A DNA stretch of 64,000 bases from Heterodontus francisci (lineage: Eukaryota). The notes under the pieces were generated by a model. It searched no databases. It was not told the origin of the DNA and saw nothing but the letters and a program-made list of their open reading frames with translations. The position numbers were made by a program, and so were the translations under genes. The stretch covers positions 82,283,658 to 82,347,657 of the forward strand of contig NC_090380.1 in NCBI RefSeq assembly GCF_036365525.1, given 5' to 3'. Shown one piece after another: positions 1 through 64,000 of the stretch. The first letter of the stretch is position 1. Every line of letters begins with the position of its first letter.

Positions 1-1464
1 ACAAACCAAACAAGAAAGTTCTTAGAGAAGTTCAATAGACAAAACAACCCAAAAGTTGCAGCGGGTAAATAATGTGAACTGCAGTATGGAGGGTTTGGTA
101 TAAAATGGAAGGTAGATCAATTTAACTCTGTTGTATAGTGTATAAACATGGTACTGAATAGGAAATGTAGAAAAAAACTGCAATAACCAGAAATCTGAAA
201 CAAAAAACACAAAATGCAATATGACAAGCAATATCTGTAAAGGAAAAAGAGAGGTTATGATGTTTCTGGTGTGTATTCTGTACCAGAACAGCAGATTGAA
301 AGGTAATGGGCAGCTTAGTAAGGTTAGGAAAATCAGAGGGAAAAGAAGGAAGATCAAAAGGGAGAGAATCAATAAATCACTCAGAGAAAGTAAGTAGGTT
401 GAATAACATACAAACTGCTTAACAGAAAACTGTTAGAGGTGGAGACAGAACTGTCCAAGAAGGGAGTCCAGATGGAGCATGTAAAAGTGAAGAATGAAGA
501 ATTGGAATCTTGGTAAATGAAATCCTGGAGAACAGAGAGAGAGAAAGAGAGAGCAGTCATAAATGTAATAGGTCAGGAAGCATACCTGAGTAGTAATTGG
601 AACAAAGAATTTTCAAGGTGGCCTCCCACAAGATAGGCCTAGCTGGGATTCGCGTAGATTTGCATAACAACATCTTTTATCTGGAGGGAGTGAGTGGTGT
701 TATAAGAAAATAAAAAGCAAAGACTATAAATGCTAGAATTCTGAAATGAAAACAGAAAATGCTGGAAATATTCCACAGATGGTCTGCATGTATGGAGAGA
801 GATAACAAGTTACCAATTCAGGTGAAATCTGCTGAGTGTTTCCAGCATTTTCTGGAGTTAAAATAGGTTGCTCAAACTGGCAAAAAGTTCAGCCAGGTAA
901 GAGGGTTGTGGTGGACAGGGAAAGGTTGATCTTCTTATCAAGGAAGGAGTGGAGGGCTCAGAGACTATCTTAGTGAGGGATGTAGAAGGACCACTTGCTT
1001 ATGGTGAACAGTCAACATAATAGGTCAGGAAGGGTGCCTAAGTAGGAATTGAAGGAAAGAATATTCAAGATATCCTGCACAGCAAGATCCCATATACTGG
1101 AATGATAATAATTAGATAATCTATTTTTTAGTGATATTGGTTGAGGGAAAGATGGCCATGGATTTGGGTGGCGACAAGATGTTCAAGTACTTTGACAAGG
1201 AAAGGGAAATTGGAGACGGGGTGGTAATTTGCAAGGACAGAAGGATAAATAGTAAAATATATATTGAAGTACTCCTTGACAGTCAGATACCATTGCTGAT
1301 TCTGAGTGCTCAACTTGTTTGCTGACAATCCCAGTAAAATGCATTTGAAAGTTACAAATCAGCCCATAAATGACTTATACAGTCATCAGTGGCTCTGAAT
1401 AGCCAGTGAGTTCAGTTAAACGAGTCCACAGTTTCGGACTATCTTAATCAGGAAATTTGTGCCT

Positions 1465-1511
1465 TTAGACTTGTACGTTCACTTGATAACATAAACCTTG
1501 GCCATACAGTT
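1465..1511 (-). CDS. Possible short cytoplasmic-tail exon (K)LYGQGLCYQVNVQV*
   Basis: Acceptor ttacactcag| after a 96-bp intron gives an in-frame tail. The real tail could instead lie outside the window. Confidence 0.3.
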
Positions 1512-1607
1512 CTGAGTGTAACATAAAATTCCAAATATGCTAGCTACAAGAATTTTTTTTGAATTAAAAATAAAGTTACATTGAAATCTAAAAACACAAT
1601 CACTTAC

Positions 1608-1712
1608 TTGATATTGAATATGTACAAAGTACTGCAATAACCACAGACACCATGAGTGCAATTAGACTGACAACTGTCAGCATTATCCATGATAGTTTAT
1701 CACCGGCAGGAC
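1608..1712 (-). CDS. Transmembrane exon: (G)PAGDKLSWIMLTVVSLIALMVSVVIAVLCTYSIS
   Basis: 105-bp phase 1-1 exon with acceptor attctcaacag| and donor |gtaagt, in frame with the C1 exon. About 23 uncharged hydrophobic residues. Confidence 0.85.
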
Positions 1713-2599
1713 CTGTTGAGAATTATTTAGGACATGCATCAAAAGCTGTATTGAATAACATACCACAAAGCAGGACATAAGACTTTAGCCTTTTATTTTT
1801 CTTCAAAGTTAACTGTTAAATAAGTTCACATGTCAATAACCATGAAGGGAATGTGATCAGTTTGGTAAACAAAATACTTTCTGTAAGTTATTTATTTTTT
1901 GTAGATTTCATTGACCCTATTGTGCACAGCTAACGCATGCCTATGCCATTGTACATTAAAATGCCTGCGGAAAAAAAATTGAATTTCAATCCACGGTTTC
2001 TCCATCTTTTCAGCAGCTTTAAACAAAGGTTTTAAACACCACAGTCACAATGGAGATCACACCTTCAATAAAAGTCAAAATCCCTGAAATTCCAGGAAAC
2101 AGACAACCACTTGTCTATCTGATTTGGCCCTGTCCAAAGGTAATTCCAACAATTTTCAAAATGGCACTTGGATGCTTTATCAGAGGATTGTTTGGGCTGG
2201 CCTGATCACAGTATTCAAAGACCGAAATTTTCCTGAATGCTTCTTTCATTATGTGCCAACACTCTAATGGCAGTTGATCTCATAGTAGACATCTCTTGCC
2301 ATTGGAATAAGCATTGTGGCGCCTACTTATGGCTGTCACACACAGATGTACTTACTTTTGTTCATACTCTGGGTATAACGGGAGTGATTGCCAAGGAATC
2401 AATGATCCTGCCAATCAGACCTCTAAGTATGATGTTATGATGGAAAGAAGCACTCTGGGATTTAGCAATTAAACAGTAAGAGGTAGAAACTGGGTGGAAA
2501 AGGTGCTGTCCTAAAATCCTCTCCACCACCCAGATTCAGATTGTGCTGATTCAGTACCCAAGGTGGACTGGAATTTCTGGATCATCGTGTTTTTTTTTT

Positions 2600-4790
2600 T
2601 GGAGATGAGTTATCAGTTACCTGTTTGAAGAAAATAAAGTATTTGGACAAGTTAATAATTTAGGGAGGGAATTGCAGAGCTCAGGGCCTAGAGCTGAATA
2701 CACAGCTACCAATGGTGGAGCAATTAAAATCAGGGATGCACAAGAGGCTAGAATTAGAGGAGCACAGATATCTTGGAGGGTTATGGGGCTGGAGGAGATT
2801 ACAGAGATAGGGAGAGGTGAGGACATGGAGGGATTTAGAAACCAAGGATGAGAATTTTAAAATCGAGGCATTGCTTGACCAGGGAGTCAATGTAGGTCAG
2901 CAAGCACAGGGATAATAGTTGAATGAAACTTGGTGTATGTAAGAGCATGGATGAACTCAAATTATGGTGGGTAGTCTGTGGGAGACCAGCCAAGAGCACA
3001 TTTGTATAGTCAAGTCTAGAAGTAACAAAGGCATGAATGAGTTTGTCAGCAACTGATGATCCAAGGCAGGGGTGAAGTCAGGCAATGTTACAGCAGTGGA
3101 AATAGGCAGTCTCAGCAATGGCACGGATAAGTGATCGGAAGCTCATCTTGGGGTCAAATATGACAACAATGTTGTTACCATCCTGGTTCAGTCTCAGGCT
3201 GTTGCCAGGGAGAGGGATGGAATGGGTAATGAAGGAATGGAATTTTGGAGCGGTGTCCGAAACAATGGCTTCAGTCTTCCCAATATTTAATTGAAGGAAA
3301 TTTGTGCTCATGCAGTACTGGATGTCGGTTAAGCTGTCTGATAATTTAGCAACAGTGGAGGAATTTAGAGAGGTGGTGGGTTACAGCAGGGTGTCGTCAA
3401 CATAAATGTGAAAACTGACACTGTGCTTTCGGATGATGTTGCCAAGGGGCAGTATGTAAATGAGAAATAGGAGGGGGGCTATGGATAGATTGGGGGACAC
3501 CAGAGATAACGGTGCAGGAGCAGGAAGAGAAGCAATTGCAAGTGATTCTCTGGTTACGATTAGGTAGATAAGAATGAAAGCAGGTGAGAGCAGTACCACC
3601 CAACTGGACAAAAGTGGAGAGGTATTGGAGGAAGATGTTGTGATCAACTGTGTCAAAGGCTCAGTCAAGTCAAGAATGATGAGGAGGGATAGTTTACTTT
3701 TGTCACAGTCACATAGGATGTCATTCATGACTTTGATAAAAGATGTTGCAGTACTGTAACAAGGGCAGAAACCTGATTGGAGGGAATCAAACATGGAGTT
3801 CTGGGAAAGATGGACATGGACTTGGGAGGTGACAACACATTCAAGAACTTTGGAAAGGAAAGGGAGGTTGGAGATGAGGCAGTTGTCTGCAAGGATGGTG
3901 GGGTGAAGGGTTGGCGTTTTGAGGAGAAGGGTGATAACGGTGGATTTAAAGGAGAGAGGGACAACACCTGTAGATAGAGAACCATTAACATTATCAGCTG
4001 ACATGGGGACCAGGAGGGAAGTTGGCTGTTGAGCAGTTTAGTGGGAATAGGGTTGAGGGAGCAGGAGGTGGATCTCATGGACAATATGAGCTCGGAGAGG
4101 GCATGAGAGGAAATAGAAGAGAAACTAGAGAAAGATGTAAGTTCAGGGCTAGGGCAGGGGGGAACATTATAGGAAGTTTAGCCAGGTGGAATAGGGGAAG
4201 GGAGGGACACAGCAGAGGTGGCTGATCGGATGGTCTCAATCTTAGCGACCAATTTGTGCACGAGCTCCTCACACATTGTTGGAGGTGAGGGTGGGAGAGA
4301 TAGGGGTAAGGTGTTTAAAAAGACAGTTTGCAATAGAAAAGAAGTCGGGGGTTATCTTTGCATTCCAAGGTGATCCTGGAATAGTGAAGAGTTTCAGCAG
4401 ACTAGAGCAGGACCGTTGCTTTATGTGTGCTGGCCAGATCAGGCAATGAATGGCCAAACCAGTTGTCTGCCACAACCTTTCAAGCCTGCATCCCTTGGAC
4501 CTGAGGGAATAGAAATGAGGGCCATTCCAGGGGGAATGACCAAGGTGAGAGAGAGTAATGGTTTTATTGGGGACGAGGGTCTCAATGGTGCAGTTGAGGG
4601 TGCAGCTGAGCAAGTCAGTAGCTGCAGGCAAACAAAAGACTGAATGCTGGACAGTTGAAATTTTGTTAGTGCAGTTGTAAGTGAATTAGGCGATAGTTTT
4701 CCCAGGGTGCATAGAGAAGGAGGTAGGATTGGGGGATGGAAGGGGAATGTGGGTGGAGAGTAATACAAAGGATGATACCAGTGCCACATT
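2600..4790 (-). mobile_element. Degenerate L2-clade LINE (RT region and 3' end)
   Basis: Broken ORFs with PISNLPFLSKVLE-like, QSGF, LDL(S/T) and YVDDT motifs, then LQLNIGKTE. Confidence 0.85.
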
Positions 4791-4890
4791 CATATAGATA
4801 TCTTCTTCAAATCATAAAAGGCAAAACAAAATTGGAATCATATAACTTCAAGTTTGCAGTGTCCAAATAAAAACACATGGGCATTCTTAC

Positions 4891-5196
4891 CTTGGTTACT
4901 AGCAGAAATCCATTCATTGATGGGTGCAGACAGTGTCGTGTGGTTCACCTGACAGGAATAATTTCCACCTTCATTCCAGTCAGATTCAGAAAGATTCAGA
5001 AAATTTGTGATGGAAAATGAGCCATCACTGTTTGCATGCAGGGTCCCATTTTTGGTGCCATTGGTGAATAACTGCCCACCTTTAAACCAGGACACTTGAA
5101 TGCCTTCAGGAAAGAACTCCAGTGATGTGCAGACTAGCTGTATACCTTCATTAGGGTAAGACAGAGTCTCTGCTTTTAACTGGACAGTTGGGCAAG
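4891..5196 (-). CDS. C1-set Ig domain exon
   Basis: 306-bp phase 1-1 exon with acceptor tgactttcag| and donor CAAG|gtaaga. (A)CPTVQLKAETLSYPNEGIQLVCTSLEFFPEGIQVSWFKGG...NSDGSFSITNFLNLSESDWNEGGNYSCQVNHTTLSAPINEWISASNQ shows the C1 hallmarks CxxxxF(F/Y)P, W, NxDGxF, W and YxCxVxH. Confidence 0.93.
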
Positions 5197-6329
5197 CTGA
5201 AAGTCAATTGTAGCAGGTTATTCAACATGTACTGTTCAGACTGCATGTCATTTTGTATTGAGTACTCCCATATGCTTGGTTAGGACACACAGGGGTGATT
5301 TTCAATTGCCGACCATCTATAGTTCACCTAAAATTCAAGGCGAGCAATTGAAAATCGGGGAGAGGGCATCACAGCCATCCCATTGATGCCCAAAGGCAAC
5401 CTGATACAATTTTCAGGCGAGCCTGTAAATGGGAAAGCTGGATACCTGTCTGAAATACCCAAGAGATAGTTTAAACATGAAAATCATGGTCCTATGCAGT
5501 TGTAGAACCCTGAGTGTAAGCTGGTATAATTGAGCAGAGCTTGTGCCATGAACCCTCCTCCCAGTTATACCAGACATTCAGCAGCCTGTAGGAGGGCGGG
5601 GGTGGGGGCAGTGGCAGGGCCAGAAGAGCAGGACTGTTCAGGCCTCACTTGGCACAAATTTGGGTGCTACTTGACAATCGATCCTATAACCTGTTGTACC
5701 AAATACCACATTTCGTGACCCAAAGTTGATATAACTCCCTTTGTTACTAGGCCTGACCATTTCCACTTATATTAAAGATCATAAACACACAAAATACAAA
5801 TAAAACAAGCGGTTTTTAACTGTTACACTATTATTTCTATACATATTAGCAATGTCAGCCTAAGCTTTTGCTGTATGGCTGTCCCTCAGTACAGTGTGCT
5901 CTTTTACAACACCATATTGAATACACTATTAATATTTTTTCAGCTGTTATTCAACTTTTAAAAGGTCAGCAAAAGTTCATGCAGTTGGATTAATAATGTT
6001 AAATAATGTTAATAATGTTCAACCTTGGGGTTGAATTTCCTGTCAATTTGCACCAGCAAAAAAGTGCAATCATAATGGTGATTTCTGGCACAAAGTTCGT
6101 TAAATTCAGGCATAAATAACTTACACTCGTTCTTACACTACACCTGAATTTCCTCACTGTTTTATGTACGCCTATCCATCATTGCAACCACTCGCATCTC
6201 AACTCATTATAGTGGCTCCACCCACAAGCTAATGTTGGAGAGGTGATTTCCTGCCATTACACTGGTTCCAAATGGATGTAGAATTAAGCCCAGAATTCTA
6301 AGCCAGCAACAAACTGTAATTTTTCCAGT

Positions 6330-6900
6330 AGAATAGAGTCATAGAATGATAGAATGGTTACAGCACAGAAGGAGGCCACTCAGCCCATCAAGCAGGTGCC
6401 GGCTCCCTGCAAGACCAATTTAGCTGGTTCCATTCCCCAATCCTTTCCCTGTAGTCCTGCAAACATTTTGCCTTCAGGTACTTATCCAATATTCTTTTGA
6501 AGGCCATGATCAAATTTGTCTCCACCACACGTACCGGCAGTGCATTCCAAAAACTGTTGTGTAAAGATTTTCCTCATGTTGCCTCTTGTTCTTTCACCAA
6601 TCACTTTAAATCTGTGTCCTCTGGTTCTCGACCTTTTCACCAATGGGAACAGTTTCTATCTATTCTGTCTAGACCTCTCATGATTTTGAACACTTTTATC
6701 AAATCTCCTCTCAATCTTCTCTTCTCTTTGGAGAACAACCCCAGCTTCTCAAATCCATCCACATAACTAAAGTCCCTCATCTCTGGACCCATTCTCGTAA
6801 ATCTATTCTGCACCCTCTCTAACCCATTCACATCCTTTCTGAAGTGTGGTGCTCAGGATTGGACACAATACTCCAGTTGAGGCCAAATGAATGTTTTGTA
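6330..6900 (-). mobile_element. CR1 LINE 3' fragment
   Basis: LERVQNRFTRM...LGLFSKEKRRLRGDLIKVFKIM. Confidence 0.85.
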
Positions 6901-9900
6901 AACATAGGAACGTAGGAGCAGGAGTAGGCCATTCAACTGATCGAGCCTGTCCCGCCATTCAATATGATCATGGCTGATCATCCACTTCAATGCCTTTTTC
7001 CCACGCTAACCTCACATCCCCTTAAGTCATTTGTATTTAGAAATCTGTCAATCTCTGCTTTAAACATATTCAATGACTGAGCTTCCACAGCCCTCTGGGG
7101 TAGAGAATTCACAACCCTCTGAGGAATGAAATTTCTCCTCATCTCTGTCCTAAGTGGCCTCCCCCTTATTTTGAAATTGTGTCCCCTGGTTCAAGACTCC
7201 CCAGCCAGAAGAAACATCTTACCTGCATCTACCCTGTCTATCCCTTTAAGTATTTTGTAGGTTTCAATAAGATCACCTCTCATTCTTCGAAACTCTAGAG
7301 AATACAGGCCCAGTTTCCCCAATCTCTTCATAAGACAGTTCCGCCATTCCGGGAACAGGTCTGGTGAATCTTCGTTGCACTCCCTCTATGGCAATAATAT
7401 CCTTCCTAAGGTAAGGGGACCAAAACTGCACACAGTACTCCAAGTGCAGTCTAAGTGCAGTCGGCGCAGGCTTGGAGGGCCGAATGGCCTGTTCCTGTGC
7501 TGTACTGTCCTTTGTTCTTAACCAAGGTTCTATACAATTGAAGCAAGACTTCACTACTTCTGTACTCAAATTCTCTTGCGACAAAAGCTAATACTATTAG
7601 CCTTCCTAATTGCTTGCTGCACCTGCATGTTAGCTTTCAGTGACTTATTGACAAGGACACCCAGGTCCCTTTGTACATTTACACTTTCTAATCTCTTTCC
7701 ATTTAAGAAATACTCAGCATATCTATTCCTCCTACCAAAGTAGATAACCTTACACTTTTTCCACATTATATTCCATCTGCCACATTCTTGCCCACTCACT
7801 AAGTCTGTCCAAATCCCCTTGAAGCCGCTTTGCATCTTCCTCACAACACACATTCCCACCAAGTCATCCTCGAACTTGGAAATACTACTTTTGGTCCCCA
7901 CATCCAAATCATTGATATATATTTTGAACAGCTGGGACCCAAGAACTGATCCCTGTGGTACCCCACTAGTCACAGCCTGCCAACGCAAGAATGACCCGCT
8001 TCTTCCTACTCTGCTTTCTGCATGTTAACCAATCCTTAATCCATGCCAGTATATTACCTCCTACCCCATGTGTTTTAATTTTGCTAACCAATCCCTTGTG
8101 GGGGACTTTATTAAAAGCTTTATGAAAATACAAGTATACCATGTCCACCGACTCCCCTTTATCAATTCTTCTTTTGGGCCTCCTTATCTCGAGAGACAAT
8201 GGATACGCGCCTGGAGGTGGTCAGTGGTTTGTGAAGCAGCGCCTGGAGTGGCTATAAAGGCCAATTCTGGAGTGACAGGCTCTTCCACAGGTGCTGCAGA
8301 GAAATTTGTTTGTTGGGGCTGTTGCACAGTTGGCTCTCCCCTTGCGCCTCTGTCTTTTTTCCTGCCAACTACTAAGTCTCTTCGACTCGCCACAATTTAG
8401 CCCTGTCTTTATGGCTGCCCGCCAGCTCTGGCGAATGCTGGCAACTGACTCCCACGACTTGTGATCAATGTCACACGATTTCATGTCGCGTTTGCAGACG
8501 TCTTTATAACGGAGACATGGACGGCCGGTGGGTCTGATACCAGTGGCGAGCTCGCTGTACAATGTGTCTTTGGGGATCCTGCCATCTTCCATGCGGCTCA
8601 CATGGCCAAGCCATCTCAAGCGCCGCTGACTCAGTAGTGTGTATAAGCTGGGGATGTTGGCCGCTTCAAGGACTTCTGTGTTGGAGATATAGTCCTGCCA
8701 CCTGATGCCAAGTATTCTCCGAAGGCAGCGAAGATGGAATGAATTGAGACGTCGCTCTTGGCTGGCATACGTTGTCCAGGCCTCGCTGCCGTAGAGCAAG
8801 GTACTGAGGACACAGGCCTGATACACTCGGACTTTTGTGTTCCGTGTCAGTGCGCCATTTTCCCACACTCTCTTGGCCAGTCTGAACATAGCAGTGGAAG
8901 CCTTACCCATGCGCTTGTTGATTTCTGCATCTAGAGACAGGTTACTGGTGATAGTTGAGCCTAGGTAGGTGAACTCTTGAACCACTTCCAGAGCGTGGTC
9001 GCCAATATTGATGGATGGAGCATTTCTGACATCCTGCCCCATGATGTTCGTTTTCTTGAGGCTGATGGTTAGGCCAAATTCATTGCAGGCAGACGCAAAC
9101 CTGTCGATGAGACTCTGCAGGCATTCTTCAGTGTGAGATGTTAAAGCAGCATCGTCAGCAAAGAGGAGTTCTCTGATGAGGACTTTCCGTACTTTGGACT
9201 TCGCTCTTAGACGGGCAAGGTTGAACAACCTGCCCCCTGATCTTGTGTGGAGGAAAATTCCTTCTTCAGAGGATTTGAACGCATGTGAAAGCAGCAGGGA
9301 GAAGAAAATCCCAAAAAGTGTGGGTGCGAGAACACAGCCCTGTTTCACACCACTCAGGATAGGAAAGGGCTCTGATGAGGAGCCACCATGTTGAATTGTG
9401 CCTTTCATATTGTCATGGAATGAGGTGATGATACTTAGTAGCTTTGGTGGACATCCGATCTTTTCTAGTAGTCTGAAGAGACCACGTCTGCTGACGAGGT
9501 CAAAGGCTTTGGTGAGATCAATGAAAGCAATGTAGAGGGGCATCTGTTGTTCACGGCATTTCTCCTGTATCTGACGAAGGGAGAACAGCATGTCAATAGT
9601 CGATCTCTCTGCACGAAAGCCACACTGTGCCTCAGGGTAGACGCGCTCGGCCAGCTTCTGGAGCCTGTTCAGAGCGACTCGAGCAAAGACTTTCCCCACT
9701 ATGCTGAGCAGGGAGATTCCACGGTAGTTGTTGCAGTCACCGCGGTCACCTTTGTTTTTATAGAGGGTGATGATGTTGGCATCGCGCATGTCCTGGGGTA
9801 CTGCTCCCTCGTCCCAGCACAGGCATAGCAGTTCATGTAGTGCTGAGAGTATAGCAGGCTTGGCACTCTTGATTATTTCAGGGGTAATGCTGTCCTTCCC

Positions 9901-10810
9901 AGGGGCTTTTCCGCTGGCTAGGGAATCAATGGCATCACTGAGTTCCGATTTGGTTGGCTGTATGTCCAGCTCATCCATGACTGGTAGAGGCTGGGCTGCA
10001 TTGAGGGCAGTCTCAGTGACAGCATTCTCCCTGGAGTACAGTTCTAGGTAGTGCTCAACCCAGCGGTCCATCTGTTTGCGTTTGTCAGTGATTATGTCCC
10101 CCGATTTAGATTTGAGGGGGGTGATCTTCTTGATGGTTGGCCCAAGAGCTCTCTTCATGCCATCATACATTCCTCTGATGTTTCCGGTGTCTGAGGCCAG
10201 CTGAATATGACTGCATAGGTGTTGCCAGTAGTCGTTTGCGCAACGCCTAGCTGTTCTTTGTGCAGTACTTCTGGCTGCTTTAAGTGCTGCGGATGTTAAA
10301 TCGCTGGGGGCTTTCTTGTAGTTCAAAAGTGCAATGCGCTTAGCGGCTATGACAGGTTCCAGCTCTTCATTATGATGGTTCATTTTTATGGTAACAATGC
10401 TGTTAGTAAAATCCTCAAAAAACTCCAACAGGTTTGTCAAACCTGATTTCCCATTCATAAATCCATGTTGTCTATTCCCAATTAGATCATTATTATCCAA
10501 GTATCCATTTATCACAACCTTCAGAAGAGATTCTAGAATTTTCCCAATGACTGATGTAAGTCTAGGAGGTCTGTAATTCCCTGTTTTCTCCCTCCCTCCC
10601 TTCTTAAATAGTGGGGTGACATTTATGACCTTCCAATCTGCAGGAACCGCTCCAGAATTTATAGAAGATGATCACCAATGTATCCACTATCTCCATACCT
10701 ACCTCTTTCAACACACTTGGATGTAGAATATCAGGCCCTGGGGACTTATTAACCTTCAGCCCCATTAATTTTTCCAATATAACCTTATTACTAATACTAA
10801 TTTCCTTGTA
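6901..10810 (-). mobile_element. Degenerate CR1 LINE interrupted by an RTE insertion (CR1 parts ~6901-8169 and ~10390-10810)
   Basis: QHGFMNGKSGLTNLLEFFE on one side of the RTE continues as RIDKGESVDMVYLYFHKAF, SGVPQGSVLG and LEYCVQFWSP on the other. Confidence 0.85.
8170..10375 (-). mobile_element. RTE-clade LINE, 5'-truncated, uninterrupted RT ORF with C-terminal Cys/His finger
   Basis: About 720 open codons: KAPGKDSI, NYRGISLLS, QCGFR, FIDLTKAFD, GVKQGCVLAP, LFADD, YLGS, CSTCGRACHSRIGLYSH. Short 3' UTR with an A-rich repeat tail. Confidence 0.95.
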
Positions 10811-12299
10811 AAAGTTGATCATAACCTCTTTGCTTTTGTACTTTTGCCTCTATTAATAAAGTCCAAGATTCCGTATACCTTTTTAACCACTTCCTCAACT
10901 TGCCCTGTCACTTTTAACAATTTGCTTATTTATCATTTATTTGAAGGCATTTTTATGGTATTCTTATGATTCGCATTAAAAATTTAAAGCTTCTATGATT
11001 ACATGTCTTAAACATGGTGGTGTAGAGTTGGGTGCAATTGGTGATTCCGGTGCAAACTGCACCCAAAATTACACTCATTTTGAAAAGTCCTTTTATTCCC
11101 TGAGTTTCTTCCTCAAAAGGCATATTTTTAACGCAGAGGTAAATAGATTCTTGATAAGCAAGAAGGTTAAAGGTAATCGGGAGTAGGGGGGAATGTGGAG
11201 CTAAGGTTACAATCAGATCAGCCATGATCTTATTGAATGGCGGAGCAAGCTCAAGGGCCCGAGTGGTCTACTCCTGTTCCACTCAAACTCGGCATTTCGC
11301 CAAACACAATATCTGCCATGCACTAGGACAATGTTTTAAGAAGTAATTTTTCTTTTTAAATTTGCTTTCAAAGATTTTCCTTCATATATTTAAAAGTGGT
11401 AACTCTGTGAAGTTTGATTAAAATGCTGAATATAGCTTTATCACAAAAACTGCACATTTTTAATCACAGTGTCAATCCACCATCTCAAGGAACCCAATTT
11501 TAAATGAGAGATTGACTTAAAGGAACATTAGACGATTTTCTAGTTATATTGACGTACATTAGTCATTTTTTTTTAGTTAATTAAAGCAAAAATTATATTT
11601 AAAAGCTTTTAAAATGTACTTTTGTGTCCTAAAAAACCATCTTAATTATTAAAGTCTCCCTGGAGGCCTGCAAATGAGTGCAATTAGCTGGAACTGTCAA
11701 TGGTGATTAATTCACCCTGGGGTCATGGCCAGTTTAGTGGGCAAGGCCTGCTTCTAGCGGATTGCTTTTAAAACTAATGAAAAGGCCATGGAATCTCGAG
11801 TTGCACTAAATGCAAATTGTGCTTAAAATTCCGATTTTGGCCAAATAGCACAGAAAAGGCAGCACAGTCGAATGGAAACTTCAGGTCAGTGCGCCTAATG
11901 CGAATGAATGATAGGTAGATGGCTTGAAACTTTAAATCTATTTTAAGTAGGAATATATGGCGTGAGTTTGCTGCTTTTCTTGGACCCCAATTATTTACAT
12001 TCATTTCGCTTATTTTTGTGTTCCGGCATATGTGAATGAGATTGGCAGGAAATTCGGGTGTCAATAGTCATCGGCAAAATGGATGCATAAATAGGTGCAC
12101 ATATGGGTGGGACTTCCTGTTTATGCCCCCACAGGAAATTCCTACTATTTAATGCAATGATGGATCACTTATAGTGGATGAATGGAGCAATTAAACTACA
12201 TTAGATTTAAATGTACAATATATAAGGCAGCTCAAAAACTCCTGATTTATCACAGGAAGTGCCATTCATTTGAAAAACTCTCTCTAATACCGTCTGCTG

Positions 12300-13000
12300 C
12301 TAAGGCCCACTGTCTGAGATTAAACTAGACAGTTCGCCATCTTGGCATCTTATTTGATCCTGAGCTTCTAACCTGATATCCACTCCATTATCAAGACTGC
12401 ATATCTATCTTCATAACATCATCTGTCTCTGCCTCTGCTGTAGTTCATCTGTTACTGAAACCCTCATCTATGCCTTTCTTACCTCTAAGCTTGACTATTT
12501 AAATGTTCTCTTGGTTGGCCTCCCACCTTGCACTCTCCGTAAACTTGACCTCATCCAAAACTCTGCTGCCCTAACTTGCACTGTTCCGTTTACCCATCAC
12601 CCTGTGCTTGCTGACCTATAATGGCTCCCAGTCTGGAAATGCTTTAATTTAAAAATTCTCATCCTTGTTTTTAAATCCCTCTATGGCCTCTCCTCTCTAT
12701 CTCTTTAACATCCTCCAGCCCTACAACCCTCAGAGATATCTGTGTTCTTCTAATTGGGGCCTTTTCCGCATCCCAATTTTCTTCACTCCACCGTTGGTGG
12801 CTGTACCAACAGATGCCAAGGCCTTAAGCTTTGAAATTCCTTCCTTAAGCCTCTCTGCCTTTCTATCTCTCTCTCCTCCTTTAAGATGCTTCTTAAAACC
12901 TACCTCTTTGAGCGAGCCTTTGCCCATTTGCCCTAATACCTCCTTGGTTCGGTGTCAAATTTTGTTTGAAAGTATTCCTGTGAAGCAACATGGGACATTT
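12300..13000 (+). mobile_element. L2-clade LINE 3' fragment
   Basis: Similar to the reverse complement of the L2 3' region at ~2650-3200 (ctccagccctacaaccct..gatatctgtg). Confidence 0.7.
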
Positions 13001-13145
13001 TACTATGTTACCATTGTGGATGTTCCCTTATTTTCTACTTTCTTTCCTACAATATTTAGAGAAATGCTGGTTGTGAAGTATAAACTGTTAAAATCAGAGG
13101 GGTGATAGATGCATGGTGTTTTTGAGTTATGGATGTAAAACTCAC

Positions 13146-13505
13146 CTTCCACTGTGAGGCGTGTGCCTTTACCTATTGCTCTTCTAGCAGGGGGAGGTAT
13201 TTCAATAGAAACCTGACAGAAGTAAATGTCGGAGTTATTTAAACGAAGATCGTAGATTATGAAAGATGAGGATTTTGTTGAGAGATCCACTGAAATGTTA
13301 GTACGTTCTGTACAATGATTGAAAGAAGTAACATTAACTTTATTTTCTATATGTTGACAGAATTGTTGTGCACTGGTGTTCGTCTTCCATGTAATCCTCA
13401 ACTGTTCCTCTGTATCGCTGTATGAACAGTTCATTTGTGCGACGCCTCCCTTCAATACTCTGATCTCTGATGGTGTCTGGGAGACAGTTAGGTTTCTGCT
13501 TCTCA
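13146..13505 (-). CDS. V(J)-type Ig domain exon, CD28H/TMIGD2-, CD28/CTLA4- and NKp30-like, germline-joined
   Basis: 360-bp phase 1-1 exon with acceptor ttgttttttcttcag| and donor GAAG|gtgagt. Translation RSRNLTVSQTPSEIRVLKGGVAQMNCSY...LRITWK...FCQH...NHC...DLRLNNSDIYFCQVSIEIPPPARRAIGKGTRLTVE shows B-strand Cys, C-strand Trp, DxYxC and a J-like GxGTxLxV. Confidence 0.93.
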
Positions 13506-14490
13506 CTGAAGAAAAAACAAGAGGGATTAACAATATACAATTTCCTATCAGTAATGAATGTATTCTGTGCTGAATGTGAAGCTCTGTAGGTAGTTTCTAG
13601 TTCAATAGAAATCAGAAGTTAATTGAGTCGGTATAAAGACCAATGTGAATCTTTTCCCTTGAAAAGAAGTGTAATTGTCTGGAAGTATTGATGAATTAAT
13701 CCTTTTCAGCACCAATCTGTTACATGAAATCTGTGCAAATCCATTTCTAAAATTCTGACATTTATTAATCTCCTTTCTTCAAATCATTGCTTACTCTTGC
13801 ATAGTTTTTAAAAATCTTTTTCTGGTTCTCAGTTCATTGTTTTCATTGTTTTGTGCTTTTCTTTGCAGTCTCTGCTGTCTGCCCTCTCCTTATCTATGTC
13901 TGCATACACTCAATATGATACCAAATAAAAATGGGCTTTTCTACAAGTGTCACTGGTAGTCAATGCAGCAAAAACCTCCAGATGTACAAAACCGGATATA
14001 AAAGTCCACTTGAATCTGCCTCCCCCACACTCTCAGGCAGTGTATTCCAGATCCTAACCACTCACTGCGTGAAAAAGATGCTCCTCATGTCACCTCTGGT
14101 TCTTGACCCATCTGTCAATGGGAACAGTTTCTTCCCATCTACCAGACTCCTCAGAATTTTGAACACCTCTAATCAAATCTCCTCTCTATCTTCTCTTTTC
14201 TAAGGAGAACAGCCACAGCTTCCCTACTCTATCCACATAACTGAAGTCCCTCATCCCTGGAACAATTGTCGTAAATCTTTTCTGCACTTTCTCCAGTGCC
14301 TGCATATCCTTCCTGAAGTGTAGTGCCCAGAATTGGACACAATACTCCAGTTGAGGCCAAGCCAGTGCATTAAAAAGGTTCACCAGAACTCCTAACATAA
14401 AATACTGCATACGCTGGAAATCTGAATTAAAAACAAAAAGTGCTGGAAAATACTCAGCAGGACTGGCAGCATCTGTGGAGAGAGAAGCAA

Positions 14491-14527
14491 AGCTAACGTT
14501 TCAGGTCAGTGACCTTTCATCAGAACT
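14491..14527 (-). ncRNA. Minimal hammerhead ribozyme motif in Penelope pLTR
   Basis: AGUU-CUGAUGA-A-AGGUC-ACU-GACCU-GAAA-CGUU-AGCU. Confidence 0.72.
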
Positions 14528-15123
14528 GGCAAAGGTTAGAAATGTAATAGGTTTTAAGCAAATTAAATGATGGCGGGGCAAAAGAGAACAAAAGGGAAGG
14601 TGTTGATAGGACGGAGGATCACAGAGAATAACTGACAAGGAGGTCATGGGGCAAAGGCAAAGGCAAAGAGTGTGTTAATAGGTGAAAGACAGGTGTTAGT
14701 GCAGAGAGGGTGTTAAAAGACAGAATAATGAAAGCCCTAGCCAAAAGCACAAACATGAAAAAAAAAGTGGGCAGGCACATGGTGAAAAAAAAATTGAATG
14801 ATGAAACAAACTAAAATAAAATGAAATAAAAAAAAAGTAAATCTAAAAATAAAAATGAGGGGCCAGTCATGCTCTCGAACACTGCAGCAAACCCAGGACA
14901 GAGATGTGGGCATGAGAGCAGGGGGGTTGATGAAATGGCAAGTGACAGGAAGCTCGGGGTCATGTTTTCGAAAAAAAATGACAAGCATGACTGGCCTCCC
15001 TTTTTTATTTTTATTTTTACTTTTTACTTTTATTTCATTTTATTTTAATTTGTTTCATCATTCAATTTTTTACCATGTGCCTGCCCGCTGTTATTTTTTC
15101 ATGTTTGTGGTTTTGACTAGGGC

Positions 15124-18100
15124 TGTTACATCTTTATGTTGTTTTTCTGGTTCCCAGATGTTGGAAAGAATCACACTTTAAATGTGGAAAAGGCTGGAGT
15201 CAGTCTTGTTTATTACAGCACCATGCTGTCTGCTATAGAACCTGATTTAGCTGGTTGTTGTGTAACATATAACATGATTCCTCAGTGCAGCTGTGAATCT
15301 GCCCCCCCCCCCCCCCCCCCCCCACTGGAACACTTACACATAAAAAACAGTTCCTAGCTAATTAGTTCCTAACACCTTACAGATAGTATAACAATATATA
15401 ACATATATAACATCCCTCTTTCTTTAAAATATAATGCCCTATATCAATATAACTGTCAATATAAATAAAGAAGATTATCATCTGACTTGTGGAAATAATC
15501 TGAACCCCTTTTTAGAGTCTATTATAGCGTGTATTCTTTTTTAAAAAAAATTATTCACGGTATCGCTTGGTTGGTAAGATGTTGTGACTCCATCTTGTAG
15601 ATTTGGCATTTCACAAGTGTTCTTTTGACCGTCTGGACGTGTCTTTCTATAAATCCATGTCCCCGTGGGTAGTGTGGTGATGAGGTGATGGTGTTGAACT
15701 CATACTGGTCAGCAAATTCCTTACATTTTCTGGATGTAAATTGGGTGCCATTGTCACATATTAACCTTTCAGGAATCCCTTGCTCAGCAAACAGAACTCG
15801 TACTGCTGAGATTATTGTTGTAGCTCTCAAGTCTTTCATCTTCTGGATAAAAGGGAATTCTGAGTAGTAGTCTGCGACTGTGAGATACCATTCTTGATTA
15901 CGTGTGAATAAATTGACTGCTACAGTATGCCATGGTTTGGGTGGTACTTCAGTAGCTATCATCTCCTCTTTCTGTTGTGAGTTTCTGTACTTCTGGCATA
16001 CATTGCATGTAGACACCATATTTTCAAAATCTTTGTATATGCCTATCCAGTACACAGCTGATTTGGCTCCCATATGGCCTTCGCGTATCTTTTGGAGAGG
16101 TTCTTCCTGCATTGCTTTGGGTATGATTATTATGCATCCGGTCAGCAGAACACCATCTTCGAGTGAGATGTCATCTCTGATAGACAGTACTGCCATATTG
16201 CTGGCTGTGTGTGCTGTATCTTATCAGGCCATCTCTGGATCACTTGCTGAGATAGCATCTGTACCTCATCGTCTTTGCTGGTCTCACCTCTAATTTGACT
16301 CAGTTTCGGTGGTGTTACGTTCACTAGGTGATGAATCTTTATGCTTAGATCTTCTATCTCATGTTTCTTCTGTGGTGACAACTGAGATAGGATGTCTGCC
16401 AGCACCATTATGCTTCCTGTTTTATATTTCAGAGTGAAATCATAACTCTGAAGCCTCAAGACTAACCTCTGCAGTCTTGCTGGTGCTTTACATAGATTTT
16501 TCTTGTAGATCTGCTCCAGTGGACGATGATCACTCTCCACAGTGAACTTCCTCCCATTGAGATATGTGTGGAACTTCTCACATCCATACACGACTGTCAA
16601 AAGCTCTCTCTCTATGTTGGCATATCATGTCTCAGCTGATGTCAGAGCTTTGGATGCAAATGCTATCCCTTTTGTACCAGGGCTGCTCCCAGTCCTTTTG
16701 TGGAAGCATCTACTTGTAGAGTGACAGGTTTCTTTCTGTCGCAGTACGACAGACTTGTCTCCTTGCATACTACCTTTTTGAGTTTGTTGAAACTCCTGTC
16801 ATGTGACTCTGACCACTGGTACTCTACAACTTCTTTCATCAGCTCCCGCAGGTTTGCTATGTGTTCCAACATGTGCAGAACAAAGGAACTCATGTATTGT
16901 ACCAAACCAAGGAAACTTCTCAACTCTCTCTTATCTCTTGGGGCTTCCATCCCTGAGATGGCTTCTTTCAGGGCTTGGCTTAACTCCATCAGATGTGTAC
17001 ACCATTCTGAAGAACTGACATTCTGTCACTTTCACAATGCATTTGTCTGCATTTAGCTTAATCCCAACTTTCCTGGTTCTCTCCATGGCTTCATGTCGAT
17101 GGTTGTCATGATCTTTTCCATCTACACCATATATCTGGATATCATCAGCTATGCTGCCTGCTCCTTTCATCCCCTGTATGTCTCGTCTACTTTCTGTTGG
17201 AACACATCCTGGGTCACTTTGAGGCCAAAGGGTAGACGCAGGAATTTGTATCGTCCAAAGGGTGTGTTGAATGTTGTCAACAGTGAAGATTCTGCTTCTA
17301 GCTTCACATTCCAGTAGCCATTTCTGGCATCCAGCTTGCTGAAAACTTTTGCCCTTGCCAGTGCTGGTGTGATTTCTTCCAATGTTGGAATAGGGTAGTG
17401 ATCCCTCTTTATTGCTTGATTAAGATCTTTGGGATCTAAGCAAATTCATAGCCATCCATTTGGCTTCTCTCTCACCACGATGGAATTTAACCAATCTGTA
17501 GGCTCTGTGACTCTGGTAATCACCTTCCTTTCTTCCATTTCTTGGAGCTCTCTTTCAAGTTTTCCTTTTAGTTCTACTGGTACTTTACATGGGGGATGAA
17601 TCACTGGGTTCATCACTGGGTCAATAGTGATGTGATACTCAAATCTTCAAAGCATCCAACCATCTCATCAAAACACCCTGGGTACATTTGTACCAGATCT
17701 TCTCTGCTTCTGATCAGAGGGGGCTTTTCAATGGGTGTACTGTCTTCAACCTTCAGTGTTGCCTCCTTCACCTCATGGTTTACTGAGATAATCTGCAGCT
17801 CTTCACAACTGCTCAACTCCAGGATAGCTGGACCATCTGTTTCTGTAACATAGAACATACAGTTAACATCATTTCCTTGTGTGTCCCTCTGATTTGGGTT
17901 GTTCCTCGCTGTCGAATCTCAGTTCCCCCATATGCTGTTAGCATGACGTTAATTGGTTTCAGAGCACCTTTCCTTGGATAACCATTTTTCTCCAAATTTT
18001 CAGGAAAGATCTTCTGGTATAGTCTGAGTTGGATGATGTTACTCTGCGCTCCAGTATCAATCTTCACCTTCAAATTTATCATTGTGGGCTTATTTCTCAG

Positions 18101-19417
18101 CCTCTTCCTAATCTGAAGGGTTGTGTGAATTTCTTTTCTCTGGGAACTGTCACATCCAGACTTTCATGCAATTCTATGGTTCCTATGTCTATCATGTTCT
18201 CAAACCCACCGCCATCTTCCAGGTTATGGATGTTTTGGTTTCTTTCACTGCTCCTTCGCCTTGTCTGATGACTCATCTACCACCTTCCTGCCTTGTTCTG
18301 CACATCTTTTCCCAGTGATTGGTCTTTCCTCAAGCTCTGCAGATTGATCTATATGCGGGATATTTCCTTCTATCTGTCAATTCATGTGGTCATCCACAGC
18401 TGCTGCACGTCTTTCTCTCTGTCTGGTGTACATTCTTTAGTTGCTGTTTCACTGTATTGACCCTCCTGCCTGTCTCTTGGCTTAACTGAAGGCTAGCCGT
18501 TTGGGTAGTCAGTGCTTTCATCTGTTTGCTTGTGGCTTCATGTGCTCTGGCAGTGTCTACAGTCTGCGATATTGTGAACTTGTCCTGTCCGATTAGAGCT
18601 GTCTGTACTTCAGGATGTGCAGAACCCCAAATGAGCTGATCTATCAGCTGTTCATCTGTGTCCATTTTCTGGCTGCATTTTTCAATCTTGCTACAAAATT
18701 GTCAATGGGGTCACCTAGTTCCTGTCTGAGGCCTTGAAATTCATATCGGTATATCCGATGATTTGATTTTGGCTGGAGATAGGTGCAGAATCTTTCAAAA
18801 ATTTTGTCTGGATTTCTGCTGTCCTCTTCACTTAGGTCCCAGCTGTTGAATAAATTTAATCCTTTATCTCCAGCCCCCTGAAAGATATAACTGACCCTCG
18901 CCACTTCACTAGTGCCTTTTAGGAAGCTACTAAATGCCAAATTGTACTTTTGTTTAAACTTCGCAAATGCCTCTATGACATCATCAGCTTACCAATTCAT
19001 TATGGGCTGTAGCTATGCATTCATTCCTGTCCCAGTTGAGATTTTGTTTTTTGTTTTTGCACGAGTCACTCAGTTTTTCTTTCTCTCTGGCACTTATTTG
19101 GGTCAATTTTCTCAATCTGATGCTTTTAAAAATGTTCTAAGTTTACTCACAGACACTCTCTGCCACCATGTTATGTCATAATGTTGTTTTTCTGGTTCCC
19201 AGATGTTGGAAAGAATCACACTTAAAACTTGGAAAAGGCTGGAGTCAGTCTTGTTTATTATAGCACCATGCTGGTTGTTGGGTAACATATAACATGACTC
19301 CCCAGTGCAGCTGTGAATATGACCCCCCACTGGAACATTTACACATAACAACTAATTCCTAGCTAATTAATTCCTAACATTTTACAGATAGAATAGCAAT
19401 ATATAACATGTATAACA
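15124..19417 (-). mobile_element. Gypsy LTR retrotransposon, two LTRs, frameshifted gag-pol
   Basis: TG...CA LTRs at 15124-15412 and 19169-19417, 5-bp TSD AGGGC, PBS-like TGGTGGCAG after the 5' LTR, PPT aaagaaagaggga. Protease DTGA, RT (KLDARNGYW, RLPFGL, IADD), RNase H (DAS, SDHRPL) and integrase (DNGTQF, ERHVQTVK) occur in PR-RT-RH-IN order. Confidence 0.95.
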
Positions 19418-20094
19418 AGGGCTTTCATTATTCTGTCATTTAACACCCTATCTGCACTAACGCTTTGTCTTTCACCACACTATTAACACACTCTTTACCT
19501 TTGCCCCATGACCTCCTTGATAGTTATTCTCTGTGACCCTCTGTCCTATCAATACCTTCCCTTTTGTTCTCTTTTGCCCCACCACCACTTTATTTGCTTA
19601 AAACCTATTACATTTCTAACCTTTGCCAGTTCTGATGAAAGGTCACTGACCTGAAACATTAACTTTGTGTCTATCTCCACAGATGCTGCCAGACCTGCTG
19701 AATATTTTCCAGCACTTTTTGTTTTTATTTCACCATCACTCCTTGCTTTTGTAGTCAAAGCTCTTATTTATAAAGTCCAGGATCCCGTATGCTTTATTAA
19801 CTTCTTTCTCAATCTGCCATGTTACATTCAATGATTTGTGCACAAATACCCCAGGTCCCTCCTCTCTTGCACGCCTTTCGTAATTGCATCCTTCATTTTA
19901 TATTGCCTTTCTTGGTTCTTCCTACTAAAATGTATCACTTCACACTTGTCTGCATTAAATTTCATCAGCCACGTGTCCGCCCATTTCACCAGTCTGTCTA
20001 TACCTTCTTGAAGTCTATCACTATCCTCCTCACAGTTCACAATACTTCCACGTTTTGTGTCATCCACAAATTTTGAAATCGTGTCCTGCACACC

Positions 20095-21900
20095 CTGGCT
20101 ACCTCACCATACAGAAGGTCCTTGGGTGTGCGATCGTCTTCCATCCTGCGGATGTGTCCAATTCACTGAAGCGCCTCTGTTTGATTAGTGCCAACACACT
20201 TGGGCTCACTGCCTTTGAGAGGACTTCTTCATTTGTTATTTTAACCACAATGCGCTGCAGACAGCAAAAATGAAAATTATTGAGCTTCTTTTCCTGGTAG
20301 CTGTAAGTCACCCATGTTTCACAGCCATACAGCAAGGTGCTGAGAACACAGGTCTTATAAACCATCAGCTCGGTCCTAAGGGTCAGCTCGCTGTTATCCT
20401 ATGCACGTTTCTCAAGATGGACAAAGGTGGTAGTTGCTTTCCCTATGCATGTATGGAGCTCAGCAACAAGGGACAGCTTGTCTGTCACCATGGACCCAAG
20501 GAAGTAGAATTTGCTAACCACTTCCAGTGGGAGAGTGTTTAGTGTGATCAGGGATGGAGATGTAACACCTTGGCCCATGACTATGTTTTTCTTGATGTTT
20601 ATGGTCAAGGAGAATGAGTTATAGGCGTGGGTGAGACAGTCCATGAGACTTTGTAGCTGAGTTTCTGTGTAAGCGACTAGTACAGCATCATCTGTGTAGA
20701 GGAGTTCTCTGATCAGGATGTGATGTGTTTTTATTTTCGATTTCAACCTTGGTAGATTATAGAGCTTGCCGTCTGACCTAGTGTGCATGTAGATTCCTCC
20801 CATATCTTCAGGGAAGGCAAAGTTCAGGAGCATGGAGGAGAAGATGCCAAACAGAGTGGGGGGCTAGGACACAACCCTGTTTCACTCCATTCTTCACTCT
20901 GAAACTGGTGGAAGCGGAGCCATCAAATTGTAAACTGCAATGCATCTTGTCATGGAAGGAGCGGATGAGACTGAGGAGCTTCAGTGGACAGCCAATTTTT
21001 CCTCAAATCTTGTAGAGACCTGCTCTGCTGATGGTGTTGAATCCCTTTGTGAGATCTACGAAAGTAAGGAAAAGTGGTATACTCTGTTCCCTACTCTTGT
21101 AGCTAGCATATGAAGAAGATCACATCCACAGTAAATCTGCCCACACAGAAACTACACTGTGATTCCGGGTACACCTGGTCTGCAAGTAAATGGAGTCTTT
21201 TAAGTATGACCCAGCAAAGACCTTCCTGCAGTTTGGATGCTAAGGTGTGAGATGTCCCTGTAGTTGTTGCAGTCTTCTCTGTCACTTTTGTTTTTGTATA
21301 GAGCGATGTCATCTCACATCTGCTTTGGAGCAGAGCCTACTTTCCAGCAGAGCAATAGATGGGACATATCATGCTTGAGCAGCTGGGCTGGGATTCCGTC
21401 CTTGCCAGGTGCCTTCTGTTCGTTAGGCAGTCTATGACCTTCTCAAGCTCCAGTGATGAGGGTTTCATCTAATTCATCCATGACAGGAAGTTGTGGGAGA
21501 GTGTCAAACGCAGACTGGGAAATGGGCGACTTGTAGGAGTGCAGGTCACAATAGTATTAAGCCCAGCGGGACATCTGTTTACTTCTGTTGGTGAATACTT
21601 CACCATCTGCCGACTCCAGGGGAGCAACTTTGGTGATGGCAGGGCCAGCGCCTTCTTGATCCCTTCGTACATAACTTGTAGATTTCCTTTGTCACATGCA
21701 GTTTGGATTTCTTGACATAAGTTGATTCAGTATTTGCTTGCGCAGTATTTCCCTTATCCTTTGCACAACTGTCTTGGCTACTTTTGGGTTGTGCAGTGTT
21801 TTAGCTGTTGTGTTTGTTTTCTGCATCAACGACAGATATCTCAGCTGAGTATGTCTCAAACCAGTGTTTGTTGTGGGTTCCGCCTTTACCAACTGATGCT
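20095..21900 (-). mobile_element. Older degenerate RTE LINE
   Basis: Broken frames HTRSDGKLYNL, IRELLYTDD, VLSTLLYGCETW, YPESQCSF. Confidence 0.85.
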
Positions 21901-23909
21901 TCTATCTTCCTTAGTAAACACCAATACAAAGTACTTATTAAGTATTCTAAAAAAAAAGAAGGGTCTCTGACCTGAAATGTTAACTCTGCTTCTCTCTCCA
22001 CAGATGCTACCAGATCTGCTGAGTGTTTCCAGCATTTCTTGTTTTTATTTCAGATTTCCAGCATCCGCAGTATTTTGCTTTTATTTTAGTGTTTAATTCA
22101 CTGCCACTTCTCTTCCAGGAATGCCTACCTTGAAGAAGTTCTGCTCTTCTCTCCAACGGGATTTTCATTTGTCTCTTTTACCTTGTTCACCTTCATTGCT
22201 TTCTATTTCCCTCCTGGTGTTTGATAAGGTATCTACCAAAACTCGTTTTCACAGCTACATCTCCTTCCTCAGTGACTGTCTCTGGCTCCGACTTATTCCA
22301 CGTGGTTTCCATCTGCAGCCTCACCCATCATGTTTTGAATCCACCCAGGATGACAGGTATCTCCGAGAAATACAACGTTCCTCGGACTGCTATTCTCGCC
22401 ACATCCTGAGATCCACATTCAGTGCTATGCACCGCCACATGCACACACTGGGCCTCTCTCTCCAGCAGCACCGCCTCACCTTATCTCAAAGCTGTTCTAC
22501 TCCGCAGTTTTATTTCATCCTTCATCTCATCCGACGTATTAACAAAAAACTTTTTTCTTCCTTTCAGATGTCAAGGAACGCAAGCTCCAGATCCTTCTTC
22601 CCCTTCACTTCCCTCTGACCCCACCCCTTCTGCTCTGACCCCTTGCCCTGTATTCACTATACCCTCTGACCTTCCTCTCTCTGACGCTGAATGTTCTGTA
22701 CTCAGAAAAGGTCTCAGTTTAATCCCCTTACGTCCCCACCTCAATGAATTTTGCGTTCGGCATGACGTTGAGCTCTTCTTCCATCGCCTCCGGGCTCACT
22801 TCTTTGACCAGGAGTCCTCCCCCGATCAGTAGACCCATTCATCCGCCTCCAGCATTCTCCCTCTACCTGGACCCCTCCCACTGGCCTCTTACCTGCTCTT
22901 GATCTTTCATTGAAAACTGTCGGCGAGACATTGGTCATCTCAATTTCTCTGCCCCCCTCACTCACTCTAACCTGTCCCCCTCTGAACTTGCTGCACTCCG
23001 TTCTCTCAGATCTAACCTCGACATTGTCATCAAACCTGCAGACAAGGGTGGTGCTGTTATTGTATGGCGTACCGACCTCTACCTTGCAGAGGCTCAGCGC
23101 CAACTCTCAGACACTTCTTCCTACCTCCCTCTGGACCATGACCCCACCACCGAACATCAAGTTACTGTCCGCAGGACTGTCACTGACCTCATCTCCTCTG
23201 GAGATCTTCCCTCTGCAGCTTCCAACCTCATAGTCCCGCAACCCCAGACAGCCTGCTTCTACCTCCTTCCCAAAATCCACAAACTGGACTGTCCCGGCAG
23301 ACCCATTGTGTCAGCCTGCTCCTGCCCCACTGAACTTATTTCTTCCTATCTTGACTCTATCTTTTCTCCGCTGGTCCAGTCTCTTCCCACCTACATCAGT
23401 GACTCTTCTGATGCCCTACGTCATTTTGACAATTTCCAATTTCCTGGCCCCAACTGCCTCCTCTTCGCTATGGACGTCCAATCTCTCTACACCTTCATCC
23501 CCCACCAGGACGGTTTGAGGGCTCTCCGCTTCTTCCTTGAACAGAGGCCCAACCAGTCCCAATCCACCACCACCCTCCTCGGCCTGGCTGAACTTGTTCT
23601 CACATTGAACAACTTCTCCTTCAACTCCACTCACTTCCTTCAAATAAAAGGTGTTGCTATGGGTACCCGCATGGGTCCTAGTTATGCCTGTCTTTTTGTG
23701 GGATATTTCGAACATTCCTTGTTCCAGTCCTACTTAGGCCCCCTCCCCCAACTCTTTTTCCGGTACATTGATGACTGTATCGGTGCTGTTTCCTGCTCCT
23801 GCCCCGAACTGGAAAACTTTATCAACTTTGCTTCTAATTTTCACCCTTCTCTCACCTTTACATGGTCCATCTCCGACACTTCCCTTCCCTTCCTCGACTT
23901 CTCTGTCTC

Positions 23910-24257
23910 CACAGTGGCGCAGTGGTTAGCACCGCAGCCTCACAGCTCCAGGGACCCGGGTTCGATTCCGGGTACTGCCTGTGTGGAGTTTGCAAGTTCT
24001 CCCTGTGTCTGCGTGGGTTTTCTCCGGGTGCTCCGGTTTCCTCCCACAAGCCAAAAGACTTGCAGGTTGATAGGTAAATTGGCCATTATAAATTGTCACT
24101 AGTATAGGTAGGTGGTAGGGAAATATAGGGACAGGTGGGGATGTTTGGTAGGAATATGGGATTAGTGTAGGATTAGTATAAATGGGTGGTTGATGTTCGG
24201 CACAGACTCGGTGGGCCGAAGGGCCTGTTTCAGTGCTGTATCTCTAATCTAATCTAA
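23910..24257 (+). mobile_element. HE1-type tRNA-derived SINE inserted in the Penelope RT
   Basis: A box TGGCGCAGTGG, B box GGTTCGATTCC, CR1-like 3' end and (ctaat)n tail. Confidence 0.88.
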
Positions 24258-25520
24258 TCTCTGGGGATAGGCTGTCTATTAATATCCATTATAAACCCAC
24301 CGACTCCCTCAGCTACCTCGACTACACTTCTTCACATCCTGCCTCCTGTAAGGACTCCATTCCATTCTCCCAGTTTCTCCGTCTCCGACGCATCTGCTCT
24401 GATGGTGCTACCTTCCATGACAGCGCTTCTGATATGTCTTCCTTTTTCCTCAACCGAGGATTTCCCCCCACTGTGGTTGACAGGGCCCTCAACCGTGTCC
24501 AGCCCATTTCCTGCACCTCTATCCTCACCCCTTCCCCTCCCTCCCAGAACCGCGACAGGGTTCCCCTTGTCCTCACTTTCCACCTCATCAGACTCCATAT
24601 TCAAAGGATCATCCTCTGCCATTTCCACCACCTCCAGCGTGATGCCACTACCAAACGCATCTTCCCCTCCCTTCCCCTGTCAGCATTCCGAAGGGATCAT
24701 TCCCTCCGTGACACCCTGGTCCACTCCTCCATTACCCCCACCACCTCATCCCCTTCGCACGGCACCTTCCCCTGCAATCGCAAGAGGTGTAATTCCTGCC
24801 CATTTACCTCCTCTCTCCTCGCTATCCCAGGCCCCAAACACTCCTTTCAGGTGAAGCAGCAATTTACTTATACTTCTTTCAATGTAGTATATTGTATTCA
24901 CTGCTCACAATGTGGTCTCCTCTACATTGGGGAGACCAAACACAGACTGGGTGACCGCTTTGCGGAACACCGCCGCTCAATTCCCAAGCAGGACCCCGCG
25001 TTTCCAGTTGCTTTCCATTTCAACATTCCCCCCTGCTCTCATGCTCACATCTCTGTCCTGGGATTGCTGCAGTGTTCCACTGAACATCTACGCAAGCTCG
25101 AGGAACAGCATCTCATCTACCGATTAGGCACACTACAGCTTGCCGGACTGAACATTGAGTTCAATAATTTCAGAGCATGACGGGCCCCCCATTTTACTTT
25201 TATTTTTAGTTATTTTTTTCTTTTTCCCTTTTTAAAATTTTTTTTTTGTGTTTATTTTATTTTATAGCATCTTAGTCTGTTCAGTTTGCTTACCCACTGC
25301 TTTTTTTCATGTTTGTACTTGCGGCTGTTCAATTTTCAGTCCGTTAACACCCTTTCTGTACTAATGCTTTGTCTTTCAACACACCATTAACATATCTTTG
25401 CTCCATGACCTTCTGGTCAGCTATTCTGTGACCTTGTCCTATTTACACCTTCTCCTTTGTTATCTCTTGCCCCACCCCCACTTTACTTGCTTATAACCTT
25501 TTACATTTCTAATATTTTCC

Positions 25521-25557
25521 AGTTCTGAAGAAGGGTCGCTGACCTGAAACGTTAACT
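25521..25557 (+). ncRNA. Minimal type I hammerhead ribozyme motif in Penelope pLTR
   Basis: AGUU-CUGAAGA-A-GGGUC-GCU-GACCU-GAAA-CGUU-AACU: core, stem II, palindromic stem III and stem I AGUU/AACU. Confidence 0.75.
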
Positions 25558-25616
25558 CTGCTTCTCTCTCCACAGATGCTGCCAGACCTGCCGAGTGTTT
25601 GCAGCATTTCTTGTTT

Positions 25617-27660
25617 TTATTAAGTATTCTAGCCTTGCCTTGTGCCTCTAAGCCTATATTACCCTCTTTGTTCCTAATAGGCCCCACTCCACCTCCTACT
25701 ACCTGATTACTATTTACATGCCAGTAGGAGATTTTGCGTTCCGCAATTCTATTCTCACATTCTCTCTTTGCCAATTTTATTTTCCTCTTCTCCTCCCCTC
25801 TCATCTTATTGCATTTGGCCTGGTTCTCACTTGAAGAATTCACCTGGCATGCATCATACACCCTCTTTTTTGCTTCAACATAATCTCTATCTCCCTCGTC
25901 ATCCATGGAGCCCTGTTTTTGGTTCCCTTACCTTTCGCCCTTATTAGAATGTACCTATCCTGTACCTGAAACATTTCTTCCTTAATGATAACCCATTGTT
26001 TCATAACAGTTCTTCTTCTCAGTCTTTGGTTCCATTTTATCCTGGTTTGATCCCTTCCAATTGCATTGAAATGAACCCTCTTTCAATCTAGCCATTCTAC
26101 CTTATATAATTCCTTGTTTTTCTGCATTACGAGTCTAAATCTCTTACCCAAGTGCTCCCCCACAGACACTTGGTCCATTTGGCCCACCTCATTTCCCAGC
26201 ACCAGATGCAGTAATGCTTCCTTTCTAGTTGGGCTGAGAACATACTGGTCAAGGAAGTTCTCCTGAACATAATCCAGAAATTCCTTCCCCTCCTTTCTCT
26301 TTACTCTAGAAATATTCCAATCGATACTTGGGTAATTAAAGTCACCCAATATCACCACTCTATACATCCTTCACATCTCTATGATTTCCCTACAAATCTG
26401 CTCCTCTATTCCTCTTTCTCACTATTTGGAGGCCTATAGAATACCCCTTGTAGCGTGATCATACCCTTTTTGCTTCTCAACTCTAACCAAATGGATTCTA
26501 TCCTTGCCTCCTCAAGGACGTCCCATCTTTCCAACACTATAATGTCTTCCCTAATCAGTGCTGCCATCCCACCTCCCTTTTGTCCTTCTCTATCTTTTCT
26601 GAGCACTTAATATCCTTGTATATTAAACGCCCAGTCTTCACCATTTTTAAGCTATGTTTCCATTATTGCCACTACATCATATTCCCATACTGCTATTTGT
26701 GCTTGTAGCTCCCCACTTTATTCACCATATTTGTGTGTTTACATACATGTATTCCTGTCTTTGCGTTCCTCGTAGCCCTTCTTAGTCTGCTCCTAATATG
26801 GAACTACTTCCTTCTCTATTACTGTCCAACATTCTCGCATTATTCCTCTTTTTTACTTCTATCTGCTGGTGCTCATCCCCCTGCCAATTTAGTTAAAACC
26901 CTCCCCAATCACACTAGTGAACCTCCTGGTGCGGACATTGGTCCCAGTCCTGTTGCGGTGCAATCCATCCCTTTTGAAAAGGTGCCTCCTGCCCAGAACT
27001 GGTCCCAAAGCCCCAAGAATCTCTCCTGCACCATGCTTCATTGACCCTCCCAACTTCCTATATCTACTCTTACTAGCGTGTGGCACTGGGAGTAATCCAG
27101 AAATTACTACTCTCAAGGTTCTGCTCTTTAACTTCCTCCCTAACTCCTGAAAATCTGCCTGTAGGACCTCAATACCTGCCTTTGCTATGTCATTGATACC
27201 AATGTGTACCACAACCTCTGACTCACTCCTTTCTCCCTGCAGAATATCCTGCATCCTTTCCACAATGTCCTTTACTCTGACACCAGGGAGGCAATACACC
27301 TTGCTGGACTCACGATGATGGTTACCAAAATACCTGCCTGACCCCTAACTATGGCATCTCCTATAAAAACAGCATTTCTATACTTTGGGGCTTCCTCCTG
27401 TACAGTTGAACATACAAACATACGAACTAGGAGCAGAAGTAGGTCATTCGGCCCTTCGAGCCTGCTCCAGTCCCTTACCCATTGGTACCATGGTCTGGAC
27501 TGCACTCCTTCAGGGTATCATTACTCGCAGCAGTCTCCAATGCTGAGGACCTGTTTAAGAGTGGCACACATCCCAAAGACTCCTATACCTCCTGCCTCTA
27601 CCTAGTCTTCTGAATGGCCACCCACCTAGTATCCTAAACCATAATCACCCTTTTACTATT
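25617..27660 (-). mobile_element. Degenerate CR1 5' portion (esterase-like ORF1 + APE endonuclease)
   Basis: CLPGVRVKDI...VVVHIGIND...DGLH (SGNH-like); RKDREGQKGGG, FYRPPN, ILGDFNYPSIDW. Confidence 0.85.
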
Positions 27661-27664
27661 TATA

Positions 27665-28070
27665 GGGGGAGACGGTGGAGTAGTGGTAATGTCACTGGAC
27701 TAGTAATCCAGAGGCCCAGGCTAATGCCCTGGGGACACAGGTTCAAATCCCACCGCAGCTGATGGAATTTAAATTCAATTAATTAATAAAAATCTGGAAT
27801 TGAAAGCTCGTCTTAGAAACTGTGCCATGAAACTATCATTGACTGGTATAAAAACTTACCTGGTTCACTAATGCCCTTTAGGGAAGGACATCTGCTGTCC
27901 TTACCTGGTCTGGCCTAAATGTGACTCCAGACCCACAGCAATGTGGTTGATTCTTAACTGCCCTCTGAAAAGGCCTAGCAAGCCACTCAGTTGTCAAGGG
28001 CAATTAGGGATAGGCAACAAATGCTGGCTCTTGCCAGCAATGCCCACATCCTATTAAAGAATAAAAAAAA
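27665..28070 (+). mobile_element. tRNA-derived SINE with CR1-shared 3' tail
   Basis: A box-like gtggagtagtgg, B box ggttcaaatcc. The tail gggataggcaa..aatgctggc..gaataaaaaaaa is shared with the LINE end at ~47340-47400. Confidence 0.8.
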
Positions 28071-28074
28071 TGCC

Positions 28075-28630
28075 TATTGAAGACTTTTGCATTTATTTTT
28101 ATGTTAGCTGCAAGTATCTTCTCTCTTTGCTGCACTTACTTCTCTTGTTACTTCCCCTCTGAACTTTTTATATTCAGCTGGATACACTTGTATTATTAAC
28201 CTAACATCTATCATACGCAACTTTTTTTTGCTTCATCCTACTCTCTATCTCTTTCATCATCCAGGGAGCTCTGGCTTTGTTTATCCTACTTTTCCCTCTT
28301 GTGTTAATGTACCTCGACTGTACCCGAAATATCTCCTCTTTAAAGGCAGTCCATTGCTCTACTACAGTTTTGCCTGTCAATCTTTGATTCCAATTTGCTT
28401 GGGCCAGATCTTTTCTCACCCTAATGATATTGGCCCTCCCCTAATTAATTATCTTTACTCTGGATTTCTCCCTGCCCTTTTCCATAGCTAACCTAAACCT
28501 TATGATACTATGATCACTGTCCCCCAAATGCACCCCTACTGACACTTGATTCATTTGACTGACCTCATTCACCAGAATCAGATCCAGCAAGGCCTCCTTC
28601 CTCGTTGGACTGGAAACATACTGATTTTTA
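28075..28630 (-). mobile_element. CR1 endonuclease/linker fragment
   Basis: MRKDLAQANW...EQWTAFKEEI...APWM. Confidence 0.75.
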
Positions 28631-28802
28631 AAAATTTTCTGTGACTAAATACATATGGTGGATCCCATTTCTATGCAATGATTTGTAAAGTTAAAGTAAA
28701 ATATATTTCTGTTTGCCAAAAAAAATTCTATTTTGTCTTCCCACAATAATTAATAGTGACTAAAGATACTCTTTTATGTTGTTAGACTTGAATTAATCTT
28801 AC

Positions 28803-28866
28803 CTGCAATTAGAAAGACGTGAAGCAAAGCACAAAGTCTGATCACTTGTGTTCCCAAAGGTATCAT
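28803..28866 (-). CDS. Leader (signal peptide) exon of VJ-C1-TM Ig-superfamily receptor gene: MIPLGTQVIRLCALLHVFLIA(V)
   Basis: ATG at 28866-28864, hydrophobic 21-aa peptide, phase-1 donor GCAG|gtaaga. Splices in frame to the V exon (G+TG = Val). A pyrimidine-rich acceptor (tatcttcag|) at 28881 implies a further upstream exon. Confidence 0.75.
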
Positions 28867-31567
28867 TTCATTTGTCTCATCCTGAAGATATTGGAATAGA
28901 AATCAATAACTTTGAGAAAACAGAAAATACTTTATTAGTACATTATGAAAGTATCATTCACAACAACAGCTTACACCCATACCATCAAGAAATGAGCCAA
29001 GGTGCTTCACAAATAGGTGTAAGGAAAACAGACCCTAAGCCAGGAAGGAAAACATCCGGATAGATGACTGAAAGCTTTGTCAATGAAATGGGTCATGAGA
29101 AGGTTTTTAAAAGTAAAGAGAAAGATGAAGATGCAGTGAACTTTAGAGAGAGATTCCAAAGATTAATGCTACAATATTTGATAAGGGCCGAAAACAGGCA
29201 TTAGGATCACGCTGGACCATTAACCTGTATCGTTCTTTGTGATGAATGCCTGCTCATTACCATGATTGTAGTGTTCAGACAGCACTACGTGCGCTGCTGA
29301 GTAGCTGCACGCCTGAACACAACGTGCAATATTTTGAATGCCAAGCACCACTTAACGCTAGCCCGCAGTACCTAAAGTCAGCATGCATCTCTTAAAGGGA
29401 TCATGACTGGAGTAGGTGATGGAAGTGGCTGGGGAAGAGTGTCTGAGCAGGAAGAGCATTGAATAATGACACAACAGAGCAGAGAGTGTGCTCCAAGTTT
29501 CTGCAATGCAGCACTGGATATCTTGGTGCAGGAGGTGGACAGGAGGAGAGATGTCCTCTATCCACAGGGGGCCAGGAGGCCCTCCAGGCAGACACTGCAA
29601 AGGCAGTGGTATTAAATAGCCGTCACCATCAATGCCAGCAATTTAGCCCCGAGGACCTGAATGGAGTGACACAAGAAATTCAAGTGGTAAAAGTTAGTGA
29701 ATTGATCTTCAAATTTCACATCCTTACACCTGAGCCACTAGCCTCACACACTGCTCAATTCACCACATCACAGAATCACAGAATTGTTACAACACAAAAG
29801 GAGGCCATTCAGCCTGTTGTGTCTGAGCTGGCCCTCCAAAAGACCAGTTTACCTAGTGTCCCTTCACTCACCTATCAGCCAACTCTATCAATCATGACTC
29901 AAAACCTCACATTCATGGCTTCATTCACGCTCACACACTTAGCACTGCTGCAAGCTTCACACCCACATCTCACAGCTTGCACATACTGCCAGTTATTCAA
30001 CCATGACAGGCACCATCACCCAAACAGATTGCATGACACTAACTGACTCACTTCCCTCTGTCTTGTAGGACAAGGTGGCACATAACCACAGGCAGGAGCA
30101 CCTAGCCAGCAGGGGCAGGCACGGCTGTATGTCCTTACCCCAATGGAGGAGACAGTGCTGGCCATCATTGGAACGGCCATGGCCAGCAGCAGGGCTGAAA
30201 GGATTGAACATGACAGAATCCTCATACCTAATCCCAATTCTTCTCCATGTATCCTACTTCCCCATCATCCCACAATCTCTCCTGATTTACAAACTGCAGT
30301 TGGTGTAAGCATGTTCCTCTTGCTTTCCTCCTTTTCTCTCACTGCAATCCTTCCCTTGTAACTTTTTCCTTTCAGATATCCAAGAATTGTAACCTGATCA
30401 GGTAGAAGCTAGAAGTGGAAGAGAAAGAAGGTACAGATGAAGAAGGAACACCGCCACTAGGTCTGACACTCACAGCTACTAGTTCAGATTCTGACACTGT
30501 GCATACTTTAGAAGGCAGCTTAGTGTCAGGATCTGTGCCTGGTAAGACACCGGGCACGTGACCAGCACTCAGGGCTGGTGGAAAGGATACTGCAGGAGCC
30601 AGTTTGCTGGAGAATGAAGTAGTACATGTGTCCTGCAGCAAAGGACTCAGATGGGCACTTCGATGGGACAGCCTACAGGAAAAAGCTGATCATAAAATGC
30701 TTGGTGCATTGGCAGGTCTGCTAGAAAGGCTGTCGACGCTGTTAAGGAGCAAGGAGGAGTCCAGCTCCAACTTGGGACTGAGCTTTGTGCTTGAAACCCA
30801 TCCTTTCCAGCATGGAAGTGATGGCCAGCTCCATTAGCACACTGGTGAACACAATCATGTTGCAGTGTCTGATGACCAATATCTGAGCTTCCATTGCAGC
30901 ACAAGCACATGTCACCCACTGTCTGGGTGCTGCAGTGCAAGTTCAGACTGCCGTCATCATGACTGTTGATTATAGTGTTCAAAGGGGCTTGCGGGGGGTC
31001 ACAGCAGGTCAGCAATCTGTCCTCCGAAACATTAACATGATTGTTGAGATGCTACTCAGGAAGACAGCATTCGTCCTCCCAGCACTGCCACTCTGCCCTT
31101 GCTGTTCCTGCAAGCCAAATAGTCCAGACTGCTGCTGCCCATGCTGAGATGGTGCAGTCCAAAGCTGGGCCTTCTAGGCCCAGGGCTGCATGAAGTCATC
31201 CTGCAAGGCCACCTGCAGTCTCCCCCACTAAAAGTCAGCAGCCTTCCACCCACCATGCTGCAAGCACTGGGGGTAGTAATGTGTAAGAAGACTAGGACAG
31301 GCAAAGGCATCTGCAAGACAGGAACAAAGGAAATGCAAAAAGGTGATTAGTTAACTTTTGTATGGAATATTGGATGGTTTGATTGATAAAGTTGGTTTTG
31401 AATGTTTTCTTTGTGGTACTTTTGTTTCAGCATTGTGGCCAAGAGGATGCTGCGATGCTTAGTAACTGAGGAAAGGTAAGGTGTGGGACTGCTGGTGAAT
31501 AGGGAATTAGAGTTGCGTTCACTCATTCCACAGTCAGATCATGGTCACCCCAGCCAGTAAGGGAATT

Positions 31568-31812
31568 GAAAAGCAAAATACTGCGGATGCTGGAAATCTG
31601 AAATAAAAACAAGAAATGCTGGAATCACTCAGCAGGTCTGGCAGCATCTGTGGAAAGAGAAGCAGAGTTAACGTTTCAGGTCAGTGACCCTTCATCGGAA
31701 CATAATCGGAGTTCCGATGAAGGGTCTGACCCGAAACGTTAACTCTGCTTCTCTTTCCACAGATGCTGCCAGACCTGCTGAGTGATTCCAGCATTTCTTG
31801 TTTTTATTTCAG
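31568..31812. mobile_element. Palindromic Penelope pLTR mini-insertion with two hammerhead motifs
   Basis: Arms 31598-31701 and 31711-31812 are near-perfect reverse complements. Flanking duplication agtaagggaa. Confidence 0.85.
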
Positions 31813-32937
31813 TAAGGGAAAGTGTTGGCTGCCCCCTCCCTTCCTGCTCCACCCCTGCTTTTCAGCTGCTATCCATATACTTGGGAGCAAGTGCTGTGCC
31901 TTCATGATGGTGAGGTTGTGCTGGATGCAGCAGACCTTGACAAATTATGAAACAGACTCTGGAGAGTACTGCAGGGCACCTCTAGTGCAGTTTAGGCAGC
32001 GGAAGCATTGCTTAAGTCTCCCCAATGGTCTGCTTCATTACATTTTGAGTGCCAGAATGGCTCTCATTGTATGCATGCTGCTCACGTGTGCGTGGGTTAT
32101 GCACCAGAGTCATGAGCCAGGCGGTTAGCAGGTATATCCTGTCATCCAGTTTCTGGTTTCTTGTGGTGGCTCAAATGCTAATGGTGCAGCAGACTGCTGG
32201 AGAATAAAGGCATTATGACTGCTTCCAGGATTCCAGGCATTGACCTGCATGATGCACTGAGTATGGTGGCACACATGTTGGACACTGATGGAGTAGAACC
32301 CTTTGCCATTGTGGTACATCTCTGAATTCATATGCAGCATCCAGAAATTGACATACATGTAACTGATGTCTGTTAATCTGTTACTTGTGTATCAGTTGTT
32401 TAATTATATGCAGGTGGAGGGTGTTAATTGGGGGCTTACTTGAGCACTTATAAGCAGTCAATTACTGAGACTGGTGAAGGGTTTTGAGTGAGGAGTTACT
32501 TGTTTGTGATCCTTTTACTCCGCACAATAAATATGAAACCGAGTAAAGATAGGCTCCAGCATCATCCTTCCACAACAAGCTTTCTGCAATTTAACAATGT
32601 CATCATGCACCATGTGGAAACTCACTCCCCTGACAAAGTCGTGTCCTCGCTCTGCCTGCTTCTCTCAGAAAGAGAGAATGCAATGAATTCCTCTGCCTCT
32701 GCTTACAGAGCATCAGTGACCTCACTTATACAACATTGGACGGTGAACTGCAAGATTTTGGGAATCTCGCCTGCTGCAGGCTGGATGGAGCCCGACTCAA
32801 CAAGGTTCATGGCCACAGTCAGCTTTACAGTCACTGGCAACTCTGTTCTCACCCTGTTCTGAGGCCGCAGTTCTGCCTGCAATAGGGGACAGATTTCAGT
32901 GAGCACCTCCTTCGTGAAGCAGAAACATGCACACATT

Positions 32938-33190
32938 AAAATAAAAGCAAAATACTGTGGATGCTGGAACTCTGAAATGAGAACATAAAGTGCTGGAAAT
33001 ACTCAGCAGGTCTGGCAGCATCTGTGTAGAGAGAAACAGAGTTAACGTTTCAGATCTGTGACCCTTCATCAGAACTAGCAAAAGTTGGAAATGTAACAGT
33101 CTTTGAGCAAGTGAAGGTAGGGAGGGGGAAGAAGAAAAAGAAGGAAGGTCTGAGATAGGACGGAGGGAGGAGAGATTAAATGACAGATGT
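32938..33190 (-). mobile_element. Penelope pLTR fragment inside the Harbinger transposase
   Basis: aaaagcaaaatactg..gatgctggaa..ctcagcaggtctggcagcatctg, with a hammerhead core at 33040-33076. Confidence 0.8.
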
Positions 33191-33454
33191 CACGGAACGG
33201 AATGCAAATGGAGTGCTAAATAGTTGTAGCGAATGTTCCTCACTGAGGTTGACACTGAAGAATTGCTACCTGAAGACCCTGTATATGGCCTCCTGCTAAA
33301 AGGTCTTCTTCCCCCTCCTCCTCCTCCTCCCTCTTCAAACAATGTCTCCTCCTCTGTGCCATTCTTGCCCATTCTCCCTGTCATGCTGCAAGCCAAGGCG
33401 TATTGAAACTATTGCACCCATGTCTGGGAGCAAGTGGTCTGACCAGAACCCATG

Positions 33455-35113
33455 AAGAGGTTCTTGAGCAAATTGGCATAGGGAGTGACAAGGTATTGGA
33501 GGTTTTGGAAGGCTTAAAAGTAAACAAATCTCCAGGTCTGGATGATTTGTGTCCCAGGATGCTGTGGGAGGCGAGGATGGAGATTGCAGGGGCTCTGACC
33601 CTAACTTTTAATTCCTCTCTAGCCAAGGGGGAGGTGCCAGAGGACTGGAGAACAGCTAATGTGGTCCCACTATTTAAGAAAGGTTGTAGAGATAAGCCAG
33701 GGGACTACAGACCAGTGAGTCTCACGTCAGGGGTAGGGAAACTATTGGAGAAAATTCTGAAGGGGAGAATCTATCACCACTTGGAGAGGCAAAATTTGAT
33801 TAGGAATAGTCAGCATGGCTTTGTCAGAGGGAGGTCATGCCTAACAAATTTGATTGAATTTTTTGAGCATGTGACCAGGTGTGTAGATGAGGGTAGTGCA
33901 GTTGATGTAGTTTACATGGACTTCAGCAAAGCCTTTGACAAGGTCTCACATAGGAGACTTATCAAGAAAGCAAATGCACATGGGATACAAGGTAACTTGA
34001 TAAGGTGGATTCAAAATTGGCTTAGCTGTAGGAGACAGAGAGTGATGACAGACGGCTGTTTTAGTGACTGGAAGCCAGTGTCCAGTGGCGTACCACAGGG
34101 ATCTGAGCTGGGTCCCCTTTTGTTTGTCATTTATATAAATGACATAGATGACTATGTGGGGGATAGGATCAGTAAGTTCGCGGATGACACAAAGATTGGC
34201 CGAGTGGTTAACAGTGAGGTGGAGTGTCTTAGGTTACAGGAAGATATAGATGGGATGGTCAAATGGGCAGAAAAGTGGCAGATGGAATTTAACGCTGAAA
34301 AGTGTGAGGTGATACACTTTGGAAGGAGTAATGTGACACGGAAGCATTCAATGAATGGCCTGACACTGGGAAGTTCCGAGGAACAAAGGGACCTTGGCGT
34401 GTTTGTCCATAGATCTCTGAAGGCAGAAGGGCAGGTTAATAGGGTGGTGAAAAAGGCATATGGGACACTTGCCTTTATCAATCGAGGCATAGATTACAAA
34501 AGTAGGGAGGTCATGTTGGAGTTGTACAGAACTTTGGTAAGGCCACAGCTGGAGTACTGTGTGCAATTCTGGTCGCCACATTATAGGAAGGATGTGATTG
34601 CATTGGAGGGGGTGCAGAGGCGATTCACCAGGATGTTGCCTGGGATGGACCATTTAAGCTATGAAGAGAGGTTGGATAGGCTTGTGTTGTTTTCACTGGA
34701 GCAGAGAAGACTGAGGGGTGACCTGATCGAGGTGTACAAGATTATGAGGGGCATGGACAGGGTGGATAGGGAGCAGCTGTTCCCCTTAGTTGAAGGGTCA
34801 GTTACGAGGGGTCACAAGTTTAAGGTGCAGGGCGGGAGGTTTCCGGGGGATTTGAGGAAGAACTTTTTTACCCAGAGGGTGGTGACGGTCTGGAATGCCC
34901 TGCCTGGGCGGGTGGTAGAGGCAGGTTGCCTCACATCCTTTAAAAAGTACCTGGATGAGCACTTGGCACGTCATAACATTCAAGGCTATGGGCCAAGTGC
35001 TGGCAAATGGGATTAGGTAGACAGGTCAGGTATCTTTAATGCATCGGTACAGACTCAATGGGCCGAAGGGCTTCTTCTGCACTGTATTATCCTGTGATTC
35101 TGTGATTCTGTGA
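33455..35113 (+). mobile_element. Young CR1 LINE, 5'-truncated, open RT ORF
   Basis: Uninterrupted ~520 aa: YRPVSLTS, QHGF, DFSKAFDKV, SGVPQGS, FADDTK, LEYCVQFWSP. (attctgtg)n 3' tail. Confidence 0.95.
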
Positions 35114-35669
35114 AGTGAGAGCCAAGGCCCTCGCCACATACCACACCACCTCCTGTAAGATATCAGCAACTTTAAGTAGCAGTACAAACCTCCAAGCACT
35201 TTTACTCACTCAGCAACAACCATTAGTAATCAATCAGTAACTAACCTGAAAGTGATTGATGATCCCTTTAATTAGCACTGCTGAATGCATATTCAGTTGT
35301 GCATGGTTAAGAGAGGGCATTAGCCAGACAGCTGAGGTCCAAAATGGTACTGTTAGATTCAAATCAGCATTGCAAGATGACTGATATCACAACCTGCTTA
35401 CTCTGCACGCGCTGCCAGCGCCACACTAATGACCTACCCAGAATGGTGACCAGCCTGGCCTGCACAGAAATGTGTGCGCGCAGCATGGGAGGCATTTTGG
35501 ATCCAAGATGGCACCCGTAGCACTGAAAATACAGGCACTTGGCAACCTAATTTTATGGCCTAAGAACAGGGCAACAGAAGGATTTGTGTTGAAGGGGGGA
35601 ATGCGCAGAAAGTTGGAGAGAGTGGAACTAAATGTTTGGGCTTGGTTCATTAACATACTCCCCATAGAT

Positions 35670-35972
35670 CTTTCTTTGGCCTCCTTATCTCGAGAGACAA
35701 TGGATGAGCGCCTGGAGGTGGTCAGTGGTTTGTGAAGCAGCGCCTGGAGTGGCTATAAAGGCCAATTCTAGAGTGACAGGCTCTTCCACAGGTGCTGCAG
35801 AGAAATTTGTTTGTCGGGGCTGTTACACAGTTGGCTCTCCCCTTGCGCCTCTGTCTTTTTTCCTGCCAACTACTAAGTCTCTTCGACTCGCCACACTTTA
35901 GCCCCGCCTTTACGGCTACCCGCCAGCTCTGGCGAACGCTGGCAACTGACTCCCACGACTTGTGATCAATGT
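35670..35972 (-). mobile_element. RTE LINE 3'-end copy with 10-bp TSD ccccatagat
   Basis: Highly similar to 8170-8472. TSD at 35660-35669 and 35973-35982. Confidence 0.92.
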
Positions 35973-36225
35973 CCCCATAGATATCAACAGGTAAAATACT
36001 TGTTTTATTTTTTGTACATTATTGATTTATTCGCTCATTTTCTCTCCGCTGAAGTCTTCTTGAATCACACATATCTACGACTGGGGAGGTACACAGCTGT
36101 TCCAAGGCCAGGAGCTACCAACCTGCAGCCCAGGGCCTGAGTCTTGGTCATTCAGCCCTCAAAACTCAGCTGAATCCAATCCTAGTTGCACTTATATTTC
36201 TTATTCATACTGATTTGAATGTTAT

Positions 36226-36614
36226 GGGCTGGAGTTTTGAAAATGTCTGTTTTTAGCACTGTTTAGTCAATAAATCTTAAATCAGAACACCCGGATTTAT
36301 GCATATCTACAGCTTTAGATATGTGCAAATAAATGAGAATGGATCCAAAATCTGTGGAGCAGATTTAACTTTTCAGCACCTGGGGCATACGAGTTTGGTG
36401 GGATATTTGACACGTTTGTACCGCATTCCACTTTGACACTGACTCACCCTAGGAAAATCTGGTTCATCAGGGTTTAGTTTCACTCAGTAGGATGTATAAC
36501 CTGGGTACTCGAAGGATGTTGCATGGTATGGTGTACACAGATGCAAATTCTACTTCAATAATTCCTGGTGTATCCCAACAGAAAATATTTTTTAAAATTA
36601 CATAACTCCAGCCC
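36226..36614. mobile_element. MITE, probably Harbinger-like
   Basis: TIR gggctggagtt ... aactccagccc; no coding signal. Confidence 0.65.
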
Positions 36615-37599
36615 AATAGTTTCCATCCATCCCAAACATTTACCCCCATAGCGACGATATTAAACTATTCCAGTTTCTCTGTTCATCTTTTGACAGAAGA
36701 ATTCCAATCCATTTCACAGGAACCAGTTTTCCTGGTTAAACAAGATTTTTCATTTGTGTTTGCTGACTATCTATATTCCTGCATTTGACGTGGAGATTTT
36801 AAAAAGTTTCAGTTTCCCTGATCACATGCACAAACAACATGAAGAAAATAAATATGGAGGTACAAGTGAACCGATAACCTGAGGTAACCTAAACTGGACC
36901 ATGCAGAACAATAAACAAATGTTTAAATGTGACGTGGTTTATCTCAGTTTGATGTTGACATGTCCCTATATATTAAAAAAGAGCTGCACTGGGCATGCTT
37001 GTTGGCATTTTTCTAACTGCCATGACAAAGAAACCAATAAAAGTTGGGTGAATTTTGCAAAGCTCTGCTGCTGGTGTGAAGCCTCACTGAACGGGATAAT
37101 TGATGAGGAGGTTAACAGTCATGATTCCCAGTGCTTCCAATTTTTCAGTGATTAATTTTAATCATTCGGATATTGGGAGCATCACAAATCAGGTTCATTA
37201 CCTCCACGCCTGATTCATCCACAGTCTGGGAGTGCAGCCTTTTAGGATTGACCCTGTGACCAATCTCCCTGGAGTGAGGTAAGTGGGTTTCATTCGGTCA
37301 AATTCATCCAAGGAGCACTAGGAGATGATAACCAAATCAATCGTGGTAATCTGATTTGATATCCAATCTGTAGCACTCTAGGATACTGTTGCCAGCCACT
37401 AGGACCTACAGTGATTAGACCCAAGACTCAGAGATGGGATTCTTTCCACTCAGCTCCAGATAATCCTGTAAGGCAATGCCCTAATAGGTGTAATTCCAGT
37501 TTATCAGGCAATGAAAAGCTTATTAGTGTCCCTTCTGGGAAAATTGCCCAATCACACTAGGGGTCCCTAACCTATGGATCTTGCACCTAGTTTTTTATA

Positions 37600-37931
37600 T
37601 TTAGAGATACAGCACTGAAACAGGCCCTTCAGCCCACCGAGTCTGTGCTGACCAACAGCCACCCATTTATACTAATCCTACATTAATCCCATATGCCCGA
37701 CCACATCCCCACCATTCTCCTACCACGTACCTACCCTAGGGGCAATTTACAATTGCCAATTTACCTATCAACCTGCAAGTCTTTGGCTGTGGGAGGAAAC
37801 CAGAGCACCCAGCCAAAACCCACATGGTCAGAGAGAGAACTTGCAAACTCCGCACAGGCAGTACCCAGAACTGAACCCAGGTTGCTGGAGTTGTGGGCTG
37901 CGGTGCTAACCACTGCACCACTGTGTTGCCC
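37600..37931 (-). mobile_element. HE1-type SINE
   Basis: Reverse complement of the SINEs at 23910 and 47965. Confidence 0.85.
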
Positions 37932-38309
37932 AATTTGTAGTGACCCGAAAGAGAGAGAGAGAATCTGCACTCCATAGCAGCCAAATGGAATCTCTGCTTA
38001 CATGGATTTCTTAAAAATGGTGATGGGTTTCGACACATCAGGCAGTTGGCTAACCAAACAATTTTTTAAAATGTATCTATTGTCATTTGGGGTGGAAGCT
38101 CTGATCCCTGTTGGTTTACCAGGCTTCTGCTTTCTATAACTATTGGCCATTGATCGATATAGTGGGAGGGGGGTGCATCCATGTTCCTTGTTGGTCTGGG
38201 TGACTCATTTATCAACCAGTCAGACCAGAGCCAGATCTCCAGAATTGGTTTCACAAATTTTGAGACTATTGACAGAAGTGGGAAAAACACAATTGCTCAT
38301 GTTTATAGT

Positions 38310-38979
38310 GGGCTGGATTTTGTGGAGGAGGCAGGGCTCCCAGTGCTGGGCCGAAGAGGCGGGGGAACCCCACCTGGGCCTTTTCGTGCCCCACCAGTGC
38401 GATCCAAGCCTAAGTTTCCCACTCTGAGATCTCTGTCCCTTGAAAGATGGAGATCCCAACCTGAAGAGCTGCTGACCAGTCAGAGGGCTGTCAACTCAGC
38501 AGTATTGGCAGTGCCACTGGGAGTGGTGCAGAGGCCTTGGACACAGTAAGTGAAGCGGGGTTGCCGAGGCCAGTCCGGAAGGCCCCGGCGAGGGGGCTTG
38601 TAGGATGGTCAGCGTGAAACCCAGTTTGGGGTTCGGGGGAGGGTGGTCCATGGAGTTGTAGGTTCTGGCAGGGGTCTTCCGTGGGCCACAGATTGCTCAC
38701 AGAGGAGGAGCCCCCCCAAGCTCACTAGGAGTGCTCCTCGTTTTACAAGGTTAGATCCTCGTGGCAGTAGGTAAAGGCTCTTAAGCGACCATTAGTATGT
38801 CACTTAAAGGCCTCAATTGGCCTCTGGGTGGAAAGGCCAGCGTCGGCCTATCCCGCCTCCGGCAAAATCGCTTAGTGACAAGGAGATGACGGGCCCTCCA
38901 CCCCCTGCCACCCGTCGCGATTCAATGGGCTCCCTCCAGCCGCCAACTTCGCCTCAGGGGAGCCCATAAAATCCAGCCC
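38310..38979. mobile_element. GC-rich MITE, probably Harbinger-like
   Basis: TIR gggctggatttt ... aaaatccagccc. Confidence 0.7.
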
Positions 38980-39704
38980 AAAACTCATTGGCTAAAAGCA
39001 TAAGTCTGTCACCTGGTGGTTTATAGTTTGTACTACAGCAATATTACCTCTGATGAAAAAGAGCATTGATTTCTTGAGTGCATCGAGCAAGAAAGAAAGA
39101 ATGAAAACTAATGGATTTCTTTGCAGATCTTAATATCATTATGAGTTGCCAACTGGAAAAAAACAGATTTGAAGGCAATAAAAAAAGTTTGTGATGAACT
39201 TTCACACTAAGTGGTTCCATTTGTCAACTCGACGTGTAAAACTGGATTTAAGAGTTCCCCTGCCAGACATTATTTTTATCTACCTAATGCACTATTTGCA
39301 CTAGTTACTGGGAGAATATAGAAGCAAAGTCCCATTTCACTGAGTTTCTGCCCTGTTTATATTTGATGCACATTTCCTTGGACATACTGGGTGGAGCTTG
39401 GAGTATTTAAATGCTATGCAACTTCCTTACATAGACTCCAACTCTCCCAGAACTCCACTGTCTGAAATCTTTTTTGCATAAATTTCCATTCATCTATTAC
39501 TCCTAGAAGTGTCGCCTTTCATTGGCTTCCCATTCCTCAGCACACTGACTTCAAGATCCTCATCCTCATTTACAAATCCCTTCATAGTCTGCTCACTCAC
39601 ACCCGCGGCCCTATTGGAGCCTACTACACATTTTCCCTCCAGACTCCCCTAATTCTCTCCTACCCCTGCTCACCTCAGACTTACAACCTTGAAATGTCTT
39701 GGAA

Positions 39705-40186
39705 CATTTTTATTCTTTCTTGGGATGTGAATGTTGCTGGCAAGGCCAGCATTTATTGCCCATCCCTAACTGCCCTTGAGAAGGTGGTGATGAACTTCCC
39801 TCTTGAACCATTACAGTCTATGTGGTGTAGATCCACCCACAATGCTGTCTGTAGTAGTTTGATACAACTGAGTGGCTTGCTACACCATTTCAGAGGACAG
39901 TTAAGGGTCAACCGCATTGCTGTGGATTTGGAGTCACATGTAAGCCAGATCAGCTAAGGATGGCAGATTTGCTCCCCTGAAGGACATTAGCAAACCAGCT
40001 GGGTTATGACAACAATTCAGTAGTTTCATGATAATTATTAATGAGTCTAGCACTTTATGCCAGATTTATTAATTTAATTTAAATTCCTCCAGCTGCAGTG
40101 GTAGAATTTGAACTCATTGCTCTGGAGCATTAGTCTGGGCCTCTGGATTTCTAGTCCAGTAACATTACCACTATGCTACCTTCCCC
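39705..40186 (-). mobile_element. tRNA-derived SINE (same family as 27665-28070)
   Basis: Reverse-complement similarity in both head and tail. Confidence 0.75.
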
Positions 40187-40212
40187 CTTTGCTTTAATAG
40201 AGGGACTATATA

Positions 40213-40772
40213 CCATATATTCTCGTGTAAAAGTCGCCCCATGACTTTAGGCCAAAAAATCTTGAATTTTTCCTATATCTCTTGTAAAAGTTGACCTTAA
40301 CTTTCAGAGCGCAGACAGAACATTCAAACTGCACACTAGTATAAATACCCGAGTGTTCACCTAGGACCCCAACATTTTTTCAATATGGCACCAAGGAAGA
40401 ATAACAAATACACAGTGCAGTTTAAACTAAAAGTCATTGCGTGTACAGAGAAGGCAAATAATTGTGTGGCAGCAAGAGAATTCAAAATATCAGAGAAGAA
40501 TGTCAGAGTTTGGAGAAAGCTTTCCACACAGCTCATGAAGATCCCAAAGAATAAAAGTGCCAATAGGGGAAAGTCTAGCAAGTGGTCGCAATTAGATGGT
40601 AAAGTTACAGAATGGGTTGCCAGAATGGATATGTAGTTTTCCATGCATCCATCCAACTCTATGTCCCATCTCCGTGGTTATTATTTTGTTCATAAAGGTT
40701 TGAAAATATGACTCCAAATTTTAGCATCAAAAATTGGTGTCAAAAATTCTACTTTTACTCTCGTATATATGG
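40213..40772 (+). mobile_element. pogo/Tigger-type deletion derivative keeping a Brinker-like DNA-binding ORF (40385-40636)
   Basis: TIR ccatatattctcgtgtaaaagt / acttttactctcgtatatatgg with TA flanks; YTVQFKLKVI...AAREFKISEKNVRVWRK. Confidence 0.85.
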
Positions 40773-42421
40773 TAACTGTAATCTATTGCTATTGGGTCTC
40801 AACCCCTCCTGTTATGATTTAGCTGCCCTTCAAATATTTTATCTGACGCCCACAGACAAAGCAACACTTCCAATGAATCAAAGTGTGACCCTGTACACGA
40901 AGTAATCTACGAGGTAGGGTGCGCAGGATGAAAAATAACCCATTTACAATCAAAATGAATGCAAGATACAGATACTCCAGATTTCTCCGACTGATCGACA
41001 AATAATACTCTGACAGACCAAATGTCACAGGCTAGAAATTATTGTGTTTTTTTCATCCATTTTTGGGTAGTATTTTGGCAGGGGGATGTGAGAAATGCAG
41101 CGGGGAGCTATTCAGTGAGCTCCGTAACTTCCACCATTATCTCTGGGATTTCTCCACCAGAAATGACAGTGAAAACTATATTTGGATGGGTATATTAATA
41201 TTAAATGTCGATGATGGAAATATATCATTCAATCTATTTTCTGTTACTAATACCTTGTGTCCAGTGTTTCTAAGGCAGGAGGATTTAAAACTGAAAGGGT
41301 ATCAAAAACCATTGCAGTTGGTTGCAGAATGATCAATAGAGGTGCACTAATTAACTTTGTTGCCTCAGTTGGCATTGCCAGTTGCATTACATTGCTGCAA
41401 GTGCCACAGGGCTTTCCTTCCCCTCTATTCCATTGGACCTGAAATACCACTGTAAAGGCACCACAATTATTATAGTTGGAATGTTTGCTGTGGTTAGGGT
41501 AGAGTGAGAAAGGTGGGTGCTGGGCCTGACTTGTCACTGATCAGACAGGATTCCCAATGCAGAGGAAAATTCAGGCCTATGAATTAAGTTTATTAAGAAT
41601 GTCACAAAAACGTGCTATGCCGAATGATGACTTTTTTAATCCACAGGCTGGAAACCTGAGTTAAATTTTAAAAAAAGAAACAAAAACAGATAAAATATGA
41701 CTTTGCTAGCAGCTAAGATGGCCACCACAATTTGCATCACTGTACCCTACATTCCAATGCATCGAGGTAGAGACGAGTTGTCTGCCCAGTCCCCTCAAGA
41801 ACAATGACTTAGGGAATTGGAGTGAACTATCTATCCTACTCCCATTAGCAAGACATTAAGGCAATCACTTAGGGCATTAAACTGGTGGAGATGAACGCCT
41901 CAAACCTAATCACTTAAACAATGGGATCCTGGTTGAGAGATTTCCTAGACATTAACTGTTTAAGTTGCAAGAGGGAATACACACTTACAGCCATTATGTT
42001 GAATCACTGGGTGATGGTCATGTGACAGGCCCACTGTCTGTGTGTTTAAGCTGGTGTTTTCTCTGCAGCAATGAGACAAGCAGCTAGACTCCGACAAGAG
42101 AAGTGGGGTCCATCCTCCATCTCTCTCTCTCTCCAGTCCACCTTGCAAGCTTTGAACCCTGCCTCCTGGCCGTAACTACCTATCACTGCTGCAGGTGGAG
42201 ACCCCATGAAGGAAATCATCTGCATCGTTTTCTCCAGGAGAACCAACAAATCAGCGATTTACATCTGAAAACCGGAAGCCTCAGGACTACCCAATTCAGC
42301 CTGAAGTTAGCCGAGTCAAACTCTACAGACTGTATACCCCTTTTTATTGCTCTGGACTCTAATCCAACCAACCTATCCTTCCCCACTCTGTAACCTATTT
42401 GTGTATGTGTGAGAAGCTTGA

Positions 42422-42448
42422 GTGTGTGTGTGTGTGTGTGCGTGTGTG
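42422..42448. repeat. (TG)n microsatellite
   Basis: gtgtgtgtgtgtgtgtgtgcgtgtgtg. Confidence 0.9.
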
Positions 42449-42516
42449 AAAGTTGGAGTGTAGCTTATTATTTTACTTAGATTGGTTTAAGTACAATAAA
42501 GCTAACCTCTTATTTT

Positions 42517-43385
42517 TGTTACAACCGACCGTTCCAGTCAAAGCCCCCAATCAAAATATACTATTCTGATTGTGGTGGGAGAAACGCACTGTTAATTCAA
42601 TCCCATCCCTCCACAGATCGCCTAATATATCATCTAAACTTACCAAATTAAAGAAAGACACAGCCAAATTGTACCATCTATTAACCCCCAAATGAGGCTA
42701 ACCAAAACAGGTGTCTTTAAATCAGAAAATTAATTGTTTGATTAGAAAAACTAAATTCTTAAACACTACAAAGTTATAAACAACATTTAGAATAGAAAAA
42801 ATTGCAAATTTACACTTCCCGATGAACAATCTTCTGATTAAAGTCCACGTGCAATCTTCCAGGGTCCGATGAGGAAAGGAAAAGAGTCCAACACCCGAAG
42901 TTTCAAACTCCTCTTTCTTCCAGCGACGACCACAGTAGATCAACAGCTCGCAACCACTTTCAATAGAATCGATCTGGCTTTAGAATTTTTGAAGGATAAA
43001 AGATTGTCACAGTCTAACTTCCCTTCCTTCAGTTTAAATTATCAGAAATCTCTGTTTTGGCTTGACTTTTTAGAATTTTGTGAAAGAATAGTAAATAAAC
43101 AGACTAAATTATCTTCCTTCAGTTTAAATGGTCTGTTTCTCCTTTCATGTGCGAACACACAGCTGTCCGTCTGTGTCCTCTGTTAGAATAGGCTGTTTGC
43201 ACTATAAGCCAGTTCAAAACTAAATTGTAACAGATGTGTCTCTCGATGTTCAGTCCGAGTGGCTGTATCCAAAGTAATGAGAATGCATTCTTTAGAGCTT
43301 GCTGCCTTAAAGCAGTACGGCTCTTTTTCCAGCCTTAAAGGCACACTGCATTTGTCCCAGAAAAAAAAACTACAGGATCATAACA
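42517..43385 (-). mobile_element. Nested solo LTR, probably opposite orientation
   Basis: tgtta...taaca termini with near-TSD tttt/cttt, interrupting the outer LTR. Confidence 0.6.
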
Positions 43386-44084
43386 CTTTGTAAAACTCAA
43401 GAAAACCTGTCCAGTTGGTTCTTTTTATGATCATAGCACATAAATTGTTAAACACTGAATTGGCAAGTATATCCACCTTAAAAAAAAATAAACCTGTTGT
43501 AGTCAAACAAGGAGAGGGATAAGAGGGGAGACTTCAAACCCACCTCACCTGATTGTAACAAGAAGTAAGATTAAACAGAAGCAAGCAGATATATTCATTT
43601 AACTAGAGTAAATGATAAATTTTGTGAGCTTCCGTGGGGATTGCAATATTTCAGGGGAACTCCATTGAAAACAATGGTTTAGAATTAGGACATTAAGGAC
43701 TGAAATCAGGAAACACTTTTTCACACAGAAAACCTTTGTGAATCAGCATGGTCATGATAGATGATAGATTTCTATGAAAACAATGGAAATATGGAACTCT
43801 CTCCCCCAAATGCTGTAAATAATGGGTCAAATGAAATTTTCAAGATTGAAATCAATAATTTTTGTTACGTTAGGGTATTAAGATATATGAATTAAAAGTA
43901 GGTAAATGGATTTGAGGTACAGATCAGCTGTGATTTAATTCAATGGCAGAACTGACTTGAATGGAAAAATGGCCTACTTCTGTTCCTATGATGGAAATTG
44001 CAGGCAGAGCGTCCATGATTTTGCAATCCCTGCCAACTGTGTGTAAGGCCCCACTGGCAGCAAAGGATCTCAGGAATTAGCCGT

Positions 44085-44500
44085 CAGCTAGGAACAGTTG
44101 GTGTTACTCCTGCCTCTGAGTCAGAAGGCTGTAGGTGCTGACACCACTCCAGAACTTGAGTACTTAATCTCAGCCGACACTTCAGTGCAGTACTGAGGAA
44201 GTGCTCCACTGTCAGAGATGCCATCTTTCAGATAATATATTAAACCAAGGTCCCATTGACCTGCTCAAGTTGACAGAAAATACCCCATGGGACTATTTGA
44301 AAAAGAGTAGGAGGTTCTCCCAGTTTTAGGACCAAATTCCTCCCTTCATCAAAACAGATGAACTGGTCATTCATTCATTCACTGTTTTTGGGACCTTGCT
44401 ATGCTGCATAACAATGACTGTTCTTCTTAAAGCAAATCATTGGTTGTAAAGAACTTTGGGATATCCCAAGGACATGAAAAGCATCATATAGATGCATTTT
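44085..44500 (+). mobile_element. SacSINE1-like Deu-domain SINE, degenerate
   Basis: gcctctgagtcagaagg...cagtgcagtactgagg..gtgct..actgtc.gag.tgcc.tctttc.gat...taaacc.agg (Deu core, recalled consensus). Confidence 0.7.
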
Positions 44501-46374
44501 CATTATTTGATCACAATGAAGGAGCACTTAAGTTTTCAACTGTGCTTTAAACACATTTAAAAATTTATAAAATCCCAAACTTTTAACAATTCTCATAATC
44601 TGGGCCACAGGTTTGCGAGAAGATTTATAATTTCATAAATCTGCACAACCAGTGGGAAGCCTCATCCACTGGCTGTGCATATCAGGAAATTGAAGGCTTA
44701 CTACCTAAAATTTTCCATCCATCAAATTTAATGTGGGGAAAATTACAGTTGCGCAACCACAGTTTCCTTTAAGACCAGCTGGTGGGCAAAGTTCCTTGAT
44801 GCAGACATTTATAAACTAAAGAAACCTTGCTACAGGATTCCCACTGTATTCTGTCTTTATTTTGAAGTCCAAACTAGCATAAAACAGGTTTCCAAGTCGC
44901 CAGTCAGCCTGACAGACTTTCCTGACAAAAGGGATGATTTTCAATCATGAAGAAAATAAGCTTGAAGCTATGGTGTACATATTCGGCAAGACCAGCTCGT
45001 TAACATTATTGTAATATGCTCTTCGTGTTGGTTTCTCAAGTGGACAGGAAATTTGAAGCAGCTCTTAAAAGACTGCAACACAATTTTTTTTAATGCAAAC
45101 CTTTCATGGCAGTCTCTGCTCGGCAGAACCAAGTCCCAGAACTGCTGCCTCAACTCTAGAAGTGCTACTGGGGAAGGTGCTACAGAAGAAGGTCCACATT
45201 TGTGAGGCGATGAGGAATCCTCTAAACAAAGGCAGGAGATGGCCGACAGAGCCAGTGCTGTTTCTAATGCAACAAGTTTCTGTCACTTGGGTAAACTTTG
45301 TGGCTAACAATTGTTTAGCATCTCTATAATAATCTGCTTCTCTTGAGTGTTGCCCATATCACCATGGGCCAAGTAAATGCAACACATATCTCGCATCTGA
45401 AGAGGTGTAGCTGATGACTGGTAAAACTGAAGTTTCTCCATATCCCAGCCCACACAGGATGTTCATTGCAGTTATCAAAATGCAGATCTTCACACCAGCC
45501 TGTTCAATACACCCTTCATGTATTGCAACATCATATGATGGTTTTGATAATACTAAATATAGAGTATTTGGAAATATTTTTAGAAATATTTAATTAAAGT
45601 CAGAACTGTGGCTGTTGTTAATGCAGTTTATTTATTTACAGTACAGTGTAGCAGCCAAACTCTTAAACTGCACACTTTTTGAAAAAGCACAAAACTTTGC
45701 ATGCTGATACTTTGCTGGTGTGCATTTTTAGACATGCTGCCATAATTAAGTGCAATCGATTGCATGTACTACATATCAGGTCACTGTCTAAAATAATGTC
45801 CTTGTGGTTTCAGACTAAGAACTCACAGATTTGAACAGAAGAAGGCAAGTCCATGGGGGAAGAAGCGATCTCAAGGCAGGGGAAAGAGGGTCCCAGCACA
45901 GCATAAGGAGAATACAACTGATCAGATTGTAGCCTCGTACCTGTGCGTAGAGCTCTGTGGACTACCTAACTTGTTTAACTTGTCATGCACGTGGGGAGAT
46001 AAAATGCTGAACGTACTTACACCCTACAGCGACCAGAACTAAAACTAATGGACTAAAGCCAATGATGAAGGAAAGTCATCCAAGTGCTTTAGTGCATCAA
46101 TTTCTAAATATTTATGACCAATGTCCTGTGGTTATGGTGAAAGCAGACAGGGTACTAAGGGGCATTCACAGGACAGTTTACAATAAAAAATGTCTACCAT
46201 TTTGTCACAGCACAAGACACATGTGTAGGACCCATAAGGTTAATTCACAGTTTAAACACTATAATCATCTAGATAGAGTCAAAGAGCTGGTTCTGTATAC
46301 TTTGGAGAGGTGTAGACTCAGGGATTTTGATTGTGGAATCATGATTTGGAAGATTGAAGTCAATGGGAATTGGG

Positions 46375-47400
46375 AGAATGCTCAATGGTTGATATCATAC
46401 CTAATACAAAGGAAGATTGTCATGATTGCTGGAGGTCAATCATCTCAACTCCAGGACATTGCTGCAGGAGTTGCTCAGGGTAGTGTCCTGGACCAAACCA
46501 TCTTCAGCTGCTTCATCAATGACTTTCTCTCCATCATAAAGTCAGAAGGGGCGTTCGCTGATGATTGCAGTGTTCAGTTCTATTCACAACTCCTCAGATA
46601 ATGATGCATTCCGTCACCACATGCAGCAAGACCTGGACAACATTCATGCTTGGGTTGATAAATGGTGCCACACAAGTGCCATGCAATGGCCATCTCCAAT
46701 AAGAGAGAATCTAACCACCTCCCTTTGACATTCAACTGTGCTACCATCATTGAACCCTCCACCATCAACATCTTGAGGGTCACCATGAACCTGAAACTTA
46801 ACTGGACTAGCCATATAAATATTGTGGCTACAAGAGCAGTTCAAAGGCTGGGCATTCTCAGCAAGTGACTGACCTCCTGATTCCCCAATGCCTTTTGACC
46901 ATCTACAAGGGACAAAGCAGGAGTGATGGAATACTCTCTGCTTGCCTGGTTGAGTGCAGCTCTAACACTTAGCATCCAGGACAAAGCAGCCCGCCTGTTT
47001 GGCACCCCATCTACCACCTTAAACAGCCATTCCCTCCACCACCAGTGCACTGCGGCAATGAGTACCATCTATATGATGCACTGAAGTAACTTGCCAAGAC
47101 TTCTTCGACAGCACCTTCCAAATCTGCAATCTTTACCATCCAGAAGGACAAGGGCTACAGACATATGGCATCACCACCACCTCTAATTTCCCCTGACTAG
47201 GAAACATAACACTGTTCTTTTACCGTTGCTGAGTCAAAAACCTGGAACTCCCTACCTAACAGCACTGTGGGAGTATCTTCATCACACAGACTGCAGTGGC
47301 CAAGAATGCAGCACACCACCACCTTCTCAAGGCCAATAGGGATAGGCAATAAATGCTGGCCTTACCAGCGACACCTACACCCCATGAATGAATAAAAAAA
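46375..47400 (+). mobile_element. CR1-clade LINE 3' fragment
   Basis: AGVAQGSVL...FSCFIND...FADDC; poly-A tail after ccatgaatgaat. Confidence 0.85.
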
Positions 47401-47964
47401 ATGAAGGGACTAGGTTGTGTTTATATGGACCAATTATTTCAACTGAATAGATTAGGGGGGCCAGGGGTCAAGCTTACAAGTGTTGCAAAAGCAAAACTAT
47501 ATTGGATGTTAGGCAGGTCTTCATTTCTTGAGAATAATGGATCTGCGGAACAGGTTGCTGGCTTATGCAGTTAATGCTGATTTGCTATATTGCTACAAGA
47601 AAGACCTGTTACTGGCTAAGAGTGAGATCACCTCATATAAGAGCTCGGCATCCTGTAATATCTATGTGATCCTCTGGACTAGTTTTAATCACCTAAAGGG
47701 GTGATATTTTCAGATATTTTTCATAATTGGCCTGGACTTGTATTTGGCTTCTCTCCTCTCCCCAGTGGGTGGAGAGTATCTTTGGTGATGCAACGGAAAC
47801 TATATGGGCCAGACTTGATGGAAAAGTAGGTGTTTTCCTGTCTGTCATTTTTAGGTGTTTGTACTGATGCTTTTAAATGTAAGTGTTTGATAAATCTTAA
47901 GTACAGTTAACATTCAGTCTGTTTCCTAATGGAACAGCAAGATTGCTTTGGATTAACATTTAAA

Positions 47965-48313
47965 GGGCGGCACAGTGGCGCAGCGGTTAGCACCGCAGCC
48001 TCACAGCTCCAGCGACCCGGGTTCAATTCTGGGTACTGCCTGTGTGGAGTTTGCAAGTTCTCCCTGTGTCTGCGTGGGTTTCCTCTGGGTGCTCTGGTTT
48101 CCTCCCACATGCCAAAGACTTGCAGGTTGATAGGCCATTTTAAATTGCCCCTAGTATAGGTAAGTGGTAGGGAAATACAGGGACAGGTGGGGATGTGGTA
48201 GGAATATGGAATTAGTGTAGGGTTAGTGTAAGTGGGTGGTTGATGGTCAGCACAGACACGGTGGGCCGAAGGGCCTGTTTCAGTGCTGTATCTCTAAACT
48301 AAACTAAACTAAA
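47965..48313 (+). mobile_element. HE1-type SINE, full length
   Basis: gggcggcacagtggcgcagcgg A box, ggttcaattct B box, (ctaaa)n tail. Confidence 0.88.
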
Positions 48314-48934
48314 GTATAACCCTCTCAACATACCTAGGTTTCCAAATTGCAAGCATTTCTACTACATGATGTTGAAACATCATTTTAATAACAGCAACAG
48401 GAATAGAATCTTTGCACGTATTTTGTACTTTCACTACTTGAGCAGTAAACTAGGGTGTGGATCACCCACCTGTTTAGAAATCGCCAAATTCTCATTCCCA
48501 CTATAAGGACAGGTAATCTGTTCTACTGCTCCCCCCCACCACCTAGCCACTAGCACTAGGCCGCACCGCTTCCATCCTCTCGGCCACTCACTTCAACATC
48601 ACCTCGTCACCCCTTGTGGCCCACCTTTCTTCTTCGGGCGTCGCCTGGTGATTAAGTGAGTAGCCGAGAGGAGGGAAGTGGCGAGGCCTAGAGCTAGCGG
48701 CTTGGGGGGTGGGGGGGGCTGTGTCGGGGAGCGACCAACCGACCGGAGAGCGGGGTGGCACGAGCGGGGAACAATGGGCCAGGGGAGTGGGAGGGAGCAG
48801 TGAGGTCTGGAGCGAGCGGCTGAGGGGTGGGGGAGGTGGCCTGTGGGGAGGAGGGGCATTTGTCGGGGGGCTGGTCAGCAAAATTAATTGGGTCACACTT
48901 GGCCCGTGGGTCATACTTTGGGGACCCCTGTTTT

Positions 48935-49375
48935 ATGTCCACCTAAACAGGCAGATGAGGCCTCAGTTTAACATCTCATCTGAAAGACAGCAGCTCCAAC
49001 AGTGCAGCATTCCCTCTCTCCTGCACTGGAGGGGCAGCCTTGATCTTTGTGCTCAAGCCCTGAAGTGGGACTTGAACTTGGAACCTTGCATCTCAGAGGC
49101 AAAAGTGCTACTAACTGAATCATAGCTAAACAACCAGTTAATGTTGTGCTGGTATTGGATGAGGGATAAATGTTGGCCAGAACAACTTGCTTCTTTTCTT
49201 TGAGTATTGCCATAGGATTTTGCATCCATCAGAACAAGCAGTTTCGGTTTAATGTCAAAAGACAATGCAGCATTCCCTCAGTACTGCACTGAAGCATCAA
49301 CTGAGAACTGTGTGTTCAAATCAAACCCACAACCTCCTGCTTCAGAAGTCAGAGCGCTGCCGCTGAGTAAGTTGA
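48935..49375 (-). mobile_element. Two partial Deu-domain SINE copies
   Basis: Reverse complement of the core at ~44100-44300, present twice. Confidence 0.65.
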
Positions 49376-51052
49376 CACTGTATCTCACCATAGTTGTTTT
49401 ATTCATGAACCTCAGGCTATATTTGTATGTATTAGTACAAATTTTAATTTTGTCCGACTCACACTATGAAATATGTTTTTACTGTCAGTGATGTTTCATG
49501 CAAATTCTTAAGATTTGGAATAATTATTCTCTTTAAAACTAACTCCTCGTTTCATTGTACTTGCTCTCCCTACCATAGCTAGTTGTGGTATCTGCAACTA
49601 ATATTCGCCAAGCTGAATGAATTTACTATTGGCTATTTATTTTGCATTTGTTTATAGCCAAAGCAGAAAATTGTTTATTTTTCCTTCCCTCCCTATATAT
49701 TTTGATCTTTAAACTTGTTAAATTTCATTTAATCAATTATTTCTGTAATTTTGCACATGCATTTTAGATCGCAGTAACTATAGGGCTGATGTCCCAATCA
49801 GCAGCTCCAAATGATGTGCAGTACTGGTTGAGCAATCCATTTTTATTAATAAGTGGAAAATCAGAGGCTGCATTTCCTAAGCATGCTTGTTGTGAACAGT
49901 GCCCTTCATTGGGCGCAACCAATTGGGAAATCAGCTTTATATTTCTTGAACAAATTACTGTGGATTCTTTTGTCAGATCTGGTGTGTCTAAGCTCCAAAA
50001 TCACTGTGCAATCTATCTACCTCTCTGTCTGGAACCAAAGTATACAGTTGCCCTTTCCCCTTGAATTACAGGGGGAAAAACAAGACACAACAATTAGATA
50101 GTTTATTTAAGTGAGACATAAAACAGATTCATAATGATCAACTTTCCTTTATCTCCTGAGTTGCTTTATAGGAAAATACACTAGCATTTAACTCTATAGA
50201 GACATTCAGGGCAATATTAACTTACACCAGTTGTTAAAAAAATTCAGGCAATGTAAAGTAACATTGGGTGATGTGTGAAAACAGTTTTCCACCCAATCCT
50301 GTGGGTTGCCAATTTGGTTAAAATTACCCTCATTATGTCAACATAATGAAGTCAAATTCTTGGCAATTTTTTAAGTTTAAATATATGTGTGCATCCATTG
50401 GAAATACAGGAACACTACTTTGAATTAGTTAGAATGTATCTGCATCAGACTGATGTGTTTTATGTTATCAAGAAGAGTAAACAATTCCACAAAACAGAAA
50501 ATGTGTTATAATGCTTAACAGTGGAATCAACCACCAAATTGAACTATCATAAGATCTATGTACAAGCCACATGCACTATCTCTGCTAATCAATAGACATA
50601 CCCTCATGTTATCTAAATGCTGAACAAAGCACTCAATGCTGACCTGGCACAATCCTCAGACATGGAGGTGAACAGATGAAATGAGCCCTGAACTGACAAA
50701 GAGGACACCTTTGTGAAACATCCCTGAGTGATCTCAGAATTTGAGTGCAAGAAACCAGTATTGTTCAAAAGATTAGCAGATTTTCTGTGAAATTTTACAA
50801 GCTATATGAACATAACTAACATTTATATTCATCTAAACTCTCAAATTTTCAGCCCTTGTGCAAATGTCCTTTGATTCACTTAACAGTATTCATGTGACTT
50901 GCATTCTTTTGATCAAAGAACAATACCATATGAATAGGCAACAACAACAATCATTTATAAAGTGCTCCTCATGTAAAACAATATCTCAAAGTGGCTTACA
51001 AGGAAGAGAGGTGGGCACCAAGTGGAAAATTAAGAACTTGTTTCGGGGCAAC

Positions 51053-52775
51053 TTTTTTATTCGTTCAGGGATGTGGGCGTCGCTGGCTAGGCCAACAATT
51101 ATTGCCCATCCCTAATGCCTTTGAGAAGATGGTGGTGAGCTGCCTTCTTGAACCGCTGCAGTCCTTGGGGTGCAGATACAACAGTGCTGTTAGGAAGCGA
51201 CAGTGAAGGAACAGCAATATATTTGGCTTGGAGGAGAACTTGCAGGTGGTGGTGTTTCCATGCATCTGCTGTCCTCGTCTTTCCAGGTGGTAGAGGCCGC
51301 AAGTTTGGAAGGTGCTGCCAAAGGAGCCTTGGCAAGTTGCTGCAGTGCATCTTGTAGATGGTGCACACTGCTGCCACTGTGTGTCATTGGTGAAGGGAGT
51401 GAATGTTAAAGGTGGTGGATGGGGTGCCAATCAAGGGGGCTGCTTTGTCCTGGATGGTGTCGAGCTTCTTGAGTGTTGTTGGAGCTGCACCCATCCAGGC
51501 AAGTGGAGTGTATTCCATCACACTCCTGACTTGTGCCTTGTAGATGGCTTTGGGGAATCAGGAGGTGAGTTACTCACCACAGAATTCCCAGCCTCTGACC
51601 TGCTCTTTAAGCCACAACATTTTATATGGCTGATCCAGGTCAGTTTCTGGTCAATGGTAACCCCCAGGATGTTGACAGTAGGGGATTCTGCGATGGTAAT
51701 ACCATTGAATGTCAAGGCGAGATGGTTAGATTCTCTTGTTTGAAATATTCATTGCCTGACACTTGTGTGTTGCGAATGTTACTTGCTACTTATCAGCCCA
51801 AGCCTGGATGTTGTCCAGGTCTTGCTGCATATGGACATGGGCTGCTTCATTATCTGAGGAGTCGCGAATGGTGCTGAACATTGTACAATCATTAGCAAAT
51901 ATCTCCACTTCTGACCTTATGATGGAGGGAAGGTCATTGATGAAGCAGCTGAGGATGATTGGGCCTTTGACACTACCCTGAGGAACTCTTGCAGTGATGC
52001 CCTGGAACTGAGATGATTGACCTCCAACAACCACAACCATTTTCCTAGTGCTCCAGTGGAGCATTTTCCCCCTGATTCCCATTGACTCCAGTTTTGCCAG
52101 GGCTCCTTGATGCCATACTCAGTCAAATGCTGCTTTGATGTCAAGGGCAGTCACTCTCACCTCACCTCTGGTGTTCAGCTCTTTTGTCCACATTTGAACC
52201 AAGGCTGTAATGAGTTCAGGAGCTGAGTGGCCCTGGCTGAACCCAAACTGAGCGTCAGTGAGCAGGTTATTGCTAAGCAAGTGCCGCTTGATAGCACTGT
52301 CGACGACTCCTTCCAACACTTTGCTGATGATCAGGAGTAGACTGATAGGGTGGTAATTGACTGGGTTGGATTTGTCCTGCTTTTTGTGCACAGGAATTAC
52401 CTGGCAATTTTCCACATTGCTGGGTAGATGCCAGTCTTGTAGCTGTACTGGAACAGCCTGGCTAGGGGCATATCTAATTCTGGAGCACAAGTCTTCAGTA
52501 CTATTGCTGGAATGTTGTCAGGGCCCATAGCCTTTACAGTATATAGTGCCTTCAACTGTTTCTTGATATCACATGGAGTGAATCAGAGTGGTTGAAGACT
52601 GGCATCTGAGATGCTGGGGACCTTAGGAGGACGCCGAGATGGATCATTCACTTGGCATCTCTGGCTGAAGATTATTGCAAATGCTTCAGCCTTATCTTTT
52701 CCACTGATGTTCTGGGCTCCCCTATCATTGAGGATGGGGATATTTGTGGAGCCACCTCCTCCTGTCAGTTGTTTA
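51053..52775 (-). mobile_element. CR1-clade LINE fragment
   Basis: NYHPISLL, QFGF, ALDIKAAFD, VPQGSV, FANDC. Confidence 0.85.
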
Positions 52776-53074
52776 GTGGGTGTGCAGGAAAGGGGGGTAA
52801 AATTAAAGATATGGTCTGAAGGATGTGTTTTAAAAGGCTTTGGAAAGCAGGAAATGAGGCAGCAAAGAAAATGTCTTTGATAGAGAATTCCAAGGAGCAT
52901 TGGTGCATTGACTGAAAAAAAATCTATCATTGATGATGAAATAACAGGAGCAGGGGAACAAGCAGCAATCTGGAACCAAAGGAATGTATAATTGGGCTGA
53001 GCTATATAGCTATTGATTATCAATCAGTGAGTGGAACAACATCACAGGGCAGATATCCAAGAACGATCTGATAA

Positions 53075-53465
53075 TTTTTTTTTTACTCATTCATGGGATG
53101 TGAGTGTTGCTGGCAAGGCCAGCATTTATTGGCCATCCCTAATTGCACTTGAGAAGATGGTGGTGAGCCTCCTTCTTGAATAAAACTGACCGGCTTGCTA
53201 GGATATTTCAGGCAGCAGTTAAGAGTCAACCACACTGCTGTGGTCTGGAGTCAGATACAGGCCAGGTAGGGTAAGGATGGCAGATTTCCTTCTCTAAAGG
53301 GCATTAGTCAACCAGAGGGGTTTTAGAACAATCTGGTAGTTTCATGGTCACCATTATTGATGCTAGCTTTTTATTCCTCATCTTTTGTGGTGGGATTTGA
53401 GCTCATGACTCCAGATCATTAATCCAGGCCTGCTGGATTACTAGGCCAGTATTATAACCATTAGT
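53075..53465 (-). mobile_element. tRNA-derived SINE remnant (family of 27665-28070)
   Basis: Poly-T followed by cattcatgggatgtg...gcaaggccagcattt. Confidence 0.65.
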
Positions 53466-54082
53466 AATACACTAATTGTCAACTAAACTCTATTCAACTA
53501 TTCCAATCATTATCCTTCTTCAATTTATTATGCTTACGTAGTATCTCCTAATGTGCAAGTTGCAGATTTGTAAATTTCCCTAGAATAGCAGCCCACTCCA
53601 GAACCATTGAGAACCATCTAGGCATTTTGCTATTACAGGAAAGAAGAGGCCACAGAAGATCTTTTACTTGTGTACCCGAAACCTCTTGAACTGACCCAAT
53701 TCTTCCCTGAACCAACTCAAACAGAGGGGTGTAGTCTACTTTTATTGCTACCAGATGGAAAATGGGAGTTCCCAGCAACAGTCATACACCAGTGCATGTT
53801 GCAGCTGACCTGAAAATCATATCCCAGATTCCAGTTTCTGCATGCTGCAGTCAGTTTTACTGGGTCAAAAGCAGCTAAACCGATCGCCCTTAAAGAGGCA
53901 GCTGGAGACTGCTCCAAAAGATAAGTAAAAGAAAATTTACTTTACTGATTGTGGAGTCGGGGGAACATAAGTGCTCCTCTTGGCTCCATATTGAAACTGT
54001 GGGCTGCTGCTGGCTGCCACTCCCATACCTCCCAAAATCCTCCTTCCCTCACCCAGAGTCACTGTGGGCCTGGGGCTGGCCA

Positions 54083-55800
54083 ATTTTCATCCTCGTCAGG
54101 ATTGGCACCCTACATCCTGGTAAGACGAGGACCTCTTGCAAATTAGTTTCAGCAATCATCCATCATTCTTACCCCCAACACTAGCTCAATAAAGCTTCTC
54201 TGTTTGTGAGCAAAGTTCACCTCTATTTTTGGCTTCTTAAGGAGTCTAATCTTTCATCTCTGAGGCCTAGGATAAAATCCAGCTCAGACCAGAATGCATT
54301 TAGAGAGTGCACCTATTAAAATGATAAATGCAATAAAGCTCTACTGAACTGAAATGTCCAATAGTTTAGATACTTCCTTTACAAATAGAACTCATTGGAT
54401 TCAGAAGATACATAATAAGACAGAGGAATGACTTGATACTGATGAAATCTAGGTCAGCAGATAATTCATCACACATCATGGCTGCTGAGTCCATTCTGGT
54501 ACTTGATAACAATTTGAAATATAAATATAAATTTGTCATAAATATTAACTTATTTAGAAGGGTCGTGAATGTCTCTTTATTTTGTAACATGAGCTTATTC
54601 GTTCACAGCTTTCATGAGCAAATACCACAAGTACCACAAGAGCAACTGTAACCTAAATATATTGGTAAGAAATTATTTAGAACATGACCACAAAGAAATT
54701 AAGTGAATTAAAAGCAATTTTAGAGATACTCTCACTCCTTATTTAGTCTTTGCATACAAAAAAACTTACTAACGTTGATTGAAGTATATGGGGTAGTTTG
54801 AAATGCCAATGTAGGAGGCCTGATCTATTAATTTGATGGAAAATAGATTTTACTAGTGGGAGGAGGCTGGTGTGGAGCATAAACACAGGCATGCATGTAT
54901 TGGGGTGAATGGCCTGTTTCTGTACTGTAAATATCTAGTTATTGTAAAGTTTCCTGCGTTTACTGTGAATCCTAACAAATAAGACTGGTACTGTAGTACA
55001 AAGATTATGGAGTAGCAACCCAGTGATCACAAGCTGACATCCCACCTGGGCCGAGTTGTGTAATTTACTCAATGAAGTTTGCTGTTTGTGGGCCAGCACC
55101 AGAAAAAGAAATGAACCATAAAGGTTGCCTGATTGTTATACTGTGATTGTCCTAACTGAGAAATTAGGGTTGGGGAATAAATGTGACCTTACCAGCGTTA
55201 CCCACAACCCGGGAGTATGTGGTTTCCAAATAATTCTAGCAACCTGTAAACAGTGTGTTTTGTGGAAACAGGCAGCTAATAATCTCTTTAAAGTAATTAA
55301 TGGTTATTCTCAGTATATCAACGACATAAATGAAATAATGACAGAACTTGAGTATTGCTGAAAATGCCTCTATTTTCAGCAATACTCAAATAATAACAAC
55401 TGATGTTTTTACATTTGGTACACATGTAGCTCAGGTCTTGGTTAACATGGTTCTACTGTGATAAAAAGGTTAGCAAATGTTAGAAAAGACACATTTGTGT
55501 ACCCTTTTAAAGATATTGAGATATGTTTATTTTAAAAGTGACATGCATGTCATTCACAATCCCATCCAATGATTTAGAGCTTATTTTCATCCTTGTCAGG
55601 ATTGGCATCCTACATCCTGGTAGGACGAGGACCTCTTGCAAATTAGTTTCAGCAATCATCCATCATTGCTACCCCCAACTCTAGCTCAACATAGCTTCTC
55701 TGTTTGTGAGCAAAGTTCACCTCTATTGTTGGCTTCTTAAGAAGTCTAACCTACTTGGTCTTTCATCTCTGAGGCTTAGGATAAAATCCAGTTCAGACCA
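54083..55800 (+). repeat. ~210-bp direct repeat pair (54083-54291 and 55583-55800)
   Basis: Both copies read attttcatcct..tcaggattggca...gacgaggacctcttgcaaattagtttcagcaatc...aggataaaatccag.tcagacca; the starts are 1500 bp apart. Confidence 0.85.
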
Positions 55801-56364
55801 AAAGTAACTGTCCCCCATTATCTACAAGTACTAACTAATATATTCCATATCATGCCATAATATGAAAAAGTGTATAAATGTTATATACAATAAAATAAAT
55901 AAATACCATATTATAATGTTGCATCTCAACTGACATGTTGCTTGTGATAGGAAAAAGTGGCAAGATATGATTTGCAAAAGAAAGCTTGAGTCAATTTGAA
56001 GCTAAAGGAGCCTAAAGGAAATCAAGGAAAGATCAGCTCTCAGCTCAATCTGACATCCGATGTTCTGTGGGTAGGAAAATATTCCTCGTGACAATCGGGT
56101 TTACAGTCATATGAGAACCCACGGCATGTATTAAGTTGGACATGGGCTGTCATCATGCACAAACCATCATCATAAATCATTACTAGTGTACATCAGTGTC
56201 CATCACACAATAAGGTTACATTCTGTCACATATGGAAATTTTTGTATCACAATTGTACTTGCCTAGTTCAAATTTCATATTGATAAATAGTGTCAAATCA
56301 CAACTGAACAAGTCAGGAACTCACCAATGAAGTAGTAAGGAGAAACGAAAGAAATATAAAGCAG

Positions 56365-58515
56365 ATTTTTTTTATTCTTTCATGGGATGTGAATGTCACT
56401 GGCAAAGCCAGCATTTATTGCCCATCCCTAATTGCCCTTGAGAAGGTGATGGTGAGCTGCCTTCTTGAACCTCAAAGTTATTGCGCAAAGTAGGAGCTCA
56501 TGGTGTAGTGGGTAACATATTAGCATGGATAGAAGATTGGCTGGCTGGCAGAAAACAGAGTATGCATAAATGGGTACTTTTCTGATTGGCAGGATGTGAC
56601 GAGTGGAGTCCTGCAGGGGTCTGTGCTGGGGCCTCAACTTTTTACAATTTATATTCCTGACTTATATGAGGAGAGCCATGGCATGGTAGCTAAATTTGCA
56701 GATGATACAAAGATAGGTAGGAAAGTACGTTGTGAAGAGGACATAAGGAGGTTGCAGACCGATATAGATAGGTTGAGTGAGTGGGCAAAAATCTGGCAGA
56801 TGGAATATAATGTGGGAAAATGTGTTGTTCACTTTGGCAGGAAGAATAAAAAAGCAGAGTATTACTTAAACGGGGAACAACTGTTGAATTCCAAGGTGCA
56901 GAGGGATCTAGGTGTTCGAGTGCATGAGTCACAAAAAGTTAGTATGCAGGTACAACGTAATAAAGAAGGCTGATGGAATGCTATCCTTTATTATGAGAGG
57001 AATTGAAAGTAAAAGTAAGGATGTTATATTTCAGTTATACAGGGCATTGGTGAGACCACATCTGGAATACTGTATGCAATTTTGGTCTCCTTATTTATGG
57101 AAGGATGTAAATACGTTGGAGGCGGTTCAGAGGAGGTTTACTAGATTGATACCTGGAATGAGCGGGTTGTCTTATTAGGAAAGGTTGGACAGACTGCCGT
57201 TTAGAAGAGTGAGGGGAGACTTGTTTGAAGTATATAAGATCCTGAACGGTCTTGACAGGGTGAATGTGGAAAGGATGTTTCCTCTTGTGGGTGAGTCCAG
57301 AACTAGGGTCACTGTTTTAAAATTAGGGGTCACCCTTTTAGGACAGAAACACAGAGAATATTTTTCTCGCAGACGGTTGTGCAACTTCGGAATTCTCAGC
57401 CTCAGAAGGTGGTGGAGGCTGGGTCATTGAATATTTTTAAGGTGGAGGTAGATAGATTCTTGTTAGGCAAGGGAATTAAAGATTATCGGGGGTAGATGGG
57501 AGTGTGGAATTCCAGACAGAAACAGACCAGCCATGATCTTATTAAATGGCAGAGCAGGCTCGACGAGCTGAATGGCCTACTTCTACTTCTAATTTGTATG
57601 GTCGTATGGTTTCTGCAGTCCGTCTGGTGTAGGTACACCCACAGTGCTGTTAGGAAGTGAGTTTCAGGATTTTGACACAGCGACAGTAAAGGAATGGCGA
57701 TATGGTTCCAAGCCAGGATGGTGTGTGGCTTGAAGAGGAACTTGGAGGTGGTGGTGTACCCATGTTTCTGCTGCCCTTGTCCTTCTAGGTGGTAGAGGTG
57801 CTGTCGAAGGAGGCTTGGCAAGTAGCTGCAGTGCATCTTGTGTATGGTACACACTGCTGCCATTGTGCACCAGTGGTGGAGGGAGTGAACGTTTACAGTG
57901 CTGAATGGGGTGCCAGTCAAGTGGCTGCTTTGTCTTGGATGGTGTTGAGCTTCTTCAGTGTTATTGGAGCTGCACTCATCCAGACAACTGGAAAGTATTC
58001 CATACACTCCTGACTTGTGCCTTGTAGATGGTAGAGAGGCTTTGGGGAGTCTGGAGGTGAGTCACTCACTGCAGAATTCCCAACCTCTGACCTGCTGTTT
58101 AAGTTACTGTATTTATATGGCTGGTCCAGTTATGTTTCTGGTTAATGGTAACCCCCAGGATGTTGATGGTGGGGGAATTCAGCAATGGTAATGCCATTGA
58201 ATGTCAAGGGGAGATGGTTAGATTCTCTCTTGTTGGAGATGGTCATTGCCTGGCACTTGTGTGGTACCAATGTTACTTGCCACTTGTCAGCCAAGCCTGA
58301 ATGTTGTCCAGGTCTTGCTGCATGCAGTATTTGAGGAGTTGTGAATGGTACTGAACATTGTGCAATCATCAGCGAACATCCCTACTCTGACCTTATGATG
58401 GTGGGAAGGCCATTGATGAAGCAGCTGCAGATGGTTGGGCCTAGGACACTACCCTGAGGAACTCCTGCAACTATGTCCTGGGACTGAGATGTTTGGCCTC
58501 CAACAAATACAATTA
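56365..58515. mobile_element. Nested CR1s: minus-strand element (~56365-56470 and ~57612-58515) interrupted by a plus-strand CR1 (~56475-57610)
   Basis: gccttcttgaac|...|ctgcagtcc is continuous across the insert (compare 51140-51165). The insert has SGVLQGSVLGP, FADDTK and LEYCMQFWSP. Confidence 0.8.
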
Positions 58516-59224
58516 TCAACCATATGAAAACTATGAATTAACGATCAGTACTCACTCAGCAGTAATTACCAATGAAGCAACTAGCAAGGAGCAGAGGGGT
58601 GTCAATGGAACTGCTTCAAATATGTTTTGAAAATCCTCTCAACCCACCTTCTTTTCTCAGTAACCAGAGAACATAGTATGAAATATGTTTTTAACAAAAT
58701 AAATGCATAATAAATACACAATTTACGATAAAATCATTAAACATATCTGCATAGTTGCTTATTCTGCATTTGAAATTTCCTAAAAATGTTTCCCCTGAAT
58801 ACCTCATGGAGGAATAACTGCTTGAACCTATTTTATTTTGAGTTTGAAATATCCATTTTCTGTTTCCCCAGACCCTGCTCTTCCTTTTCTGCTTCTCTGT
58901 CTCCCTGGGTTTGGAATTGCTATTAGGTCTGTGAGGTTGTTTGAAATCTGAGATGTCAGTAACATCAGACCACAGGAGTTCCATTGCTGCCAGGTTTAGC
59001 ACTATGTTGGTTTCATTACAAGATACCATGGTTGCTGAAACATGGGATGCAGTGTGCCTGAAACACAATTATTTAGTGGATTCAAAACATCTTGCTTAAC
59101 TCTTGTAAAATAAAGCCTGGTGAAACAGATCTGATTATGTGTGCTGTCCAGATGTTGTCCATTATAGTATGTCATGGGCTATAACTGAGAAATGTTGTAA
59201 TGTATCAATAAGGTGAATTTGTTT

Positions 59225-61425
59225 CATGGAATCATAGAAAGTTTACAGCACAGAAAGAGGCCACTTGGTCCATTGTGCCTGTACCAGCCAAAAATCATTC
59301 CACACATTCTAATCGCACCAGCATTTGGTCTGTAGTCTCACAGATTACGGCACTTGAGGTGCATATCCATACTTCTTTTGAATGAGTTGAGGATTTCTGC
59401 CTCAACTACCCTTCAGGCAGTGAGTTCCAGACCTCCACCACCAGTTGGGTGAAGTCATTTTTCCTCATCTCCCCTCTAATTTTTCTGCCAACCACATTAA
59501 ACCTAGTCACTGACCTCTCTGCTAAGGTAAGTAGGCGCTTCACCTCCACTGTATCCAGGCCCCTCACAATTTTGTACATTTCAATCAGATCTCCCCTCAG
59601 CCTTCTCTATTCCAAGGAGAACAACCCCTGCCTATCCAATCTTTCCTCATAGCTGCATTTTTCCAGACCCGGCAACATCCTCCTAAATCTCCTCTGTACC
59701 CTCTCGAGGGCAATTGCATCCTTTCTGTAATGAGATGACCAGAACTTCACACAGTACTCAAGTTGTGGCTAAACCAATGAGTTATACAGTTCCAACATAA
59801 GCTCCCTGCTCTTATATTCTATATCTCGGCTAATAAAGGAAAGGATTCCATATCCCTTCTTAATAAACTTACCGAGCTGTCCTGCTACCCTCAGGGATCT
59901 GTGGACATTTACTCCAAGGTCCCTCACTTCCTCAATACTTCTCAGTATTTTCCCATTAATCGTGTACTCCTTTGCCTTGTTTGACCTCCCCAAATGCATC
60001 ACCTCACACTTCTCCAGGTTGAATTCCATTTTGCCACTTTTCTGCCCATCTGACCAGACCATCAATATCTTCCTACAGCTTACAGCTATCCTCCTTGCTA
60101 TGTACCACACAGCCAATCTTTGTGTCATCTGAAAGCTTCCTGATCATGCCCCCTACATTTACGTCCAAATTGTTAATATATACCACAAAAAGCAGGGGAT
60201 GCAGTACTGAACCCTGCGGAACGCCACTGGAAAAAGCCCTCCAGTCACAAAAACACCTGTCAACAATTACCCTTTGTTTCCTGCCACTGAGCCAATTTTG
60301 TATCCACCTTGCTGCATTTCTCTCGATCCCGTGGGATTTTATTTTTTTAACCAGTCTGCAACGTTGGACCTTGTCAAAAGTCTTGCTAAAATCCATGTAG
60401 ACCACATCAACTGCACTACCCTCATCTACCTTTCTTATTACTTCTTCAAAAAATTCCATCAAGTTGGTTAGACAAAATCTTCCCTTAACAAATCCATGCT
60501 GACTATCCTTGATTATCCTGTGCCTTTCTACGTGACAGTTTATCCTGTCTCTCAGAATAGATTCCAATAATTTGCTCACTACTGAGGTTAGACTGACTGT
60601 CCTGTAATTGGTTGGTCTTTCCCTCGCTCCCTTTTTAAACAGAGGTACAACATTAGCAGTTCTCCAATCCTCCAGCACCACACCTGTATCCAGTGAGGAC
60701 TGGAAAATGATGGTCAGACTTCCTCTATTTTCTCTCTTGCTTCTTTTAACAGCCTGGGGTACATTTCATCTAGCCCTGGTGGTTTATCAACTTTCAAGGG
60801 TGCTAATCCCATTAATACATCCTCTCTCCCTATGTTTATCACATCCAATGCTTCACACTCCTGTTCCCCTCTTTTGAGAAGACAGATGCAAAGTATTCAT
60901 TAAGAACAATACCAACATCTTCTGCCCCTATACATAGGTTATCCTTTTGGTCTTTTATGGCCCCTGCTCTCAACTTAATTATCCTCTTGCTCTTAATGTA
61001 TTGATAAAACATCTTTGGGTTCACCTTGATTTTGCTTGCCAATATTTTATCATGCCTTCTCTTTGCTTTCCTAATTTCCTTTTTGATTTCACCCCACCAC
61101 TTTCTACATTCCTCTCAGCTTTCTGTAGTATCGAATTCGTTGTGTCGGGCATAGGCTTTCCTTTTCTGCCTTATCTTACCCTGCAAGCTCCTTGACATGC
61201 ATGGGACTCTAGATTTGGCCGTCCCACCCTTTTTATTTGTGGGAACATGTTTACTCTCAACCCCTTGAATCCCCCCTATGAATGCCTCCCACTGCTCTGA
61301 CACTGATTTACCTTCAGACAACTGTTTCTAGTCCATTTTTGCTAAATCACTCCTCAGCTTAGTAAAATTGACCTTGCCCCAATTGAGAACTCTAACTCCT
61401 GTTCTATCCTTGTCCTTTTCCATAG
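59225..61425 (-). mobile_element. Degenerate CR1 LINE
   Basis: DWRTANVVPLFKKG, QHGF, DFSKTFDKV, SGVPQGSVL. Confidence 0.88.
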
Positions 61426-62275
61426 TTCCCTCCGTGACACCCTGGTCCACTCCTCCATTACCTCCACCAGCTCGTCCCCGTCCCATGGCACCTTCCCCTG
61501 CAATCGCAGGAGGTGTAATACCTGCCCATTTACCTCCTCTCTCCTCACTATCCCAGGCCCCAAACACTCCTTTCAGGTGAAGCAGCAATTTACTTGTCCT
61601 TCTTTCAATGTAGTATACTGTATTCGCTGCTCACAATGCGGTCTCCTCTACATTGGGGAGACCAAGCGCAGACTGGGTGACCGCTTTGCGGATCACCTCC
61701 GCTCAGTATGCAAGCAGGACCCTGAGCTTCCGGTTGCTTTCCATTTCAACGCTCCCCCTTGCTCTCATGCTCACATCTCTGTCCTGGGATTGCTGCAGTG
61801 TTCCAGTGAACATCAACGCAAGCTCGAGGAACAGCATCTCGTTTTCCAATTAGGCACACTACAGCCTGCCGGACTGAACATTGAGTTCAATAATTTCAGA
61901 GCATGACGGGCCCCCCATTTTACTTTTATTTTTAGTGATTTTTTCTTTTTTCTTTTTTACATTTTTTACAATTTTTTTCTTTTGTTTATTTCATTTCATT
62001 GTAGTTTGTTCAGTTTGCTTACCCACTGTTTTTTTTCATGTTTGTACTTGCTGCTGTTCAATCTTCAGTTCGTTAACACCCTATCTGTACTAATGCTTTG
62101 TCTTTTAGCACACCATTAACATATTATTTGCCCTTGCTCCGAAGAAGGGTCACTGACCCGAAACGGTAACTCTGCTTCTCTTTCCACGGATGCTGCCAGA
62201 CCTGCTGAGTGGTTCCAGCATTTCTTGTTTTTATTTCAGATTTCCAGCATCCGCAGTATTTTGCTTTTATTTTAT
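61423..62275 (+). mobile_element. Penelope 3' fragment (GIY-YIG + pLTR)
   Basis: NVVYCIRCSQCGLLYIGETKRRLGDRFADH; closely matches ~24700-25620. Confidence 0.9.
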
Positions 62276-64000
62276 GTGAAGGTTAGGAATCTTTGTATTC
62301 CATGTGTAACACTGCATCCTGGCAAGATTAACTTTCAAACTGCATTCTGTTTACCTGAGAGGAGAAAGCTCACCTTACTCATTGAAAAAAAACAGTTTTA
62401 TTCCAAAGAAACTGCAAGAAAAGCTGAAAACAGCATTGTTTGACTTCAATGATAGGAAGTTTATTTATCCCTTTCAAAGAGCCAGCATGAGAACAATGGG
62501 GCAAATGGCCTCCTTCTGAGCTATATGATTCCAAGATTCTATTCCCCAGCACTGTGCTCTTTTGTAATTTTTTGTATTATTTGAATTATGTGAATCTTTA
62601 TTTTAATGGTAAGTAAATTTGATCAATAGTTTAGTCTCCATCAATGTAATATTTTCCACCATCTGATTGACAGGAGATGTAGTGAGCATCCTGCATGTTC
62701 TTCATGTCGGTACTTTGCCATTGTTAGGTTTAATTGTTAAAACTGGTCTTTACTAACTTGGTGAAAGACATAGGTTTTAGTTTGCATGATAGGTGATCTG
62801 TTTATAGACAATGCTGTCAAACTGTTTAAACAAGGAAAAGGTCTTGGAAAAGCTCAAACCATAATAGGCTCATATATTGTAGTAGTGTATAATGGCTTAA
62901 AACTCTGCATACAGTACACGTATTGACAATGGAAGGTTAAAAGCTTAGTCGCCATCGGTTTTAACTGTGTAGACAATTAGTGAAAAGTGTGTTTCTGGAT
63001 CTGTGGTAGGAAAACTGATTGGTTTTTGATGGGGCCATTGGACTGATCTGTGATAGAGATGGCAGACAGGTCAGTGATTTGGTGATGGACAGATCAGTTG
63101 TGGGGAGTGGAGGGGATGTGGTGCGCCTCACTATGAGTGTAAACATACACTTGATATACGAAAAAAGTGTGCATAAGTTTCTCCTCCATTACTGTTCACA
63201 ATGCAAAACCTTTGAGAACTGCTCCTTTCAATGAAGCAGTTATGGAGATTCTGCTGGGAAGGATTTTGCATTGAACAGTCCCTTTTGGTGCATCCTATGA
63301 AATGTTTGAAGCAACAAGTACAGAACATTCTCCATCATTTATTCATTGAACTACAACCATACAGTGGACTACACCAGCATAATGCAGAATATCTTGCCAT
63401 TATACATCTGTATTTAAAGTGTTGCCTTATTGGCAGCATTGCAATGCATATTCTTGTTTGATCCTATAGGCTCCCATGTCAAGGCAACAGAGGGCAATAC
63501 AAGCCTTAGCCCAACACTCTGCAGTTTTCTGAGTTACTCAGTGGCATGAACCAGCACAGATAAATCTACCTTCGGAGGTTTAATATGTCAGTTGTGAATC
63601 TGGTGATGCATGGAGCAAGAGTGAGGAGGAATTGGAGAAGCTGCAACCTGTTGGCTTGTCCTTCATCTGCAAAGTCCATGGATTTACACTTCACAGGCAG
63701 GTCAATGTAGGTCAACATCAACAGTCATGCAGTCATTTGAAAGTGTTCCAAGCAGCCTACATAGTTTGAGCCTCGCCATGGAGGACCCCAGCTGTGCTAA
63801 CTTTTAAATACCTACAAGGGTCAAGAGAAGAGTTTGGAAAGAGTTCACTTAACATGTGCAATTATGTCACTTTTGGGATCATGACTGACTCACCTCTAAC
63901 TTGTTAACTTGTACATGTGAACCCATGGGAAGATAATAATGATCAATACAAAGCTAAACATGGAACAGTAAAATGGGCAGGGTCCCTCACTCCAGAAAGA

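What the first reader, a model, noticed from the sequence alone, without database searches (positions are those of the whole stretch)
1608..28881. Non-rearranging antigen-receptor-like gene: germline-joined VJ + C1 + TM with a CD28-family V domain
Seen: four minus-strand exons join in frame (64+360+306+105 nt, ~278 aa) as Leader-V-C1-TM. The J-like G strand (IGKGTRLTVE, GxG bulge) is in the same exon as the V, and I found no RSS by eye. Established: C1-set domains are largely confined to Ig/TCR, MHC/b2m, tapasin, SIRP and some B7 proteins, whereas CD28, CTLA4, TMIGD2 and NKp30 have a single V and no C1. Inference: this is a hybrid architecture, a costimulatory/NK-type VJ domain on an Ig/TCR-like C1, of the kind proposed for the pre-RAG antigen-receptor precursor. 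It may be an undescribed cartilaginous-fish receptor lineage. Germline VJ-C1 genes have been reported in lower vertebrates, so novelty needs checking.
Basis: partly seen in the sequence, partly recalled or inferred. Interest (0 to 1): 0.9.

Follow-up and report, generated by a model that had tools for sequence, protein, structure and literature searches.

The report
Shark non-rearranging V-C1 membrane receptor gene
This is a real, transcribed shark gene for a membrane receptor that joins a CD28-type variable domain to an antibody-type constant domain without gene rearrangement; the family is old and conserved, carries only automatic names, and probably corresponds to the already described PRARP kind.

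Summary
Four minus-strand exons have AG/GT borders and join in phase 1: leader 28866-28803, V(J) 13505-13146, C1 5196-4891 and TM 1712-1608. One RNA contig joins C1 directly to TM and shows no intron depth. The tail exons lie beyond the window start.

About 30 automatically named proteins share leader-V-C1-TM and a tail motif IYSLLGQ/E. They come from sharks, rays, elephant shark (RefSeq NP_ record that also carries GenBank accession AFK11223), sturgeon, gar, bowfin and lungfish. The lineage is therefore not restricted to cartilaginous fish.

- **V domain:** it carries CD28H-type marks (YFCQVSIEIPPP, GKGT, an extra Cys pair). The family V profile scores CD28-like V domains at 60-77 bits and TCR V domains at 24-41 bits. 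Deep tree nodes are unresolved.
- **C1 domain:** the best match among solved structures is nurse-shark UrIg2 V-C1.
- **Paralogues:** elasmobranchs have two old V lineages, A and B, and this gene is type A. Their C1 exons are homogenised within each species.

The architecture matches PRARP (Fu et al. 2019). First-stage notes report similar V(J)-C1-TM-YxxL clusters on other pieces of this genome; these are unchecked. Verdict: a new member of a known kind, of moderate interest.

The parts
28803..28866 (-). Leader exon (coding part, 64 nt, ATG at 28866, ends in phase 1). A short upstream ORF at 28880-28863 overlaps the start codon.
   Evidence: Sequence and GT donor. 81% identical to residues 1-21 of Carcharodon XP_041066806 and 62-71% to other orthologues' N-termini.
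13146..13505 (-). V(J) exon, 360 nt, phase 1 to 1. It encodes the whole V domain including the J-like G strand.
   Evidence: AG/GT borders. Pfam V-set 2.5e-12 and ICOS V-set_2 9e-10. 69-70% identical to orthologue V domains. RNA contigs hold 100% of its sampled words.
13189..13200 (-). Codons for I-P-P-P in the FG loop (YFCQVSIEIPPP).
   Evidence: I124, P125, P126 and P127 (P0080 numbering) are invariant in 25 family members. The stretch matches the CD28H/CD28HL motif YxC[EKQN]xxxEIP[P][P] quoted.
13147..13173 (-). J-like G strand GKGTRLTVE (GxG bulge motif), in the same exon as the V.
   Evidence: Translation. Aligns to the TCR alpha J region FGxGTxLTV in PDB hits.
4891..5196 (-). C1 exon, 306 nt, phase 1 to 1.
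   Evidence: Pfam C1-set 2.5e-18. 80% identical to Carcharodon orthologue C1. Covered by RNA contigs X1 rec 1, X2 rec 15 and X3 rec 23 with no mismatch.
1608..1712 (-). Stalk and transmembrane exon, 105 nt, ending in phase 1. There is no charged residue in the TM. The cytoplasmic exon(s) lie beyond the window start.
   Evidence: Spliced directly to C1 in contig X1 rec 1 (record 1202|1203). 58-64% identical to orthologue TM regions.

Best explanation
The locus is the 5' four-fifths of an expressed, non-rearranging type I membrane receptor gene. Its layout is split leader, one-exon V(J) domain, one C1 domain, an uncharged TM, then a short tyrosine-motif tail encoded beyond the window.

It is the type A paralogue of a family conserved in cartilaginous fishes, non-teleost ray-finned fishes and lungfish.

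Shown:
- The exon structure, the C1-TM splice in RNA and the absence of a V/J split.
- Family conservation.
- CD28H-type hallmarks in the V: an invariant IPPP FG loop, a GxG motif and an extra Cys pair.
- Ig/UrIg2-like character of the C1.
- Two trans-species V lineages (A and B) whose C1 exons are homogenised within each species.

Inferred:
- The receptor binds a germline-fixed ligand through the PPP-bearing FG loop, as CD28, CTLA4 and ICOS bind B7-type ligands. A B7-family ligand is the most likely candidate.
- It signals, or is internalised, through the conserved tail tyrosine. In type A sharks the motif is V-I-Y-S-L-L-G-Q, which fits the ITIM pattern VxYxxL. This would make it an inhibitory or co-signalling receptor, not an antigen receptor.
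- The C1 probably serves as a spacer or a pairing module shared by A and B chains.
- It most probably belongs to, or is sister to, the PRARP family of V-C1-TM-ITIM genes.
For: - Exons, splice sites and phases.
- Domains.
- RNA: contig X1 rec 1 joins TM to C1. Bins 1801-2520 and 5221-5400 have no depth. X1 and X2 hold all V exon words.
- Family. These include Callorhinchus NP_001279395 / AFK11223.
- CD28-type V: motif match with the text. The family V HMM scores CD28HL1-like and CD28X-like V-only receptors at 60-77 bits and TCR V at 24-41 bits. An exhaustive HMMER search with the V exon returns mostly EIPPP-type single-V receptors and few Ig/TCR V domains.
- C1: Ig constant regions and UrIg2 are the best hits. 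The family profile aligns contiguously over V+C1 of UrIg2 at 91.6 bits. Foldseek puts Ig light chains first.
- A/B pattern: V tree clade A 96/89 and clade B 94/90. In the C1 tree, A and B pair by species. Within a species, V identity is 49-63% and C1 identity 83-96%.
- Tail motif: Y309 and G313 are conserved in at least 90% of 12 members. Tails are listed.
Against: - The V->C1 junction in this species was not displayed directly. The loose-end list was truncated.
- The tail of this particular gene is outside the window, so its motif is known only from orthologues.
- The position -2 residue of the tail tyrosine varies (V, A, T, G, P), so an ITIM is not universal in the family.
- No ligand, tissue or cell type is known.
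- The homodimer prediction gave no answer.
- V trees do not resolve whether the V is nearer to CD28-like or to TCR V domains (58/79 node; AU p 0.20 and 0.26).
- PRARP identity rests on my recollection of an abstract, not on sequence.
Confidence: 0.75

Rival explanations
1. It is a surviving relic of the pre-RAG antigen-receptor precursor. That is, it would be a direct descendant of the VJ-C1 gene lineage that gave rise to Ig and TCR.
For: One-exon VJ with a split leader, followed by a C1 domain. The best solved-structure match is UrIg2 V-C1, itself proposed as such a relic. TCR alpha V-J gives the best single PDB hits for the V exon. An RSS-like heptamer-24-nonamer lies at the exon end.
Against: The V hallmarks (IPPP loop, extra Cys pair) and the HMM scores point to the CD28 family and not to Ig/TCR V. 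The deep nodes are unresolved. The RSS-like site is not between V and J, and sites of that quality occur 8 times in the window.
Confidence: 0.1
2. It is an exon-shuffled chimera. An early gnathostome CD28H-like single-V gene captured a C1 exon from an Ig/UrIg-like neighbour. Ongoing gene conversion then keeps the C1 exons of tandem paralogues alike.
For: V and C1 have different nearest relatives. All exons are phase 1-1, so they are freely shuffled. C1 exons show within-species homogenisation while V exons do not.
Against: The opposite direction, in which CD28-family genes lost a C1, explains the same data. No donor C1 was identified. The C1 of the family is monophyletic against the two outgroup C1 domains available (100/100).
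Confidence: 0.12
3. The V and C1 exons belong to different genes, or the locus is a germline-joined shark Ig light-chain cluster mis-read as a receptor.
For: The V and C1 exons are 8 kb apart, and leader and V are 15 kb apart, across transposon-filled introns. Automatic names call many orthologues 'Ig kappa/lambda light chain-like'.
Against: A 2129-nt RNA contig extends 617 nt upstream of C1. This fits V + leader + UTR, in runs that hold all V words. Orthologues, including the elephant shark NP_001279395 / AFK11223 record, have V-C1-TM-tail in one protein. The C1 is spliced to a TM exon. Junction codons reproduce conserved residues.
Confidence: 0.03

Closest known systems
[quoted passage not shown]
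   Same: As I recall the abstract (own knowledge; the paper is not held): non-rearranging VJ-joined IgSF genes occurring as a gene pair, with a V-C1 ectodomain in non-avian species, a TM, a potential ITIM in the tail, presence in bony fish, amphibians, reptiles and birds, and absence from mammals. It is cited as a joined-VJ family. Architecture, tail type, paired genes and fish distribution all match.
   Different: No PRARP sequence could be obtained, so orthology is untested. I found no statement that PRARP exists in cartilaginous fish or that its V is CD28-like. The 2024 CD28-family survey lists PRARP only as another joined-VJ family.
CD28 family, especially CD28H (TMIGD2), CD28HL1 and CD28HL2 (Quiniou et al. 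2024, PMC11599192)
   Same: FG-loop motif YxC[polar]xxxEIPPP followed by GxG. An extra Cys pair spaced as in CTLA4 (own knowledge for CTLA4). The Pfam ICOS V-set model hits. CD28-like V-only receptors are the nearest non-family V domains.
   Different: All nine CD28-family members are stated to have a single V and no C domain. This gene has a C1. There is no stalk cysteine in this gene. The family tail motif IYSLLGQ/E is none of the CD28-family motifs (YxxM, YESF, EYEDM). Family accessions are absent from that paper and its supplements.
UrIg and UrIg2 (Flajnik et al. 2023, 2025; PDB 9dmx)
   Same: Non-rearranging, one-exon VJ with a split leader followed by C1-type domains, in elasmobranchs. 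UrIg2 V-C1 is the best solved-structure match of the family profile (91.6 bits over V+C1).
   Different: UrIg has three C domains and is secreted. UrIg2 has 9-11 C domains. This gene has one C1, a CD28-type V and a tyrosine-motif tail. It also extends to holocephalans and bony fishes, whereas UrIg genes are reported in elasmobranchs only.
Ig light chains, including germline-joined shark clusters, and TCR chains
   Same: V-J-C1 domain order. Foldseek's best matches are Ig light chains. The J-like strand aligns with TCR alpha J.
   Different: No V/J split and no RSS between V and J. The protein is membrane-anchored with its own signalling tail. The TM has no charged residue for CD3-type partners. 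The V hallmarks are of CD28 type.

Membership tests
CD28 family (as defined in PMC11599192) | [quoted passage not shown] | tested here: not met
   A C1-set exon (2.5e-18) is spliced between V and TM. Orthologues show the same.
CD28 family (as defined in PMC11599192) | Conserved FG/CDR3 motif (P-[P/L]-P or EIP[P][P]) followed by GxG | tested here: met
   YFCQVSIEIPPPARRAIGKGT. IPPP is invariant in 25 members. Motif text.
CD28 family (as defined in PMC11599192) | Family-specific cytoplasmic tyrosine motif (YxxM, YESF, EYEDM, ITIM/ITSM of PD-1) | tested here: inconclusive
   The tail is outside the window. Orthologues carry IYSLLGQ/E, which is not one of the listed CD28-family motifs but fits an ITIM in type A sharks.
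PRARP | Non-rearranging V with the J-like segment in one exon | tested here: met
PRARP | V-C1 ectodomain, TM, potential ITIM in the tail | tested here: met
   V-C1-TM in the window. VxYxxL is seen in orthologue tails P0080, P0078, P0081 and P0102. This gene's own tail was not seen.
PRARP | Sequence orthology to chicken PRARPA/B or their fish, amphibian or reptile orthologues | not testable with these tools
   The paper and its sequences are not held. Protein searches returned no tetrapod V-C1 member.
UrIg/UrIg2 | VJ exon with split leader followed by three or more C1-type domains | tested here: not met
   There is only one C1 exon. The RNA contig joins it directly to TM.
Rearranging Ig/TCR | Separate V and J segments flanked by RSS | tested here: not met
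   V and J-like strand are contiguous in one exon. The only RSS-like site lies after the J-like strand.
SIRP | V followed by two C1 domains; SIRP-type V | tested here: not met
   One C1 only. The 'SIRP-alpha-like' labels are automatic names.

The most novel reading that the evidence does not exclude
This family is the missing link between antigen-receptor-type VJ-C1 genes (UrIg, PRARP) and the CD28/CTLA4 costimulatory family. On this reading, CD28-type receptors descend from a VJ-C1 ancestor by loss of C1. The A and B chains, with old divergent V domains on a C1 kept identical within each species, pair through C1 as a germline-encoded two-chain receptor. That arrangement would be a non-rearranging analogue of a TCR or Ig heterodimer.
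Probability: 0.12. Interest if true: 0.8.

Novelty: new member of a known kind. Interest (0 to 1): 0.5.

Why it matters
[quoted passage not shown] That survey also defines the family as having a single V domain. A conserved, expressed gene that carries the CD28H-type V signature on an Ig-type C1, from chimaeras to lungfish, bears on that question and on the list of non-rearranging VJ-C1 genes used to reason about the pre-RAG receptor.

The A/B pattern (V lineages older than the shark-ray split, with C1 exons homogenised within each species) is a testable hint of a shared C1 function. If the family is PRARP, the value is smaller but real. It would extend PRARP to cartilaginous fishes and link it to the CD28 family.

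Tried and rejected
- **Joined protein:** Each exon was searched by reference, and full-length orthologues from the databases stood in for the joined model.
- **Homodimer prediction:** Complex prediction on two copies of the P0080 ectodomain gave 'no answer' (score 0.02). This is no evidence either way.
- **C1-only homology search:** the search with the C1 region returned family members only, so a C1 tree with named Ig/TCR/MHC/SIRP outgroups could not be built. Only one TCR beta C and one unnamed C1 served as outgroups.
- **AU tests:** they rejected neither family monophyly (p 0.20) nor family+TCR (p 0.26).
- **Literature:** searches for the family's accession numbers found nothing. The PRARP paper, the first UrIg paper and Ohta 2019 are not held.
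- **Paralogous exons:** there is no paralogous V or C1 exon elsewhere in the window.
- **ESM Atlas:** the top hit for the lungfish member is a 66-member chordate V/C1 cluster without ids, so it could not be followed.
- **Cryptic RSS:** considered and set aside as probably chance. There are 8 such sites in the window, against 0.7 in mononucleotide shuffles, which underestimate real DNA.
Full report
**1. What is in the sequence**

On the minus strand there are four exons with canonical borders:
- a leader exon at 28866-28803 (64 nt from the ATG),
- a V exon at 13505-13146 (360 nt),
- a C1 exon at 5196-4891 (306 nt),
- a stalk/TM exon at 1712-1608 (105 nt).

Every junction is phase 1. The three split codons read Val, Ala and Gly. 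These are the residues that orthologous proteins have at those places.

Two ATGs just upstream of the start (28880, 28871) run into a stop, so 28866 is the start codon. The TM exon ends in phase 1, so the gene continues beyond the window start.

The introns (15 kb, 8 kb and 3 kb) are filled with retroelements. Reverse transcriptase, integrase and RNase H domains were confirmed. No second V or C1 exon exists in the window.

Exons were searched singly by reference, and full-length database orthologues served for whole-protein work.

**2. Is it a gene?**

Pfam calls the exons V-set (2.5e-12; ICOS V-set_2 9e-10) and C1-set (2.5e-18).

Three runs of one sample hold the V exon, two of them with all sampled 31-mers. 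When their contigs were laid on window 1-5400:
- A 2129-nt contig (depth 66) lay on the TM exon and then directly on the C1 exon.
- The neighbouring intron bins had no depth.
- 617 nt of that contig lie upstream of C1. This is enough for V + leader + UTR.
- 1099 nt lie downstream of TM and fall outside the window.

The runs are therefore RNA. The C1->TM splice is shown directly. The V exon is transcribed in its germline form.

It is inferred from three things: the contig geometry, a 2-nt 'AG' overhang that equals the last two bases of the V exon, and the orthologues.

**3. The family**

An exhaustive HMMER search with the V exon and two word-indexed searches found about 30 proteins of 300-330 aa. 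All share the same order of parts:
- leader;
- V with YxC-xxx-(E)IPPP-x4-GxGT;
- 'VEA-PTV', then a C1 with LxCTSLEFYP..IQVSWF...YSCQVNHSTL;
- an uncharged TM;
- a short tail ending in ..[IV]YS[LM][LV]G[QE]..

These features are documented.

The proteins come from sharks, skates, rays and sawfish, the elephant shark, sterlet, gar, bowfin and African lungfish. The elephant shark member has a RefSeq NP_ record (NP_001279395) that also carries GenBank accession AFK11223.

Their names are automatic and contradictory: Ig kappa- or lambda-like, SIRP-alpha-like, tapasin-related-like, or uncharacterized.

The closest relative of the window's gene is Carcharodon XP_041066806, with identities of leader 81%, V 69%, C1 80% and TM 64%. 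The window's own protein is not in the databases.

**4. What the domains resemble**

V domain:
- The FG loop YFCQVSIEIPPP followed by GKGT matches the motif given for CD28H, CD28HL1 and CD28HL2 in the 2024 CD28-family survey.
- IPPP is invariant in 25 members. A second Cys pair (C71 and C86 in P0080) is conserved in at least 90% of them.
- A profile of the family's V domains scores CD28HL1-like receptors (YESF/YQSF tails), CD28X-like receptors (EYEDM tails) and other single-V EIPPP receptors at 60-77 bits. TCR V domains score 24-41 bits.
- Against solved structures, the single V exon hits TCR alpha V-J, ICOS, CTLA4 and CD28 at similar weak scores.
- In a maximum-likelihood tree the family's V domains are compatible with one clade (AU p 0.20). 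The node that would place them with CD28-like or with TCR V domains is weak (58/79), and neither arrangement is rejected.

C1 domain:
- The best hits are Ig constant domains and UrIg2.
- The whole-family profile aligns without a break over V and C1 of nurse-shark UrIg2 (91.6 bits, the best of all PDB chains).

Whole protein:
- An AlphaFold model of the Carcharodon orthologue (pLDDT 80.6) has two beta-sandwich domains and a TM helix.
- Foldseek's best matches are Ig light chains.

The V side rests on motifs and profile scores, not on a resolved tree.

**5. A and B chains**

Elasmobranch members fall into two V clades that each contain both sharks and batoids. Clade A has support 96/89 and includes the window's V. 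Clade B has support 94/90.

In the C1 tree, the A and B genes of one species pair with each other: Carcharodon 95/92, Pristiophorus 99/96, Mustelus 100/99, plus Scyliorhinus.

| Comparison | V identity | C1 identity |
|---|---|---|
| A vs B within a species | 49-63% | 83-96% |
| A vs A across species | 63-73% | 73-83% |

The accession numbers of the Carcharodon and Chiloscyllium genes are consecutive, which suggests tandem genes.

The simplest reading is an A/B duplication older than the shark-ray split, with concerted evolution of the C1 exon.

**6. How it probably works (inference)**

The gene has a fixed V with an invariant proline loop, eleven N-glycosylation sequons, no charged TM residue, and a conserved tail tyrosine that fits VxYxxL in type A sharks. 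These features point to a germline-encoded co-signalling receptor that is probably inhibitory.

It would bind a fixed ligand through its FG loop, as CD28, CTLA4 and ICOS do with B7-type ligands. It would signal or internalise through the tail tyrosine.

The homogenised C1 may be a pairing surface for A and B chains or a shared spacer. A homodimer prediction gave no answer.

**7. Comparison with what is known**

- UrIg and UrIg2 are non-rearranging VJ-C1 genes of elasmobranchs with 3 and 9-11 C domains.
- PRARP (Fu et al. 2019) is cited as a joined-VJ family. As I recall its abstract, it is a pair of non-rearranging V-C1-TM genes with a potential ITIM, found in bony fish, amphibians, reptiles and birds.
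- That description fits this family closely. However, the paper and its sequences are not held, so membership is untested. I put it at about one in two.
- The 2024 CD28 survey states that all nine members have a single V. Neither its text nor its supplements contain this family's accessions.

**8. Verdict**

It is not a shark-only novelty, and it belongs to a known kind, the non-rearranging VJ-C1 receptors. No curated name or paper could be found for the shark, gar or lungfish members.

The CD28-type V signature and the A/B V-versus-C1 pattern are the points worth following up.

First-stage notes report similar V(J)-C1-TM-YxxL clusters on other pieces of this genome. I did not check them.

Noticed in passing
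window 13117-13156 (minus strand): An RSS-like site, perfect heptamer CACAGTG, 24-nt spacer and nonamer TCAAAAACA (7 of 9), lies in V-type orientation. The heptamer is formed by the codons for L-T-V at the end of the J-like strand, and the site spans the splice donor. It is the best of 8 such sites in the window (0.7 expected in simple shuffles). It is probably chance, and conservation in orthologous loci was not examined.
   Followed up: partly
window 5192-5194 (minus strand): This gene has a Cys at the V/C1 boundary (VEA-C-PTVQL), where orthologues have R, A, Q or S. It is an unpaired extracellular cysteine that could make an interchain bond in this species only.
   Followed up: no
window 15555-18940 (minus strand): A decayed LTR-retrotransposon-like pol region lies inside intron 1. 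Integrase core and zinc-binding domains and an RT-RNase H domain were confirmed. ORFs that by eye look gag-, protease- and RT-like adjoin it but were not scanned.
   Followed up: partly
window 8221-10515 (minus), 33403-35016 (plus), 60073-60681 (minus), 23308-24102 (plus): Several non-LTR-type reverse transcriptase ORFs (RVT_1, up to 1e-35) are present. The 764-aa ORF at 8221-10515 is intact and lies in intron 2 of the receptor gene.
   Followed up: partly
window 24434-25180 and 61577-61906 (plus strand): Two related ORFs end in ..LLYIGETK[HR]RLGDRFAEH..EEQHL[IV][FY][RQ]LGTLQ[LP]AGLNIEFNNFRA. By eye this looks like the GIY-YIG endonuclease end of Penelope-like elements. Pfam gave no hit at 1e-4 for the first copy.
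   Followed up: partly
proteins P0012, P0089, P0109 (Chiloscyllium punctatum chiPu_0002802, 2799, 2801); P0107 and P0033 (C. plagiosum LOC122555561): Bamboo sharks have a third, divergent V-C1-TM paralogue (type C: YYCKIASYIPPP, with tail YVNV/IYENTF instead of IYSLLGQ) in the same gene cluster. P0012 is a mis-spliced model that skips most of V and C1.
   Followed up: partly
window 30000-64000: No further Ig-domain exon or other host gene was recognised in the upstream 35 kb. ORFs there are transposon-derived or short.
   Followed up: partly

Follow-up and report, generated by a model that had tools for sequence, protein, structure and literature searches.

Binding to B7 through a PPP loop is established for CD28 and CTLA4; PD-1 and human TMIGD2, which have no PPP, also bind ligands of the B7 family. 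In the usual paired receptors the ligand-binding domain is homogenised, and a charged residue in the transmembrane segment (TM) couples to an ITAM adaptor of the FcR-gamma/CD3-zeta type. The SIRP plan joins a V-C1 layout with the pairing of an ITIM form and a charged-TM form. PRARP has a canonical J-like segment; Fu and co-workers are said to have described it in 2019 as a pair of genes whose tails carry ITIM/ITSM and which have the V-C1 form outside birds, bony fish among them. Xenopus VJC1 genes were reportedly described in the same year by Ohta and co-workers.

The CD28 family is defined by a single V domain, a TM and a tail together with synteny, for instance to the blocks fsd1/stap2, man2b/kiaa0232 and slbp/tacc3, and the tail motifs of its subfamilies are YxxM, YxN, YESF, YEDM and a double ITIM, according to PMC11599192. 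The same study gives E-I-P-P-P followed by GxG for chondrichthyan CD28H, CD28HL1 and CD28HL2 (Quiniou et al. 2024, PMC11599192). PRARP is a VJ gene linked to the MHC, and tetrapods are known to have several VJ-C1 genes (PMC10751288); UrIg is a secreted liver homodimer consisting of a VJ and three C1 domains (PMC12227049).

Here, we present the computational analysis of a window of 64,000 nucleotides from Heterodontus francisci, the window being the whole stretch of DNA that was analysed, in which a preliminary description had pointed out a V domain with signatures of CD28, CTLA4 and TMIGD2. The CD28-type FG loop motif of that reading stood, but it had missed a C1-set exon, recognised by Pfam and joined to the V exon in a splice contig, and hence the locus is not a single-V gene. 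The motif EIPPP with GxG is already published and not new; the interest of this gene lies rather in its V-C1 architecture and in its paired, C1-homogenised paralogs.

A spliced, non-rearranging leader-V-C1-TM gene

The gene is a spliced, non-rearranging leader-V-C1-TM gene, of which four exons and the V-C1 splice were observed (Table 1). All four exons are canonical GT-AG exons in phase 1, and the cytoplasmic exon or exons lie outside the window. The in-frame translation of the V exon (13503-13147, P0001) contains YFCQVSIEIPPPARRAIGKGT as well as LRITW, FCQ and the second extra Cys, exactly the letters noted earlier, and Pfam assigned it to V-set (E 2.5e-12) and to ICOS V-set_2 (E 9.2e-10). 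The C1 exon is 60-78% identical to the C1 of the relatives P0002-P0011.

Table 1. Features of the gene, in positions of the 64-kb window
Feature	Position	Strand	Description	Evidence
Leader (signal peptide) exon	28803..28866	minus	64 nt, ATG to phase-1 donor	tblastn to N-termini of P0002-P0008, GT donor
V-set exon with germline-joined G strand	13146..13505	minus	360 nt, phase 1-1	flanking AG and GT
Extra Cys pair	13312..13359	minus	Cys49 (13359-13357) and Cys64 (13314-13312), likely C'-C'' disulfide by the model	
EIPPP	13189..13203	minus	residues 101-105, end of F strand and FG loop	AlphaFold2 model, alignment
GKG (GxG bulge)	13165..13173	minus	residues 111-113, G strand	AlphaFold2 model
C1-set exon	4891..5196	minus	306 nt, phase 1-1	Pfam C1-set E 2.5e-18; splice sites; contig join
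Stalk and transmembrane exon	1608..1712	minus	105 nt, uncharged type-A TM	tblastn to type-A relatives; splice sites

Evidence for splicing came from the runs X1-X3, which represent one sample whose RNA status is the guess of the tool. In a contig of 2129 nt with a depth of 66 (X1, record 2), C1 at record positions 1203-1510 abuts V at 1511-1873 with 0 mismatches, and the join skips a 7.9-kb intron. Such an exon-exon join is the expected product of a spliced transcript, and the contig was therefore taken as splice evidence. Its match continues for 3 bases beyond the V acceptor, as predicted from the end of the leader exon, and the depth in the bin of the TM exon is compatible with the same X1 contig. 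A run of another organism also contains 138 nt of the V exon, which stop at the same boundary.

At the V-C1 junction the protein reads E-A-C-P, with the Cys encoded at 5194-5192 (minus strand) at the start of the C1 exon. The relatives have A, Q, P, S, R or F at this position, never Cys. Since this Cys occurs only in the junction of Heterodontus francisci, it may be unpaired and able to form a dimer.

Within the 64-kb window, tblastn with the relatives detected neither another V or C1 exon nor any exon of type B, its TM exon included. Among 141 upstream ORFs (of at least 65 aa) and 25 long ORFs, Pfam gave transposon-type families only besides the V domain, in a scan that exons shorter than 65 aa escape. 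Fragments of retroelement reverse transcriptases are located at 8221-10671, 22903-24102, 33274-35016, 51789-52517, 56533-56973 and 60073-60765, and an LTR-type remnant with reverse transcriptase, RNaseH and integrase lies at 15555-17419 inside the leader-V intron. Other debris of mobile elements includes a piece of a DDE transposase (32128-32391), a Brinker-type DNA-binding domain (40340-40633) and a weak GIY-YIG match (61346-61906).

Structure and affinities of the V domain

The V domain was modelled with AlphaFold2 on 58 aligned rows (mean pLDDT 92.8). In the model the F strand spans residues 92-102, PPP lies in the loop at 103-105, and the G strand comprises 107-110 and 114-118 around GKG, so that the FG loop position proposed for the proline motif held. 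Cys49 lies inside the strand 47-54 and Cys64 closes the strand 59-64, which by register are facing positions of one hairpin. This placement would allow the two residues to bond, as the earlier reading implied, and they probably form a disulfide. The bond is supported by the occurrence of both Cys in 26 of 27 family rows and of neither in the remaining one, P0030. The IPPP motif is present in all 27 rows (the window gene and 26 relatives), and hence is not due to chance. The V domain (13147-13503) also has six N-glycosylation sequons, at positions 4, 25, 42, 57, 69 and 89. An early AlphaFold model based on 11 rows, with an unpacked G strand and a pLDDT of about 50, had given Foldseek matches to strand-swapped CTLA-4, which were discarded as a model artefact.

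Two features of the CD28 family are thus found in this domain, the proline motif in the modelled CDR3/FG loop and a GxG in the G strand, here GKG. The extra Cys pair had been compared with CD28, CTLA4 and TMIGD2 alike; the comparison stands for TMIGD2 (spacing 15 vs 14) and fails for CD28 and CTLA4 (spacing 20 in two examples). The human TMIGD2 pattern given in the preliminary description is printed as such in Data Sheet 3 of PMC11599192, with LRVKW, LCQ, a Cys 14 residues on and VEIP. The rows of shark CD28H, HL1, HL2 and CD28X are without the extra Cys pair, as is shark CD28H in the alignment of PMC11599192.

Because its V is spliced to a C1-set exon and the family is one of single-V receptors, the window gene stands outside the CD28 family as defined. 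A true CD28-family costimulator or checkpoint, that is, a tenth member which binds shark B7 and in which a C1 domain was acquired or retained, is a possible but doubtful explanation, and one compatible with a paired receptor. It would account for EIPPP and GxG as in shark CD28H, HL1 and HL2, for the ICOS V-set match, for the Cys pair resembling amniote TMIGD2 and for the first rank of CTLA-4 in Foldseek, and the CD28 family does include ITIM members, as CD28HL3 indicates (PMC11599192). The single V/A-I-Y-S-L-L tail of the orthologs is nearest to this CD28HL3 ITIM. Against it stand, besides the single-V definition, a position outside every named subfamily in the tree and a framework no nearer to the family than to TCR-alpha; moreover, the YxxxxT motif is absent from the TM of the window gene, and YxxM and YxN are absent from the tails of the type-A relatives.

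Among the best 150 of 834 profile matches, the non-family single V domains of at least 52 bits were of the CD28H, HL1, HL2 or CD28X types or unassigned proline-loop domains, and several of these match the published CD28-family motif table letter for letter. A PDB sequence search gave TCR-alpha with 46.9 bits and human CD28 with 38.5 bits. When the FG loop and the G strand were removed from the profile, CD28H (maximum 46.7, median 42.3 bits) and TCR-alpha (47.8 and 41.1) were tied; CD28X, HL1 and the tandem-V group were also tied, and CD28, CTLA4 and ICOS dropped to 18-30 bits. The likeness to CD28H resides only in the FG loop and G strand.

In a V tree of 69 rows and 120 columns, 15 V-C1 rows fell on one side of a branch (78/80) and were placed weakly on the CD28-family side (77/63), inside no named CD28 subfamily. 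The outgroup labels of this tree, whose rows were drawn from the matches of the same profile, are our own assignments by motif. AU tests rejected none of the alternative sisters, i.e. TCR/Ig (p 0.128), SIRP/NKp30 (p 0.211) and CD28H (p 0.181). With the 58-row model, Foldseek ranked CTLA-4 first, tied with Fabs and TCRs, and VIA-align ranked a TCR V first (Z 16.1) with CD28 at 15.0. The ESM Atlas returned generic V-set clusters, the top one automatically named PD-1 family (0.96), to which we give no weight as support. The proposal that the best matches would lie within the CD28/NKp30 group therefore holds for the top-scoring V domains outside the family, which are CD28H, HL1, HL2 and CD28X, and less cleanly for the structural ranks, in which CTLA-4 ties with Fabs and TCRs, and for the tree and AU tests, which are compatible with TCR/Ig and SIRP/NKp30.

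Regarding the C1 domain, UrIg2 and IgG CH3 were the best among the PDB alignments listed, and the domain is of the antigen-receptor type. Identity with UrIg or UrIg2 was ruled out, as the window gene has one C1 followed by a TM. The automatic database names of the orthologs differ and include Ig kappa, lambda, SIRP-alpha-like and tapasin-related. A germline-joined or orphan Ig light chain or TCR chain, as some of this annotation implies, agrees with the V-C1 layout and with TCR-alpha and UrIg2/IgH as the best PDB matches for V and C1 among the alignments listed; it is nevertheless disfavoured and very improbable in view of two paralogs conserved across sharks and rays, an own TM and tyrosine-motif tail, and an invariant FG loop in place of a variable CDR3, with no F/W-GxG. 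A rearranging Ig light chain or TCR is ruled out by the single exon running through the G strand, the IPPP in all 27 rows and the lack of F/W before GxG.

A SIRP-like or NKp30-like paired receptor with a convergent proline loop is likewise improbable. The layout and the presumed pairing would match the SIRP plan, some of the automatic names read SIRP-alpha-like, and the AU test did not reject this sister; on the other hand, these names are inconsistent among orthologs, and the rows that we labelled SIRP-like and NKp30-like scored lowest of the receptor groups both with and without the FG loop (maxima 34.9/32.0 and 38.2/33.4 bits).

Family range and the type-A and type-B paralogs

In the initial homolog search, all ten matches came from elasmobranchs, carried both a V and a C1 domain according to Pfam and had a V identity of 57-70%. 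A V-profile search of 1.84 billion representatives gave 834 matches at E 0.001, of which the best 150, down to 52.6 bits, were considered. Combined with two word-based searches, this led to at least 26 V-C1 relatives, namely 20 of elasmobranch type including one skate-like protein, the lungfish protein P0119 and five further proteins with 28-39% V identity; the half-V model P0056 and the divergent V-C-V-C protein P0072 were excluded from these counts. The lungfish protein and the five further proteins retain IPPP, and five of these six have a YxxL/V/I tail. The GxG of the G strand is lost in lungfish and in several non-elasmobranch or other relatives. Since the family occurs in sharks, rays and lungfish, it is older than the split between sharks and bony fish.

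The literature and the text of the supplements searched contained no account of the V-C1 family. The main threat to novelty is orthology to PRARP/VJC1, of which the gene may be the shark form. If it were the cartilaginous-fish ortholog of the described non-rearranging V-C1 family (PRARP or Xenopus VJC1), the novelty would be confined to the shark copy and its link to the motif. The VJ-C1 genes documented in tetrapods (PMC10751288) speak for this explanation, to which we give a small chance: F/W before GxG is absent here, lungfish and several relatives have lost GxG as well, and the matches of the word-dependent searches comprised no named tetrapod V-C1 protein, five relatives carrying no name. 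Neither an EIPPP loop nor shark members are reported for PRARP/VJC1 in the literature searched, to which the original PRARP/VJC1 reports do not belong.

Several further proteins were observed alongside the family. P0030, whose tail carries YTLL, has the V-C1 form and belongs to neither type A nor type B. P0028, P0039, P0047, P0048, P0050 and P0062 are tandem two- to three-V receptors with an extra Cys pair and a (K)PLP/PVP FG loop, some with tyrosine motifs in their tails; the 5 rows tested form a clade close to the CD28H group with 98/98 support, and these receptors have the highest median score on the A-F framework. The single-V protein P0105, with KIPPP, GNG and two ITIM-like motifs, reached 78.5 bits as the best non-family match when the V profile was widened, and may represent either another CD28-like receptor or a relative that has no C1. 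In P0072 (V-C-V-C-TM) the loops read I(S/L)PPP and the C1 domains are degenerate (28.8 bits); this protein is possibly a divergent, duplicated member of the V-C1 family. In P0142, a multi-Ig protein of 654 aa, one V domain ends in an EIPP-like motif, a weak match of 17.9 bits. The Scomber protein P0019 was ruled out as a teleost V-C1 member, being V-V with no C1 score.

Within the V tree, a type-A clade of 12 rows including the window gene (99/99) is split from type B. The tail ends in YxxL in 10 of 11 type-A relatives (VIYSLL in four, AIYSLL in three, and three variants), the remaining model being incomplete; the residue two positions before the Tyr is A or T, not V/I/L/S, in six of these ten tails. 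An Arg near the outer end of the TM was found in all six type-B models having a TM vs one of nine type-A TMs. Three of the nine type-B models have no TM and both skate type-B tails end in NNYTSL, a YxxL, and for these reasons the term 'activating' is less secure than 'inhibitory'. In all four species with both values, the longest contigs for A and B are equal in size, which suggests that the two genes may be neighbours in the genome.

Within a species, the identity between A and B is 44-63% for V and 81-100% for C1 (V/C1: Carcharodon 55/94, Scyliorhinus 56/100, Pristiophorus 63/96, Mustelus 48/98, Hemitrygon 44/81). The C1 tree clusters by species or order, unlike the V tree, and AU tests rejected both the monophyly of type A on C1 (p 2e-7) and the pairing by species on V (p 9e-23 and 2e-59). 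A single common history of V and C1 is thereby rejected. Most likely, the C1 of A and B has been repeatedly homogenised by gene conversion within each lineage while V was kept distinct. Two C1 copies under gene conversion are favoured over one shared exon because the ends of the C1 sequences are not the same in A and B. Co-folding of the type-A and type-B ectodomains of the catshark, run without alignments, scored 0.05 vs a mark of 0.34 and speaks neither for nor against their pairing.

Proposed function and comparison with known systems

We regard the gene as probably an inhibitory member of an ancient germline VJ-C1 paired-receptor system, presumably a leukocyte surface receptor. In the proposed mechanism, the rigid proline FG loop (EIPPP) of the V domain would meet a cell-surface ligand, as CD28 and CTLA4 meet B7, and C1 would act as a stalk setting the height of the receptor or as a shared docking surface. 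One predicted cytoplasmic ITIM, expected for the window gene from the tails of its orthologs, would recruit SHP-type phosphatases. The type-B paralog would balance type A through its TM Arg, which could couple to an ITAM adaptor (FcR-gamma/CD3-zeta type). PPP by itself is no demonstration of a B7 ligand, and by analogy a B7-family protein is a tentative candidate for the ligand of the V domain, with the odds somewhat against it. The mode of action may resemble that of a CD28-family checkpoint or of a SIRP-type paired receptor; the architecture is known here from exons and contigs.

In its widest form the reading is that of an undescribed germline VJ-C1 receptor pair predating the split of sharks and bony fish, with a CD28H-type loop, a framework equidistant from TCR-alpha and CD28H and an antibody-type C1, which would be a link that has survived between costimulatory and antigen receptors, would add a membrane-bound protein to the candidate relatives of the gene split by the RAG transposon, and would show a reversed gene conversion, with C1 homogenised and V kept distinct. 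This we consider rather unlikely.

Independently of this reading, a V-C1-TM gene that has a loop of the CD28H type and occurs in sharks, rays and lungfish offers a concrete test case for such questions. The databases conceal it behind the names of Ig light chain, SIRP and tapasin proteins. The homogenisation of C1 in one lineage after another, between two paralogs with distinct V, is a clean and testable instance of concerted evolution.

Compared with the known systems, the gene is closest in its loop to CD28H, CD28HL1 and CD28HL2, with which it shares YxCxxxxEIPPP followed by GxG and which provide the top V scores outside the family (55-68 bits). These are single-V receptors with YxN or YESF tails and an identity of about 27-36% to the window V, whereas the window gene has a C1 domain and, in its orthologs, an ITIM-like tail. 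Amniote TMIGD2 has a similarly spaced extra Cys pair. CD28, CTLA4 and ICOS resemble the gene in the PPP of the FG loop, in the first extra Cys in the C' strand and, for CTLA4, in the GxG, but the gene has no MYPPPY, its second Cys comes earlier (15 vs 20) and a C1 is added. UrIg and UrIg2 share a non-rearranging shark VJ exon followed by a C1-set exon, and give the highest scores for a single C1 domain in the PDB alignments listed (34.9 and 34.4 bits); the window gene differs in its single C1, its TM, the tyrosine-motif tail of its orthologs and its range to lungfish. PRARP and VJC1 are likewise non-rearranging V-C1 membrane genes of the IgSF, and PRARP is said to form a pair with inhibitory motifs; the canonical FGxG is missing here. 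Finally, as in SIRP-alpha/beta, LILR and Siglec-5/14, there would be an inhibitory and a charged-TM paralog, most likely homogenised by gene conversion, with the ITIM-like tail in A and the charged TM in B, skate type-B tails also holding YxxL. In contrast to these paired receptors, it is the C1 that is homogenised here, and the membrane-distal V stays distinct.
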